In this document: positions 1 to 64,000 of the stretch, piece by piece
Position numbering within the stretch: the first letter of the stretch is position 1
Layout: each line of letters begins with the position of its first letter
Origin: Vicinamibacteria bacterium
Lineage (GTDB): Bacteria > Acidobacteriota > Vicinamibacteria > Marinacidobacterales > Marinacidobacteraceae
Reading direction: 5' to 3'
DNA length: 64,000 bases
Assembly: GCA_963668695.2 (NCBI GenBank)
Contig: CAXXLQ010000004.1
Location: 1,792,001 to 1,856,000 of the forward strand
Translations under genes and position numbers: made by a program
Notes under the pieces: model-generated
The model's database searches: none
What the model was told of the DNA's origin: nothing
The model's input: the letters and a program-made list of their open reading frames with translations, nothing else

Positions 1-277
1 GATACCCGTCCTGCGCGAAATCCGCGTCCACGCCGGTTCTCTCCCGAAAGTTCCGGATCTCCTCCATCGAATACCGCGACAGCGCCACGTTCGCCGCCGT
101 GGTGAACTGCAACCGCACCCCGCCGGCGGCCTTGGCAGTCGAACCCGTCCCCAAAGCGTCCTCCCGCTCGAAGACCACCACCCGGCCGACCTTCCGCTCC
201 GCCAGGTGCGCGGCGATCGAGGCGCCGATCACCCCGCCGCCGACGATGGCTACCTCCGCAAACCGTTCCCCACCCAT
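1..277 (-). CDS. FAD-dependent oxidoreductase (DAO/sarcosine oxidase beta-like), N-terminal part, runs off window
   Basis: Manual translation MGGERFAEVAIVGGGVIGASIAAHLAERKVGRVVVFERE..GTGSTAKAAGGVRLQF; GxGxxG FAD motif; not in ORF track. Confidence 0.85.
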   Translation of the reverse strand, partial: MGGERFAEVAIVGGGVIGASIAAHLAERKVGRVVVFEREDALGTGSTAKAAGGVRLQFTTAANVALSRYSMEEIRNFRERTGVDADFAQDGY

Positions 278-360
278 CACGCTCCGCCCCCCGGGATTTC
301 TTGAATCATCGCTAATTCCGGCATCGGTTTTGGGGCGTCCTCCCGGTAAATTACGCTCCC

Positions 361-1665
<1,305 letters not shown>

Positions 1666-1887
1666 GGTCGGGCGGCCGAGCCATCTGAGCGAGCGGCGCC
1701 GCGCGCTTTGTGGCCCTGCCATCCACTGAGATCGGAAGTCCCGCACGGTCGAGACGGGGCGTTCCGGGTTTGGGACGGAGTGAGAGAGATCGTGCCGATG
1801 GGACCGGCAGCCCGACGCCCGATGGAGGTGGGGGACGTTATCGGCGCGAATCTGTTCATTAACCAATAAGTGTTGGTTTTCGGATCA

Positions 1888-1907
1888 ACACAACGATAAT
1901 GTTGTGT
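1888..1907 (+). promoter_or_regulatory. Inverted repeat around a -10-like hexamer; putative operator/promoter of the DUF6932-HTH pair
   Basis: ACACAAC-GATAAT-GTTGTGT; second IR AACCAA-N6-TTGGTT at 1861-1878. Confidence 0.55.
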
Positions 1908-2347
1908 CTGTGATCGTCGAGTTCGACCCGAAGACCGACTACCTCCCACCAGGCGTCCACGATGCCGAGTGGTGCGACGTTGCCGGTCGCTTCGCTGGCA
2001 ACAGCCACCGCGCGCGGCTCATCGGAGGTCTGCTTGCTGCAGGCCGCAACCTGGCAGCGGCCGGATGTGGGGAGTTGCTGCTGGACGGCAGCTTCGTTGC
2101 GGCGAAGTCGCTGCCGGCGGACTACGACGGCGCCTGGGAAACAGCGGGAGTCGACCCGGACCGGCTGGACCCGGTTCTTCTCGACTTCAGCAACCGCCGT
2201 GCGGCGATGAAGGCGAAGTACTTGGGAGACCTATTCCCGGCGTCGGCGTTTGCTACGCCGGGAGTGCTTTACCGTGACTTCTTTAGGACGGACCGAAACG
2301 GCGTCGAAAAGGGCGTCGTCCTGATCGATCTGGGGAGCTTGCCATGA
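1904..2347 (+). CDS. DUF6932-like putative nucleotidyltransferase
   Basis: LPPGVH N-terminus and LLDGSF..K..PADYD (GS + DxD) motif. Confidence 0.7.
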   Translation: MSVIVEFDPKTDYLPPGVHDAEWCDVAGRFAGNSHRARLIGGLLAAGRNLAAAGCGELLLDGSFVAAKSLPADYDGAWETAGVDPDRLDPVLLDFSNRRAAMKAKYLGDLFPASAFATPGVLYRDFFRTDRNGVEKGVVLIDLGSLP

Positions 2348-2802
2348 TTACCAACGAGAGGCAGTACAAGATCACGCGGAAGAGGGCGGTCGGCTTTGCC
2401 CGCGCGATCGAGCAGTTCGACACGAGGTCGCACGAGTGCACCGACGTGCATCCGCGGCTGCTGCGGGCCGAACTGGAGGCCCTGAAGAGCCAACTGGCGG
2501 ATTTGCGCACAGAGCTTGAGGAGTACGAGCAGTTGAAGTCGGCCGATCTGCCGGCTATTTCGGTGGCGTCGTTCGACGAACTCGCGAACGGCCTGATCAA
2601 GGCCAGGATCGCGGCGGGTCTGAGCCAGCGGGCGCTCGCGCAACGGCTGAATCTGAAGGAGCAGCAGATCCAGCGGTACGAAGCGGAGCGCTATGCGTCT
2701 GCCAGCTATCGGCGACTGTGCGAGGTCGCGCACGCCTCGGGGGTTCGGGTCGAAAACGAGATGCTCCTTCGAGTAGTGCCGGTCAGTCTTGAGGGGCTGT
2801 GA
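2344..2802 (+). CDS. XRE-family HTH regulator / putative antitoxin
   Basis: LIKARIAAGLSQRALAQRLNLKEQQIQRYE HTH; ATGA overlap with upstream gene. Confidence 0.85.
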   Translation: MITNERQYKITRKRAVGFARAIEQFDTRSHECTDVHPRLLRAELEALKSQLADLRTELEEYEQLKSADLPAISVASFDELANGLIKARIAAGLSQRALAQRLNLKEQQIQRYEAERYASASYRRLCEVAHASGVRVENEMLLRVVPVSLEGL

Positions 2803-2980
2803 GGTGGACCCGATCGTTTGGCCCGATCGTTTGGACAGCCGTCCCCACGCCTTGGCTCTATCGGCGAGACGCGCTTTGCGGCCCTGCGGGCCGCGTGCCG
2901 GCCCCCACCGGGAGAACTGGCCGGAGGTCTGGCGTTCCAAGCCGTCCCCGCGCTTATTGCTGGGCGGCGCTCCCCAGCCC

Positions 2981-4108
2981 CTACGCGTGGACGAGCGTCT
3001 CCTCGGCGACCTCGGCGAGGGTCTCGCTGATGATCCCGAGGCTCTCGGTCACTACCTCGGGCTCGGCGCCGAAGCCGATCCGCAGGAAGCCTTCGAGTTC
3101 GAAGTGGTGCGCCGGCACCACCAGCAGGCTCCGCTCGATCCGCAGGCGCTCGATGAGGTCCTCGGACCGGATCGGGTGGTCGTAGCGCACCGCGGCGATC
3201 GCGCCCGCGAGCGGCGGCGTCCAGCTCAGCCGCACCGGGTGGTTCTCATGGGACTCCACCCAGTCGTACACCATCGGCAACTGCCGGCGGATGATGCCCC
3301 GGGTCCGCTCCAGGATGGCCGGCCGCTTGTCGAGGGCGATCTGCGCCAGCCGGTCGGCCAGCCCATTCACCGCGAGGCTGCTGTAGTCCCGGTGGGCCCA
3401 AAGCTCGGCCGCCTTCTCCTCGGTGGTGACCGTCCACCCGACCCGGAGGCCGGGCAGCCCGAAAGCCTTCGAGAGCCCCGCGTTCAGCAGGATCTTCTCG
3501 GTGCGGCCCCAGAAGCTCGGGCAATCCTCGCCGCTCAGTTCGGCGCCCCGATACACCTCGTCGGCGAGCAGCCAGGCGCCCGACCACTCCGCGATCTCCA
3601 CGATCCGGTCCATCTCGGCCTCGGTCAGCACCGCGCCGCTCGGGTTGTTCGGGTTGCAGATCGCGATCATCCGCGTCCGCTCGCTGACCGCCGCTTCGAG
3701 GGCTTCGAGGTCGGGCCGCCAGCCGTTCTCTTCGACCAGCGGGAACGGCACGATCCGCGCGCCGAACGAGCGGCAGGCCCCGATGAGCTGCATGTAGTTC
3801 GGGATCATCGCCACCACCTCGTCGCCGGGCGACAAGGTCGTCAGCGCGGAGAGGAAGTTGGCCTCGGCGGTCCCCGTGGTCACGATGATCTGGTCCACGT
3901 TCGACCCGGGGTAGAGCGCCGCGATGCGCTCCCGGAGCGGGATCGTCCCGTTCGACTGCGGATAGCCGAGCAGCGTGTCCCCGAGGTCCACCTCCCCGGC
4001 GAGTTCGGCGAGCGTCAGGGGGTGCACTCCGCTCTCCGAGATGTTCAGCCGGACGGTGTTTTCCCACCGGCAAAGGCATCGTTCCATCACGAACGGTTCG
4101 AACTTCAT
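2981..4108 (-). CDS. PLP-dependent aminotransferase class I/II
   Basis: CNPNNPSG, ADEVY, SKAFGLPGLRVGW motifs. Confidence 0.93.
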   Translation of the reverse strand: MKFEPFVMERCLCRWENTVRLNISESGVHPLTLAELAGEVDLGDTLLGYPQSNGTIPLRERIAALYPGSNVDQIIVTTGTAEANFLSALTTLSPGDEVVAMIPNYMQLIGACRSFGARIVPFPLVEENGWRPDLEALEAAVSERTRMIAICNPNNPSGAVLTEAEMDRIVEIAEWSGAWLLADEVYRGAELSGEDCPSFWGRTEKILLNAGLSKAFGLPGLRVGWTVTTEEKAAELWAHRDYSSLAVNGLADRLAQIALDKRPAILERTRGIIRRQLPMVYDWVESHENHPVRLSWTPPLAGAIAAVRYDHPIRSEDLIERLRIERSLLVVPAHHFELEGFLRIGFGAEPEVVTESLGIISETLAEVAEETLVHA

Positions 4109-4192
4109 GGGGCGCGGCTCCTCGGGTTGCTGCTGCCGAACCCTCCGGCGGCTGAACCCGCAATCCTAAGCCCACCCGCGTAACATTCCGCC

Positions 4193-5323
4193 GTGATGGA
4201 GCGGAACCCCACCCGCCGGGTCGAAATCGGGAACGTCGCCGTGGGCGGCGGCAATCCGATCGTCGTCCAGAGCATGTGCGCCACCCACACCCAGAACGTG
4301 GAGGCCACCTCCGCCCAGGCCGAGGCGCTCCGCGAGGCCGGCGCCGGGATCGTGCGCATCGCGGTGGACAGCAAGAAGGACGTCGACGCGCTCGCCGAAG
4401 TCCGGAAGCGCACGACCGCCAATCTGGCCGTGGACCTCCAGGAAAGCTACCGGCTCGCCGAGAGCGTCGCCCCGCACGTGGACAAGATCCGCTACAACCC
4501 GGGCCACCTCTGGCACCACGAGACCTCGCTGCCGGTGGCGGACAAGGTGAAGTACCTCGCCGGCGTCGCCGGGGAGCACGACTGCGCCATCCGCGTCGGG
4601 GTCAACTGCGGCTCGATGGATCCGGCGCACCAGGGCCGCTTCCACGGCGACCCGGTGGGCGCGATGGTGGCCTCGGCCGCCGAGCACTGCGAGCTGCTCG
4701 ACTCGTTCGGGTTCACCCGCTACGTGGTCTCGCTCAAGGACTCCGACCCCGCGAACGTGATCGAGGGGAACCGCCGCTTCGCGGCCGAACGGCCCGACGT
4801 GCCGCTCCACCTCGGCGTCACCGAGGCCGGCATGCCCCCCGAGGGCATCATCAAGACCCGGATCGCCTTCGAGCAGCTCGTCAGCCGCGGCATCGGCGAC
4901 ACCGTCCGCGTGTCGCTCACCCTGCCGAACCCCCGGAAACCGGAAGAAGTGAAGGCCGGCCACGAGATCCTCACCGACATCGCGAACGGCCGTTTCCGCT
5001 CGGTCCCGGAGTTCCCGAAGGACAAGCTGAACATCATCTCCTGCCCGTCCTGCTCACGGGTCGAGAACGAGAAGTTCATCGAGCTGGCGGAGGATGTCCG
5101 GGAGATGACCCGCTACGCCGAGCGTCACGCGATCACCATCGCCGTCATGGGCTGCCGGGTGAACGGCCCGGGAGAAACGGACGACGCCGACCTCGGGCTC
5201 TGGTGCGGCCCGGCGTTCGTGAACCTGAAGAAGGGCCCGCAGTCGCTCGGCGCCTACCCCTACGACCAGATCCTCCCCCGGCTGAAGGCCGAGGTGGACC
5301 GCCTGATCGCCGACCGGGTCTGA
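4193..5323 (+). CDS. ispG: 4-hydroxy-3-methylbut-2-enyl diphosphate synthase
   Basis: [46 protein letters not shown]. Confidence 0.96.
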
Positions 5324-5324
5324 G

Positions 5325-5511
5325 CGGTCGATAGACAGAGTCACGCGGCCCAGTCCTCCCGGTGGGGGCTCGGCCAGCGATGCATCCCGGCTGACCGCTT
5401 CGCTCTGCGTTGCGATCCGGTCGGAATACGGTCTGTATGCCTTCCGAATCGCGCCTTGTCAGCCGGGCGCCTCCCCGACCTCGGCGCTCACATCACTCTG
5501 TCTACCGGCCG
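5325..5511. mobile_element. MITE-like element family A, copy 1 (intergenic, between convergent stops)
   Basis: Terminal IR CGGTCGATAGACAGAGT / ACTCTGTCTACCGGCCG; core GCGATGCATCCCGGCTGA..GCGCCTTGTCAGCCGGGCGCCTC shared with five other copies. Confidence 0.8.
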
Positions 5512-5512
5512 C

Positions 5513-6445
5513 TTAGCCGGCGTCCGGCGAGTCGGCCGGATCCCGCCGCGCGGCCATGTCCTGCTGGCGGGCGGCGAAAGAAAGCTGGTGGTTGGCCAGC
5601 TGCCGCCGCCGGGTAAAGAGCCACTCGTTCAGCTCGGGAGCCGCGATTTCCGGCGCCTCCCGCACCTCTTTCTCCACGAACCCGAGGATGGTCTCGAGGA
5701 AGAAATCCTCTTCGCCCGGATAGCCCTCGTCCGTCGGGACGACGCGCCAATCGGAACGGCCCACGGCCAGTTCCGAAAAACCCGACCCCGGGAGGCGGAC
5801 CTCCCCGAGCAGCCGTTCCCCGGCGATGGGGTCCCCGCCGCGGTCTCCGGCCATGCTGGCGTGGTAGCACACCAGGAGCCGCCGGTCGAGCTCGTGCGGC
5901 GGTCCGAAGCGGGTCACTCCGGCGAAGGTGAGCGTGGCGTAGAAGATGCCGCCCGCAGCCAGCAGCCGCCGGCCGAGCGATAGCGCCGTGCCCCGCCCGA
6001 GGAGGTCCCAAAAGGACTGGGCGAGCAGCAAGTCGAAGGCCCCGTCCTCCCGCGGGTCGAACCCCCGCGGTATGGCGGCTTCGCGAAACCGCACGTCGAA
6101 GGCCCGCCCGCCGCCCCCGAAGCGGAGCCGGTTCGCGTCCTCTTCCTCCATCCGGAATCCCGCCGCGTCGGCCCACGCGTGGACTTCCTGCCGGTAGACG
6201 GCGAGCGGGACGGGGTCGCGGTCCACTACGGTGAACTCCACCTGCGGAAACGGCGCGAACAATCGGGTCCATTGCCGGAACGCGCCCCCGGCGCCACCTC
6301 CGCACTCGAGGACCCGGAGCGGCCGGTCCGCCGGCATCCGCGCGAGGGCCTGCGCAACCGCGTTGCGCACCGCGAGATTGACGCCGCGCGCATCCACTGA
6401 GGCCTTCGCCCGCAGATAGCGGACGCCACCCCCCCCGTGGGGCAC
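5513..6445 (-). CDS. Class I SAM-dependent methyltransferase
   Basis: RVLECGGGAG motif I; FDLLLAQSFWDL. Confidence 0.75.
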   Translation of the reverse strand: MPHGGGGVRYLRAKASVDARGVNLAVRNAVAQALARMPADRPLRVLECGGGAGGAFRQWTRLFAPFPQVEFTVVDRDPVPLAVYRQEVHAWADAAGFRMEEEDANRLRFGGGGRAFDVRFREAAIPRGFDPREDGAFDLLLAQSFWDLLGRGTALSLGRRLLAAGGIFYATLTFAGVTRFGPPHELDRRLLVCYHASMAGDRGGDPIAGERLLGEVRLPGSGFSELAVGRSDWRVVPTDEGYPGEEDFFLETILGFVEKEVREAPEIAAPELNEWLFTRRRQLANHQLSFAARQQDMAARRDPADSPDAG

Positions 6446-6450
6446 GGTCC

Positions 6451-6537
6451 TTACTTCTTGCGCTGCTTCGGCCGTTTTTTCCCGGTGGTGCCCTGGAAGA
6501 TCTTGCCGCGTTTGGTGCGCCGGTCGCCTTTACCCAT
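6451..6537 (-). CDS. thx: 30S ribosomal protein bTHX (Thx), 28 aa
   Basis: MGKGDRRTKRGKIFQGTTGKKRPKQRKK matches the Thx/PSRP4 MGKGDxxTxRGK signature; below ORF-track cutoff. Confidence 0.92.
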   Translation of the reverse strand: MGKGDRRTKRGKIFQGTTGKKRPKQRKK

Positions 6538-6614
6538 AAGACGCGGGATTGTATCGATGTTGTGAGGAGCGCCGGGGGTGCGTTGCGCAGCCCGTGGCTA
6601 GGTGGGGGCGACGA

Positions 6615-6805
6615 GGGTGATTGGGTTTGGGAGTTTCGCGGCCCTGCGGGCCGCGATGCCGGTCTGAAGACCGGCGCTCCTACGCTCCTGCGCCATCCCC
6701 GGTTAGTCCAGCGCGAGGCGGGTGATTGGGTTTGGGAGTTTCGCCTCCCTGCGGTCTGCGATGCTGGCCAGTTCTCCCGGTGGGGGCCTGAAGACCGGCG
6801 CTCCG
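6615..6805. repeat. Two tandem REP-like (family B) units; the second carries the 21-bp insert
   Basis: GGGTGATTGGGTTTGGGAGTTTCGC..GCGATGC..CTGAAGACCGGCGCTCC occurs twice. Confidence 0.85.
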
Positions 6806-6846
6806 ATGGTCCCAGGGGCTTGCGTGCTGTTCCTTACAATCAGCGC

Positions 6847-7602
6847 ATGCGTATCGACCTCAACTGCGACATGGGCGAAAGCTTCGGCAACTACGAACTC
6901 GGGTGCGACGAGGAGATCCTCGAGATCGTCACTTCGGCGAACGTCGCCTGCGGTTTCCACGCCGGCGATCCGGTCATCATGGACCGGACGGTGGGGCTCG
7001 CGATGGAACGCGGGGTCGCGATCGGGGCCCACCCCGGCCACCACGATCTCCGGGGCTTCGGCCGGCGCCCGATCCAGGCCCCGGCGGACGAGGTCGAGGC
7101 GGACGTTCTCTACCAGGTGGGCGCCCTCGCCGCCTTCGTCCGCTCCCACAACGGACGGATGGTCCACGTGAAGCCGCACGGAGCCCTTTACAACCAGGCG
7201 GTGGCCGACCCGAAGCTTTCCGCCGCGCTCGCCCGGGCGGTGGCGCGGGCCGACAAGGGCCTCGTCTTCGTGGGGCTCGCCACCTCGAGCGCGATGCGCG
7301 AGGCCGCCGAGGCCGAGGGCCTCCGCTTCGCGGGCGAGGCGTTCGCCGACCGGGTCTACAACCCCGACGGGACGCTCCAGTCGCGCCGGATCCCGGGTTC
7401 CGTCATCCACGATCCCGAGAAAGCCGCGGCGCAGGCGGTCGCGATCGCCCACGGAACGGTGATCGCCCACGACGGCACCGAGGTTCCGGTGGCCGCCGAG
7501 ACGCTCTGCCTCCACGGCGACAACCCGGCGGCGCTCGAAAACGCCCGCACCGTCCGGCGCCGGCTCGAAGCGTCCGGCGTCGCCGTCCGCCCCCTCGGCT
7601 GA
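6847..7602 (+). CDS. pxpA: 5-oxoprolinase subunit A (LamB/YcsF)
   Basis: MRIDLNCDMGESFG, ACGFHAGDP, HVKPHGALYN, CLHGD. Confidence 0.95.
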   Translation: MRIDLNCDMGESFGNYELGCDEEILEIVTSANVACGFHAGDPVIMDRTVGLAMERGVAIGAHPGHHDLRGFGRRPIQAPADEVEADVLYQVGALAAFVRSHNGRMVHVKPHGALYNQAVADPKLSAALARAVARADKGLVFVGLATSSAMREAAEAEGLRFAGEAFADRVYNPDGTLQSRRIPGSVIHDPEKAAAQAVAIAHGTVIAHDGTEVPVAAETLCLHGDNPAALENARTVRRRLEASGVAVRPLG

Positions 7603-7678
7603 CCACGCCCCCTCGGCTGACCACGCCCCCTCGGGAGCCCGCGCAGGTGTCCAGCCCGGGCGAGCCGTACCTGCCGAA

Positions 7679-7848
7679 CAGCCCGTGAATCAAGTAGCCC
7701 GGCATTCGACCGGCGATGCATCCCGGCTGAACCGCTGCGCTCTGCGTTGCAAATCAGTCGGAATACACTCGGTATGCCTCCCGATTTGCGTCTTGTCAGC
7801 CGGGCGCCTCGCCACTCTCGGTGCTCGACCTGCTCTATCCACGGACTG
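7679..7848. mobile_element. MITE-like family A copy 2, inserted in the 5' end of pxpB
   Basis: Ends CAGCCCGTG..CACGGACTG followed by TTAA; shared core. Confidence 0.8.
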
Positions 7849-9473
7849 TTAACGCGGGCGAAGCGGCCTTCGCGGTCGAGTTCGGGAACGAAATCTCGCT
7901 TGAGCTGAACCGGAAGGCCACCGCGCTGGCGGCGCTGCTCGAACGGGAGCCCTTCCAGGGATACCGGGAAGCGGTCCCCACCTTCCGCTCGGTGCTCGTC
8001 TTCCACGATCCGGAGGCGGACCCGGACGCCATCCGCGCCCACGCGCTCGAACTCGCGCGCCGCGCCGGCGGGGAACCCGAGCCGGAACCGCGCCTGCTGG
8101 AGATCCCGTGCGTCTATGACGGCGAGGACCTTCGGGACGTGGCGGCGCAGATCGGGGTGTCCGTGGAGGAGCTGATCCGGATCCATTCCGGACGCGACTA
8201 CCGCGTCTACATCATCGGCTTCACGCCGGGGTTCCCGTACCTCGGGATGGCCGACCCGCGCCTCGACATCCCGCGCCGCCCGGTCCCGCGGGTGCGCGTC
8301 CCGGCGGGGGCGGTCGCCATGGCCCGCGCGCAGACCGGCATCTACCCGTGGGTGACGCCCGGCGGCTGGCACCTCCTCGGGCGGATGGACCCGGCGCTGC
8401 TCTTCGATCCCGGGAAGAGTCCGCCGAGCGGCTGCGTGCCGGGCGATCAGGTGCGGTTCCTGCCGGTCACCGAACTGCCGGAACGCCCGGCGGCGGAAAC
8501 GCCCGCGCCTCCGCCCCCCGAGGGGCCGCCGGCCTGCGAGGTGGAACGCGGCGGGCTCCTCACCACCGTCCAGGACCTCGGCCGTCCCGGGTACCAGCGC
8601 TACGGCGTCCCCTGGTCGGGGGCGGCCGATCCGGCGTCCCTGATCTTCGCGAACCGGGCGGTCGGGAACCCGGACGGCGCCGCCGGGCTCGAATGCACCC
8701 TGCTGGGCCCCGTGCTCCGCTTTCTGCAGCCGGTGCTCGCGGCGCTCGGCGGCGCCGACCACCGCGCGGTCCTGCACCTGCCGGGGGGCGGGCGCTGGCA
8801 GGTTCCCGTGGGGACTTCCTTCCTGGCCCCGGCGGGAAGCGCCCTCCGCTTCGCGGGGCCCCCGGGCGGGATGCGGGCCTACCTCGCCTTCGCCGGCGGC
8901 ATTGCAGTTCCCGAAGTGCTGGGATCGCGCGCCACCTACCTCACCGCCGCTCTCGGGGGCTTCGAGGGCCGCGCGCTCCGCCCCGGCGACCGGCTCCACG
9001 TCGGACCGGCCCCGGCCGGCGCCCGGGAAAACCGCTACGAACCGGGCGCCCGCCGCACGGCCGAGACCGGGCCCCTCCGGCTCCGGATCAGCCTCGGACC
9101 GCAGGAGGACTGCTTCACCGAGCAGTGCCTGGGGACGCTGGCCGAGCTGCGCTTCACGGTCTCGAACGACTCGAACCGGATGGGCGTCCGGCTCGACGGC
9201 CCCATCCTCGAACACCGCGAGGGGATGAAGGAGATCGTCTCGGACGCCAACCCGCACGGGACGATCCAGGTGCCCCCGGGCGGCCACCCCATCGTCATGG
9301 GCGCCGATCAGGGCATCACCGGCGGCTACCCGAAGATCGGGAACGTGGTCGCCCCCGATCTCGCCCGCCTGGCCCAGGCGCTCCCGGGCGCCGGGGTGGG
9401 TCTGGACATCGTCTCGCTGGACGAGGCCCGCGAGATCACGCTCGCGGATCTGGCCCGATTGCGGGAGGTTTGA
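7821..9473 (+). CDS. pxpBC: Fused 5-oxoprolinase subunits B+C; ancestral start probably GTG 7647
   Basis: IGFTPGFPYLG, TPGGWHLLG (PxpB); LLTTVQDLGRPG, SNRMGVRL, TGGYPKIG (PxpC). Confidence 0.92.
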   Translation: MLDLLYPRTVNAGEAAFAVEFGNEISLELNRKATALAALLEREPFQGYREAVPTFRSVLVFHDPEADPDAIRAHALELARRAGGEPEPEPRLLEIPCVYDGEDLRDVAAQIGVSVEELIRIHSGRDYRVYIIGFTPGFPYLGMADPRLDIPRRPVPRVRVPAGAVAMARAQTGIYPWVTPGGWHLLGRMDPALLFDPGKSPPSGCVPGDQVRFLPVTELPERPAAETPAPPPPEGPPACEVERGGLLTTVQDLGRPGYQRYGVPWSGAADPASLIFANRAVGNPDGAAGLECTLLGPVLRFLQPVLAALGGADHRAVLHLPGGGRWQVPVGTSFLAPAGSALRFAGPPGGMRAYLAFAGGIAVPEVLGSRATYLTAALGGFEGRALRPGDRLHVGPAPAGARENRYEPGARRTAETGPLRLRISLGPQEDCFTEQCLGTLAELRFTVSNDSNRMGVRLDGPILEHREGMKEIVSDANPHGTIQVPPGGHPIVMGADQGITGGYPKIGNVVAPDLARLAQALPGAGVGLDIVSLDEAREITLADLARLREV

Positions 9474-9520
9474 GGGGGAGGCTTGAGGGGAGGTTTGAGC
9501 CTCACCGAGTGAGAACTCAG

Positions 9521-9557
9521 CCTTGAAAATTGGAAGCCGGACATCCAATTTTCAAGG
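9521..9557. terminator. Perfect 14-bp stem hairpin between convergent genes; possible bidirectional terminator
   Basis: CCTTGAAAATTGGA-N9-TCCAATTTTCAAGG. Confidence 0.55.
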
Positions 9558-9573
9558 ATTTTCGGGCTGAGCG

Positions 9574-10026
9574 TCAGACGTTCCGGGCCGGCCCGACCTC
9601 CGCCGAGACGCCGAACAGATCCGCGATCTTCTCCGCGAGCAGGTCCCGCGTCTCCCGGAACCGGAGCAGCATCTCCTCCTCGCCCCAGGCCTCGGCCGGA
9701 TCCTCGAGCGGCCAGTGGAGACGCCGCACCGCAGCCGGCACCACCGGGCAGACCTCCTCGGCGCAGAGGGTGACCACCAGGTCGGCGCGCTCGAGGTGGA
9801 TTTCGGCCATCCCCTTCGAGCGCGCCCCGCTGATGTCGATCCCGACCTCGGCCAGCACCCGTATCGCCATGGGATGGACCCGCCAGGGGTTCGACCCGGC
9901 GCTCAGCACCATCGTCCCCCGGGGGGCGATCCGGCGGGCGAGCGCCTCGGCGAGCTGACTCCGCGCCGAGTTGGCGACGCAGAGGAACACAATGGTTCGG
10001 GGAGCGTTCTCTTCCGGAGTGGCCAC
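9574..10026 (-). CDS. arsC: Arsenate reductase / LMW phosphatase family
   Basis: FLCVANSARSQLAE P-loop; CAEEVCP; HWPLEDP. Confidence 0.85.
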   Translation of the reverse strand: MATPEENAPRTIVFLCVANSARSQLAEALARRIAPRGTMVLSAGSNPWRVHPMAIRVLAEVGIDISGARSKGMAEIHLERADLVVTLCAEEVCPVVPAAVRRLHWPLEDPAEAWGEEEMLLRFRETRDLLAEKIADLFGVSAEVGPARNV

Positions 10027-10305
10027 GGTCGCCCGGATTCTACGGACGCCATCCCGGATTTCTCATAGCGGCGATCCCGGCGGTGGTGCGCGAGGAGCAA
10101 GCCCCGATCCGGGCTATTCTTCTGGCCCCCCGAACCGTTCTCCGGCGCGTTCCGGAACCCCGGTTCCGCGGGGCCGATTCGGAGCCTCCGAATCCTGAAT
10201 CGCCCCGACTCGTTCCCCTCGTGATGCCCTGTTCGTGATGCCCTGTTCGTGATGCCCCGTAGCGCGCCCCCTGCCGCGACGCAGCGCGCCCGGACTCCCA
10301 CCACC

Positions 10306-11037
10306 GTGAGGAACCTCCTGCGGACGATGCTCGCCCTCGGCCTGGTTCCCCTCCTCGCCTTCGCCGCCTGCGGCGATGCGGAGGTGGCGGAACAGATTTC
10401 CGAAGCCCGCGAGATCGCCGTCCCCCCCGCGCCCACCCCGGCGGACGAGACCGATTCCCGCCCGGCGCTGATCGCCTTCGGGGACAGCCTCACCGCCGGC
10501 TACGGGATCGAGCCGACGGAGGCCTGGCCCGCCCGGCTTCAGGAACTCCTCGATGCCGAGGATCTCGGCTACCGGGTCGTGAGCGCCGGGGTGTCCGGGG
10601 AGACGACCTCCGGCGGACTCCGCCGCCTCCCCTGGGTGCTCGACCGGAACCCGTCCGCGGAAGTGGTGGTCATCGCCCTCGGCGGCAACGACGGGCTTCG
10701 CGGCATTCCGGTGGACGTGATGATGGACAACCTGCGGGGCATGATCCGGGAGGCGGAAGGACGCGGCCTCACGGTGCTGCTGGCCGGGGTCCCCACGCCC
10801 CCCGAACTCGGGCGGGACTACGAGGAGGGCTTCGCGGAGACCTTCCGCGAGGTCGCGGTCGACACCGGCGTTCCCCTGCTGCCAAGTCTGCTCGCAGGGG
10901 TGGCGGGCGTCGCCGAGCTCAACCAGCGGGACGGAATCCATCCGAACGCCGAAGGGGCGCGACTGCTGGCGGAGACCGCCTTCGAGGCCCTGAAACCCCT
11001 GCTCACGGAACCTTCCGGGGCGGCCGGCGTTCGCTGA
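10306..11037 (+). CDS. Arylesterase (TesA-like SGNH hydrolase), lipoprotein
   Basis: FGDSLTAG, GVSGETT, LGGNDG, DGIHP; lipobox FAAC. Confidence 0.92.
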   Translation: MRNLLRTMLALGLVPLLAFAACGDAEVAEQISEAREIAVPPAPTPADETDSRPALIAFGDSLTAGYGIEPTEAWPARLQELLDAEDLGYRVVSAGVSGETTSGGLRRLPWVLDRNPSAEVVVIALGGNDGLRGIPVDVMMDNLRGMIREAEGRGLTVLLAGVPTPPELGRDYEEGFAETFREVAVDTGVPLLPSLLAGVAGVAELNQRDGIHPNAEGARLLAETAFEALKPLLTEPSGAAGVR

Positions 11038-11049
11038 GGGGGCGTTAGG

Positions 11050-11246
11050 CAACCCATGGACAAAGTCACGCGGCGTTCGAGCGGCGATGCATCCCGGCTG
11101 AAACACTCCGCTGCGCGTCGCTCATCGTTGCGCTTCGGTCGAAATACACCAGGTATTCCTCCCTCGCGCGCCTTGTCAGCCGGGCGCCTCGCCCCCACCG
11201 GGAGAACTGGCGCTCTCGGCGCTCACGTCACCTTGTCCATAGGCTG
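11050..11246. mobile_element. MITE-like family A copy 3 (intergenic)
   Basis: Ends CAACCCATGGACAA..TTGTCCATAGGCTG; shared core. Confidence 0.8.
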
Positions 11247-11294
11247 CCAGGCAATCGATCCGCTCATGAAGCAGCGAAAGGACCCCTGCCAGTC

Positions 11295-12002
11295 GTGATG
11301 ATGATCCAGGCCTCCGGCCTCACCAAGACCGTCAAGAGCGGCGATCGGGACCTCACCATCCTCAGCGGGCTCGACCTCGAAGTTCCGGCGGGGGAGATCG
11401 TCTGCGTCCGGGGACCCTCGGGCAGCGGCAAGTCCACGCTCTTCGGCCTGCTGGCGGGTCTCGACCACCCGACCACCGGGACCGTGGAGGTGGCCGGCAC
11501 CGATCTCACCGGCCTCGACGAGGAGAGCCTGGCGCTCTTCCGTTCCCGGAACGTCGGCTTCGTCTTCCAGTCGTTCCACCTCCTGCCGAACCTCACCGCG
11601 CTGGAAAACGTCGCGGTACCGCTCGAGATCGCGGGAGCCCGCGACGCGCTCGATCGCGCCCGGGAACTTCTCGATTCCTTCGGGATCGGCGAGCGGGGGC
11701 ATCACCTGCCATCGCAGATGTCCGGCGGCGAGCAGCAGCGGGTCGCCATCGCCCGGGCCGTCTCCAACGAGCCGCGCGTGGTGTTCGCCGACGAGCCCAC
11801 CGGCAACCTCGACGAGGAGACGGGGGCCCGGATCGCCGAACTGCTCGTCGGAGTGCGCGACCGCACCGGCGCCACCGTGCTGGTCGCCACCCACGACACC
11901 GAGCTGGCCGCCCGCGCCGACCGCCGGCTGCTGCTCCGCGGCGGCCGGCTCCACGAAGACGCGCCCGTCCCGGCGCTCGAGCCGGTGCTGGCCGCCGTCT
12001 AA
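11295..12002 (+). CDS. ABC transporter ATP-binding protein (YbbA/LolD-like)
   Basis: GPSGSGKST, MSGGEQQR, ADEPTGNLD. Confidence 0.95.
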   Translation: MMMIQASGLTKTVKSGDRDLTILSGLDLEVPAGEIVCVRGPSGSGKSTLFGLLAGLDHPTTGTVEVAGTDLTGLDEESLALFRSRNVGFVFQSFHLLPNLTALENVAVPLEIAGARDALDRARELLDSFGIGERGHHLPSQMSGGEQQRVAIARAVSNEPRVVFADEPTGNLDEETGARIAELLVGVRDRTGATVLVATHDTELAARADRRLLLRGGRLHEDAPVPALEPVLAAV

Positions 12003-12235
12003 CAGCCCGTGGACAAACCGCCCCGCATCGAGTCCGCGGGAACGAACACGCGCGAGGCGCCGTCTTCGCTGGATGCGGGGCGCTTCCCCCACGGGGTGAC
12101 GGTGCGCATCGCTACGCGCGGCGCATCGTCCTCTTTCGCGGGGCGGGGAAACTCTTTCGCGGGGCGGGGAAACTCTTTCGCGGGGCGGGAAAACCCCTCC
12201 CCGCACCCCTCCCCTGCGACGCTTCGCGCCGCAAT
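12003..12235. repeat. Family C interspersed repeat, copy 1, with an internal 21-bp x3 tandem expansion
   Basis: Colinear with 51743-51930 (CGCCCCGCA..TGCGGGGCGCTT..AAACCCCTCCCC.CACCCCTCCCC). Confidence 0.7.
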
Positions 12236-12294
12236 CGGAACCTGGCGGACTCTCGCCACCGCGCCTTAAGGCGGACACGGGCAGGCAACTCGTA

Positions 12295-14826
12295 GTGCGG
12301 TTCGCGCTCCGGATGGCGTTCCGGGAACTTCGTTCGTCCGCCCGCCGGCTCTCGCTCTTCTTCGTCGCGGTGGGCATCGGCGTCGCGGCGATCGTGGTGC
12401 TCCGCTCGGCGGCCGACAGCCTGCAGTCGGCGCTTACCAACGAGTCGCGCTTCCTGATGGCCGCCGACGTGACCGTTTCCACCGGGGAGGGCTTCGACGA
12501 CGAAATCGAGGCCATCGTCGACGACGTCGCCTCCGGACACCCCCTCACCGGGGTGGCGCGCTCGGCCCAGATCGCGACCCTCGCGCGCTCGGCCGACGAC
12601 CCCCTGCGGGGCGCGATGGTGGAGCTCAAGGCCGTGGACGGCGCGTTCCCGCTCTACGGCGAGATGGAGATCGCGGGGGCCCGCTTCGGGCCGGAGCTGC
12701 TCGCCGGACGGGGGGCGCTGGTCCGGCCCGAGGTGCGGGTCCGGCTGGGCCTCGAGATCGGGGATCCGATCCTCCTCGGCGGGGAGCCCTTCGAAGTGCG
12801 CGGCGACCTGCTCAAGGAACCGGGCGCCGGGATCGATTTCTTCCGGCGCGGGCCGCGGGTGCTGGTCGGGCTCTCCGATCTGCTCGAAACCGGCCTCTTG
12901 GACGTCCCGGAACGCGCCCGCTGGGAGGTCCTGTTCTCCGTGGACAGCGAGGCGGCGGTCGGCGGGCTCTCCGCGGGACTCCAGGCCGCGCTCGAGGACC
13001 ATCCGGTCCGGGTGCGGACCTACCGCCAGACCGGCGACCGGATCGCCCGCCGGATACGCCGGGGCGAGGACTACCTGAGCCTCGCGGGATTCGTGATCCT
13101 GCTGCTCGGGGGGATCGGCGTCTTCAGCGTGGCGCGGGCCTTCACCCGCCAGAGCCTGCCGTCGGCGGCCATCGAGCGCTGCCTCGGGGTTCCCTCGCGC
13201 ACGATCCTGCTGATCGCGCTGCTGCAGATGGCGGTCCTCGCCGGGTTGGCGAGCGCTTTCGGCATCGCCGCCGGAGCAGTGGCGCTGCAACTCTTCATCC
13301 CCGAGGTGGAAGTGGGCGGCCTCCAGATCGCGGCGCGCCTCACCCCCGCGGCCGCGATGCAGGGTGCGTTTACCGGAGGGTTGGTCTCGCTGTTGTCCGC
13401 CGTGTTCCCGCTGCTGCCGCTCCGCCGGGTCCGGCCGCTCGGGCTGCTCCGGAGCGGGGACATGCTGGACGAGCGGGGGTCTCCGGGCGCGCGGCGGCTC
13501 GAAGGAGCGGTGGCGGCCGGGGCCGTCTTGCTGTTCTTCGGGCTGGCGGGCTGGCAGTCAGGGTCGCTCCGCATCACGCTGGCGGTCACCGGCGGGTTCG
13601 TGGTCGTCGCGGTGACGCTCTGGATCCTGGGCGGCCTGATCCTCCGCGCCCTGGCCCCGCTCGCGACGGCCCGCGCGTTTGCGGTCCGCCACGCGGTGCG
13701 CACCGTGCTCCGGGGCGCCCGGCAGGTGCGGGTGGTGCTCGTCGCCCTCGGCGTCGGGGTGTTCCTGGTGCTCGCCACGGTGGGCATCGAACGCAACGTG
13801 CAGCGCGAGTTCTCCTTCCAGGAGAGCAGCGACGACCCCGATCTGTTCTTCCTGGACATTCAGGCCGACCAGGTGGACGGGGTCCGCGCGAACGCGGCGG
13901 CCCGGGGGGTGCCCGACATCGCGCTGATTCCGGTGCTGCAGGCGCGGATCCAGGGGATCTTCGGCCGCGACGTCCACCTCGAGGACCGGGCCGCGGTGCG
14001 GCGCGCCGGCGGGCTCTCGCGGGAATACACGGTGAGCGCGCGCGACTCGCTCGAAGACAACGAGATCGTCACCGAGGGCGAGTTCTGGGGCGACCGTCCG
14101 GCGGAAGGCGTCGAGGTCTCCATCGAGAACTGGGTGCAGGAGGACCGCGGCGTCCAGCTCGGGGACACGATGCGTTTCGAGATCCTGGGCGAGATGCTCG
14201 ACGCCCGGGTCACCTCCATCCGCGACGTGGAGTGGCGAAACGCGCGAAACGGCGGCTTCACCTTCCTCTTCCACCCGGACAACGTCCAGGACTTCCCGAT
14301 GTCCTACGCGGGGTTCGTGCGGGGTCCCGACGACGTGGTGGAGCGGGCCCGCTTCCAGGGCGCGGTGGTGGGGGAATTCCCGAACGTCTCGGTGGTGGAT
14401 CTCCGCGACGTGCTGGACACGATGCAGCAGGTGGCCGACAGCGTCGCGCTCGCGATTCGCATCGTGGGCCTCATCGCCCTCGTGGGCGGCCTGCTCATCC
14501 TGATCGGCACCGTGGCGGTGCACATCGGCGCCCGCCGCCGCGAGACCGCGGTGCTCCGCGTCTTCGGAGCGGGGCGCAACCGGGTGCTCGCGATCACCCT
14601 GCTGGAACACGGCGTCATCGGCGCGGTCGCAGGGGCCGCCGCCGCCGTGGGCGCTTCCGCGACGGCCTTCTTCGTGGTGCGGCAGATCATGCTGCTCCCC
14701 TTCGAGGCGGACCCGATGCTCCTGCTGCTCGCGATCGTCCTCCCGGCGCTCGGCGCGGCCGCGGTCGGTGGCCTCGCCGCGGTGGACATCCTCCGCAAGA
14801 AACCCCTCGCCGTCCTCGCGGACTGA
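12295..14826 (+). CDS. ABC transporter permease (YbbP/FtsX-like)
   Basis: ELKAVDGAFPLYG, FFLDIQ motifs; two TM clusters; tesA-ybbA-ybbP synteny. Confidence 0.92.
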   Translation: MRFALRMAFRELRSSARRLSLFFVAVGIGVAAIVVLRSAADSLQSALTNESRFLMAADVTVSTGEGFDDEIEAIVDDVASGHPLTGVARSAQIATLARSADDPLRGAMVELKAVDGAFPLYGEMEIAGARFGPELLAGRGALVRPEVRVRLGLEIGDPILLGGEPFEVRGDLLKEPGAGIDFFRRGPRVLVGLSDLLETGLLDVPERARWEVLFSVDSEAAVGGLSAGLQAALEDHPVRVRTYRQTGDRIARRIRRGEDYLSLAGFVILLLGGIGVFSVARAFTRQSLPSAAIERCLGVPSRTILLIALLQMAVLAGLASAFGIAAGAVALQLFIPEVEVGGLQIAARLTPAAAMQGAFTGGLVSLLSAVFPLLPLRRVRPLGLLRSGDMLDERGSPGARRLEGAVAAGAVLLFFGLAGWQSGSLRITLAVTGGFVVVAVTLWILGGLILRALAPLATARAFAVRHAVRTVLRGARQVRVVLVALGVGVFLVLATVGIERNVQREFSFQESSDDPDLFFLDIQADQVDGVRANAAARGVPDIALIPVLQARIQGIFGRDVHLEDRAAVRRAGGLSREYTVSARDSLEDNEIVTEGEFWGDRPAEGVEVSIENWVQEDRGVQLGDTMRFEILGEMLDARVTSIRDVEWRNARNGGFTFLFHPDNVQDFPMSYAGFVRGPDDVVERARFQGAVVGEFPNVSVVDLRDVLDTMQQVADSVALAIRIVGLIALVGGLLILIGTVAVHIGARRRETAVLRVFGAGRNRVLAITLLEHGVIGAVAGAAAAVGASATAFFVVRQIMLLPFEADPMLLLLAIVLPALGAAAVGGLAAVDILRKKPLAVLAD

Positions 14827-14849
14827 TCAGGGAGACCGCGTACCGCCGA

Positions 14850-15085
14850 GCGCGCAGAAGCGCGGGGACACCCAGTGCTAGGAGCGCCGGTCTTCAGGCC
14901 CCCACCGGGAGAACTGGCCAGCATCGCCCGCGTAGCGGGCGAAACTCCCATCGCCGAGCGCGCAGAACGGGGACGGCTAGAAGCGCCGACCTCCAGGTCG
15001 GCACAGCCCGCCGCAGGCGGGCGGAGTCGCGTATCGCTGAATTGCGTCGAGCGCGGCCGAGCACGGGACCGCCGACCTCCAGTCC
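14850..15085. repeat. REP-like family B cluster
   Basis: GGAGCGCCGGTCTTCAG.., GCGCCGACCTCCAGGTCGGC hairpins, GCGAAACTCCCATCGCCGAGCGCGCAGAA linker. Confidence 0.8.
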
Positions 15086-15243
15086 CCCATTGTTGACCTT
15101 GTTGATTCACTCGGAATGGGCAGCGGCGATCTATTCAGGTATCTTCCGTTCTTCTATCTTCTGTTCTTCGGGGGCCTTATCTTGCCGCTGCTTCTGACTA
15201 TCGTCCGCTGTTCTCGAAGGGCGGGCGCCTGAAGGTACTGAGC

Positions 15244-17742
15244 GTGGGCACGGTTTTGTGGTTGTGGTTCGCCCTGATGGGGCAGCCCTCGGGAGACAGT
15301 GCGTCCCGCACGGCGCCCACAGCGCCCTTCCCGGAGCACGATGCCCCTGTCCTCGCCCCTGTCCTCGCAAACGCGGCGGACCTCACCGGCGTGGTCCAGC
15401 GCTACTGCGTCCGCTGCCACAACGAGCGTCTCCTGCGCGGGAATCTCACGCTGAAGGAGTTCGTCGTGGACGCGGCGCATGAGCGGGCCCCGACAGCCGA
15501 GAAGATGATCCGGAAGCTGCGGGCCGGGATGATGCCGCCGCCGGGCCAGCGCCGCCCGCCGCCCGACACGCTGCTCGCCCTGGTCGAGACGCTCGAGACC
15601 GTGGTCGACCGCGAGGCCGCCCGCGACCAGAACCCCGGCTCGCGGCGCTTCCAGCGGCTGAACCAGGCCGAGTACGAGCGCGTAATCCGCGATCTCCTCG
15701 ATCTCGAAATCGAGGCCGGTCGCTGGCTGCCGGCGGACACCTACCTCGGCGCCTTCGACAACATGTCGGACGCGCAGGGTCTCTCGCCTACCCTCCTCGA
15801 GGCCTACCTGAGGGCCGCCACGGAGGTTAGCCGGATCGCCGTTGGCAACCCGGACGCGCTCTCCAAGACGGCCAAGTACACGAATCCGATCGACGTCTCG
15901 CAGCACGCCTGGGATCACATCGAGGGCACGCCGTACGGGACGCGCGGCGGGATGGTCGTCACCCACGACTTCCCGGTGGACGGGGAGTACGTGATCTCGA
16001 TCGAGACCCTCTTCGGCCAGGGGACCGGCTTTCAGGATGTCGACATCTCCATCGACGGGGAGGGCGTCGCCCTCCTCGGCCTCGAGCACGGCGGCCGCTC
16101 GACGGTGCCGATCCGCACCGAATCGATCTTCGTGCGGGCGGGCCAGCGCCAGGTCGCGGTGGCCTTCGTGCGCACGATCGAGGGGCCGTACGAGGACCGC
16201 CTGAAGACGCCGGGCTGGTCCTTCGTCGGAGGCGAGGACTCCCAGGCGTGGGCGAACTACGGGATCACGGCGCTGCCACACCTGAGCGAACTGATGATCA
16301 CCGGCCCGCGCCGCAGTGCGGGGCTTTCGGAGACGGCGAGCCGCCGAAAGATCTTCAACTGCCATCCGGGATGGGGTGGGGCGACGGTGGCGGACGTTCC
16401 CGAGGAGGCCTGGGCCTGCGCGGAGTCGATCGTGATCCGGCTCGCACGCGAGGCGTACCGGCGTCCGGTCACGGACGACGATCTCGCCGGGCCGATGGCC
16501 TTCTACGGTCGCGCCGCAGCGGAGGAGGGATTCGAGATCGGCGTTCGGACCGCGCTCCAGGCGATCCTCGCCAGCCCGTCCTTCATCTTCCGTCTCGAGC
16601 AGGCTCCGCCGGAGGTCCTGCCCGGTGAGAGCTACCGGATCGCGGACGTGGACCTCGCGTCGCGGCTCTCGTTCTTCCTCTGGGCGGCAGGCCCGGATGA
16701 CGAACTAGTGACGCTGGCCGCGGAGGGACGGCTCTCGGATCCGGCGGTTCTCGAGTCGCAGGTGCGGCGGATGCTGGCGGACCCGCGGGCCGAGGCGCTT
16801 TCAACGCGCTTCGCCTCGCAGTGGCTGCGGCTTCAGGACGCGGAGGATAACCAGCCCGAGCCCTTTCTCTATCCGGACTTCACCGGCCAGCTCCGCGAGG
16901 ACCTGGTCCGTGAAACGCAGCTCTTCTTCGACCACCTCGTGCGCGAGGACGGAAGTCTGCTCGAACTCTTCACGGCGGACTACACCTTCCTGAACGAGCG
17001 CCTCGCGGCGCACTACGGGATTCCCGGGGTCTCGGGGCCCGAGTTCCGGCGCGTGAGCTACCCGTACGACAGCCACAGCCGGCGCGGCGTGCTGGGGCAC
17101 GGAAGCGTGCTGCTGCTCACGTCGATGTCCGCGCGCACGTCGCCGGTCCTGCGCGGGAAGTGGGTGATGGAGGTGCTGATGGGCACGCCGCCTCCGCCCC
17201 CGCCGCCCGACATCCCCGCCTTCGACGAAACCGAATCGGCCCGGGACGGGCGGCTGCTCACAACGCGCGAACGGCTCGAGATGCATCGGGCGAATCCGAC
17301 GTGCCGCGCGTGCCACCGGTTCATGGACCCGATCGGACTCGCGCTCGACAACTACGACGTGACGGGGCGGGTGCGGGTTCGCGAGAACGGCGTCGCGCTC
17401 GACACGCGGGGAACCTTCTACGACGGGACCGAGGTGAGCACGCCTGCCGAACTCGTCGACGTCCTCATGAAGCGGCCGATCCCCCTGGTCCGGAACTTCA
17501 CGACGCACCTGCTCGCGTACGCGATCGGACGCCGCGTGGAGTACTTCGACCAACCCGGGATCCGGGCCATCGCCCGCGAGGCGGAGGCCAACGACTACCG
17601 AATGTCCTCGTTCATCCTCGGCGTCGTGAACAGCGACCCGTTCCGGATGGCGCGTCCCGCGCCCGCCGTGGACGAGCAGGAAGAAGAGCAGGAAGAATCA
17701 GAAGAATCCGAAAATCGGACAAGAAACGGAGCGGGCTCATGA
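15244..17742 (+). CDS. DUF1592/1588/1585-type (PSD/PSCyt) cytochrome c domain protein
   Basis: CxxCH motifs CVRCH and CRACH; LASRLSFFLW; RTSPVLRGKW. Confidence 0.9.
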   Translation: MGTVLWLWFALMGQPSGDSASRTAPTAPFPEHDAPVLAPVLANAADLTGVVQRYCVRCHNERLLRGNLTLKEFVVDAAHERAPTAEKMIRKLRAGMMPPPGQRRPPPDTLLALVETLETVVDREAARDQNPGSRRFQRLNQAEYERVIRDLLDLEIEAGRWLPADTYLGAFDNMSDAQGLSPTLLEAYLRAATEVSRIAVGNPDALSKTAKYTNPIDVSQHAWDHIEGTPYGTRGGMVVTHDFPVDGEYVISIETLFGQGTGFQDVDISIDGEGVALLGLEHGGRSTVPIRTESIFVRAGQRQVAVAFVRTIEGPYEDRLKTPGWSFVGGEDSQAWANYGITALPHLSELMITGPRRSAGLSETASRRKIFNCHPGWGGATVADVPEEAWACAESIVIRLAREAYRRPVTDDDLAGPMAFYGRAAAEEGFEIGVRTALQAILASPSFIFRLEQAPPEVLPGESYRIADVDLASRLSFFLWAAGPDDELVTLAAEGRLSDPAVLESQVRRMLADPRAEALSTRFASQWLRLQDAEDNQPEPFLYPDFTGQLREDLVRETQLFFDHLVREDGSLLELFTADYTFLNERLAAHYGIPGVSGPEFRRVSYPYDSHSRRGVLGHGSVLLLTSMSARTSPVLRGKWVMEVLMGTPPPPPPPDIPAFDETESARDGRLLTTRERLEMHRANPTCRACHRFMDPIGLALDNYDVTGRVRVRENGVALDTRGTFYDGTEVSTPAELVDVLMKRPIPLVRNFTTHLLAYAIGRRVEYFDQPGIRAIAREAEANDYRMSSFILGVVNSDPFRMARPAPAVDEQEEEQEESEESENRTRNGAGS

Positions 17743-19166
17743 ACTTCATCACCGGAACACACCTCTCGCGCCGCACCTTCCTGCGGGGGGCCGGCGCCAG
17801 CGTGGCGCTGCCCCTGCTCGACGCGATGGTTCCCGCCGGACGGCTGTGGGCCAACCCGAGGAGGGCGGCGGGATTTACGCGGCTCGTCTGCATCGAGGAG
17901 TCGATGGGCGTGGCCGGCTCGAGCGACTGGGGCGATGTCCGCCACCTCTTCGCGCCGGCGACGACCGGACGCGGCTTCGAGCTGGTCGCGGACAGCCAGC
18001 TCAAACCGCTGGAGGCGTTCCGCGAGTACATGACGATCGTGAGCAACACGGACTGTCGATCGGCGGAAGCGTTTCGGGCGGAGGAGATCGGCGGCGACCA
18101 CGACCGATCGACGGCGGTGTTCCTGACCCAGGCCCATCCGAAGCAGACGCAGGGGTCCGACCTCTTCCTCGGCACTTCGCTCGACCAGCTGCATGCGCAG
18201 CGCTTCGGGCGGGAGACGGTGCTCCCGTCGCTCGAACTCTGCATCGAGGGCATCGATCGCGGCGGCGGCTGCGCGTACAACTACCACTGCGCGTACACGA
18301 CCTCGCTCGCGTGGGCCTCGCCCAACCAGCCGCTTCCGGCGATCCGCGAGCCGCGCGTCGTGTTCGAGCGGCTGTTCGGCGCCGGGGACACGGCCGAGGA
18401 CCGAGCGGCGCGGCGCCGCACGGACCGCAGCATGATCGACTGGATCGCGACCGAGGTCACTCGGCTCAAGAGAACTCTGGGCGCGGCGGACCGGGTCGCG
18501 CTGGACGAGTACGTCGAGCACATCCGCGAGATCGAACGGAGGATCCAGCTCGTCGAGGCGCGCAATACGAGCGGGGAGGAACGGGAGATGCCGGAGGCCC
18601 CCTCCGGGGTCCCGGATTCCTTCGAGGAGCACATGCAGTTGATGTTCGACCTGCAACTGCTCGCGCTGCAGACCGACCTCACGCGCGTCATCACCTTCAA
18701 GACGGGCTTCGATCAGTCGAACCGGACGTTCCCCGACTGCGGGACGACGAAGTCCGTCCACGGGGCCTCGCACCACGGCAACGTCCCCGAGGACATCATG
18801 GACTTCAACCGGATCAACACCTACCGGCTCGGCCAGCTCGCCTACTTCCTCGAGAAGATGCGCGACACGGTGGAAGGCGACGCCTCGCTCCTCGACAAGA
18901 CGGCGATCATCTGGGGCTCTCCGATGGCGGACGGGAACCTCCACAACCACCGGCGAGCGCCGCTGCTCGTTCTGGGCGGGGCGAACGGGGCGCTGGAGGG
19001 CGGCCTCCATCTGCGGGCTCCGGACGGGACCCCAATGGCGAACGCCTTCGTGAGCCTGATGCGGAAGATCGGACACCCGGAGATGGCCACTTTCGGCGAC
19101 AGCGACGGCGTGTTCCCGCTCGACCTCACGGGCGAAGCGGCCTCCGGCGGGAGCGGCTCGGCATGA
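17739..19166 (+). CDS. DUF1552 (HxxSHH) protein with Tat signal
   Basis: SRRTFLRG..LPLLDAM; HGASHH; typical partner of DUF1592. Confidence 0.9.
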   Translation: MNFITGTHLSRRTFLRGAGASVALPLLDAMVPAGRLWANPRRAAGFTRLVCIEESMGVAGSSDWGDVRHLFAPATTGRGFELVADSQLKPLEAFREYMTIVSNTDCRSAEAFRAEEIGGDHDRSTAVFLTQAHPKQTQGSDLFLGTSLDQLHAQRFGRETVLPSLELCIEGIDRGGGCAYNYHCAYTTSLAWASPNQPLPAIREPRVVFERLFGAGDTAEDRAARRRTDRSMIDWIATEVTRLKRTLGAADRVALDEYVEHIREIERRIQLVEARNTSGEEREMPEAPSGVPDSFEEHMQLMFDLQLLALQTDLTRVITFKTGFDQSNRTFPDCGTTKSVHGASHHGNVPEDIMDFNRINTYRLGQLAYFLEKMRDTVEGDASLLDKTAIIWGSPMADGNLHNHRRAPLLVLGGANGALEGGLHLRAPDGTPMANAFVSLMRKIGHPEMATFGDSDGVFPLDLTGEAASGGSGSA

Positions 19167-21349
19167 GGGGCGCCGCGGTGTCGCTCAACAGCCTGTGGAT
19201 GAAGTGGCGTGAGCGCCGAGGCGGGCGAGGCGCCCGGCTGACAAGGCGCATGAGGGAGGAGCCCCCACCGGGAGAACTGGCCCGAGTGTATTTCGACCGA
19301 AATGCAACGCAGAGCGGAACGAAGTGGAGCGGTTCAGCCGGGATGCATCGCTCGCCGAGCCCCCACCGGGAGAACTGGGCCGCGTCACTTCATCTGCAGG
19401 CTGTTTTGGTCGCGGCAATCCTCCCCGCGGCCCTGGCGGCGCAGGACACGTCGCCCGGCGCGGACGAGCGGCTGCTCGCGGCCGCCCGCGACGGGCAAGT
19501 CGAAGTCGTACGGTCCCTCCTGCGGGAGGGGGCGGACGTGAACGCGGCGCGCGGCGACGGGTTGACCGCGCTGCACCTGGCCGCCGAGGGCGGGCATCGG
19601 GCCGTGGCCGATGCGCTGGTCGCGGCTGGCGCCGCGGTCGACGCCGGCACGCGCATCGGTCGCTATACGCCGCTCCAGGTGGCCGCCGAGGGCGGGCATG
19701 GCGCCGTCGTCGCGCGCCTGCTCGAAGCCGGGGCGGACCCGAACGCTCGGACGACGAACAGCGGCGTGACCGCGCTGCACCTCGCCGCCGGCGCCATCGA
19801 TGGCCGGTCGGCCGTGGCCGCGCTGCTCGACCACGGCGCGGATCCGAACGCCCGGGAGGGGTCGGCGGGGCAGACGCCCCTGATCTTCGCGGCGGTCGCG
19901 AACCGGGCCGCTGCCGTGACCGCGTTGCTCGCCGCCGACGCCGACCCCGGCATCACGACCGCCGTGGTCGACGTCCTGCCCGCTCTGGCGCTGGACCGGG
20001 AAGCCAACCGCCGCTTCCGCGACATAATCGGCGCGCCGCCGGAAACGCTCGGACCGTACGGGCCCGAGGTGGACCCGGAAGCCGAATCGCCGGGCGAGCC
20101 CAGCCCGGCCCATGTCCAGGCGGCCGTCCGCGCGCAACGCGACTTTCTCCGCTCCGGCTACGACGTCGGTGACGTGAGCCCGCACTCGCTCGGCCGCGTG
20201 GGGCCCGACTACCCGGGCGGTCCCGACCTCGTGCGCCCGCCCTACCGCGAGGTCCTCGTCGGCCGGACCGGCGCACTGACCGCGCTATTGCACGCCGCCC
20301 GCGAGGGCCATATCGAAGCCGCGACGGCCCTCGCGGGCGGCGGCGCGGACCTGGATCAGGTGAGCGCGGACGGCACCAGCCCACTCCTGATGGCGACGCT
20401 CAACGGCCAGTTCGACCTGGCGCTCGTCCTCATCGAGCGCGGAGCCGATCCCGATCTTGCCGCTTCGACGGACGGCGCCACGCCGCTCTTCGCCGTCCTC
20501 CAGACCCAGTGGGCGCCAAAGTCCAACTATCCGCAGCCGCGCGCGCAGGACTTGCAGGAGGCCGAACACCTGGACGTGCTCCGCGCGCTGCTCGAAGCCG
20601 GGGCCGATCCCAACCCCCGCCTGAACACGCACGCTTGGTACTGGGAATACGGTCTCACCAAGTTGGGGATCGACCTCACCGGGGCGACGCCGTTCTGGCG
20701 GGCCGTCTTCGCCCAGGATCTCGAGGCGATGAGACTGCTCGTCGCGCACGGAGCGGATCCCCACATTCCCACCCGCTGGCCCGAGGTCGGGATGCGGGAG
20801 CGCCGGCAGCAGGACGGCCGCCAGCAGGAGGACTCCGCGCTGCCCTGGATCCCGGAGGGGGCGCCGAACGCCTGGCCGATCCATGCCGCGGCGGGGGGCG
20901 GATATCTGGGACTGGGCGCGTTCAGCGTTCGGAACCGACCCGATCAGTTCATTCCCGCCGTGAAGTACCTGATCGAGGAACTGGGCGCGGACGTGAACCA
21001 GCGAGACTCCTGGCTCTACACCCCGATGCACTACGCGGCTTCCCGGGGCGACAACGAACTCATCGAGTACCTCGTGTCGCAGGGCGGGGACGTCACCGCG
21101 ATCACCCGCCTCGGACAGTCCACCGCCGACATGGCGCGCGGAGGCCGGGCCGGGTTCTTCACCCGCGTCCCGTACCCGGAGACGGTCGAGTTGCTGACCA
21201 GTCTCGGCGCGACGCTCGAGTGTCTCCACACGCACTTCCTGGATACCGGAGACTTCTGCCCCGCCGCGGGCGTCAACGACCCGTGGGCGCCGGCCGCGAC
21301 GGATGAGGAGCAAAAGCGGTCCGATTCCGGGAAGACGGGGTCGCGCTGA
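19163..21349 (+). CDS. Secreted ankyrin-repeat protein with an in-frame 219-bp MITE in its signal peptide
   Basis: Many GxTALHxAA..GADxN repeats; ATGA overlap with the DUF1552 stop. Confidence 0.88.
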   Translation: MRGAAVSLNSLWMKWRERRGGRGARLTRRMREEPPPGELARVYFDRNATQSGTKWSGSAGMHRSPSPHRENWAASLHLQAVLVAAILPAALAAQDTSPGADERLLAAARDGQVEVVRSLLREGADVNAARGDGLTALHLAAEGGHRAVADALVAAGAAVDAGTRIGRYTPLQVAAEGGHGAVVARLLEAGADPNARTTNSGVTALHLAAGAIDGRSAVAALLDHGADPNAREGSAGQTPLIFAAVANRAAAVTALLAADADPGITTAVVDVLPALALDREANRRFRDIIGAPPETLGPYGPEVDPEAESPGEPSPAHVQAAVRAQRDFLRSGYDVGDVSPHSLGRVGPDYPGGPDLVRPPYREVLVGRTGALTALLHAAREGHIEAATALAGGGADLDQVSADGTSPLLMATLNGQFDLALVLIERGADPDLAASTDGATPLFAVLQTQWAPKSNYPQPRAQDLQEAEHLDVLRALLEAGADPNPRLNTHAWYWEYGLTKLGIDLTGATPFWRAVFAQDLEAMRLLVAHGADPHIPTRWPEVGMRERRQQDGRQQEDSALPWIPEGAPNAWPIHAAAGGGYLGLGAFSVRNRPDQFIPAVKYLIEELGADVNQRDSWLYTPMHYAASRGDNELIEYLVSQGGDVTAITRLGQSTADMARGGRAGFFTRVPYPETVELLTSLGATLECLHTHFLDTGDFCPAAGVNDPWAPAATDEEQKRSDSGKTGSR
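19189..19403. mobile_element. MITE-like family A copy 4 (in frame in ankyrin gene; two 21-bp inserts)
   Basis: IR CAGCCTGTGGATGAAGTGGCG / CGTCACTTCATCTGCAGGCTG. Confidence 0.85.
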
Positions 21350-21438
21350 CCGACGCCCGCTGACCGACACCCGCTGACCGACACCGAGGCCCCGAGCAGC
21401 AGTTTGGAGCGCCGGCCGGGCCGATCAACGGAGAGAGC

Positions 21439-22801
21439 ATGAAGATCCAGTCGCTTTGCCTGACCTTCGGGTTCGCCGCGGCTCTAGCCGTCTCGGCGTG
21501 CGAGGACGGCGACCGCGCGGCCGTCGCAGAGATGGGGGGAGCGAACGGCGGCGTCGCTAACAGCCGGTGGCAAAACCCACGCGGCGTTCGACCGGCGATG
21601 CATCCCGGCTGAACCACTCCGCTTCGCTCCGTTCTGCGTTGCGTTTCGGTCGAAATACACTCGGTATTCCTCCCTCACGCGCCTTGTCAGCCGGGCGCCT
21701 CGCCCCCACCGGGAGAACTGGCCGGTCTCGGCGCTCACGCGGGTTTCACCACAGGCTGTTAAGGGAGGAGACGACCGCACCGGGCCCTACGATCCGGTGC
21801 CCGGCTGGTGGAAGGTCGCACCTGACCACGACAACGAGTGGGGCTGGGGGCAGGTGGCCGGCGTGGCGGTGGACCACGCGGACCGCATCATCGTCGTCAC
21901 GCGCGGCGACTGGCCCGCGGATGGCTCGGTCCCGCGCGAGGGGCGGTTGCGGCGCACGAACTTCGTTGTCGTCGCGAACGCGAACGGCGAGATCGTCGAA
22001 CAGTGGGCGCAGTGGGACTCGATCTTCACGCTCCCGCACCAGGTGTACATCAGTCCCTACGACCCCGACCGGCACGTGTGGGTGATCGACAGCGGCGGCG
22101 GCGAGGGGCACATGCAGGTCGTCAAGTTCACGAACGACGGCAGCGAGATTGTCATGCGCCTCGGAGAGCGCGACCACCCGAAGACCCGCGAAGCGGCGCG
22201 TGCACGATCCGACTGGGGACCACACACTTACGGCTGGCCATCGAAGCTGGCGTTCCTTCCTGACGGGAGCTTCCTGCTGGCGGACGGGTATTGGAACTCT
22301 CGCATCATCAAGTATTCCGAGGACGGAGAGTTCATCATGCAGTGGGGCGCGCTCGGTACCGGGCCCGGCGAGTTCGATCTCCTGCACGGACTCGCCGTGG
22401 ACGAGGATCGGGTGTACGTCGCCGACCGCCAGAACGAGCGGCTTCAGTTGTTCACGCACGACGGGGAGTTCATCGAGGAATGGCCCGACATCTTCGACCC
22501 CGTGAACATCTGGCTCGATGAGAACGGCGCCGTGTGGGTCCTGGACGCGACGCTGAACCGCGTGCTGAAGTACAACCGGGAGGGCGTCTTGCAGGACTAC
22601 TGGGGCGCATACGGAGCGGCCGGCGCCCTCGGCCGCGGCGTGTGGCCGGGAGGCCTGTCGCTCCCGCACCAGTTGGATATGGACAAGGATGGCAACGTTT
22701 ATATTGCGTCCTACAGTGGCGGCTGGATCAACAAGTTCACCCCAAAGCCGGGCGCGGACCCGGACAGACTTCTGGGTCCCCGGCTGCTCCTGGCGAACTG
22801 A
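21439..22801 (+). pseudogene. NHL-repeat beta-propeller lipoprotein interrupted by a MITE
   Basis: Signal MKIQSLC..AVSAC; removing 202 bp rejoins ..GVAK-GGDDRTGPYD; DGYWNSRIIK, GEFDLLHGLAVD, VADRQNER. Confidence 0.8.
21561..21758. mobile_element. MITE-like family A copy 5
   Basis: CTAA|CAGCCGGTGG..CCACAGGCTG|TTAA. Confidence 0.88.
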
Positions 22802-22824
22802 GGATTGAGGAAAGTCCTGCAGCG

Positions 22825-23525
22825 ATGATGCCCGCGCGTCCGCGCGACGCGCCGTAGCCCTCCTCGCCCTGTTGGTGGTCGCATGCGGCGAAAGCCCCGT
22901 GGAGTCAGACCCGTGGAGCCGGAACCGCCGGATCCTGTCGAGCCGCCCGAACTCCCGGCTCCGCCTCTCCCAACCGTGACGGCACAGATCGTCCCCTGCG
23001 AGGGAGGTTAGGCCGATGGGTTCCCCTGCGACCCGGTCGACCTCGTCGGCAAGCTTTCCAGGCAGAAGTTGCGGCCGGGGAAGGATGTCGCCTCCCTGAA
23101 CGACGTCTGGGGGTGGACGGACCCGCAGACCGGTGTGGAATACGCCCTCGTCGGTCGCCACGACGGACTCTCCATCGTCGATCTCTCGACTCCCGTGGAA
23201 CCGCGGCCCATCGCGTTCCTGCCGTCCGCGATCTCGCACACCATTTGGCGGGACATGAAGGTGGTTGCGGATCACGTGTACGTCGTCTCGGAAAGCACCG
23301 GGCACGGGATGCAGGTGCTCGACCTCACGCGCCTTCGCGGGTTGACGGAGTTCACAGAGTTGAACGCGGATGCGCGCTACCAGGAGGTGAGCGCCGTTCA
23401 CAACCTCGCGATCAACGAGGAGACGGGCTTCGCGTACGCCGTCGGCAGCAACTCCGGCGGCGAGACCTGCTCGGGCGGCCTCCACCTGATCGATCTCTCG
23501 GACCCGAAGAATCCGGTCTCGGCAC
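22825..23525 (+). pseudogene. Choice-of-anchor B / LVIVD-type protein, decayed and truncated
   Basis: PCEGG*ADGFPC..NDVWGWTDP..WRDMKV..HGMQV..GGLH; internal TAG; ends at a REP cluster. Confidence 0.75.
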
Positions 23526-23539
23526 GCCCTGGAACCAAG

Positions 23540-23705
23540 AAACGCCGACCTCCGGCCAGTTCTCCCGGTGGGAGCCGGCATCGCAGCCCGAGAGGGCTGC
23601 GAAACCGCGTAATGCGGAACCGCGAAGAAGCGCGGGGACGGCTTGGAACGCCGACCTCCGGCCAGTTCTCCCGGTGGGGGCCGGCACCGCTACGCGAAGC
23701 GCAGC
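23540..23705. repeat. REP-like family B cluster with two 21-bp inserts
   Basis: AACGCCGACCTCCG[21-mer]CGGCA twice. Confidence 0.8.
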
Positions 23706-23736
23706 GAGACCGCGTCCTGCTGATCTGTGGGATGGC

Positions 23737-24117
23737 TCAGACCCGGAACCCGAGTTCCGCGGCCACGGCGCGTTGTCTCTCATCCAGAGTCACGAATGCC
23801 ATCTCGCGCGGATCCGGAACAGCCGAGAGGGCGGTGGCTACATGCCACAAGTCGGCGCCCTTCAGATAGCCGACTTCCAAGACCGTGTCCATCTCAGCCC
23901 CGAGCGGCCGATCCGGAAAGATCCAATCGATTTGTTCCACATAGGAAGGCGAGTAGGCCGCATCTTCCCGTGCCAATGCGGCGCGCAGTTCCGCTTCCAG
24001 GAGATTTGACGACAGAACCCGCCTGAAGGCCCCAAGGCGCCGGGCCATCTCTTCGGCTGCGTTCTCTCCGAAAACGATGGCGGCCAGCGCAGACGTGTCC
24101 ACGTACGCCGTTCTCAT
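23737..24117 (-). CDS. vapC: PIN-domain (VapC) toxin
   Basis: YVDTSAL N-terminus; ADLWHVATA; FVTLD. Confidence 0.88.
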   Translation of the reverse strand: MRTAYVDTSALAAIVFGENAAEEMARRLGAFRRVLSSNLLEAELRAALAREDAAYSPSYVEQIDWIFPDRPLGAEMDTVLEVGYLKGADLWHVATALSAVPDPREMAFVTLDERQRAVAAELGFRV

Positions 24118-24389
24118 TCGCGTTCGTCAAGAAAGCGCTGGAGCGCGCCCGGTCTGCGGACCACGGGCCCAGGTCGGAAAGGACCCGGCTTGGCGGCGGG
24201 CACGATAACCCCCCGCCGCTCCAATTCATCGAGGTGCTCTTCGAGCGTCTTCTTTTTCCCCTCGATGGGGCGGATCTCGGCTACCGGTTTCCCGTGGTAG
24301 GAGATATGCACGGTGCGTCCCTCGCGGACCAGTCGGATGACTTCCGAGAAGCGGGCCTTGGCCTCGTAGGTCGAAAAGGTCAAGTTCAT
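24114..24389 (-). CDS. Phd/YefM antitoxin
   Basis: STYEAKARFSEVIR..HGKPVAEIRP. Confidence 0.9.
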   Translation of the reverse strand: MNLTFSTYEAKARFSEVIRLVREGRTVHISYHGKPVAEIRPIEGKKKTLEEHLDELERRGVIVPAAKPGPFRPGPVVRRPGALQRFLDERE

Positions 24390-24400
24390 ATGTCTGATCC

Positions 24401-24419
24401 AGACTAGTCACACTAGTCT
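24401..24419. promoter_or_regulatory. Putative TA operator palindrome
   Basis: AGACTAGT-CAC-ACTAGTCT, 11 bp upstream of the antitoxin start. Confidence 0.65.
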
Positions 24420-24527
24420 AACACCGTCGACATAGCGGCGTTGCAACTGTCGCTGCCCCCGGGCTGCGTTGCCGGCAGCGCCAACGTTGAGTAGCAGCGC
24501 CGAACGTTGAGCAGCCGCGCCGACGCT

Positions 24528-25034
24528 TCAGCCCGCCGCCCCGCCCGCCGCCAGACTCTCGAGCCACGCCTCCGGGATCCGCACCGCGACCACCTCCCCC
24601 TCGGCGGTGACCACCCCGTTCGCCTCCAGACGAACCCGCACCCGCACCTTCCGGTCGGTGATCTCGGTCGCCCGCGCGCGCAGCACCAGCTCCACCCCGA
24701 GCGGCGTCGGCTTCCGGTAGTCCACGTGCAGCGAACCCGTCACGAAGCGCAGCGGTGGGTCGCTGTCCATCGGCCGTCCGGCGGCCCGGTAGGCCTCCCA
24801 CGCCGCGGTCCCGGTCCCGTGGCAGTCGATCAGCGACGCGATCAGCCCGCCGTACACCGCCCCCGGCACCGCCGTGTGGAAGGGCTCCGGCGTGAAGTGG
24901 CAGACCGCCTCGTCCCCATCCGCGAAGCTCCGGATCCGGTAGCCATCCGGATTGCGGGCTCCGCACCCGTAGCAGTGCTTGGTGGATTCCGGGTAGTAGT
25001 CCTGAAAGGCCCGCGGCTCGTCCGCCGCGCTCAT
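24528..25034 (-). CDS. PaaI-family hot-dog thioesterase
   Basis: CYGCG..YGGLIASLIDCHG..FVTGSLHVDYRKPTP. Confidence 0.88.
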   Translation of the reverse strand: MSAADEPRAFQDYYPESTKHCYGCGARNPDGYRIRSFADGDEAVCHFTPEPFHTAVPGAVYGGLIASLIDCHGTGTAAWEAYRAAGRPMDSDPPLRFVTGSLHVDYRKPTPLGVELVLRARATEITDRKVRVRVRLEANGVVTAEGEVVAVRIPEAWLESLAAGGAAG

Positions 25035-25387
25035 GTCTGGCGCACGAGGGCGACAAAGAGGCACCCCCAGGCCGCGATGAGGCACAACCCACCCAGCGGT
25101 GTCACCGGACCCAACCAGGACGGGCCGCCGAGCGCCAGCCAGTAGAGGCTTCCGGAAAACAGCACGATGCCGGCGGTCATCAGGGCCCCGGCCAGCCAGC
25201 CGGGAGAGCCGCCCACCAGCGCCCCGACCGCGAGCAGCCCCAGCCCGTGGATCAGGTGATAACGGACCGCGGTTTCGAAGGTCTGGAGCGAGCGGGCGTC
25301 AAGCTGGGACGAGAGCGCGTGCGCGCCGAAGGCGCCGGCGACCACCCCGAGCAGCATCGCGGCGGCGCCGACCGCAAGCCAGGGCAT
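25031..25387 (-). CDS. DUF423 membrane protein
   Basis: GAFGAHAL, YHLIHGL, FSGSLY, PVTPLGG. Confidence 0.9.
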   Translation of the reverse strand: MPWLAVGAAAMLLGVVAGAFGAHALSSQLDARSLQTFETAVRYHLIHGLGLLAVGALVGGSPGWLAGALMTAGIVLFSGSLYWLALGGPSWLGPVTPLGGLCLIAAWGCLFVALVRQT

Positions 25388-25399
25388 CTGGATCCGGGG

Positions 25400-26440
25400 T
25401 CAGCGGGCCGTCTGGCCCATCCGCAGCGGCTTCTGCGGCGTCATCGGCTCGTCCGCATAGAGCGCCGCGACCTGGTCCCCGTAGCCGTTGAAGAGCGGGG
25501 TCGGGAAGGGATCCCGGTTGTCCAGCCAGTAGGACTCGGCCTGGCTCCAGCGCGGGTGCGGGATGTTCGGGTTGATGTTCGACAAGAACCCGTACTCGTG
25601 CTTCTGCATCTCCCAGAAGAAGCGAGGCCGCTTCGAAGTCAGCTCGATCTTCACCACCGCCTTCGGTCCCTTGTAGCCGTACTTCCAGGGGAACGCCATC
25701 CGGATCGGCGCGCCGTGCTGGCGGACCAGCGGATCGCCATAGACGCCGGTGACCACGAACGCCACCGGGTTCATGGCCTCGTTCATCCGGAGTCCCTCGT
25801 GGTAAGGCCAGGGGTACCAGTTGCTTGACGCGAGACCGGGCATCTGCTCGGGCCGGTTGAGGCAGGTGAAGGAAACGAAGCCGGCATTGCTCGTCGGCTC
25901 CACCGCATTCAGCAGCGCGGACAGCGGGAATCCGGTCCACGGCACGTTCATCGCCCAGCGCTCGACGCAGCGGAAGTGGTAGATGCGCTCCTCGTGCTCG
26001 AATTTCAGGAGGTCGTCGAGATCGAAGGTGCGCGGCTTGTTGCACTCGCCCGTCACCTCGACGGCCCAGGGCAGCGGCTGGTAGTCGCCGGCGAGCTTCC
26101 AGACCGCGCCGCCGCGCCCCGCCAGGAACTCGTAGAAGTTGTTGTGCGAACCCGCGACCTCGCGCGCCGTCAACTCCTTCCGCTCGACCATGCCCGGGAC
26201 CTGGTAGGCCTCGTTCCGCGTCGCGGGGAATACGTCGGGCCGCGAATACGGGATCTCCAGCATCTCCGCGGCGTCGGCGTTCGTTCCGCAGGCGGCGGCA
26301 TACGGACCCACCAGGGCGGCGCTCCCGAGAGCCTTCAGGATGGCCCGGCGGTTGAAGAAGACCTTCGGGTCGGTGATGGCGCCCCCGACCGGGCTTTTTT
26401 CGTAACGGATCCGCTTCGAGGTCTTGACGAGATGGCTCAT
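25400..26440 (-). CDS. msrP: Protein-methionine-sulfoxide reductase catalytic subunit
   Basis: Tat FFNRR; NNFYEF; RCVERWAM; WKYGYKG; HPRWSQA. Confidence 0.93.
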   Translation of the reverse strand: MSHLVKTSKRIRYEKSPVGGAITDPKVFFNRRAILKALGSAALVGPYAAACGTNADAAEMLEIPYSRPDVFPATRNEAYQVPGMVERKELTAREVAGSHNNFYEFLAGRGGAVWKLAGDYQPLPWAVEVTGECNKPRTFDLDDLLKFEHEERIYHFRCVERWAMNVPWTGFPLSALLNAVEPTSNAGFVSFTCLNRPEQMPGLASSNWYPWPYHEGLRMNEAMNPVAFVVTGVYGDPLVRQHGAPIRMAFPWKYGYKGPKAVVKIELTSKRPRFFWEMQKHEYGFLSNINPNIPHPRWSQAESYWLDNRDPFPTPLFNGYGDQVAALYADEPMTPQKPLRMGQTAR

Positions 26441-26589
26441 TGGTACGCTCCCCCAGTTCCCGGCCGCCGGCGCGGAAGTCGGCACTCGAATGGTAGCCCG
26501 ATGCCGGCTGCCGGTGCGGGTCGCTGGGATCACGAAACGCCCCGGTCTCGGCCAGACCTGTTTCTTCGACTTTCACACCGGCAAACACC

Positions 26590-28209
26590 ATGACCTGGAG
26601 CCTCTGGAACGTACGCGGCGCGGACGTGTCGGTGCGCCCGCTGCAGGCCTTGCCGGACAGCGAAGCCGATCCCTGGACCGACCGGGCGCCCCCGGGCCGG
26701 CTCGGGGCGACCGGCGCCCGAAGCGACGACGATCGGCTCGGCTGGGTGGACCTGCCGCTGACGGCCGCCAGGCAACTCCCCGAGTACCTCCGGCTCCGCG
26801 ACGAACTGCTCGCCGAGGGTTTCGAGCGCCTCGTGGTGCTGGCGATGGGTGGGTCCGCGCTCTGCCCCCAGGCGCTCGTTTCCGGGCTTCCCCGGGGGCG
26901 CGGCCTGGACGTGCAGTTCCTCGACACCCTCGCGCCGGAAGCGGTGCGGGAAGCGATCCGGCCCGACCGTCTCGAAAAGACCGTCTTCCTGGTCGCCTCG
27001 AAATCAGGGACGACGATGGAGACCCGAATCCTCGAGTCGGTCATCTCCCGGAAGCTCCAGGTTGCGGGAGTCGCTCCCGGCGGGCAGTTCCTCGCCATCA
27101 GCGACCCGGGGTCGCCGCTCTACCGGTGGGCCGACCTGGCCGACTACCGGGCGCGGTTCCTCGGGAAACCGAATGTGGGGGGACGATTCTCGGCGCTCAG
27201 CGCCTTTGGACTTCTGCCGGCGGCCCTTGCCGGATGCGAGTTGGACGAAGAACTGGCCGCTGTCCGCCGGGAGCGCGAGGCGCTCGACCTGAACGGCGCG
27301 GCGGCCGATCCGGCCATCCGGCTGGGCGCGCTGCTCGCCCGCATCCGGGGGGAGGGGCGGTTGCGCGCGCACCTCTCCGCCTCGTCCGAACGGAAGGGAA
27401 TGCTCCCCTGGCTGGAACAGCTCTTCTCGGAGACCACCGGGAAGGGGGGTACCGGGATCGTGCCGGTGATCCTTCCTCCGTCGGGCGCGAAGAGCCGGGG
27501 GGACGCGACGCTCTGCATCCACCTCGGCGCCGTGGAAGGGGACGACCGGGAGCGGCTCGAAGCCGCTACGCGCGGAGGGGTCCCGGTCATCCACTGCCCG
27601 GCGGGATCCGGACTGCTTCCGGATATCTACCGCTGGCAGGTCGCGATTGCGGTGGCGGCCTTCCGGATGGGGGTGGATCCCTACGACCAGCCGGATGTCG
27701 AGGGAACGAAAGCGGCCACCCGCCGATTGGCGGAGGATCCCGCTTCCGCACCCACTCCGTCCGCCGTATCCGACGCCGACCTCTCGGACTTCCTGGTGCA
27801 ATGCACCGAGGGCAGCCTCGTCATCAATGCTTTCGGTCACCGGAGCCCCAGGGCCTTGGCGATGATCGAGGCGTTGCGGCGGAACTGTGCCGTCCGCCAC
27901 GGATCGCCTCCCGCGGTCGGCTTCGGATCGGCGCTCCTCCACTCGCTTGGCCAGATCGAGAAGGGCGGTCCTCCGGACCTCTCCGTATTGATGCTGACCT
28001 GGAGTGCGCGGGTGGACATTCCCATTCCGCCGGCCCGTGATCTTCCGTCCGCGATCAACGGGTTTGGCACCGGCGCCTTCGCGCGGCTCCAGGCCGCTGC
28101 GGACTACGACGAACTACGGCGGCGCGGCCGCCATGTCCTCTGGCTCGACGGGGCGGTTCCCGGCCCGGCGGGGCTTGCGGAGATGGTGGTGCGACTGATT
28201 TCGTTGTGA
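26590..28209 (+). CDS. pgi: Glucose-6-phosphate isomerase-like SIS protein
   Basis: MGGSAL, VASKSGTTME, VGGRFSALS, ETTGKGG, PYDQPDVE. Confidence 0.75.
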   Translation: MTWSLWNVRGADVSVRPLQALPDSEADPWTDRAPPGRLGATGARSDDDRLGWVDLPLTAARQLPEYLRLRDELLAEGFERLVVLAMGGSALCPQALVSGLPRGRGLDVQFLDTLAPEAVREAIRPDRLEKTVFLVASKSGTTMETRILESVISRKLQVAGVAPGGQFLAISDPGSPLYRWADLADYRARFLGKPNVGGRFSALSAFGLLPAALAGCELDEELAAVRREREALDLNGAAADPAIRLGALLARIRGEGRLRAHLSASSERKGMLPWLEQLFSETTGKGGTGIVPVILPPSGAKSRGDATLCIHLGAVEGDDRERLEAATRGGVPVIHCPAGSGLLPDIYRWQVAIAVAAFRMGVDPYDQPDVEGTKAATRRLAEDPASAPTPSAVSDADLSDFLVQCTEGSLVINAFGHRSPRALAMIEALRRNCAVRHGSPPAVGFGSALLHSLGQIEKGGPPDLSVLMLTWSARVDIPIPPARDLPSAINGFGTGAFARLQAAADYDELRRRGRHVLWLDGAVPGPAGLAEMVVRLISL

Positions 28210-31106
28210 CGCAGACAATGCCCTCCGACTACCGGGCGATCCACCGGGAGAACGAACGCCGCTACGGGACGGGGGTCCGGGACTACGGAGACAAGCTGCT
28301 GCCGCACCGCTACGGCGACCGCACCCACTTCATCTACGAACTCCTGCAGAACGCGGAGGACGCGCTCGCGCGGCGGCAGGCCTGGACCGGTCCTCGCTCC
28401 GTCCAGTTCCACCTCAGCCCGGGGAACGCCGCCAGTTCTCCCGGTGGGGGCCTCCAGACCGGCACCGCGGGCCACCGGCCCGCGAAACGGGCAGCGCCGT
28501 CCGGCAGGATGATGCCGGCTGCAGCCGAGCTGCGGGTCCGCCATTTCGGCCTTCCGTTCGACGAAGCCGACGTGCGGAGCATCTGCGGCATTGGAGAGAG
28601 CACCAAGGATCCGGGGTTCACCGAGATCGGTCGCTTCGGCATTGGCTTCAAGTCGGTGTACGCCTTCACCGACCGGCCCGAAGTGCATTCCGGCGGGGAG
28701 AATTTCGCCATCGAGCACTACGTGCTGCCGGTGGCGGCGCCCGCGCTGGTCCCCCGCGCCGCGGACGAGACTGTTTTCCTGCTCCCGCTCCGGGGACTCG
28801 CCGACGCCGGCGAGATCCGGCAGGCGGTGCGGCGCCTCGCGCCCCGCGCTCTCCTTTTCCTTCGCGAGATCGAGGAGATCGAGTGGCGGGTCGCGGACGG
28901 CGCCTCGGGCCTCTACCTGCGCGAGACGTCCTCGGCGGACGACGGAGTGCGGCGAGTGAAGCTCGTGGGGGAGGCCGAAGGCCACCGGGAGACCGAACAG
29001 ACCTGGCTGGTGTTCGCACGGGCGGTGCCGGGCCCGCCGCGAGGCGTCGAGCGCCACGTGGAAGTGGCCTTCCGCCTCGGCGAGGAAGGCCGTCCGGAGC
29101 CAGTGCCGGAGCGGGATACGCCGCTCTTCGCGTTTTTCCCCACGACCCTCCCGACGGGTCTTCGATTTCGGGTGCAGGGCCCGTTCCGAACCACTCTGGC
29201 GCGGGACAACGTGCCTCTCGGCGACCCGTGGAACGAAGGCCTCGTCGCGGCGACCGCCGAAGTCCTGACGGGTGCGCTTCGCTGGCTGCGCGATCACAAC
29301 CTTCTCGACGCCACGACGCTCCGGTCGCTGCCGCTCGGCCGCGACCGGTTGCTCGACGGCGCGCTGTTCGCGCCCCTCCGTGAGGCGGTCTCGGCGGCGC
29401 TCCGCCGGGAGCCGCTCCTGCCGCGCTTCGACGGCGGCTTCGTGCCGGGGGAGCGCGCCCGTCTGGCAAGCCCCCGGTGGCTCCGCGACCTCTTCGGGCC
29501 GGAACAGTTGGCCGCGCTCTTCAGGGACGCCGGTGGCGCCGAGTGGCTCACCGACGAGGTGTCGGCAGGGCGCACCGACGAGCTGAGCCGCGTTCTCCAG
29601 GATGAGGTGGGGGTGAGGCCCCTCCGGCTCGACGGCGTTCTCCGCCGTCTGGACGCCGATTTCCTGGAGGCGCAGAGCGAAAGCTGGATTCGGGGGCTCT
29701 ACGAAGCCTTCGGCGAGCACGGCGTGCGGGGCGCCCGGGTCGCCGATCTCCCACTGGTCCGGCTACAGGACGGCGTCCACGTCCCGGCCTTCGTGGAAGG
29801 CCGCCCCGCCGCGTTTCTGCCGGGTCCGCCGGGCGGGGCGCCCACCGATCTGCCCCTCGTCCACGACGACGTCCTCGATTCGCCGGAGGCCGGTAAGTAC
29901 CTGCGCGACCTCGGGCTCCAGGCGCTCGATCCGGTGGAACTGGCGCTCCGCCGGGCGCTCTCGAAGTACCGGTCGGGCCCGGCCGTCTCGGACGAAGCCG
30001 ACTACGCCCGGGACATCGGTGAACTGGCCCGGGCGTATCGGGCCGGTTCGCTGCCCGGGCGCCGCCGGCTCGAAAAGGAGCTGCGGCGGCTGCGCTTCGT
30101 GAGGACGGTGGACGCGAGGGGTGGCCGCCGCCGGCTTTCCCGGCCGGGAGACGCCTTCTACGCGACCGGCCCTCAAAAGGACCTCTTCGGAGGCCTGCCG
30201 GCGGTGCGGTTCGTGGACGACGGTTGTCCGGCGCTCGACGAGGAAGGCGCCCGTCATTTGATGTACGCGTGCGGCGCCCGCCCGCTGCTCGAACCTTTCG
30301 AGGAAAGGCCGACGCTCGCGGACGAAGACCGGGAGGAGATCCGCAGCCGGACGCGGCGTGCCGACCCGGAGGGCGGCATCGCCTGCATCGAAGACTGGAA
30401 CCTCCGGGGACTCGACCCGCTGCTCGCGGGGGTCGTCCGAATGTCACCCGACGAACAGGCGCGGCGCCGGGAGATGCTCCGGCGGGAGTTGGAGGAGCTT
30501 TCCGGCATTCACGACCTCGCGGTCCGTTCGGGGAAGTACCAATGCGACGCGCGCGACGGGTCGCAGGTCTCCGTGCAGGTCCCGGCCGCCTGGATGCGCC
30601 GCCTCACGCGCAGCGCCTGGGCTCCCGAGGCGCGGCCGCTGGTCCAGATCGGCCCGTCCGAGCCTGGCCGCCGGGGTCGGGGCCCGGCGCCGGTCGAAGT
30701 GCGTCCCGGCGCCGGCGGCGGAGTGGACCGCCCCGATGAGGAGGAACGAGAGCGTCGCCTCGCGGTGGAGAGTCAGGCGATCGCCCTCATCCTGGAACGG
30801 GAACGCTGGGTCCGCGCCGCGGAGGACAACCCGGGTTTCGACCTCTACCGTGAGGATGCGACCGGGCAGAAGACCCTGCTCTGCGAAGTGAAGGCGCTCA
30901 GCGGCACGCTCGAAGAGCACCCGGCCCGACTCACCCCGAACGAACTCCGCCGCGCGCTCGAATACGGCGAGAACTACTGGCTGTACATCGTGGAGGACCT
31001 GGCCGGCGACAACCCGCGCATCCTGCGCATCCGGAATCCGGCGGGCGCCGCGGCCCGCTTCGCCTTCGGTCCGGAGTGGCGGGATAGGACACAGCCACCG
31101 CCGTAG
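28206..31106 (+). CDS. Sacsin-like GHKL ATPase with C-terminal DUF3883/NOV-C nuclease-like domain
   Basis: YELLQNAEDA, IGRFGIGFKSVY; C-terminal NPGFDL..EVKAL..LTPNE..YWLYIV. Confidence 0.85.
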   Translation: MTQTMPSDYRAIHRENERRYGTGVRDYGDKLLPHRYGDRTHFIYELLQNAEDALARRQAWTGPRSVQFHLSPGNAASSPGGGLQTGTAGHRPAKRAAPSGRMMPAAAELRVRHFGLPFDEADVRSICGIGESTKDPGFTEIGRFGIGFKSVYAFTDRPEVHSGGENFAIEHYVLPVAAPALVPRAADETVFLLPLRGLADAGEIRQAVRRLAPRALLFLREIEEIEWRVADGASGLYLRETSSADDGVRRVKLVGEAEGHRETEQTWLVFARAVPGPPRGVERHVEVAFRLGEEGRPEPVPERDTPLFAFFPTTLPTGLRFRVQGPFRTTLARDNVPLGDPWNEGLVAATAEVLTGALRWLRDHNLLDATTLRSLPLGRDRLLDGALFAPLREAVSAALRREPLLPRFDGGFVPGERARLASPRWLRDLFGPEQLAALFRDAGGAEWLTDEVSAGRTDELSRVLQDEVGVRPLRLDGVLRRLDADFLEAQSESWIRGLYEAFGEHGVRGARVADLPLVRLQDGVHVPAFVEGRPAAFLPGPPGGAPTDLPLVHDDVLDSPEAGKYLRDLGLQALDPVELALRRALSKYRSGPAVSDEADYARDIGELARAYRAGSLPGRRRLEKELRRLRFVRTVDARGGRRRLSRPGDAFYATGPQKDLFGGLPAVRFVDDGCPALDEEGARHLMYACGARPLLEPFEERPTLADEDREEIRSRTRRADPEGGIACIEDWNLRGLDPLLAGVVRMSPDEQARRREMLRRELEELSGIHDLAVRSGKYQCDARDGSQVSVQVPAAWMRRLTRSAWAPEARPLVQIGPSEPGRRGRGPAPVEVRPGAGGGVDRPDEEERERRLAVESQAIALILERERWVRAAEDNPGFDLYREDATGQKTLLCEVKALSGTLEEHPARLTPNELRRALEYGENYWLYIVEDLAGDNPRILRIRNPAGAAARFAFGPEWRDRTQPPP

Positions 31107-31130
31107 CCGCCGGGAGAACAAGGTCCATCA

Positions 31131-32672
31131 ATGCCGCTATCGCCGGGAACGCCGCCAGTTCTCCCGGTGGGGGCCTTCAGACCGTCATCGCCGCCGCAGG
31201 CGGCGCAACCACGCCCGTCCGATCTCTGCGCCACTCCGGCGACCGAACTCGCCCGCCGCATCGCCGGCCGCGAGGTCTCGGCGGTCGAGGTGATGAAGGC
31301 GCACCTCGCCCGGATTCATGACGTCAACCCGCGCCTGAATGCGATCGTCACGCTCCTCCCGGAGGAGGGGCTGCTCGCGGAAGCGGAGAATGCCGACCGG
31401 GCGGTGGCGGCGGGCGACCCGCTCGGGCCGCTCCACGGGCTCCCCGTCGCCCACAAGGACCTGACCCTCACCCGCGGGATCCGGACGACCTTCGGGTCCC
31501 CGATCTTTGCCGACTTCGTCCCCGAGGAGGACGCGCTGATCGTGGAGCGCCTGCGCGCGGCGGGCGCGATCACCATCGGCAAGACGAACACCCCGGAGTT
31601 CGGTGCCGGCTCGCAGACTTTCAACCCTGTCTTCGGCCCCACCAGGAACCCCTGGGACGAGACGAAGACCTGCGGGGGGAGCAGCGGGGGCGCCGCGGTG
31701 GCGCTCGCGACCGGGATGGTCCCGATCGCCGACGGCAGCGACTACGGCGGCTCGCTCCGCAACCCGGCGAGCTTCTGCGGGGTCGTTGGCCTCAGGCCCT
31801 CGCCCGGCCGGGTTCCGGTGTGGCCCAACGAGACCCCCTGGTACCCGGTCCCGGTGCAGGGGCCGATGGCGCGGAGCGCCGCCGACGCCGCCCTCATGCT
31901 GAGCGCCATCGCGGGGCCGGATCCCCGGGCGCCGCTTTCGTTGCCGGATCCGGGCGAGGTCTTCCGGCGCCCGCTCGACCGGGACTTTCGGGATGTCCGG
32001 GTGGCGTGGAGCGCGGATTTCGGCGGTGTCCCCTTCGACCCGCGCGTCCCGGCGGCGCTCGCCCCGGCGCGCAGCGCCCTCGAAGCGATTGGCTGCGCGG
32101 TGGAGGATGCCGACCCGGACCTGAGCGGCGCCGCCGAGGCGTTCGACCGCTGGCGGGCGTGGTACTTCGAACTGAACTGGGGTCCGCTACTCGACCGCCA
32201 CCGGGACGAAATGAAGGACACGGTGATCTGGAACATCGAGCAGGGCAGGGGGCTCAGCGCCTCGGCGCTGGCCGAGGCCTCCCGCCGCTGGACGGCGCTG
32301 CTCCGGCGGGTGCGCGCTTTCTTCGAGCGCTACGAGTTCTTCGTGCTGCCGGTGTCGCAGGTCCCGCCGTTCGACGTCACGGTCCCGTATCCCACCGAAG
32401 TCGCCGGGGTGCCGATGAAGACCTATACCGAGTGGATGGCGTCCTGCGCCTGGGTCTCACTTTTCGGCGCTCCCGCGGTCTCGGTTCCGGTCGGCGCCAC
32501 CCCCGAAGGGCTCCCGGTCGGCCTCCAGGTCGTCGGCCGCCCCCGCGACGACTTCGGCGTCCTGCAGCTCGCGCACGCCCTGGAGCAGGAGCCTCGGGTC
32601 GTCGCAGTGGCGGCCTCCGCGCGTCTCCGGCATCCTTCCGGCAGCAAATCCTCGGGGAGGACCGGCGCATGA
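31131..32672 (+). CDS. Amidase signature family protein (start uncertain)
   Basis: HKDL, GKTNTPEFG, GGSSGG, GSDYGGSLRNPA. Confidence 0.93.
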   Translation: MPLSPGTPPVLPVGAFRPSSPPQAAQPRPSDLCATPATELARRIAGREVSAVEVMKAHLARIHDVNPRLNAIVTLLPEEGLLAEAENADRAVAAGDPLGPLHGLPVAHKDLTLTRGIRTTFGSPIFADFVPEEDALIVERLRAAGAITIGKTNTPEFGAGSQTFNPVFGPTRNPWDETKTCGGSSGGAAVALATGMVPIADGSDYGGSLRNPASFCGVVGLRPSPGRVPVWPNETPWYPVPVQGPMARSAADAALMLSAIAGPDPRAPLSLPDPGEVFRRPLDRDFRDVRVAWSADFGGVPFDPRVPAALAPARSALEAIGCAVEDADPDLSGAAEAFDRWRAWYFELNWGPLLDRHRDEMKDTVIWNIEQGRGLSASALAEASRRWTALLRRVRAFFERYEFFVLPVSQVPPFDVTVPYPTEVAGVPMKTYTEWMASCAWVSLFGAPAVSVPVGATPEGLPVGLQVVGRPRDDFGVLQLAHALEQEPRVVAVAASARLRHPSGSKSSGRTGA

Positions 32673-33745
32673 CGTATCGGAATTTCAATCGGCTGGCTCC
32701 GGCCGCACTCTTTGCCTTCACTGCCTGCGGCGCCCCGCCGCCCGCGGAGGATCCGGCGCCGCCCGGCGCCATGGCCCACGAAGGCGCGGCCTTCGAGATC
32801 ACCGAGGTGCGCCCCGGGATCTGGCACGCGGTCGGCACCGGAGCCATGAACGTGGGAGCGAACGCCGCGATCGTGGACCTCGGCGAATCGCTGTTGCTGG
32901 TGGATTCCCACATCACTCCGGCGGCGGCGTGGGTGCTGCTCGAGGAGCTTTCGCCGCTGACCCCGAAGCCGGTGCGTTACGTGGTGAACACCCATTTCCA
33001 CTTCGACCACATCCACGGGAACCAGGTCTTCGGGGACGACGTGGAGATCCTCGGTCACGAGACCACCTACGACGTGGTCGCCAGCGGCGGTTCGGTATCC
33101 GGGACCGCCTGGAACGCATTCGTCGGCACCATTCCGGAGCAGATCGCGACGCTCGAGAGCCGGCTGGAGGCGGCGGCGGAGGCCGACCGCGTCGAGATCG
33201 CCGACGCCCTGGCGAGGACCCGGGCGTATCAGGAAGCTCTCGAAAGCATCACCCCGGTGGCGCCCACCATCACCCTCGACCGCCGGATGACTCTCCACCG
33301 GGGCGGCCAGGAGATCCAGCTCCTCTTCATGGGGTACGGGCACACCGCGGGGGACGTGGTGGTGTTCATGCCCGAGCAGAAGGTGCTGATGACCGGCGAT
33401 CTGATCCCCGCCGGGCTGCCCTTCATGGGGGATGGATATCCGGAGTGGGGCGAGACGATTCGGGCCTTCGCCGAACTGGACTTCGATCTGGTGCTCCCCG
33501 GCCATGGCCCGCCCTTCGAGGACAAGGCGAAGCTCGAGTACCTGGCCGCCTATCTGGATGACTTCTGGGCGCAGGCGGAAGCGGCCCACGGGGAAGGGGT
33601 CCCGGCCGCGGACGCCGCCGCCCGCATGGACCTCACCGCCCACGCGGAGCACTTCCCGTCCATGAGCGGACCGGGCGCACCCCAGATCGCCGTGGAACGC
33701 GCCTACCGCCTCTTCGACGCTCGCGCCCTCAACCCCGCTCCCTAG
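32669..33745 (+). CDS. MBL-fold metallo-hydrolase lipoprotein
   Basis: NTHFHFDH, GHTAGD, TGDL, PGHG; lipobox FTAC. Confidence 0.9.
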   Translation: MTYRNFNRLAPAALFAFTACGAPPPAEDPAPPGAMAHEGAAFEITEVRPGIWHAVGTGAMNVGANAAIVDLGESLLLVDSHITPAAAWVLLEELSPLTPKPVRYVVNTHFHFDHIHGNQVFGDDVEILGHETTYDVVASGGSVSGTAWNAFVGTIPEQIATLESRLEAAAEADRVEIADALARTRAYQEALESITPVAPTITLDRRMTLHRGGQEIQLLFMGYGHTAGDVVVFMPEQKVLMTGDLIPAGLPFMGDGYPEWGETIRAFAELDFDLVLPGHGPPFEDKAKLEYLAAYLDDFWAQAEAAHGEGVPAADAAARMDLTAHAEHFPSMSGPGAPQIAVERAYRLFDARALNPAP

Positions 33746-33749
33746 CTAG

Positions 33750-33870
33750 CCCGGCATCGCGGCCGCAGGCCGCGAAACTCTCATCGCCGAGCGCGCAGAA
33801 GCGCGGGGACGGCTTGGAACGCCGGTGTTCACACCGGCATCGCGGCCCGGAAGGCCGCGAAACTCCCAGC
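33750..33870. repeat. REP-like family B cluster (no 21-bp insert)
   Basis: CCGGCATCGCGGCC..GCGAAACTC twice; GGAACGCCGGTGTTCACACCGGC. Confidence 0.8.
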
Positions 33871-33965
33871 GCCAATCTGCCTGGATCGCGCGCCAGCACG
33901 GGAACCCCCGCCGGAGAAACGCTCGAGATCCAGACCGCCTGCAGCCCGCGGTTGGCCCGAGCTAG

Positions 33966-35539
33966 GAGTCTGCGCCGCAGGAAGTTCTTGCGGCTGAGTG
34001 GTTGAGGGATTGTCAAGTTGTAGGAGGTCTGTTCTGGTACGGGTAGGAGGTTGAGGATGCCGACGAGATTTCGTGCGTATCAGCCGGATCAGATTCTGCT
34101 GATGCCGCCGAAGGTGAGGGACTGGGTTCCGGAGGGGCACTTGGCGCACCAAGTGAGCGATGTGGTGGATTCGCTGGATCTTTCGGCGTTTTACGCTCCC
34201 TATGAGGGGGACGGTCGTCGGAACGCGCCGTATTCGCCGACGATGATGGTGAAGGTGTTGATCTACGGGTATGCGACAGGGGTTTTCTCGTCGCGGGGGA
34301 TAGCGCGGAAGCTGGAAGAGGACGTGGCGTTTCGGATGCTGGCGGCGGGGAACTTTCCCAAGCACCGGACGATCTGCGAGTTCCGGCATCGTCATCTGTC
34401 GGACTTCCGGGCGATGTTTTTGGAGGTGGTTCGGGTGTCGCGGGAGATGGGGCTGGTTCGCTTCGGGACACTCTCGATCGACGGGACGAAGGTGCGTGCG
34501 AACGCGAGCAAGCGGAAGGCGATGAGCTACGACCGGATGTTGCAGGAGGAGGCGCGCTTGGAGGAGGAGATCGCGGGGTTGTTGTCGGCGGCGACGCAGA
34601 CGGATGAGGAGGAGGATCGACGCTTCGGGAAGGGGGATCGGGGGGACGAACTGCCGGAGGAGTTGCGGCGTCGGGAGCAGCGTCTGTTGGCGATACGGGA
34701 GGCGAAGGAGCGTCTGGAAGCGGCGCAGCGGCGGGCCGATGACGACCGGGGGCGGACGCCGGGCTCGGGTCGTTCTTCGGGGGGCAGGAAGCCTTACAAG
34801 CGGAGCTACGGCGAGCCGGACGCGAAGGCGCAGAGCAACTTCACGGATCCGGAGAGCCGGATCATGAAGACGAGCGCGGAGGGGTTCCAGCAGTGCTACA
34901 ACGCCCAGACGGTGGTGGACGACGCGAAGCAGATGGTGGTGGCGACGGCGGTCGGATCGGGAGCGAGCGACCAGGGGCAGATGCTTCCTTTGCTGGACGC
35001 GGTGGCGGCGGGCTTCGGCGCGACGCCGGAGGAGGTGCTGGCGGATGCGGGCTACTGCAGCGAGGGGGACCTCTTGGCACTTGAGGAGCGGGGCATTGCG
35101 GGGTATGTGGCGCTGGGGCGCGAGGGGAAGGAGCGGGCTGCGGTGGATCCGGCGAGACGGCCGGCGACGCATCGGATGGGGCAAAAACTGATGACGCCGG
35201 CGGGCCGGACTCGTTACGCGCGGCGCAAGTGGCTTTCGGAGGCGCCGAACGGCTGGATCAAGGAGGTGCTTGGTTTTCGTCGTTTCAGCTTCCGAGGTCT
35301 GGAGAAAGTGCAGGCGGAGTGGGACCTGGTCTGCCTGGCGCTAAACATCCGACGGATGGGCGCCTTGGCAGCCTGCTGATGGAAGCCCCGAAGACCCGTT
35401 GCGGAGGACGCCGCCGGGAGATGCACCTAGGTAGCGCGCGAAAGCGACCGCTTGAGCCGAAATCACCTCCCATTTCGGTCGGATGTCCGCCAACCAACGC
35501 CGCCCGTACTCCGCGCGAAAACTCCTGCGGCCCAGGCTG
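33966..35539 (+). mobile_element. IS1182-family insertion sequence with CTAG target duplication
   Basis: CTAG|GAGTCTGCGCCGCAGGA..TCCTGCGGCCCAGGCTG|CTAG. Confidence 0.9.
34057..35379 (+). CDS. IS1182-family DDE transposase
   Basis: YGYATGVFSSRGIA, IDGTKVRANAS, TDPESRIM, YNAQ, ADAGY. Confidence 0.95.
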   Translation: MPTRFRAYQPDQILLMPPKVRDWVPEGHLAHQVSDVVDSLDLSAFYAPYEGDGRRNAPYSPTMMVKVLIYGYATGVFSSRGIARKLEEDVAFRMLAAGNFPKHRTICEFRHRHLSDFRAMFLEVVRVSREMGLVRFGTLSIDGTKVRANASKRKAMSYDRMLQEEARLEEEIAGLLSAATQTDEEEDRRFGKGDRGDELPEELRRREQRLLAIREAKERLEAAQRRADDDRGRTPGSGRSSGGRKPYKRSYGEPDAKAQSNFTDPESRIMKTSAEGFQQCYNAQTVVDDAKQMVVATAVGSGASDQGQMLPLLDAVAAGFGATPEEVLADAGYCSEGDLLALEERGIAGYVALGREGKERAAVDPARRPATHRMGQKLMTPAGRTRYARRKWLSEAPNGWIKEVLGFRRFSFRGLEKVQAEWDLVCLALNIRRMGALAAC

Positions 35540-36232
35540 CTAGGGCGCAGCGAATCCCGCGTCGCGGTGCGAGCCGTCGCAGAAGGGCTTGTCCTTCGAA
35601 CATCCGCACCGGCAGAGTGCTCCCCGGTCGAGCGTGACCCTCGCGCCCCCGCGACCGGCGATGGTGAGGGGGCCGCGGAAGAGCAGCGGTCCGTTCGGCT
35701 GGGGGGTGAACCGCACCGGAGCCATCTCGTCGCTGACCGGCGGCGTCGCCCCGGCGCGGGGCGAGACCTCGGCCCCGCAGCGGAATCCGACGCGCGCGTG
35801 CGACTGGTCGCAGAGGGGCTTGTTCTCCGAAGCCCCGCACCGGCAGAAACCGACCCGCGTGTCCCGCAGGATCTCGGCGCCCGGCGTCTCTTCGATTTCG
35901 AGGTTGCCGCGCGCGTAGAGCGGCCCATCCGGCACGACGGAGAGCGAGTTCTTGTTTCGCGGCGTTTCGGGAAGGATGGTCGCGGCCGCTTCGGCGCCCG
36001 GCGCTACTCGTTCGTCCGTGGCCGCCGCCATGCGGAGCGCCCCGGTAGGACAGCCCAGCACGACTCTTTCGAGCCGTTTCGGATCGCCCTCGTCCGGCAG
36101 GATCCAGGGGCGGCGCGAGACATCGAATACCTGAGGCAGCCCCCGGACGCAAACCTCCGCGTGGATGCAGCGGTGCGTGTCGAAGGTGACCGAGGCCTCG
36201 TTGCCCCGGTAGTGGCGAACCCGACTCTTCAT
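35540..36232 (-). CDS. Divergent 4Fe-4S monocluster domain + two CDGSH Fe-S domains
   Basis: CIHAEVC..CPTGAL; CRCGASENKPLCDQSH; CRCGCSKDKPFCDGSH. Confidence 0.9.
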   Translation of the reverse strand: MKSRVRHYRGNEASVTFDTHRCIHAEVCVRGLPQVFDVSRRPWILPDEGDPKRLERVVLGCPTGALRMAAATDERVAPGAEAAATILPETPRNKNSLSVVPDGPLYARGNLEIEETPGAEILRDTRVGFCRCGASENKPLCDQSHARVGFRCGAEVSPRAGATPPVSDEMAPVRFTPQPNGPLLFRGPLTIAGRGGARVTLDRGALCRCGCSKDKPFCDGSHRDAGFAAP

Positions 36233-36247
36233 TTCTGGAACTCTAGG

Positions 36248-36916
36248 TCAGCCCTTCGCCCGCTCCGCCCTCAGCGCGTGGATGTGCTCGTACATGTACC
36301 AAACGCCGATGCTCCGGAACGGCCGCCAACCGTCGCTGATCCGCTCGTACTCCTCGGCCCCCGCGTCGTCCGCCAGCCCGTAGAGATCCCGCATCGCCGC
36401 GAGCACCGCGGCGTCCCCCGGCGCGAAGACGTCCGGCCGGTTCTGGGTGAAGATGAGGTGCATGTCGGCGGTCCAGTTGCCGATCCCCTTCACCGCGGTG
36501 AGCGCCGCGCGGACGCCGTCATCCTCCATGGACTCCAGGGCCGCGAGGTCCAGCTCCCCGCTCTCCACCCGCGACGCCAGATTGCGCAGGTAGGCAATCT
36601 TCTGCCGCGATAGCCCCACCCGTCGGAGCGTCGCCTCCCGCCGCCGGAGGATGTCCCGCGGCTCGGGAGCCTCGTCCCGGGTGAGCGCCCAGAGCCGTTT
36701 GTGGATCGTCCGGGCCGCCGCCGCCGAGATCTGCTGCGCCACGATCGCGCCCACCAGGGTCCCGAACGAGTTCGGGCGGGGGGCGAGCGTGCAGGGCCCG
36801 ATCCGGCGGATCAGCGCGCCGAGAACCGGGTCGCGCCGCGACAGTTGGCTGGTCGCCTCGGACCAGTCCGGCTGGCTGTCAGCCGAGGAGCTCCACGGTC
36901 CCTCATCCGGCGTCAT
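36248..36916 (-). CDS. alkA: DNA-3-methyladenine glycosylase II (HhH-GPD)
   Basis: IVAQQIS, VKGIGNWTA, PDVFAPGD, WRPFRS. Confidence 0.88.
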   Translation of the reverse strand: MTPDEGPWSSSADSQPDWSEATSQLSRRDPVLGALIRRIGPCTLAPRPNSFGTLVGAIVAQQISAAAARTIHKRLWALTRDEAPEPRDILRRREATLRRVGLSRQKIAYLRNLASRVESGELDLAALESMEDDGVRAALTAVKGIGNWTADMHLIFTQNRPDVFAPGDAAVLAAMRDLYGLADDAGAEEYERISDGWRPFRSIGVWYMYEHIHALRAERAKG

Positions 36917-36960
36917 GGGCGGCGAAGTCTAAGGGTGGGGCAGTGCAATACTGCGGAACC

Positions 36961-38079
36961 ATGCGCCTCCGCTGGACCGAGATCCTCTGGAACGGGATCC
37001 TCCTGACCATCGTCGCGGCGGCACTACTGGCCACGCCGGCAGACGGCTACCGGTTCTTCGCGCGCCACGGCGGGCTCCACCGGATTGCGTCGGTGGCCGG
37101 CGCGATCCGCTGGGACGCCTCGGCGTTTCCGCTGCGGTTCCGGCTCCTCGAAAACGGCAACCTGCCGGACTTCGAGGGTCTCGACGCCGCGCTCTGGCGC
37201 GAGAGCGTGGAACGCGGCCTCCGCGCCTGGGCCGAAATCGGGACGGCCGACCTGGAACTGGTCCTGGATGAAGAAACGGTCGCCGACGACCAGGGCCGGG
37301 CGGGCGATGCGATCAACACCATCGGGTTTTCTTCGGCGGAGCGCGTCGCGGGCGGGCCCTTCGCCACCGCCGATGTGCAGTACACCGGAGGACGGGTGAC
37401 CGGCTGCGACGTTCACTTCAGTCCGGGATATCTCGATGGGTGGCCCGACGACGACGCGGCCGCGCGTGCGCAGGCGGCGGACCATCTGGCCCGGACCGTG
37501 ATGCACGAGGTGGGGCACTGCCTCGGGCTCGCCCACAGCGCGATGAATCCCACCTGGCTCGCCCGCCCCGAAACGATGGAACACCCCGAGGGGGATTTCC
37601 CGGAAGGCGTCACGAGCCTTCAGCCCCACCCGCGCATGTCCTACGGCACGATCCGCACGGTCACCCTGGAGCCCGATGACGCGGTCGGGGCGTCGCTCCT
37701 CTACCCGGCGCCGGGCTTTCTCGATTCCCGGGGGTCGCTCACCGGCCGGGTGGTGCTCGCGAGCGGCGAACCGGCTCCGTTCGTGTACGTGACGAGTGTC
37801 ATGTACACCGCCGACGGCGCGTTGTTCGGCCCGGGGGCGTTCACCGACTCCTGGGGGCAGTTCCTCCTCGAGGGTCTGGAGCCCGGCTTCCGCCACTTCT
37901 GGATCCGCCCGCTGCACCAACTGCTCGCCCACTCGTTCATCGGCGAGGCGGCGGGCGCCGGCACCCTCGAACTCCAGCACGAGCAGCGCTGGTTCGAGAT
38001 TCGTGCTGGAGAAACCACCCGGGCGCCGGACATCACGGTCCACCCCGCCCGCGACCGACGACGGGAGACGAGTCCGTGA
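36961..38079 (+). CDS. Secreted matrixin-like metalloprotease
   Basis: HEVGHCLGLAH zinc motif; signal peptide. Confidence 0.85.
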   Translation: MRLRWTEILWNGILLTIVAAALLATPADGYRFFARHGGLHRIASVAGAIRWDASAFPLRFRLLENGNLPDFEGLDAALWRESVERGLRAWAEIGTADLELVLDEETVADDQGRAGDAINTIGFSSAERVAGGPFATADVQYTGGRVTGCDVHFSPGYLDGWPDDDAAARAQAADHLARTVMHEVGHCLGLAHSAMNPTWLARPETMEHPEGDFPEGVTSLQPHPRMSYGTIRTVTLEPDDAVGASLLYPAPGFLDSRGSLTGRVVLASGEPAPFVYVTSVMYTADGALFGPGAFTDSWGQFLLEGLEPGFRHFWIRPLHQLLAHSFIGEAAGAGTLELQHEQRWFEIRAGETTRAPDITVHPARDRRRETSP

Positions 38080-38989
38080 AGCGGCTCGTCGCGGGGCTCC
38101 TCCTCGCGTTCCTCGCCCTTGCCGGATGCGGTGACGATGCGGTGGTCACTCCTACCCCGCTCCCCCCGCCACCGCCTCCGCCCGGACCGTCGCCCCCGCC
38201 GCAGCCGGATCCCGACGCCATTCCGGTCGGTTTCGGCGGCGTGCTGCCCGCGCCGGGAACGGCGCTGACCCTCCACCCGGGGACCGAGTTCCTGATTCCG
38301 GTGATGGCGGACGCCGATCTGAGCGACTACGTGCGGCGTTCCGGCTGGACCGGCATTCCGGTACGGGTCGTGACCGACGCGCCGGCGGATGTCCTTTCCG
38401 TCTCCGGCGAGGTATCGGCCCAGGGCTGGGAGGACCCCGCGCTGCTGGCGATCCGGGCGCTGGAACCTGTGGAACCGGCCGGCTTCGACGAGACCTATGA
38501 GGTCCGCCTCGAACCTCCGCCGGAGGGCTTTCCCGAGCTGTTCGGGCTGTCCTTCCGGCTGGAAGCGGAACCCGTCCAGGTCCGGATCGCGGACCCGGGG
38601 CCGGACGGAGGTGGACTGCGACGGTCTTTCCCTCGCGGTTACGGGGGCCGTTCGCCGCGGCGATGGGGGTGCGGTCGGTGTCTCGTGGTTCGGGGACATC
38701 GGCAGCGACTACCGATCCGCCGACTTGACCCTGCGCTCTCCCATCGCAGGGGCCGAACTCCGCCTCGTGTCGGACTACCAGCCACTCCCGTACCGCGACT
38801 TCGGGGATGCCTACAACCTGTTCCCGGTCATGTTCGCCTTCGACCTCGATCTCGAGGAGACCCCGGCCGGTTTCGAGCAGACCCTCTCCGTCGCCTGGTT
38901 CGACGAGCTGCAAGCTGCGCGCCGCAGCTCCGGGCTGCGCCCCGATCGAGCTCCAATGCACCGCCCGCGGCCGCTGCCGAACGCGCTGA
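38076..38989 (+). pseudogene. Proline-linker lipoprotein with two apparent frameshifts
   Basis: Lipobox LAGC; coding-like sequence switches frame near 38600 and 38910. Confidence 0.6.
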
Positions 38990-39270
38990 GGGGTGCCGTG
39001 CAGGGAACGCCGGTCTTCAGACCGGGATTTGTCGCCCGACAGGGCGACAAATCCCGCGCACTACGATTGCCGTCGGTAACGCCTTACGGCGGGTGGCGAC
39101 TGATTTCCGGCAATTGCGCAGCCGCGATAGCTGTCTCCTTGAAGTTGCGCTACAGGACCTAATAGACTGCTTTAAGTCTAGGTCTTCAACTCTAGTCTAA
39201 TCCTATGTTTTACACTTCATTACGGCTTGGATCGGCAGTCGCGTCCACTCGGTGCCTCCTCTCTTAGGTC

Positions 39271-39998
39271 ATGGCCACCACCACCGAAATCGAGTGGACC
39301 GACTCGACATGGAACCCGGTCACGGGTTGTACCCAGGTCGGCCCTGGATGCGACAACTGCTACGCGCTCAGGTTTGCGGAGCGGTGGCGCGGAATCGCCG
39401 ATCATCCCTACGAGCAGGGGTTCGACTTACGGCTCTGGCCATCACGACTGACCCACCCGCTGGGGTGGCGGCGGCCAAAGAGAATCTTCGTCAACTCGAT
39501 GAGCGATCTGTTTCACAAGAACGTGCCGGGAGAGTTCGTCGATGCCATCTTCGAAGTCATGGAAAAGGCCGACTGGCACACCTACCAGATTCTCACCAAG
39601 CGGAGCTCGCTCATGCGGAACTATGTTCGGCAGAGATATGCCTCGGACACTGTGCCTAGTCACATTTGGCCCGGTGTGTCGGTCGAGGATGCGGCGCACA
39701 AGGTCCGAATTGAGCACCTGCAGCAGATCAATTCGCCTGCGCGCTTTGTTTTTCCTTCGAACCACTGTTAGGCCCTATTGGTTCAGTGAATCTCTCTGGG
39801 ATTGCATGGGCTATCGTGGGCGGTGAGAGCGGGCCTGGTGCTCGGCGGATGGACGAGAACTGGGCTACCGAACTGCGGGACAGGTGTCAGGAGGAGAAGG
39901 TGGCCTTCTTCTTCAAGCAGTGGGGGGGCGTAAGGCCCAAATCAGGGGGCCGCCTCCTAGTTGGCGAAGAATGGAACGAATTCCCCGACATGTCATAG
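39271..39998 (+). pseudogene. DUF5131 (phage Gp37/Gp68, three-Cys motif) protein, frameshifted near 39750
   Basis: IEWTDSTWNPVTGC..GCDNCYA; FVNSMSDLFH; WAIVGGESG and FFFKQWG in another frame. Confidence 0.88.
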
Positions 39999-40029
39999 AT
40001 CGTCGCAGCACCAAGTACAGCTCATCGCA

Positions 40030-41178
40030 ATGACGGCCGCCCCTGGACAGTACCTCGGCAAAGAACAGTCCTATATCAAACACTGTTTCTTGACTAGGTA
40101 CCTCAAGATCGCAGCCTACAAGATTCTCCAGGGCCGTTCTCGTATCTTCAATTATGTGGACGCTTTCGCGGGCCCTTGGCGGACCGCCGATAAAGATGAT
40201 TACTCTGATGCATCGTTTCATCAGGCGGTACAGACCCTCGAGTCCGTGAGGGCGGACTTAGGCATCAGAGGCTTGGAAGGTCTACGAGTCCGCTCCTTCT
40301 TCTGTGAGAAGCGTCCGGACGCGGCTCGCGTGCTTCAGGGGTACGCCAAGCGGCACAGGAGACTCAATATTCACGTCTTCCAAGGGTCCTATGAGGACCA
40401 CCTTCAACAGATTGAAGAGGCCTGTTCCGATGGATTCACGTTCACGTTTATTGATCCGACTGGCTGGAATATCGATTCAGGTGCCATTCTCAATCATTTG
40501 GCCCGACTGAAAGGTGAGTACTTGCTCAACTTCATGGCTGAGGACATCAACCGCTACGCAGAGTACTCTGCTGTCACCGCATCATTTGGACGGTTTCTAG
40601 CAGATCCAGACTGGCAGAGTGACTACGAACGACTCCCGTCAGACTGGACCAACGAGGCGAATAATGTTCCTGCTGCAGCGAAGGATGAAGGAGACGGAAG
40701 CCGCCACTTACCTTCCAGCAATCACCATCAAGAGACCAAGAATGAACCGCATCAAGATGCGCCTGATGCTTGGTACTCACTCAACGTTCGGTGTCGATGT
40801 GTTCCGCGATGTGCAATTTCGTTGAAAAGGAGGAAATGGCGATTCGAACATCGCTTGCGACAGGAGAGGGCCGAGCGGCCACGTCTCTTCCACGGATGTG
40901 TATCTGGCCGAAGTGCAGCAGGAGCTGCGGGGTGTAGGGTGTCCGCCTCAGACGACTGCCAGTAGGGTGATGACATGGCGGCTTGGTGAGTGCAAAGACA
41001 TGTCCTTTCGTGATTAGCCGTGCGTACACTCGAGGCTGTTCCTATTCGAAAAACGCAGATCAAGACCGCTATTGCTCGCGAGCTGAAAGTGCAGCGGGTA
41101 GTAGATTTCGATCTACCCGAGAGGAAGAGAGTTCCGCAGGAGGATACGCGCATTAGATTGAGTGATCGCGACACGTAG
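40030..41178 (+). pseudogene. tcmP: Three-Cys-motif partner TcmP, multiply frameshifted
   Basis: KHCFLTRYL, YVDAFAGPW, FIDPTGW, EYLLNFM; adjacent to DUF5131. Confidence 0.8.
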
Positions 41179-41465
41179 GCCCTATCAGTTTCCTCACCGG
41201 AGACGGCGGTCGTCGGGCCGCAGCCTGGTTGTGGGGACGAAATGAAGGTCGTGGCGCTGCAGTACACCGGCGAGAACTGGAAAAATTGGCGTCTCACTCC
41301 GTCGTAGACTCGGCGGCCCGACCCGGAGATGGTGCGAGTTTCGCGGCCCTCCGGGCCGCGATGCCGGTCTGAAGACCGGCGGTCCCTAGCCAACCCGCCG
41401 CCCGGCCCGGTCGGAGTTCCGGCCCCACTTTCCCCCCTTCTCGGATCGCCCACCTCCGTGCTAGA

Positions 41466-41490
41466 ATATGCGACCTAATTAGTCGGATTT
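41466..41490. promoter_or_regulatory. IscR/Rrf2-type operator upstream of the suf operon
   Basis: ATGCGAC-CTAATTA-GTCGGAT imperfect palindrome next to TAGAAT; resembles an IscR type-1 site. Confidence 0.6.
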
Positions 41491-41581
41491 AGGCTGCCTG
41501 TTTGACCTCACGGTCTGATCCTTCCGGGCGTCAGCCCGTGGCGGAGCGAGCCCGCCGGCGCCGATCCGACCCCCCAACACC

Positions 41582-42037
41582 ATGATCCGACTCTCCAAGA
41601 GCACCGACTACGCCCTGATGGCGTTGGCCGATCTCGCCCTTTTGCCTGGGCGAGAGACCCTGAGCGCCCGGCGCGTCGCCGAAAGCCACAACCTGCCGCC
41701 GGAACTCGCCGCCAAGGTGCTCCAGGGGCTCAAGAAGAGCGGCATCGTGGAGACGCGGCAGGGAATCCACGGCGGCTACCGGCTCGCGCGTCCGCCTGAA
41801 CAGATTCGGATCACCGAGGTGATCGAGTCCATCGAGGGGCCGCTGGCGCTCGTCGAGTGCATCCTTGATGACAACACCTGCATCCTCACCCCCACCTGCT
41901 CGGTGCGCACCCCGCTGACCCGGGTTCACGAGCGGGTGCTCGCCACCCTCGCCGAACTGACCCTCGTGCAAATCCTTGCCGACTCCGACCTTTCCGGCCC
42001 GCGCGCCAGCGGGCCGGAACTCTCCGTCCTCCAGTAG
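41582..42037 (+). CDS. Rrf2-family Fe-S cluster regulator
   Basis: [21 protein letters not shown], three Cys. Confidence 0.92.
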
Positions 42038-42048
42038 GAAACCAATCC

Positions 42049-44270
<2,222 letters not shown>

Positions 44271-44274
44271 GGTC

Positions 44275-45618
44275 ATGTTGGAAACGGCTGTCGCGACCGC
44301 CGAGACGCACTATCGCGACGAGATTCCGGTCTGGATCGGCGACCGGTACTCCCTTCGGCGAAGGGAAGCGGTCGAGGAGTTCTTCAAGGCCGGTGGGTTC
44401 CCCACGGCGCGGCTTGAGGACTGGCGGTTTTCGGATCTGGACGCACTCGGGCGCATCGCCTACCGGCGCTATCCCGGGGCCCCGATCCTGATGACTCCCG
44501 AGCCCCACGAGCTGCCGAAGTGGACCGCGGAATTCGAGCACCGGGTTCTGCTCGCCGACGGAATATCGCTGAACCCTGAGGATGCCCGCTCCGGGGCCGC
44601 ATTGACCTTCGGGCGCCTCCCCACCGTCCCGCCCGACGACGAGGACGACGACTGGGGGTTTGTCGTGCCTCGGGCCGAGACGAACGGCGCCGGGGTGGAC
44701 CTCGACGCCGCTCTCCGTCATCCCCTCGAACTGCTGAACGCCGGGCTCTTCGACTGCGGGTTCCGGGTCCGGGTCGGGCGCGACGAGGACGCCGGTCCGA
44801 TCCTTCTCTATTCGCTGCGGCGCGACACCGGCCACCCGACCATGCTCCATCCACGCTCGGTCATCGATGTCGGTTCCGGTAGCCGGCTGACGGTCATCGA
44901 AGCCCACGACGGTGCGTCCTCCACTCCTGGCTGGACGAACCCGACCACCCTCTGCCGGCTCGGCGAGAACGCCCAACTGCGCTACGTCCGCGTCGAACTG
45001 GAGACCGGGAGCATCGCCCACACCGGCCGCGTGACGTTCCAGCTCGAGCGGAACGCCCGGGTCCACTCGACGGTGCTCTCCCTCACCGGCGGGAAGTCCC
45101 GGACCGATTCGACCGCCATCCTCAGCGCCGAAGGCACCGAGGTGGAACTCGACGGCCTCTTTCTGGGCGTGGAGCAGGCGAAGGCCGACCAGCACGCCCT
45201 CGTCATCCACGCCGCCCGGCACACCACGAGCCGCCAGCTTTTCAAGAACGTGCTCTCCGACGAGTCGAGCGCCGTGTTCGACGGCAAGGTGGTGGTGGCG
45301 CCGGGCGCGAACGGGACCGACGCGACCCAGGCGAACCGCAACCTGCTCCTTTCGAGGAAGGCCGTGGTCCACACCCGCCCCCGGCTCGAGATCAACGCCG
45401 ACGACGTGAAGTGCGCCCACGGGGTGGCCATCGGCAAGCTGGACGAGGACGCACTCTTCTACCTCCGCTCCCGGGGACTCGGCCGCATGGATTCCCGGGA
45501 GATGCTGGTCCGGGGCTTCGCCGGCGAAGTCGTCGAGAAGATTCCGGTAGAGGCGGTCCGCCGCCTCGCCGCCGCGGGGCTCCAGCGCCTCCGCGAATGC
45601 GCGAGTTTCGGCAGATGA
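44275..45618 (+). CDS. sufD: Fe-S assembly protein SufD
   Basis: EDWRFS, PRLEINADDVKCAHG, FYLRSRG. Confidence 0.95.
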   Translation: MLETAVATAETHYRDEIPVWIGDRYSLRRREAVEEFFKAGGFPTARLEDWRFSDLDALGRIAYRRYPGAPILMTPEPHELPKWTAEFEHRVLLADGISLNPEDARSGAALTFGRLPTVPPDDEDDDWGFVVPRAETNGAGVDLDAALRHPLELLNAGLFDCGFRVRVGRDEDAGPILLYSLRRDTGHPTMLHPRSVIDVGSGSRLTVIEAHDGASSTPGWTNPTTLCRLGENAQLRYVRVELETGSIAHTGRVTFQLERNARVHSTVLSLTGGKSRTDSTAILSAEGTEVELDGLFLGVEQAKADQHALVIHAARHTTSRQLFKNVLSDESSAVFDGKVVVAPGANGTDATQANRNLLLSRKAVVHTRPRLEINADDVKCAHGVAIGKLDEDALFYLRSRGLGRMDSREMLVRGFAGEVVEKIPVEAVRRLAAAGLQRLRECASFGR

Positions 45619-46850
45619 CCACTACCACCACCTACGACCTCGACAAGGTCCGCGCCGACTTCCCGATCCTCCGGGAGGAGGTCCGGGGCCAGCCGATCGC
45701 CTACCTCGACAACGCCGCGAGCTCCCAGAAGCCGCGGGCGGTGCTTGACGCGGTGAATCACGTCTACGAGACCGGCTACGCGAACATCCACCGGGGCGTC
45801 CACGTCCTCTCGGAGCGGGCTACCGAGCACTACGAGCGCTCCCGCCGGCGGATGGCGAGGTTCATCGGCGCGGGGTCCGCGGACGAGGTGGTCTTCGTCC
45901 GCGGCACCACCGAGGGTCTGAACCTGGTGGCTTCCTCGCTCGGCCGCTACGCGCTCCGCGAAGGGGACGAAGTGCTCCTGACGGAGATGGAGCACCATTC
46001 GAACATCGTGCCCTGGCAGATGGTCGCCGAGCTGACCGGCGCCCGCGTGGTCGCCGCGCCCGTCACCGATTCCGGCGAACTGGACATGGACGCTTTCGCC
46101 GCGCTCCTGAACGACCGCACCCGGATCGTCTCGGTGGTCCACATCTCGAACGCGCTCGGCACCGTGAACCCCGTGGAGGAGATCGCCCGGCTCGCCAAGG
46201 AACGCGGCGCCTACCTGGTGCTCGACGGCGCCCAGGCCGCTCCGCACCTGAAGATCGACGTGCGCAGCCTCGGGTGCGACTTCTATGCCCTCTCCGGCCA
46301 CAAGATGTACGGGCCCTCGGGGATCGGGCTGCTCTGGGGCAAGAAGCGCCTGCTGGAAGCCATCCCTCCCTATCAGGGCGGCGGCGAGATGATCCGGACG
46401 GTGAGCTTCGAGCGGACCACCTACGCGGAACCGCCGGCGAAGTTCGAGGCCGGAACCCCCAACATCGCGGGTCCGGTGGGGCTCGCCGCGGCGGCGGACT
46501 ACCTCGAGAACCTCGGGATCGCCGAGGTGGCGAGCCACGAGGGCAGGGTCCGGGAGTACGCCGAAGCGCGGCTTTCGGAGATCCCCGGCCTGCGGGTCAT
46601 CGGGACCGCGCGGGAGAAGGCGGCGGTGGTCTCCTTCGTGGTGGACGGCGTCCATCCGCACGATCTCGGCACCGTGCTTGACCAGGAAGGGGTCGCGGTG
46701 CGCACCGGACACCACTGCACCCAGCCGCTGATGGCGCGATTCGGGGTGCCCGCGACCGCGCGCGCCTCCTTCGGGCTCTACAACACCGAAGCGGAAGTGG
46801 ACCGGCTGGCCGCCGGGCTCCATACGGCGCTGGAGGTCTTCCGGCCGTGA
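45615..46850 (+). CDS. sufS: Cysteine desulfurase SufS
   Basis: YLDNAASSQKP, EHHSN, SGHKM, RTGHHC. Confidence 0.97.
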   Translation: MTTTTTYDLDKVRADFPILREEVRGQPIAYLDNAASSQKPRAVLDAVNHVYETGYANIHRGVHVLSERATEHYERSRRRMARFIGAGSADEVVFVRGTTEGLNLVASSLGRYALREGDEVLLTEMEHHSNIVPWQMVAELTGARVVAAPVTDSGELDMDAFAALLNDRTRIVSVVHISNALGTVNPVEEIARLAKERGAYLVLDGAQAAPHLKIDVRSLGCDFYALSGHKMYGPSGIGLLWGKKRLLEAIPPYQGGGEMIRTVSFERTTYAEPPAKFEAGTPNIAGPVGLAAAADYLENLGIAEVASHEGRVREYAEARLSEIPGLRVIGTAREKAAVVSFVVDGVHPHDLGTVLDQEGVAVRTGHHCTQPLMARFGVPATARASFGLYNTEAEVDRLAAGLHTALEVFRP

Positions 46851-47305
46851 GCGAGGCGGGCGATGCGCTGCGCGACCTCTACCGCGAGGTCATTCTCGAC
46901 CACAGCCGGCGGCCCCGGAATTACGGGGCGATGGACGCCGCCAACCGGCAGTCCGACGGCTTCAACCCCCTCTGCGGGGATCGTCTGCGGCTGTTCCTCA
47001 GGGTCGAGGACGGCGCGGTGAAGCAGGCGTCTTTCATCGGCGACGGCTGCGCGATCTCCACCGCCTCGGCGTCCCTCCTGACGGAGGCCCTTCGGGATCT
47101 TCCCGAAGAGGAAGCCCTGCAGCTCATGGAGAAGTTCCGGAGCATGGTCTCCGGGGAGTCCGAGCCCGACGACGAGTACCTCGGCAAGCTCACGGTGTTC
47201 GCCGGGGTGCGCGACTACCCGACGCGGATCAAGTGCGCGACGCTCGCCTGGCACACCCTGCGGGCGGCCATCGAGCAGAGCCAGGACACCGTCCGGACCG
47301 AATAA
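46847..47305 (+). CDS. sufU: SufU (NifU-like) protein
   Basis: NPLCGD, GCAISTASAS, RIKCATL. Confidence 0.95.
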   Translation: MSEAGDALRDLYREVILDHSRRPRNYGAMDAANRQSDGFNPLCGDRLRLFLRVEDGAVKQASFIGDGCAISTASASLLTEALRDLPEEEALQLMEKFRSMVSGESEPDDEYLGKLTVFAGVRDYPTRIKCATLAWHTLRAAIEQSQDTVRTE

Positions 47306-47330
47306 CGCCGCCAGCGGCGAGGGAAGCACC

Positions 47331-47657
47331 ATGACCGAAGAAGCCACGAACGGAGCGACGCTCCACGATCAGGTCCTGGATGTACTGAAGACCTGCTACG
47401 ACCCCGAGATCCCGGTGGACATCTACGAGCTCGGCCTCGTCTACAAGGTGGACGTGGACGACGCCGGCAAGGTCTGTGTGGACATGACGCTGACCTCGCC
47501 GGCTTGTCCGGTCGCCGGCAGCCTCCCTCCCGAGGTGGAGCAGAAGATCAGCCGCGTCGAAGGCGTCTCGAACGTCCGGGTGGACCTGGTCTGGGATCCC
47601 CCCTGGAACCCCGACCGCATGTCCGAAGCCGCCAAACTCAAACTCGGATTCCTCTAG
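47331..47657 (+). CDS. sufT: SufT / DUF59 Fe-S maturation protein
   Basis: YDPEIPVDIYELGL, MTLTSPACP, WDPPW. Confidence 0.92.
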   Translation: MTEEATNGATLHDQVLDVLKTCYDPEIPVDIYELGLVYKVDVDDAGKVCVDMTLTSPACPVAGSLPPEVEQKISRVEGVSNVRVDLVWDPPWNPDRMSEAAKLKLGFL

Positions 47658-47659
47658 GG

Positions 47660-48012
47660 TAGGGAACGCCGGTCTCCAGACCGGCATCGCGGCCGAAGGC
47701 CGCGAAACTCCCATCGCTAACCGCGAAGAAGCGCGCGGACGGCTTGGAGCGCCGACCTCCGGTCGGCACAGCGGCCCGTAGGGCTGCGGCGGTGAAGAAG
47801 CCCAACTCCCGGAACGGTTCCCATCTCGGCCCGTACCCCACTTGGCGCGATGGCCCGGCAGGCCAGGGAACGCCGGTGTTCAGACCGGCACGGCGGCCCG
47901 CAGGGCCGCGGCGGTGAAGAAGCCCAACTCCTGGAACGGTTCTCATCTCGGCGCCTACCCCAACGGACAGGTGGCGCCGCGCCCGGGAACGCCGGTGTTC
48001 ACACCGGCACCG
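47660..48012. repeat. REP-like family B cluster including a ~120-bp tandem duplication
   Basis: GCGGTGAAGAAGCCCAACTCC..GGGAACGCCGGTGTTCA.ACCGGCAC twice. Confidence 0.8.
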
Positions 48013-48154
48013 CCCCGCGCAGCGGGGCGAGACGGCGTACCTCCCCGTTCCGTGATGGGGCACGTCTCGGTCCGGACCCCGACCCATCCCTCGGCCCGGC
48101 AAACTGGGAACTTCAGGCAGTTTTTCCCATCGAACCCTTCAGACCCCCATCGCG

Positions 48155-48770
48155 TCAGTCCTCCTCGCCGCGGAGCCGCCGGATGTGCGCCCAGCGTTCT
48201 CTCAACCACTTCGATTGTCCCGGCAGCAGCTCGCACCGCCCCATGTCGTCCTCCTGCGCTTGGCTCCAGATCATCGAGTTGCCCATCCACCGCCAGCCGC
48301 CGCAGCGTTCGCACGTACGGCTGACACAGTTGTAGGGAAGGCTCATTGCCGTTCCGTGGCACCGGGGGCAATCCGGGCACACGGGTTCCGCGTCTTTAAC
48401 AGCCTGTGGTGAAACCCACGTGAGCGCCGAGACCGGCCAGTTCTCCCGGTGGGGGCGAGGCGCCCGGCTGACAAGGCGCGTGAGGGAGGAATACCGCGTG
48501 TATTTCGACCGAAACGCAACGATGAGCGGCGCGAAGCGGCGCGGTTCAGCCGGGATGGATCGCCGGTCGAACGCCGTGTGGGTTTTGCCACAGGCTGTTA
48601 AGGTCAACCCTTGGCAGGTCCACGGGGTCATGGGTGCCGCTCGGAAGGAGTGCGTACCAGCTTCGGCCCGGTCCCTCCGCGTCGAGCTTGACGAGCAACC
48701 CGGCCCCGGCGGCGCCAAGATCGGCGATCCCGGCCACCTTATCGAATCTGATGGGACGGATCCTGGTCAC
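48155..48770 (-). pseudogene. Small Zn-ribbon protein gene disrupted by a MITE
   Basis: GGAGGAG SD + GTG 48770; removing 202 bp gives a 137-aa ORF with CPRC..CERC. Confidence 0.7.
48400..48597. mobile_element. MITE-like family A copy 6 with perfect TTAA duplication
   Basis: TTAA|CAGCCTGTGG..CCACAGGCTG|TTAA. Confidence 0.9.
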
Positions 48771-48784
48771 TTCAAACTCCTCCG

Positions 48785-49132
48785 TCAGCAAGACCGACCG
48801 CTCCGCGGCGCGGCGCCGGCCGGAGCGCAGTCGGCCAGCAGCCCGTCGACGGCGGTAGTCGCCCTGTCGAGCGCCCAGCGGACGGCTTCCAGCCGCGCCG
48901 CCAGCAGCGCTGCTGCCCTCTGCCGCTCCGGAGTGGCGGTTCGTCGCTCGGCGACCTGAAGCGCCAGCCGGCGATCCCGGAGCAACTCTCCGAGATCGGC
49001 GAAGGCGGCGCCGCAGGCGACGAAGCTCACCGAGGTAGCGGAGACCGACTCGGCGAGCACGTCGTCCGGCGACTCGTGCGGCGGGCGGGGGAGGCCGGCG
49101 GCCGCGGCAGGAAGGGTGTGGTGTTGGGGCAT
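48785..49132 (-). CDS. Hypothetical protein
   Basis: 115-aa ORF with AAGGAG SD; no recognised motif. Confidence 0.55.
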   Translation of the reverse strand: MPQHHTLPAAAAGLPRPPHESPDDVLAESVSATSVSFVACGAAFADLGELLRDRRLALQVAERRTATPERQRAAALLAARLEAVRWALDRATTAVDGLLADCAPAGAAPRSGRSC

Positions 49133-49150
49133 GGCGTTTCTCCTTGGATT

Positions 49151-49281
49151 GCATCCGAGGAGGGCGGAAGCCCCGTAGGTCCGCTTGGTTGCCTTGCGGC
49201 CACATCTCCGGTTTCGGACGCCACCTTGCCCGGACCGGGCAGGTTGGCGGGGTACGCGATTGCGTAGCCCCCTCTGGATGC
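49151..49281 (-). ncRNA. Putative structured leader RNA (unassigned)
   Basis: Nested complementary segments with a GCAA tetraloop, ending just before the SD. Confidence 0.4.
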
Positions 49282-49353
49282 TGACCCGCAGCCTAGCCGG
49301 GATCGCGCTTCGACGCTACTGGTGGCTCGCTGTACGTGATGAACGAAAGTGGC

Positions 49354-49381
49354 GCTTTACATCATCATGATGAGGTAAAGC
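49354..49381. other. dif-like 11-6-11 palindromic site
   Basis: GCTTTACATCA-TCATGA-TGAGGTAAAGC. Confidence 0.4.
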
Positions 49382-49424
49382 GGCGGTTTCACTGATCAGT
49401 GAATGCCGTGTCCCACCGCAATCG

Positions 49425-49811
49425 CTACCAGAGCCGCCGGACGCCGTATCGGTCGAACACCGACTCGTTCGAGACGAGAACGAGATCGTGGATGAGCGCC
49501 TGGGCGATCAGCATTCTGTCGAACGGATCACGGAGCGGCCCCGATAGACCGCCCGCCCGACTCGCATCGCGAACCGTGATGCCTAGTTCGGCGAAGCCCT
49601 GTCCCGCAATCCCGGACCGAACATCCTGCGCGATCAGTTCGCCCCCCGACAGTTTGCCGAGGCGGTGTTTCGTCGTGATCTCCCAAGCCGAAGCGGCGCT
49701 AACAAGAATCTCGTTCGTTTCATTGGCTATGGCGCGGCGGGCTGGCGTGGACAGCCGTTCGCTGCCGCTCAACCACCACAGGAAAGTGTGCGTATCGAGG
49801 AGCAGCCGCAC
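49425..49811 (-). CDS. vapC: PIN-domain (VapC) toxin
   Basis: LLLDTHTFLWW, SAASAWEI, DPFDRMLIAQA. Confidence 0.93.
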   Translation of the reverse strand: MRLLLDTHTFLWWLSGSERLSTPARRAIANETNEILVSAASAWEITTKHRLGKLSGGELIAQDVRSGIAGQGFAELGITVRDASRAGGLSGPLRDPFDRMLIAQALIHDLVLVSNESVFDRYGVRRLW

Positions 49812-49814
49812 CGG

Positions 49815-50045
49815 CTACCTCTCCCAGGCTTCCAGCTCGGTTTCCGGGAGCGGTTCGAAGAAGCTGTCGGGCACGACGAGCCGTCCCTCCATCGCACCGA
49901 ACTGCCGCTTTCCGCGCTCTTTGCACGGAACGAGCCGAGCCACGGGAGTGCCGTTGCGGGCGATGACCACCTCTTCTCCCGCTTCAACCTGAGCCAGCAG
50001 GCGGGAGAGATGCGTCTTGGCCTGATGGACATTCACCGTAGCCAT
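49815..50045 (-). CDS. Phd/YefM antitoxin
   Basis: VNVHQAKTHLSRLL..GEEVVIARNGTPVARLVP. Confidence 0.93.
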   Translation of the reverse strand: MATVNVHQAKTHLSRLLAQVEAGEEVVIARNGTPVARLVPCKERGKRQFGAMEGRLVVPDSFFEPLPETELEAWER

Positions 50046-50066
50046 AGGGAGCCTCCGTTCACGACT

Positions 50067-50086
50067 TTAGTCAATAGTATGACTAA
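50067..50086. promoter_or_regulatory. Putative TA operator palindrome
   Basis: TTAGTCA-ATAGTA-TGACTAA. Confidence 0.6.
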
Positions 50087-50229
50087 GCATCACTTCCGTG
50101 TCAAACCAGCTTCCTGTTCAACGCCGCAGGCGCCCCGCGCTGCCCTCCGGAGCCCTTTTCCGGGTGGCGCCAGCCTCTGGCTGGCGATGCCGGCCTGAAG
50201 GCCGGCGCCAGTTCTCCCGGTGGGGGCCC

Positions 50230-50997
50230 CTAGTCCCCGTTCTCGCCGCGCTCGGCGGCCGTCCGGACCAACTCGTCGAAGATGCGTTGGTCCAGGCCGT
50301 TCCCCATTCGCTCCGGGTGCCACTGCACCGCCAGGCAGGGCCACCCGCCGCCGGCTGACGCCCCGTTGTATTCGACGCCCTCGATGATGCCGTCCGGGGC
50401 GTGCGCGACGGGCACGAGCCCCTCTCCCAACCGGTCCACCGCTTGGTGGTGGATGCTGTTCACGCCGCGCTCGGTGACCCCGAGGATCCGGCCGAGCCGG
50501 CTCTCCGCCTGAATCGTCACCGGATGACGGAACGCCACCGCCTCCGCCGGCACTCCCGGGACGGGCGGGTGGTTCGCACGGTCGCTGATGTCCTGATAGA
50601 GCGTCCCGCCGAGCGCGATGTTGAGCGCCTGCATGCCCCGGCAGATGCCGAAGAACGGCAGCCGCGCCTCCTTGGCCGCGAGCGTCAGCGCGACGTCCCA
50701 GGCATCCTCCTGCAGGTCGATCTCGCTGCTGACTCCCTCATCGCGGCCGCTGTAGGTGGAAGGCGAAAAGTCGCCGCCGCCGGTGAGCACCAGCGCGTCC
50801 ACCGAGGCGACCGCGTCGGCCGCGGCGTTCAGCGGCGCCGGGGGCAGGATGATCGGGATGCCGCCCGACTTGCGGACGCTCTCCACGTATTCCTCGGCAA
50901 GCGTGAAGAGCTGTTCCGGGTCCCCGACGATGGTGTGAACGCCGCGTTTCCAGGCGGTGAGCCCGATCCGGGGACGGCGGCGTTTGGGGCCGCTCAT
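50230..50997 (-). CDS. Gamma-glutamyl-GABA hydrolase family (peptidase C26)
   Basis: LTGGGD, GICRGMQ, VNSIHHQ, VQWHPE. Confidence 0.92.
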   Translation of the reverse strand: MSGPKRRRPRIGLTAWKRGVHTIVGDPEQLFTLAEEYVESVRKSGGIPIILPPAPLNAAADAVASVDALVLTGGGDFSPSTYSGRDEGVSSEIDLQEDAWDVALTLAAKEARLPFFGICRGMQALNIALGGTLYQDISDRANHPPVPGVPAEAVAFRHPVTIQAESRLGRILGVTERGVNSIHHQAVDRLGEGLVPVAHAPDGIIEGVEYNGASAGGGWPCLAVQWHPERMGNGLDQRIFDELVRTAAERGENGD

Positions 50998-51725
50998 CGC
51001 GCCGCCGCCCGCGGGGCGCGAATCCCCCGGAACTCCCAGTCGCCGCCGAGCGCGGTCGAACGAACCTCTTCGGACTCGGTCGGCTGCGCGCCGTAGCCGG
51101 CGGGGATCGACATCTCGCCCGCGACCACCGGGTTCACCAGTCGCCCGAGCCCGTCCACCTCCACCGCCACCTCGTCGCCCGGCTCCACGGGCCGCGAACC
51201 CGCGGGGGTGCCGGTGAAGACCAAGTCGCCTGGGAGCAGGGTGTGGGTCCGGGACAGATCGGCCACGAGGTAGTGCGGGTCCCACGCCATCTCGTCGGTG
51301 TTGCCGGACTGGCGCACCTCGCCGTTCACCAGCGTGCGGATGTTCCGTCCCCGGAAGTCCCACCCGGAAACCACCTCGTCCACCACCGGACACATTGTGT
51401 CCGCCCCTTTCACGCGCAGCATGGAGCCGGCGTCGGTGTCCCGGAAGTCGTGAAGCCCGAAGTCGTTCCCGATCGTGTACCCGGCCACGAACCGTCCGGC
51501 ATCTTCCGGCTCGATTCCCCGGCACCGGGCTCCAATCACCGCCACGATTTCCCCCTCGAAGTTCAGGTAACGGCAGCCCTGCGGGCGGACCACCGGTTCA
51601 CCGCTCCGGATGAGGGCGGAGGGAGGCTTCAGGAAGTAGGTGGGCGCCTTCGGAAGCCGCGCCCCGAACTCCTCAACCCGGCTGCGGTAGTTGAGATGAA
51701 CACAAACGATCTTGCTCGGATCCAT
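50994..51725 (-). CDS. Fumarylacetoacetate hydrolase family
   Basis: KIVCVHLNY, FLKP, FEGE, GND, PGDLVFTGTP. Confidence 0.92.
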   Translation of the reverse strand: MDPSKIVCVHLNYRSRVEEFGARLPKAPTYFLKPPSALIRSGEPVVRPQGCRYLNFEGEIVAVIGARCRGIEPEDAGRFVAGYTIGNDFGLHDFRDTDAGSMLRVKGADTMCPVVDEVVSGWDFRGRNIRTLVNGEVRQSGNTDEMAWDPHYLVADLSRTHTLLPGDLVFTGTPAGSRPVEPGDEVAVEVDGLGRLVNPVVAGEMSIPAGYGAQPTESEEVRSTALGGDWEFRGIRAPRAAAR

Positions 51726-51742
51726 CGGAACGGGAGAGGTTA

Positions 51743-51930
51743 CAGCAGGTGGTGAAAGCGCCCCGCACCGTTTCCGCGATGGTAAGTGCGCCACTCTTGG
51801 CGGTCTGTAGGTGCGGGGCGCTTTCCCCACATGAGATGGCGCGAATCGCTGCGCGACCCGCGCCATCGTTCTTCGTGGGGAGGGAAACCCCTCCCCACAC
51901 CCCTCCCCAGCGGCGCTCCGCGCCGCGCAC
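51743..51930. repeat. Family C interspersed repeat, copy 2
   Basis: Homologous to 12003-12235. Confidence 0.7.
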
Positions 51931-51998
51931 GAACGGCTCCGGTGTCCTCCACGGTCTTCCTCGGATACCGGTCCGCTTCCCGGCATACCATCCGGGCA

Positions 51999-53267
51999 GT
52001 GACGACGAACGGACGGACGAAAGCCGCAACCGGCTTCGAGGCGATCGTTTCCCACGACACCTACACGTTGGGGGTGCCCTGGGACCTCTTCAAGCGGATG
52101 CGGGAGCGGGGAGCCCCCTGCTGGGTCGAGGAGGAAGACGGGGCCGGCTTCTGGGCGCTCACCCGGCACGCGCATGTTTTCCAGGCCAGTTCGACGCCGC
52201 GCGACTTCTCCTGCGCCCGCGGCATCCGCCTCGAGGAACTCGACGACGACGAACTGGCCGCCCGCCGCACGATGATGGAGTACGACGGCGCCGAGCACGC
52301 CCGGCTTCGCCGGCTGGTTGGGCCCGGCTTTTCCCGAAAATCCATCGCCGCCTGCGAAGAATCGGTGCGTGAACTCGCCGCCAGCGTGCTCGACCGGGCC
52401 CTCGAGCTGGGCGAGCTGGACTTCGTCGAGGAGGTCTCCCGCGAGCTGCCCATCCGGATGCTCTGCCGCATCCTGGGCGTTCCCGAGGAGGACGCCGGCG
52501 AACTCGTGGAGTGGGGGGACGCGTTGATCTCGAACGCCGACCCCGAGTTCTCGATGGCGGTCATCGATCAGGAGGACACCGAAGCCTTCCGCCTGCTGCC
52601 GTTCCGGAGCCCGGCGGCGCGCTCCGTCTTCGAATACGCGAGCCGGATCCGCGAGGAGCGGCTCCGCCGTCCGACCGAAGACATCATCTCCGCGATGCTC
52701 GCCGAGGATGCCGCCGGCCGGCCGCTCACCGAGCTGGAGTTCCAGAACTTCTTCCTGCTGCTCATCGTGGCGGGGAACGAAACCACCCGCCACACCATTT
52801 CCCACGGCCTCCTGGCGCTGCTCGATCACCCGCAGGCCTGCGAGGCCCTGGGCGGAGCGATCGGCGACCGGGCGCTCTTCGAGTCGGCGACCGAGGAGAT
52901 CCTCCGCTGGACCTCGGTGACCATGCACTTCCGGCGCACCCTCACCCGGGATCTCGACCTTGACGGCGCTCCGATGCGCCGGGGCGACAAGACCGCCCTT
53001 TGGTACATCGCGGCGAACCGCGACCCGGACGCCTTCCCGGAGCCCGACCGATTCGACATCCGCCGGGACCCGAACCCCCACCTGGCCTTCGGCGCCGGCC
53101 GGCACGTCTGCCTCGGCGCCTGGCTCGCGCGCCTGGAAGTCCGGGTCACTTTTGAGGAGTTCTTCCGCCGGATCCGTGCGGTGGAGCTCACCGGTCCGCC
53201 CGACCGGCTCCGCTCCAACTTCATTCACGGGGTGAAGCACCTGCCGGTGCGCCTCGTCCCCCGCTGA
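51999..53267 (+). CDS. Cytochrome P450 (CYP125/124-like)
   Basis: AGNETT, EILR, FGAGRHVCLG haem motif. Confidence 0.93.
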   Translation: MTTNGRTKAATGFEAIVSHDTYTLGVPWDLFKRMRERGAPCWVEEEDGAGFWALTRHAHVFQASSTPRDFSCARGIRLEELDDDELAARRTMMEYDGAEHARLRRLVGPGFSRKSIAACEESVRELAASVLDRALELGELDFVEEVSRELPIRMLCRILGVPEEDAGELVEWGDALISNADPEFSMAVIDQEDTEAFRLLPFRSPAARSVFEYASRIREERLRRPTEDIISAMLAEDAAGRPLTELEFQNFFLLLIVAGNETTRHTISHGLLALLDHPQACEALGGAIGDRALFESATEEILRWTSVTMHFRRTLTRDLDLDGAPMRRGDKTALWYIAANRDPDAFPEPDRFDIRRDPNPHLAFGAGRHVCLGAWLARLEVRVTFEEFFRRIRAVELTGPPDRLRSNFIHGVKHLPVRLVPR

Positions 53268-53281
53268 TTCCGGAGGCTCCC

Positions 53282-55402
53282 ATGCTCCACCGCCCGCCGT
53301 CCCCGCTCGCGCCGCTCGCCGTCCCGCTGGCGCTTGCCGCCCTCCTGCTCGCTCCGGCTCCCGCTCCGGCCCAGGGCCCGTTCACCCTCGAACAGGTGAT
53401 GTCCGCGCCGTTCCCGACCGCGCTCACCGCGGCTCCCGACGGGTCCCGGGTCGCCTGGGTGTTTGACGAGCAGGGCGCCCGGAACGTCTGGGCGGCTGCC
53501 GCTCCGGATTTCGGGGGACTCCGCTTCACCTCCTTCGAGGGCGACGACGGGACCACCATCCACAGCCTCGCGTTCAGCCGCGACGGACTTCACATCGCCT
53601 TCATCCGCGGCGACGGCCCCAACCGGGCGGGCGAACTCCCGAACCCGACGAGCGATCCGGCGGGAGTGGAGCAGGCGCTCTGGGTCATCGAGGGGGGTGG
53701 GGAACCCCGCCGCATCACCGATCCGGCAGCCTCCCCCCTATTCACTGCGGACGGGCACTCGATTCTGTTCCTCCGACAGGGCCGGGTCTGGAAAGTCGGG
53801 CTCGAAGCGGACGCGGAGCCCGAACAGCTCGTCCACGGGCGGGGCTCCTTCGGAAATCTGCGCCTCTCCCCGGACGGCGGCCGCCTCGCTTTCGCGTCCT
53901 CCCGCGGGGCGCACTCCTTCGTTGGGGTCTACGACTTCGGCGCGAAAACCGTCCGCTACCTCGATCCGGCGGTGGACCGCGACCACTCGCCGGCCTTCTC
54001 GCCCGACGGGAGTTCGCTCGCGTTCGTCCGCGAGCCGCCGGTGCTGGCGCCCTATCTCTTCATCCCCCAGCGCGAGGGCCCGTCCTGGAGCATCCAGGTG
54101 GTGGACTTCGACGGTGACGGAATGCCGGGCCACGTCCGCGAGGTGTTCCGGGCGTCCGAGGGCAAGGGCAGCGTCTTTTCCGGCACCGCCTCCGCAAACC
54201 AGCTCCACTGGACCGGCGACGGCCGCATCCTCTTTCCCTGGGAGCGCGAGGGCTACCGGCACTTCTACGCCGTCTCCGCAGCCGGAGGCGACCCGGAAGC
54301 GCTGACCTCCGGCGTCTTCGAGATCGAGTACGCGGTCGCTGACGGGGAAGGGGGCCTCATCGCCGCCACCAACCAGGACGACATCGACCGCCGTCACCTC
54401 TGGCGCCTCACCGCGGGCTCATCCGCCGAGGCCCTGACCTCGGGCGGCGGTGTCGAAACCCTGCCGGTGGCCGTGCAGGGCGGCGTCGCCTACCTCGGCG
54501 GCGACGGGAAGCGTCCGCTGCAGCCGATGATCCAGCTCAACGGTCGGGACGCGCGGCAGGACGCGCGGGCGCTCGCCCCGGACGCCTTCCCGGCGGACTT
54601 CCCGCTGGAGCACCTGGTGGATCCGGAACCGGTGGTCTTCGCGGCCGCCGACGGCATGAAGATCCACGGCCAAATCTTCCGTCCGGCGGCCGGCTCCGGC
54701 TCACCCGGTCCCGGCGTGCTCTTCCTGCACGGCGGCTCCCGCCGGCAGATGCTGCTCGGCTGGCACTACATGGGCTACTACTCGAACTGCTACGCCTTCC
54801 ACCAGTACCTCGCGAGCCGCGGCTTCACCGTGATCGCGGTGAACTACCGGAGCGGCACCGGCTACGGCATGGAGTTCCGGGAGGCGCTCAACTACGGCGC
54901 GAGCGGCGGGGCCGAGCACCAGGACGTGCTCGGGGCGGGCCGCCACCTCGCCGACATGTCCGGCGTGGACGGCGACCGCATCGGGCTCTGGGGCGGCTCT
55001 TACGGCGGCTACCTCACCGCGATGGGCCTTTCGCGGGCGTCAGACCTCTTCGCCGCGGGGGTGGACATCCACGGGGTCCACGACTGGAACCGCACCATCC
55101 AGGGGTTCATCCCGAGCTACGAGCCGGACCACTACGAGGAGCAGCAGCGGCTCGCCTTCGAGTCCTCACCCCTCTCGACGGTGGACGGCTGGCGCTCTCC
55201 GGTGCTGCTCGTCCACGGGGACGACGACCGGAACGTCCCCTTCAACGAGACCATCGAACTCGTGGAGAAGCTGCGGGAACTCGGCGTCGAGCACGAACTC
55301 CTCATCTTCCCGGACGAGATCCACGGATTCCTCCGTCACGAGAACTGGCTCGAGGTGTTCCGCCGCAGCGCCGACTTCTTCATGCGGCACCTCGGGAAGT
55401 GA
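53282..55402 (+). CDS. S9-family serine peptidase, secreted
   Basis: Propeller repeats; WGGSYGG; HGDDD; EIH. Confidence 0.93.
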   Translation: MLHRPPSPLAPLAVPLALAALLLAPAPAPAQGPFTLEQVMSAPFPTALTAAPDGSRVAWVFDEQGARNVWAAAAPDFGGLRFTSFEGDDGTTIHSLAFSRDGLHIAFIRGDGPNRAGELPNPTSDPAGVEQALWVIEGGGEPRRITDPAASPLFTADGHSILFLRQGRVWKVGLEADAEPEQLVHGRGSFGNLRLSPDGGRLAFASSRGAHSFVGVYDFGAKTVRYLDPAVDRDHSPAFSPDGSSLAFVREPPVLAPYLFIPQREGPSWSIQVVDFDGDGMPGHVREVFRASEGKGSVFSGTASANQLHWTGDGRILFPWEREGYRHFYAVSAAGGDPEALTSGVFEIEYAVADGEGGLIAATNQDDIDRRHLWRLTAGSSAEALTSGGGVETLPVAVQGGVAYLGGDGKRPLQPMIQLNGRDARQDARALAPDAFPADFPLEHLVDPEPVVFAAADGMKIHGQIFRPAAGSGSPGPGVLFLHGGSRRQMLLGWHYMGYYSNCYAFHQYLASRGFTVIAVNYRSGTGYGMEFREALNYGASGGAEHQDVLGAGRHLADMSGVDGDRIGLWGGSYGGYLTAMGLSRASDLFAAGVDIHGVHDWNRTIQGFIPSYEPDHYEEQQRLAFESSPLSTVDGWRSPVLLVHGDDDRNVPFNETIELVEKLRELGVEHELLIFPDEIHGFLRHENWLEVFRRSADFFMRHLGK

Positions 55403-55550
55403 GGTTCAACGTCCGGAAGCAAGGAGTACGCCGCACCTCAAGAGCCGTGTCCGCAGGGCGGAGGACCCGTCGCCTTGGGGCCCCGTCACGGAGGGGAGCC
55501 TGACACCGCACCCACCGCGAGATGGGCGGCCCAGGCCGGCGCTCTGCCCG

Positions 55551-56624
55551 TTATCTGACGGGCGATACATCGAAGTTCTGCTTGTCCAGGTATTCGAGAC
55601 GATGGGGAATTCTGGATCGGATGGTGGTCGCCAGCCGGTCGGAAATCCGATGCTCTCGGTACCGGAGGGCTATCCAGACAGGGAACGTTTCAGCCATGTC
55701 CTCCCTGGTGGGGTGGTCGCGGGCATACTCGGAAATGAAGTCCATGTCGTTTCGTTGTGCATCGAGCCAACCGGGAGAGGCGCTGTGGGTGGAATCGAGG
55801 CTCGTGTGCCCAGCTTCGTGAATTAAGGCCTCCTCCAGGATGCCATCGGACTCATATTCCCCCTCCGCCATGCCCGTGTGAATGAGGACGTTGTTGTTGC
55901 CTCCACCAAAGAGTTCGACTCCCCTGTGGATCCAGACCGTCTGGAACTCCGGTCCCCTAAGGGCTTTGGGAAGCTGGCCGATCAGATGGCCGTACTTGTC
56001 GGCTTCCCGTTGCGCCTGACTGGACGTCTCGAACTCCGGGTTTACCTGAATCTCTATCCTGAATCCGTCCGAGTACGTCGCCTCGAAAAGGAAGGCGTTG
56101 CGGGTCACCCAGTCTGCCGGCCTCCTGTCGTACATGGTGCGCTCTCCGCGTCCCGTGTAGGTCGCTTTGAGGAAAGTACTCGGGTCCTCGGGCGTGAGGA
56201 TGTCGGGGTCCACGAACAGGGTGCCGCCGATATCGAGGATGGGCAGGATGGTGACCCGCAGCGTCGCCCGTTGCCCGTCAGACGTAAACGTGATCGCAAC
56301 GGACCCCGCGCGGACCGCCTTGAGGAGGACTGCCCCCTCCGGCGTTGTTTCGATAAGGCCTATCTCCGGGTCGCTGGATTGCCAAACGCCTTCGATTTTC
56401 TGTTCCCGGCCATCCGACAATGTTGCCGTTAACGCAGCGGTCTGTCCCACCGTGAATTGCTCGGTGTCGATCCGGATGACGATCGCCGGGGTCGGGGGTG
56501 GCGGGGGCGCCGGGGCGGGGGCAGTAGACGGGGACGACGCTGTTCCGGAGTCGTTGCACCCGACGGTTCCGACGAGCGCGGGCAGCCCCGCCAACAACGC
56601 AATGAGGATTCGTCTCTGGATCAT
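55551..56624 (-). CDS. Lipoprotein with Ig-like domain and HExxH zinc-peptidase-like domain
   Basis: Lipobox TVGC, Pro linker, WQSSDP, IHEAGH, EDMAE. Confidence 0.75.
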   Translation of the reverse strand: MIQRRILIALLAGLPALVGTVGCNDSGTASSPSTAPAPAPPPPPTPAIVIRIDTEQFTVGQTAALTATLSDGREQKIEGVWQSSDPEIGLIETTPEGAVLLKAVRAGSVAITFTSDGQRATLRVTILPILDIGGTLFVDPDILTPEDPSTFLKATYTGRGERTMYDRRPADWVTRNAFLFEATYSDGFRIEIQVNPEFETSSQAQREADKYGHLIGQLPKALRGPEFQTVWIHRGVELFGGGNNNVLIHTGMAEGEYESDGILEEALIHEAGHTSLDSTHSASPGWLDAQRNDMDFISEYARDHPTREDMAETFPVWIALRYREHRISDRLATTIRSRIPHRLEYLDKQNFDVSPVR

Positions 56625-56978
56625 TCGCTTTCTTCCCTTCGTTGGTTGGGAGCGCATACCCGACCCGCTGCCGAACGCAGTGTCATTCGGCGTTACAGGT
56701 GACCATCATACGGACATCGCCCCCCAATTCACGGACGGCGCCACGCGGCCCGGGCACCGGACCTCTGCGCTACGCCTAACCGCGCGATGGTTCACGTCTC
56801 GCCACTGTCCCAACGAGATGGCCCGTCCCGGTGTCAATGGGCTTCGAAAAATGAGCTGCCCGTTCTTCCAACGGCGGGTAAGACATTTTGGCCGCCTAGA
56901 AGTGCGACTTTTTCAAAGCTCGCCAACACTCGCGCGCGATGCCGGCCGGCGCTCCGCTGTCGCGCGACACCCGGGTGG

Positions 56979-57875
56979 TCAGCCGATCGGCTCTCCGTTC
57001 TCGAACGCGCGCTCGAGGTGCAGTTGCTGAAGCCGGAGGGTGAGCGGGCCGCGTGACCCGCTGCCGATCCGCCGCCCGTCCACCTCGAGCACCGGCGCCA
57101 GTCCTCCCATGGTGCCGGTCGTGAACATCTCGTCGGCGGTGTAGACGTCCGTCAGCGAGAGGTTCTTCTCCACCACCCGAAGGCCGTCCTCCCGGGCTGC
57201 CTCCATCACCGTCTCCCTGGTGACTCCGGGCAGGCAGTTGTCGGTGTGCGGCGTAAGCAGCGCCCCGTTTCGAATCACGAAGACATTCGTGGCGTTCGTT
57301 TCGGAGACGAAGCCGCCGAGGTCCAGCATGAGAGCGTCGTCCACGCCGGCGAGATTGGCCTGGATCTTGGCAAGGATGTTGTTGATCAGGTTGGCGTGGT
57401 GGATCTTCGAGTCGAGGGACTGCGGGCTGTTCCGACGAATCGAGGATGTGATCAGGCGGATGCCTTCGGGGTCGTAGACCAGCGGCTTCCACTCGGCCAA
57501 GACGATGAGCGTGCAGCCGGACCGGTTCCATTCGGGGCTCATTCCCGAGGTCACCTTCTCCCCGCGCGAAAGGGTGAGACGCACGTGAACGCTGTCCGTC
57601 ATGCGGTTGGCTCGAAGGGTCTCGAAAAGGGCGGCCCTCACCGTTTCCCGGGCCGGCACACCCGAAAAAGCCATCGCGTGCGCAGACCCGAACAGCCGGT
57701 CCAGGTGCCGGTCGAGGTCTGCGATTCGCCCTCGATAGACGCGCAAGCCCTCCCAGACCGCGTCGCCGCCCTGTACCGAACTGTCGAATACGGACACCTT
57801 CGCCTCCGACCGGGGTTTCAACTCGCCGTTGATCGAGATCAGGATGCCGGCATTTCGCGGATCGGGGAGTTCCAT
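56979..57875 (-). CDS. Aminotransferase class IV (IlvE-like)
   Basis: GDAVWEGLR, ETNATN, LPGVTR, ADEMFTTGT. Confidence 0.92.
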   Translation of the reverse strand: MELPDPRNAGILISINGELKPRSEAKVSVFDSSVQGGDAVWEGLRVYRGRIADLDRHLDRLFGSAHAMAFSGVPARETVRAALFETLRANRMTDSVHVRLTLSRGEKVTSGMSPEWNRSGCTLIVLAEWKPLVYDPEGIRLITSSIRRNSPQSLDSKIHHANLINNILAKIQANLAGVDDALMLDLGGFVSETNATNVFVIRNGALLTPHTDNCLPGVTRETVMEAAREDGLRVVEKNLSLTDVYTADEMFTTGTMGGLAPVLEVDGRRIGSGSRGPLTLRLQQLHLERAFENGEPIG

Positions 57876-57937
57876 GTTCGTCTCCAACAGGAAAAGGGGC
57901 GCGCTGCCCGGAAGACTGAAGGCAGGGCCGGACCGGA

Positions 57938-58018
57938 TCAGCGCGCGGCGCCGATCAGCAGCAATTCCGTCTGCCGCGGCACGAAGTACTCCGCGCCGCT
58001 GTCCGTGAGCCGCGCGTT
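57938..58018 (-). repeat. Displaced duplicate of the M24 peptidase 3' end
   Basis: NARLTDSGAEYFVPRQTELLLIGAAR* vs NARLTDRGVEYFVPRQTELLLIGGAQ* at 58725-58805. Confidence 0.88.
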
Positions 58019-58035
58019 GACCACCCCGCGGAGCC

Positions 58036-58326
58036 TCACGCGGCCTCCAGCGGCGTGATGTCTGAGAGGTCGGCGGTCTTGCGGGCGCGTGCGAGGTCAT
58101 ATGCCCGCTGCAGATTCATCCAGAACTCCGCGGTGTTGCCGAAGAACTTCGAGAGCCTCATCGCGGTATCAACCGTCAACGCCGTTTCCCCCTTCACGAG
58201 TCGCTCGATCCGTGTCCTGGGCACTTTCAGCCGTCGCGCGAGTGCGATCGCACTCATGCCGAGCGGCTCGAGGTACAGCTCCACGAGCACTTCGCCCGGG
58301 TGACAGGGGTTCTCGATCAGCGTCAT
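58036..58326 (-). CDS. higA: HigA antitoxin
   Basis: HPGEVL, TAMRLSKFFG, FWMNLQ. Confidence 0.93.
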   Translation of the reverse strand: MTLIENPCHPGEVLVELYLEPLGMSAIALARRLKVPRTRIERLVKGETALTVDTAMRLSKFFGNTAEFWMNLQRAYDLARARKTADLSDITPLEAA

Positions 58327-58339
58327 CTTCCGACTCCTC

Positions 58340-58621
58340 TTAGTGGTAGTCCACGGTTTCGACATCTGCCGGTCCCCGATCGGTCCACACAAAGCAGATG
58401 CGGCATTGGTCATGGACGCGGATCGAATACTGGCCGACTCGACCGCCTCCAAGTGCTTCCAGTCGGTTGCCCGGCGGAAACCTGAGATCGTCAAGGACCG
58501 TGGCGGCGTCCATCGCCGTGAGGAGGGCGCGTGTCCGTCGGACCAGGTCGCTTGGGAACCCTTTGCCATAGTGATCCCGAACCGCACCTGCCGCAAACCG
58601 GCCCCTCGTACTCACGACCAT
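58340..58621 (-). CDS. higB: HigB (RelE/ParE) toxin
   Basis: DLRFPPGNRLEAL, YSIRV, RICF, VDYH. Confidence 0.9.
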   Translation of the reverse strand: MVVSTRGRFAAGAVRDHYGKGFPSDLVRRTRALLTAMDAATVLDDLRFPPGNRLEALGGGRVGQYSIRVHDQCRICFVWTDRGPADVETVDYH

Positions 58622-58630
58622 GACCAATAT

Positions 58631-58647
58631 GTATCATAACGTGATAC
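58631..58647. promoter_or_regulatory. Putative higBA operator
   Basis: GTATCA-TAACG-TGATAC. Confidence 0.6.
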
Positions 58648-58724
58648 GCACGCCGGAGAAGCTGTCCGGAGAAGCTGCCCCGCGGTGCGAAACCGCGAGT
58701 CGCTCCCAGGGCAGATGGCGTTCC

Positions 58725-60149
58725 CTACTGCGCCCCCCCGATCAGCAGCAATTCCGTCTGCCGCGGGACGAAGTACTCCACCCCGCGGTCCGTGAGCCGG
58801 GCGTTCTCTTCGATCCGTACCGGCAGCACCAGGCCGTCCCACTCGGGGACCTTCGTGCTGACATGCAGCTCCACCGAGTACCAAGCCTCCGCGGCGAGCG
58901 GATACCGCACCCGGTCCCCGTACGCGAAGGGCCAGTCGACCGCGACCCGGGCCCCGATGTCGTGGGTGGAGTTCCCGACGGAATGCGAGTAGACGCCCAC
59001 TTCGGGCTGGGTGGGGTCGGTTTCGACCACCCCGCCGGTCTTCGGCTGGCCGGCGTGGTAGCCGAGCGACCCGACGTCCTCCATGGTGGTGTCCCACACC
59101 TCGTGAGCGATCGCTCCCGGCTTCATGTTGTCCGTCAGGATGTCCGTCACCTCCATGGCCTTGGCGAAGGCGTTCCGGATGCTCTCGGGGGGCTCGGTCT
59201 CTCCGGGCCTGAGCACGTAGGCGGTGCGCTTGATGTCGGTCCGGTAGTCGAGATAGCCGAGACCCGCGTCCACCGACAGGACGTCACCCGGCTGCACCGG
59301 ATGGTCCGGGCTGTTCGTCGGCAGGTTCTCTCCGTTCCGGCTGATCCGGACTCCCGGCAGGAACTCGACGAAGAGGCCCAGTTCCATCGCCCGCTGCCGC
59401 ATCCACCAGTGGATGTCGTCCGCCGTGGTCTCGCCCACCTTCACCACCGCGTCGGAAAAAGCCTCTTCCTCCCAGGCGACCGTCCAGGCGGCGAGGCCGC
59501 GAAAGACCTCGAGCTCGTCGGCGATGTGGATCTGCCGGAAGTCGCGGACCAGGAGTTCCGCCGAAACCATCCGCGACGTGTATTCGGGCCCCAGGTTCTC
59601 CTCGAGAAACGTCCTGAGGGTCCACGTCAGCCCGTCCGCCATCGGTAGCGTCGGCGAGACATTGATTCCGATCCGCTTCGGGTCCCGTTCCTCGATGACC
59701 TGCCTCAAGTGCGGGATGACGCCTTCTTCGGTGTAGCCGTAGTAGATGAGTTCATCGTAGGCATCCCGGATGGTGGTGTCGCGCAGCTCGTGCGACCCGA
59801 TGAAGATCTTCTCGGGTGTATCTCCGCCGCGGTCGAAGAAGAGATAGGCGTTTCGGACACCGCCCCAGCCCCCTCCGATCTCCGAGAGGATCGGATCGAC
59901 GTGGTGTTCGCGGCTGAACACGAGCCAGAGATCGATGTCGTGCGCCCGCATCGCCGGGAGCAGGACGCTGTCGAGACGCTTCGCGACCAGATCCTTCCGG
60001 ATCTCGAAGCGCGCCTGGGCGCCCGGGATCCGGAGCGACTCGGTGGGACGAGCAGCGTCGCTGGCCGCGCCGCCGTCCCCGGAGCCGCCGCAGGCGCCGG
60101 CGGCCAGCACCGCCAGCACCGTCGAGAAAAGCAGTGCGTTTTGGATCAT
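58725..60149 (-). CDS. M24-family (Xaa-Pro) metallopeptidase lipoprotein
   Basis: Lipobox AGAC; GDVLSVDAG, TDIKR, YSHSVG, ELH, EEN. Confidence 0.88.
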   Translation of the reverse strand: MIQNALLFSTVLAVLAAGACGGSGDGGAASDAARPTESLRIPGAQARFEIRKDLVAKRLDSVLLPAMRAHDIDLWLVFSREHHVDPILSEIGGGWGGVRNAYLFFDRGGDTPEKIFIGSHELRDTTIRDAYDELIYYGYTEEGVIPHLRQVIEERDPKRIGINVSPTLPMADGLTWTLRTFLEENLGPEYTSRMVSAELLVRDFRQIHIADELEVFRGLAAWTVAWEEEAFSDAVVKVGETTADDIHWWMRQRAMELGLFVEFLPGVRISRNGENLPTNSPDHPVQPGDVLSVDAGLGYLDYRTDIKRTAYVLRPGETEPPESIRNAFAKAMEVTDILTDNMKPGAIAHEVWDTTMEDVGSLGYHAGQPKTGGVVETDPTQPEVGVYSHSVGNSTHDIGARVAVDWPFAYGDRVRYPLAAEAWYSVELHVSTKVPEWDGLVLPVRIEENARLTDRGVEYFVPRQTELLLIGGAQ

Positions 60150-60581
60150 CGCGTCACCTCACGATTCGGTTCGTGCGCCGTCCCGCGATCCGGTCGACAG
60201 CGGCACCGGACCCGCCCTCGCCGGCAAGCGGTGCGAGAGTGTCTCTCTGGGCTCCCACGATCGAAAAACGAACCTCCAAGCATCAGGAAGAACATATGAC
60301 TCTTGATGTCATCATGACACCACGGTCGAATCGTCCTGTCCTCAACGACTTGACTTCCAGATTGACTCTTGCTAAGCCGCGTGCGAAGCTGTTTAATAGC
60401 GGGTCCGCGTCTGGGGTTGGTTTTGCACCCTGCAAATCCAGTCGCTGCGCTGGCCGTCTCACTTCAATTGGATTCTCCCTCGCAACCGTCCGTTGGCCGC
60501 TCAGCCAACGGCCGGCGAGTCTCCGGCCGCGCGAATTCCAATCCAATCAGTCTTTTTTCCCGGGAGGGGGTAGTTCCTGCC

Positions 60582-63437
60582 ATGCGTTCAAGTCGACCAC
60601 GACTTCGTACTCCGGCACTCGTCACACTTCTGTGTGCGGGAGCCATCGTTTTGGTCTCCGGTCCCGTCGCGGCTCAGGTCGTGGGCGGGAACATCTCCGG
60701 CACCGTCATGGATGGCTCGGGCGGCACCCTGCCCGGCGTGACTGTGACGGTCCTGAACACCGGGACCGGTTTCGCGCAGGTGCTCACCACCGGAACCGCA
60801 GGCGGTTTCCGGGCGGTCGCTCTCCAGCCGGGGGTCTACGTGGTCACGGTGGAACTCTCCGGCTTCGCGACCCAGCGGCGTGAGATCGAACTTCTCATCG
60901 GCTATGAACTCCAGGCGGATTTCACGCTTGATCTAGCCGGAGTCGAAGAAGTTGTCACCATTACGGCCGAAGCTCCGCTGGTGGAACTGACCAAGGCGCA
61001 GCCGTCTTCGGTAGTGACCAACGAGCAGGTGGAGAATCTTCCGGTGCTGAACCGGAACTTCCTCGCTCTCGCGACCATCATGCCGGGCGCCACGCCGCAC
61101 TACCAGAAGTTTGCGGCGGTGAAGTTCGGCGGGGCGGCCGATCAGAGAAACGCCTACACGACGCTGATTGACGGCGGCGACATTGACGACGCCATCTGGG
61201 GAAATCCATCCATCAACATCGCCCAGGACGCGGTGCAGGAGTTCAAGGTCTATCGGAACCAGTTCGACGCGCAGTACGGCGCGGCGCTTACCGCGGTCGT
61301 GACCACGGCGACGAAGTCGGGGACCAACGATCTCAGTGGCACCGGCTATGTCTTCGCCCGCGACGAACGCTTTAGTTCCAAGAATGAGTTCGCCAACGAG
61401 AAGCCGCCCTTCGACGAGCAACGGATCGGCGCGACCGTGGGTGGCCCGCTGGTGCGCGACCGGACGCACTTCTTCGGCAGCGTCGAATACCACACTGTGG
61501 GCAACAGCCGGATCATTTCCCTCGCGCCCAGCAATCCCTTCGCGGCGCGCGAGAACGGAGTGTTCTCCGCCGGCACGACGAAACAGCTGGCTCTCGCGAA
61601 GCTGGATCACCGCTTCAATCAGGACAACGCGCTCTTCGTTCGATACGCCCTCGACAACTACAACGGCGAGCGGACGAACACCCCCAGTTCGGCTACGCAG
61701 TTCGTGGACGATCACACCAGAGCGCACAGCCTGGTCGTGGAAGACAACTGGATTCTCTCTCCCGACACCGTCAACACACTGCGGTTTCACTACCTGAACC
61801 ACAATGTCGAGACCACGCCGCACAGCTTCGATCCGGGCATCAATCGTCCGTCGGTCACGACGGGACAGAACTTCACCCTGCCGCAGTTCTTCCCGCGCGA
61901 GCGGTTCTCGGTGTATCAAACGCTGTACGTGAACAAGGAGAACCACAACCTCAAGGTCGGCGGCGACTTTACGGTCGCGACGCACGAGTTCGAGGCCCAC
62001 TTCAACGAGAGCGGGCAATGGCACTTCGATACCGACGACCCGTTCAACGCGGCCGATCCGGCCACGCACCCCTTCGCTTTCGTCAAGCAGACGCCCGGCT
62101 TCTACGACTACAAGTCGAACCAGATTGGGCTCTACCTGCAAGACGACTGGCAGGCGGCCGACAACATACAGATGAACCTCGGCGTTCGCTACGACATCGA
62201 CACGAACATCCGCCTCAACGACGTGTACGCCGACATCAGCGCCAATCCGGCCTACGCCGGCATTGACAACTTCGTCCGTTCCGACCGCGGCACCGACATG
62301 AACAACCTGCAGCCGCGGATAGGGCTGACGTGGGACGTGGGCGGCCGCGGAAACCTGGTCGTGCGCGGTGGCGTCGGGTTCTACGTGACTCGCAACCGCC
62401 CCTGGTTCCAGCTCACCACCCAGGACCGGTTGGTCGGGACCGCCGTCCGGATCGGCGATCCGGCGCTGCTCGCGAACTATCCCGACCAAAACGGCGCACT
62501 CGGCGGGAAGAGTCTGGAGGAGTTCGTGTTGGGCGGCGCGCGGTCCGTGTTCCTCATCGAGGACGACTACCAGCTTCCCCAGTCGGTGACGGGGACGATT
62601 GGGTTCGGCTGGCAGATCAACCCGCAGACCTCTCTGGATGTCGATCTGGTTCACAGCTACGCCGACCAGCAACTCGGCGCGCTCGACTACAACCTGCCTG
62701 CTACCGGGCGCATCGGCGCCGACAACCCGAGGCCGGTCAGCGGGTTCAGTGAGGTCAAGGTCATGACCAACTTCACGGAGACCTGGTACGACGCGTTGGA
62801 GGTCCAGCTCCGCCGCAGAGTCCGCGGCGGCGACAGTCTGCAGGCGTCCTACACCCTGTCACGGAGCTACCGGAACGGGGTGGGCCACTACCAGTGGTAT
62901 CCGGGGACGATGCGGGACTTCGTGAGCGGAGCGCGCGAGGAAGAGGGGTACAGCGACCTCGACAACCGTCACAACTTCACCGTCGCCGGTTCGACAGTCC
63001 TTCCCTGGGACATCCAATTGAGCGGCATCTTCCGGGTGTTGAGCGGCAACCCGGTGCGCGCCGAAGCGGGCTTCGACATCGACGGCGACAACCAACGCCA
63101 GCACGACAAACCGCCCGGCCTCGCGCATACGGTGGGGCGCACGGATGTCGACCAGGCCCTGGGGATCATCAACGACCTCCGGGCCAGCATCGGTCGGGAT
63201 CCCATTGATCGTTCGCTGCTCGATCTCGACACCTTCTTCAACGTGGACCTGCGGGTAACGAAGATCATCCCGTTCGGCGCGGCCCAGCAGTTGGAACTCT
63301 TCCTCGAGGGTTACAACCTGACGAACCATGTGAACTACTACGGGTCGAATCGCAACATCAACTCGGCATCGTTCCTGGTCCGGAGGCGCGCCCGCGACGC
63401 CCGGCAGTTCCAGGGCGGAATCCGCTACCGGTTCTGA
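60582..63437 (+). CDS. Oar-like TonB-dependent receptor
   Basis: N-terminal carboxypeptidase-regulatory-like domain; AVQEFKV; TKSGTN; C-terminal RYRF. Confidence 0.93.
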   Translation: MRSSRPRLRTPALVTLLCAGAIVLVSGPVAAQVVGGNISGTVMDGSGGTLPGVTVTVLNTGTGFAQVLTTGTAGGFRAVALQPGVYVVTVELSGFATQRREIELLIGYELQADFTLDLAGVEEVVTITAEAPLVELTKAQPSSVVTNEQVENLPVLNRNFLALATIMPGATPHYQKFAAVKFGGAADQRNAYTTLIDGGDIDDAIWGNPSINIAQDAVQEFKVYRNQFDAQYGAALTAVVTTATKSGTNDLSGTGYVFARDERFSSKNEFANEKPPFDEQRIGATVGGPLVRDRTHFFGSVEYHTVGNSRIISLAPSNPFAARENGVFSAGTTKQLALAKLDHRFNQDNALFVRYALDNYNGERTNTPSSATQFVDDHTRAHSLVVEDNWILSPDTVNTLRFHYLNHNVETTPHSFDPGINRPSVTTGQNFTLPQFFPRERFSVYQTLYVNKENHNLKVGGDFTVATHEFEAHFNESGQWHFDTDDPFNAADPATHPFAFVKQTPGFYDYKSNQIGLYLQDDWQAADNIQMNLGVRYDIDTNIRLNDVYADISANPAYAGIDNFVRSDRGTDMNNLQPRIGLTWDVGGRGNLVVRGGVGFYVTRNRPWFQLTTQDRLVGTAVRIGDPALLANYPDQNGALGGKSLEEFVLGGARSVFLIEDDYQLPQSVTGTIGFGWQINPQTSLDVDLVHSYADQQLGALDYNLPATGRIGADNPRPVSGFSEVKVMTNFTETWYDALEVQLRRRVRGGDSLQASYTLSRSYRNGVGHYQWYPGTMRDFVSGAREEEGYSDLDNRHNFTVAGSTVLPWDIQLSGIFRVLSGNPVRAEAGFDIDGDNQRQHDKPPGLAHTVGRTDVDQALGIINDLRASIGRDPIDRSLLDLDTFFNVDLRVTKIIPFGAAQQLELFLEGYNLTNHVNYYGSNRNINSASFLVRRRARDARQFQGGIRYRF

Positions 63438-63545
63438 CGCGCGACCCGATCGGCGACATCGTGGCCGCCGCCGCAGCGTTGGCGGCGGCCGCCGGTGATC
63501 CGGCTTCGGTCGCGCTCTGACCTACGGCGCCAATGGAGACATGAA

Positions 63546-64000
63546 ATGAGTCAAATCGTCAGAGATTCCTGGCCCCGAAGGGCCGGCGTTCTCCGAAGGG
63601 TCGGCGTGCTGCTTGCCGCCGCCGTTTCTCTTGCCGCGCTGGCGGTCGGGGCGTCGGCGCAGCCCAACAAACTCGCCCTCGTGGGCGGGATGCTTCTGGA
63701 TGGCTATGAAGTCCCGCCCCTCCATCACGCGGCCGTGCTCATCGAGGGGGAGCGCATCGTCCGGGTGGGGCCGGCGGCGGAGATCGAGATCCCGGCCGAC
63801 TACCAGGTTGTCGACACCAGCGGCAGGACAATGTTGCCCGGGCTCATCGACCTTCACGCTCATCTGGTCATCCTGGGCCACGGTGACTACGGTGAGTGGT
63901 TCCCGTGGGTGGAGGAGCGCGGCCGGGAAGAGACGATTGACGAGGTCATGGCCATCTCGGCCAGACAGTTGCTCATGGCCGGCGTCACGTCGGCGATGGA
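63546..64000 (+). CDS. Amidohydrolase, partial
   Basis: Manual translation: signal peptide, LIEGERI, MLPGLIDLHAH. Confidence 0.88.
   Translation, partial: MSQIVRDSWPRRAGVLRRVGVLLAAAVSLAALAVGASAQPNKLALVGGMLLDGYEVPPLHHAAVLIEGERIVRVGPAAEIEIPADYQVVDTSGRTMLPGLIDLHAHLVILGHGDYGEWFPWVEERGREETIDEVMAISARQLLMAGVTSAM

Follow-up and report, generated by a model that had tools for sequence, protein, structure and literature searches.

A 20-21-bp mobile DNA repeat native to sponge-associated Vicinamibacteria that is a landing point for IS110-family elements

The small dispersed repeats SDR1-8 of Nostocaceae are reportedly 21-27 nt long. They are said to lie within other repeats and mini-transposons, some families being self-nesting, and their mobility is said to have been inferred from comparisons of filled and empty sites, the mechanism being left unexplained. 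One SDR family reportedly inserts at a specific short motif, HIP1, and three families (SDR4-6) are said to share a predicted secondary structure. To our knowledge, how a DNA too small for transposase binding sites at both ends moves has been an open question since SDRs were described; we know of no SDR for which an in-frame gene insertion, a rule of replacing 2-3 bases or a tie to IS110 was reported. Classical MITEs carry terminal inverted repeats, generate target duplications and are at least 50 bp long. The SDR study (Elhai et al. 2008, Genome Res 18:1484) is cited in passages of PMC5861425 and PMC3116915.

The element described here, termed the stamp, is native to one family of Vicinamibacteria, the sponge-associated 'Ca. 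Marinacidobacterium' and its relatives (Acidobacteriota). It is a non-coding, unstructured and very small (20-21 bp) mobile DNA, for which 'minimal mobile unit', one of the candidates named in a sequence-only reading of this locus, is the best description. By analogy, it would be a variant of a rare kind whose closest precedent is the cyanobacterial SDRs; the statement of that reading that no described system matches was too strong, given the self-nesting mobile repeats of 21-27 nt reported from Nostocaceae. By the SDR criteria, both are dispersed repeats of ~21-27 nt with sharp ends (for the stamp, a block at positions -1..20 in 1,634 copies), both show filled and empty alleles at one site and both are found within other repeats and within their own copies. 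The stamp differs in lacking a shared fold (reported for SDR4-6), in belonging to another phylum, in its unrelated sequence and in its in-frame gene insertion, its replacement of 2-3 bases and its tie to IS110.

IS110/IS1111 elements with bridge RNAs (IS621, ISPpu10) (10.64898/2026.03.19.712850, among others) resemble the stamp by the absence of inverted ends, by inserting site-specifically at conserved intergenic repeats and stem-loops and by the geometry target-left/core dinucleotide/element/core/target-right. Three lineages showed this geometry here, one with GT as its core in REP stems and two inserting in the stamp, at GG and at TT. The stamp differs from them in that it encodes nothing, is ~100 times smaller than any IS110, does not retain the target core on both sides and often removes three bases. 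REP/BIME/REPIN sequences and their RAYTs share with the present system GC-rich hairpins that are abundant between genes, mosaic arrangements and homing IS elements (REP-targeting IS elements: Tobes and Pareja 2006, as cited in a passage of PMC3116915). They differ in that no Y1/RAYT gene is found here and in that the stamp, which is non-palindromic, interrupts hairpins rather than forming them. Like classical MITEs (Correia/NEMIS, nested MITEs), the stamp is non-autonomous, intergenic, present in high copy number and sometimes nested, but it has neither terminal inverted repeats nor target-site duplication nor a length of at least 50 bp.

The stamp and its copies in the window

The stamp is a 21-mer, [G/C]CCAGTTCTCCCGGTGGGGG[C], with 1,634 copies at ≤3 mismatches, 599 of which exact, in the 4.1-Mb genome (G000). 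It is inserted as a fixed unit of 20-21 bp, [G/C]C-CAGTTCTCCCGGTGGGG-G[C]. Its edges are sharp, the information content falling to background 1-2 bases beyond the 21-mer, and its conservation was rightly described in the sequence-only reading as far higher than that of the host repeats. Inspection of the sequence showed all six frames to be free of stop codons. The ends (GCC../..GGC) have only 3 complementary bases and thus form no inverted ends. No conserved hairpin was found: the folds have energies of -1.9 and -1.4 kcal/mol (z +0.42 and +0.54), and 126 and 136 of 200 shuffles folded equally well.

All 14 copies listed by that reading in the window (the whole 64-kb stretch of DNA analysed) were recovered at ≤2 mismatches: 11 are exact, those at 19359 and 23555 have one mismatch and that at 5349 has two. 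None is expected by chance, 100 dinucleotide shuffles of the window giving no match. Their host positions are non-homologous, as had been claimed, with at least 7 different flanking contexts: MITE-A positions 1, 2 and 4, the REP 5' arm (in either orientation), its 3' arm and, at 50207, a position behind a hairpin. The five empty counterparts that had been quoted (6655-6680, 47662, 39003, 48483 with ATA, and 41375) are real. The claim that every copy lies in a MITE or REP hairpin holds for 14/14 copies in the window but not genome-wide: in the non-duplicated part of contig C4, 1,337 of 1,488 copies do so (1,206 in MITE-A, 131 in REP arms), 151 are classed as 'other' and at least one lies in a gene.

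Among the copies in REP-like hairpins, the exact stamp at 2901..2921 (minus strand) occupies the 3' arm; the orthologous hairpin is intact (GCGTGCC-GAC-CGGAGGTC) in the sister species L001 and L002, so that the stamp is a net +19, in a flank with 97.7% identity to L002. The 6767..6787 stamp (plus, exact) lies in a 5' arm, and an empty twin, GCGATGCCGGTCTGAAGACCGGCGCTCC (6655..6680, plus), is found 100 bp upstream; the extra REP unit carrying this stamp is missing in L001 and L004. REP 5' arms also hold the exact stamps at 14898..14918 (minus; orthologous regions rearranged), 28431..28451 (plus; empty paralogue at 47662, the REP itself missing in G001) and 31154..31174 (plus; empty paralogue at 39003). 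Two stamps occupy REP 3' arms. At 23555..23575 (plus, one mismatch) G004 is empty (GACCTCCG-GC-CGGCATCG), a net +19. At 23661..23681 (plus, exact) G004 is filled too, its copy having since mutated; the latter is an older insertion common to G000 and G004. The 50207..50227 stamp (plus, exact) directly follows the hairpin GCCGGCCTGAAGGCCGGC, and its empty paralogue is CCGGC-GGT-CCCTAG at 41375.

The other copies lie in MITE-A. The 5349..5369 stamp (plus, two mismatches) is at position 4, adjoining the right terminal repeat, and its host MITE (about 5317-5540) is wholly missing from L001-L004. Position 1 is filled by the exact stamps at 11191..11211 (minus), whose host MITE is not present at the orthologous position in G001, G004 or G008; at 21702..21722 (minus), likewise filled in G004, in a MITE whose position 2, empty here (CTCGG-TAT-TCC), is filled in that genome; and at 48436..48456 (plus), in a MITE-A whose positions 2, 3 and 4 are empty (e.g. 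GAGGGAGGA-ATA-CCGCGTG at 48483).

One MITE-A copy, at 19176..19406 (approximate ends), carries two stamps. Position 2 is filled at 19261..19281 (minus, exact) and in G004 (+18), G008 having GAGGGAGGA-ATA-CCGAGTG; position 4 is filled at 19359..19379 (minus, one mismatch) and in both G004 and G008. This single orthologous MITE contains one stamp in G008, two in G000 and four in G004 and is missing in G001; a single MITE copy at one locus thus gains further stamps over time. A contig of sequencing run X8 connects 19175 directly to 19407 (Logan contigs). A rare internal MITE variant located 13 nt from the new stamps is common to G000, G004 and G008, and its retention in all three genomes argues against long conversion tracts.

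Filled and empty alleles

Every alignable filled/empty pair bears out the claim that 2-3 bases are replaced, with a net change of +18/+19 and no target duplication. In eight contexts, five changes are +18 (three bases lost). Where the target is GC or GT, insertion yields T_L-GC-17 nt-GC-T_R, a net +19, and the dinucleotides flanking the 17-mer are GC/CC..GC whatever the target held (GT, CG, GA, TAT). Filled and empty alleles are found at the same locus both between species and between haplotypes, which rules out that the stamp is an ancestral part of one repeat consensus. Strain haplotypes within the assembly are informative here: contigs C3 and C4 differ twice by ATA versus stamp, and the overlapping ends of C4 are polymorphic for the stamp at REP site 11089 and at MITE-A sites 46903 and 90725. 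Many of the polymorphic sites are within MITE-A, where hundreds of filled paralogues exist as potential conversion donors.

Stamps are inserted into stamps as well, which produces nested and tandem forms. In G018, from another genus, the same 19-mer is found in different REP types, where it replaces GT, CG or GA, and is nested in its own CCGG-T-G, the nested form being CCAGTTCTCCCGG[20-mer]GGGG. These comparisons support the claim that a fixed oligonucleotide is written repeatedly and independently into non-homologous sites. The independent insertion events may number tens rather than thousands, the flanks clustering into 128 groups, 77 of which are singletons.

Genes are entered only rarely, and the reading frame is then preserved. 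A conserved RND-transporter gene contains the stamp in frame (+18 bp, +6 aa) in 2/16 genomes of the genus. The filled gene, in both haplotypes of G000 and in G001, reads GAGCCCG-[20 nt]-CGGGATG (..GGEP-GPHRENW-RDAA..), and the other 14/16 genomes have GAGCCCG-CG-CGGGATG or an equivalent. This insertion is in unique DNA with flanking homology of no more than 1-3 bases, which indicates that hairpin hosts are preferred but not required. A strict coding test was passed by only 2/1,568 copies of C4; one of the two was examined and confirmed within a gene.

An artefact (adapter, barcode or assembly error) has next to no probability and is practically refuted: the same motif is found in 22/28 independently assembled genomes and in frame within a gene of two species, and the stretch is present in sequencing runs of 9 studies. 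No point supporting an artefact was found.

Spread without any dedicated enzyme, by short-tract gene conversion or replication template switching (quasi-palindrome correction) between GC-rich hairpins together with amplification of host repeats, is distinctly unlikely. It would agree with the 1,206 MITE-A and 131 REP-arm copies among 1,488, with junctions that differ by one base (+18 or +19), with several targets being centres of small palindromes and with a private C-to-T change common to filled REPs of one type, which implies that these spread as filled units. The RND-gene insertion does not fit this explanation, nor do the identical sharp ends in at least 10 unrelated contexts and in REP families of another genus, nor the MITE variants left unchanged beside new stamps.

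IS110-family elements, Element-L and the candidate writer

IS110-family (bridge-RNA recombinase) elements land in the stamp, one lineage at a GG core and another at a TT core; the TT-core lineage gave rise to a MITE, Element-L. Sequence comparison identifies the stamp as the precise site at which these two lineages, and the MITE that stems from one of them, insert; this is new. At 12/30 scanned IS110 loci (lineage B; G004, G009, G014), the right end, ..TGGA[A/G]AGT, abuts CC-ACCGGGAGAACTGG. In lineage B, 4/4 copies of G014 with both junctions read are flanked by stamp halves. A thirteenth IS110 locus, L131, is within a stamp that already holds Element-L. Lineage C (IS110-C, G001, locus L113, about 1128-2891) is flanked by GCCCCCACCGGGAG-AA and AA-CTGGG. 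Independent copies of one IS are therefore flanked by stamp halves and share a core dinucleotide, as a target site is; stamp halves around a transposase gene, the check proposed in the sequence-only reading, were found in the form of these IS110-family elements. A third IS110 lineage targets REP stems, at the same GT that a stamp replaces there. None of the loci examined held an IS110 copy whose ends resemble the stamp.

Element-L is a ~230-300-bp repeat that shares its ends with IS110-C; the 21-mer corresponds to its first ~7 plus last ~14-16 bases. In G010, a tandem array of 5 Element-L units is bounded by a single left and a single right stamp half. The departure of IS110 elements or Element-L restores an intact stamp. 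The proposal of an excision footprint was thus right in that the 21-mer equals the joined ends of Element-L. It fails in that both Element-L and an IS110-family element entered the stamp, at its TT core, which makes the stamp a restored target and not a scar explaining its own spread.

It is unlikely that the mobile unit is Element-L or IS110 between stamp halves, a solo stamp being what remains after excision at the TT/GG core. Besides the match between stamp and Element-L ends, such a unit of 230-300 bp would be physically able to circularise, Element-L and solo stamps occupy the same flank contexts and Element-L left ends outnumber solo stamps in G010 (34 vs 6) and G006 (64 vs 28). However, at least one Element-L is located at MITE-A position 4, which is filled by a solo stamp in hundreds of paralogues, so that insertion of the body into a stamp already there is the simplest reading. 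Only solo stamps are seen in the gene insertion and at the polymorphic sites, and no relative shows any trace of cargo there; no locus opposing Element-L to a completely empty target was found (relatives lack the entire composite at both loci tried), and an enzyme recognising the stamp ends would still be required.

Searches for the enzyme that the sequence-only reading supposed to do the writing found no RT, no Y1/RAYT and no TnpB above threshold. Two Y1/RAYT (PF01797) candidates were scored and none passed; the only TnpB match was sub-threshold (21.7 bits vs a cut-off of 26.3). IS200/IS605-type single-strand transposition was rejected (no Y1 TnpA, no TnpB above threshold, no strand bias), as was a REP/REPIN-RAYT system (no Y1 (RAYT) gene, no hairpin formed by the stamp). 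The RT/ncRNA-templated patch proposed earlier is scarcely credible: a fixed insert with loss of few target bases resembles target-primed synthesis, but no reverse transcriptase candidate (RVT_1, PF00078) was found in G000 even in a loose first look, its 91.7% completeness leaving the absence short of proof, and no Rfam family matched in Element-L or the IS110 locus. Retrons, DGRs and other RT-templated writing were rejected on the same absence of an RT gene.

Without coding capacity, the stamp must be written in trans. The explanation held rather probable is that of a mobile 20-21-bp element, serving as an IS110 landing site and written in trans, with an IS110-type recombinase as the leading candidate. 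That such a recombinase is the writer, treating the stamp as a donor-only mini-element, is proposed tentatively, at clearly less than even confidence. The mini-element would be the 17 bases between two GC dinucleotides; a single-stranded copy of the stamp would be made, with or without cargo such as Element-L, and this copy would be pasted at half-matching sites. For IS621, 10.64898/2026.08.31.748434 describes a single-stranded circle excised using the donor arms only and insertion at half-matching sites. The IS110 geometry fits the stamp only where the target core is GC or GT.

In a conservative IS110 reaction, the target core dinucleotide is expected on both sides with a constant +19, and the +18 of 5/8 contexts therefore counts against an IS110 writer. 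An IS110 element or miniature derivative in the strict sense was rejected on this core criterion, the target core not being kept on both sides and the size change being +18 or +19. Guide-like complementarity between the IS110 left end and the stamp was not significant (the observed score was reached by 35/300 shuffles for lineage B and 207/300 for C). The DEDD recombinase PF01548 is present in 11/28 family genomes; G000 has one IS110 transposase gene only, of the REP-targeting lineage, and G019, with its 34 stamps, lacks any IS110 gene.

A circle of 19-21 nt cannot be double-stranded, and we know of no reaction with a circle of this size. The boldest version, something of a long shot, holds the stamp to be the smallest mobile DNA so far observed in nature, a donor-only IS110-type remnant moving as a ~19-21-nt single-stranded circle or with small cargo and written in trans into half-matching GC-rich stems, each new stamp becoming a programmed IS110 landing pad. 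If so, an IS110-type system would lay its own safe harbours genome-wide, including in-frame six-codon insertions in genes. A bridge recombinase as writer would provide a natural example of short fixed-sequence 'stamping' with self-made landing pads and would bear on programmable insertion tools and off-target rules; even as target only, the system offers three natural IS110 target/core pairs (GT, GG, TT) for the study of target choice. It is unusually tractable: one invariant 19-base core, recent bursts, filled/empty alleles segregating between strains in one assembly, a clean gene insertion and defined candidate enzymes, namely several IS110/bridge-recombinase lineages recognising the stamp sequence.

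Distribution among host repeats and genomes

About 80% of the stamps of the genome ride in MITE-A (a ~230-bp MITE), and repeat mosaics in these symbionts grow through stepwise addition. Preferred targets are GC-rich stems, ..CCG|NN(N)|C(C/G)GGC.., in REP-like hairpins and MITE-A. Stamps on the plus and minus strands are about equally numerous in every 200-kb bin, without replichore strand bias.

A host-selected functional motif (protein-binding or DNA-uptake site), kept wherever it arises, is very improbable. The identity of the 19-mer across 5 genera and its very high density (0.41 per kb) would be expected of such a motif, but copy number differs >100-fold between close relatives, and the low number of coding copies, the insertion polymorphism between strains, the self-nesting and the lack of strand bias also oppose it. 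A DNA uptake sequence in particular was rejected, with 2/1,568 C4 copies coding and copy numbers of 1 to 1,123 in the family.

The 19-base core is found in 22/28 genomes of the family, belonging to 5/7 genera, and in 0/16 genomes of two sister families; the reversed-sequence control gave 0 matches in all genomes. Stamp bursts are recent. Within one genus, copy number ranges from 6 to 1,123 among species, and G000 is the genome with the most stamps.

Insertion into a gene and into repeats

The sequence-only reading had placed a 21-base sequence, GCCAGTTCTCCCGGTGGGGGC (the stamp), at 14 sites; a pattern search of the window (G000:C4:1792001-1856000) returned 14 copies at exactly these sites, 11 of them exact, two with one mismatch and one with two (chance expectation, none). 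The flanks and the quoted empty counterparts, i.e. sites of the window lacking the stamp, agreed base for base with that description. The source assembly (G000) has 4.10 Mb and 67.5% GC, and is placed by a conserved gene in Acidobacteriota, class Vicinamibacteria, beside MAGs named 'Candidatus Marinacidobacterium'.

Of the 1,568 copies on contig C4, only two were accepted as coding under strict limits (an ORF of 300 aa or more, with GC3 > 0.82 on each side), which would miss insertions in short or atypical genes. One lies in an RND/AcrB-type transporter gene. This gene is filled in both haplotypes of G000 and in its sister G001 (GAGCCCG-GCCCCCACCGGGAGAACTGG-CGGGATG; protein ..GGEP-GPHRENW-RDAA..), and is empty in 14 of the 16 genomes of the genus (GAGCCCG-CG-CGGGATG or equivalent; protein ..GGEPARDAA..). 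The insertion, in unique DNA, exchanges 2 bases for 20 (net +18) and is in frame.

Repeats give the same picture at orthologous sites. Site 2901 of the window is filled and corresponds to an intact hairpin in two sister species; site 23555 is filled and is empty in the genome G004. One orthologous copy of MITE-A, a ~230-bp MITE with four stamp positions, carries one stamp in G008, two in G000 and four in G004. The MITE sequence around these stamps is unchanged, down to a rare variant lying 13 bases away from one of the insertion points. In G004, the MITE at 21702 also carries one more stamp. In a genome of another genus (G018), the core is found in different families of REPs (GC-rich hairpin repeats), where it replaces GT, CG or GA, and a stamp is nested in its own CCGG-T-G.

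The assembly also contains haplotypes that are 97.5-99.7% identical, on contigs C1 and C3 and at the two overlapping ends of C4. C1 is a strain variant of C4:304184-421223 (~99.5%), C3 is one of C4:3505186-3538141 (97.5-99.7%), and C4:9354-148038 overlaps C4:3775642-3913787 (~99%). The reported contamination figure of 9.3% arises because strain variants of the same regions are present in the assembly; these variants provide a built-in population comparison. ATA in one haplotype corresponds to a stamp in the other at two adjacent MITE-A units. Further differences between the haplotypes concern a REP with a single base in one and 20 in the other, positions 2 and 1 of MITE-A, and tandem-copy number. 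Taken together, the filled and empty sites show that the stamp is an inserted unit and not an ancestral part of a repeat.

In every filled/empty pair, the 21-mer replaces either two bases (GT or GC in REP stems, +19) or three (GCG, TAT, GGA, CGC or CGT, +18); an equivalent notation is a 20-mer replacing one or two bases. Neither target duplication nor inverted ends were found in these pairs. The stamp has no significant fold and no stop codon in any frame, and no replichore strand bias was detected. The target consensus across flank clusters is weak (..C-G-C-S-G / stamp / C-C-G..), and a number of targets lie at the middle of a small palindrome (CCCG-CG-CGGG, CCG-GT-CGG).

Copy number, host repeats and distribution

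Across the whole genome, 1,634 copies were counted at up to three mismatches (599 exact, 648 with one, 327 with two and 60 with three). Information content of the motif-aligned copies is near maximal at positions 1-18 and falls to background within 1-2 bases to the left and right. Copies begin with G (61%) or C (39%), and the preceding base is G in 92%. Host repeats were surveyed in the non-duplicated part of C4, which carries 1,488 stamps (0.41 per kb). Most (1,206) occupy the four positions of MITE-A, where a stamp pointing inward comes after each of the two terminal repeats; the arms of REP-like hairpins hold 131, and 151 lie elsewhere. The flanks form 128 clusters, including 77 singletons. 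This clustering and the residence in MITE-A and REPs imply that most stamps were multiplied as passengers of their hosts, and the flank clusters put the independent insertions at tens to low hundreds.

The exact 19-base core was found in 22 of 28 genomes of the family (five of seven genera), at 1 to 1,123 copies, and in none of 16 genomes of two sister families; the reversed control gave zero in every genome. Stamp number varies from 6 to 1,123 within the genus of G000 (>100-fold) and is 9, 9 and 218 in a second one (24-fold), the signature of lineage-specific bursts.

Among the public runs listed, 20 of 24, from nine studies and including some labelled sponge metagenome, contain the whole or part of the window stretch. 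These runs were available as short Logan contigs broken at repeats, in which filled/empty variants of single stamps are unreadable. One contig of a run from another study (X8) joins 19175 to 19407 and thus bridges an absent MITE-A copy; the copy, at 19176-19406, is missing from that sample's strain and from G001. In four runs, contig word depth over repeat-bearing bins of the window is 10 to 1,000 times that of neighbouring genes (summed depth; bins 14817-15133, 18938-19571, 21474-21790 and 23376-23692). The repeat families are very abundant in the samples of these four runs, possibly in several organisms.

IS110 lineages and Element-L at the stamp

A search for half-stamps revealed Element-L, a repeat whose ends are the two stamp halves, with ~25 copies of 148-378 bp in G000. 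Its left end begins with [G/C]CCAGTT-GCTGTGAAAATGCAG and its right end closes with ..CATGAGGGTT-TCTCCCGGTGGGGGC. The right end (e.g. G000:C4:716860-716901) shows GGAGGA, 7 bases and an ATG reading outward through the right half of the stamp. This ATG may be left over from a parent IS whose start was assembled at the junction; in a circle, it would read on into the left end. In G010, one left half and one right half enclose a tandem row of five Element-L bodies, and the internal junctions run from right interior to left interior, like circle junctions.

An IS110-family element of G001 (locus L113, ~1128-2891) has ends related to those of Element-L and lies between GCCCCCACCGGGAG-AA and AA-CTGGG. 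Its ends and its stamp-half flanks show that Element-L is a miniature of this IS110 lineage (lineage C), which, as read from the junctions, targets the stamp at a TT core. In lineage B (441-488 aa), the right end ..TGGA[A/G]AGT abuts CC-ACCGGGAGAACTGG at 12 of the 30 IS110 loci scanned (in G004, G009 and G014), and both junctions could be read in all four G014 copies; this lineage targets the stamp at a GG core. A ~950-bp fragment present twice in G000 (C4:311069-312016 and 792954-793903) ends with ..CTCCAGGAGAGT/CCACCGGGAGAACTGG, a lineage-B junction, and looks like the right part of a lineage-B IS110 left at a stamp. Lineage A, the sole IS110 gene of G000, enters REP stems at a GT, which then flanks it left and right; stamps replace this very GT.

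Solo stamps could be the residue of an Element-L or IS110 element that transposes between stamp halves, a reading judged unlikely. Element-L has the same flanks as solo stamps, and of the 15 other genomes in the genus 13 contain its left end, among them some with few solo stamps. Orthologues of two Element-L loci lack the whole composite repeat in relatives, so these loci are silent on whether the stamp is the shell and Element-L the cargo. Several related candidates were rejected. Concerning joined ends of a resident IS, G000 was scanned for genes lying between stamp halves or between the ends of Element-L; all left/right pairs are 148-378 bp apart, and the unpaired ends are degenerate copies. 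Among its large repeats, G000 has one IS4-like and one IS256 element besides a DDE element of 2.2 kb, all of them with unrelated ends. Loci L128 and L129 (G004 and G008), considered as autonomous Element-L with a 437-aa IS110 transposase, contain an IS with ends of its own and a GT/AC core, nested within the internal REP of Element-L. The 541-aa IS110 of G018, a genome of another genus with a burst of stamps, was considered as stamp-ended; read at the left end, its three copies begin ..GGAGCGCC/TATAAC.. inside a REP and lack a stamp end. No Rfam match (E <= 1) was obtained in five Element-L loci or the IS110 locus.

Candidate writers and known systems

In G000, the search for RVT_1 gave no candidate, no Y1/RAYT was found and no TnpB scored above threshold. 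Spread without an enzyme, by conversion or template switching, is regarded as quite improbable. An IS110 donor site has about the size of 17 bases plus a core. The stamp can be read as GC-17 nt-GC, and insertion at a GC or GT target gives a product of IS110 geometry; an IS110-type recombinase would write it in this form. For IS621, a 2026 preprint reports that one strand is excised with the help of the donor arms alone and is inserted at half-matching sites (10.64898/2026.08.31.748434). This IS110 route is the leading candidate but is rated less likely than not: three bases are lost in five of eight contexts, the core of the target is retained in none, and no IS110 with stamp-like ends was found among the loci examined. 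Guide-like complementarity between IS110 left ends and the stamp was not significant, in a test of little power as judged from the lineage with a known REP target (25/300 shuffles). Among family genomes in at most three contigs, the seven with IS110 genes all bear stamps (6-1,123), and the eight without have 0, 0, 0, 0, 0, 1, 9 and 34. As the genomes are related to one another, this co-occurrence is only a hint, and it suits an IS110 that needs stamps and an IS110 that makes them alike.

Compared with MITEs, REPIN/RAYT systems, IS200/IS605 elements, RT products and uptake sequences, the stamp failed each time on the defining tests. Among the papers searched, none matched a 16-base part of the core or the genus name. 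The closest known systems are the small dispersed repeats of Nostocaceae. In function, the stamp is also a REP-like IS110 target, as reported for ISPpu10 and IS621. New in the stamp are that it replaces two or three bases, has inserted in frame in a gene, has built up step by step within one MITE copy and serves two IS110 lineages as their programmed landing site.

Other repeats were noted in G000. REP hairpin loops at C4:1786003-1788216, just upstream of the window, and 3128216-3130428 each hold a 2.2-kb IS that encodes a DDE_Tnp_1 transposase and has the ends CTGAACCCGACTTCGCC..; one copy lies directly behind a stamp. C4:2803874-2826790 contains ~22 kb of tandem repeats (self-match offsets of a few hundred bases, 92-94% identity), and C4:574312-576045 a 1.7-kb array with ~64-bp offsets. 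Within the window, an ORF at 15244-17742 encodes the PSD/PSCyt domain set (DUF1592, 1588, 1585, 1595 and 1587), which is typical of planctomycete-type proteins.
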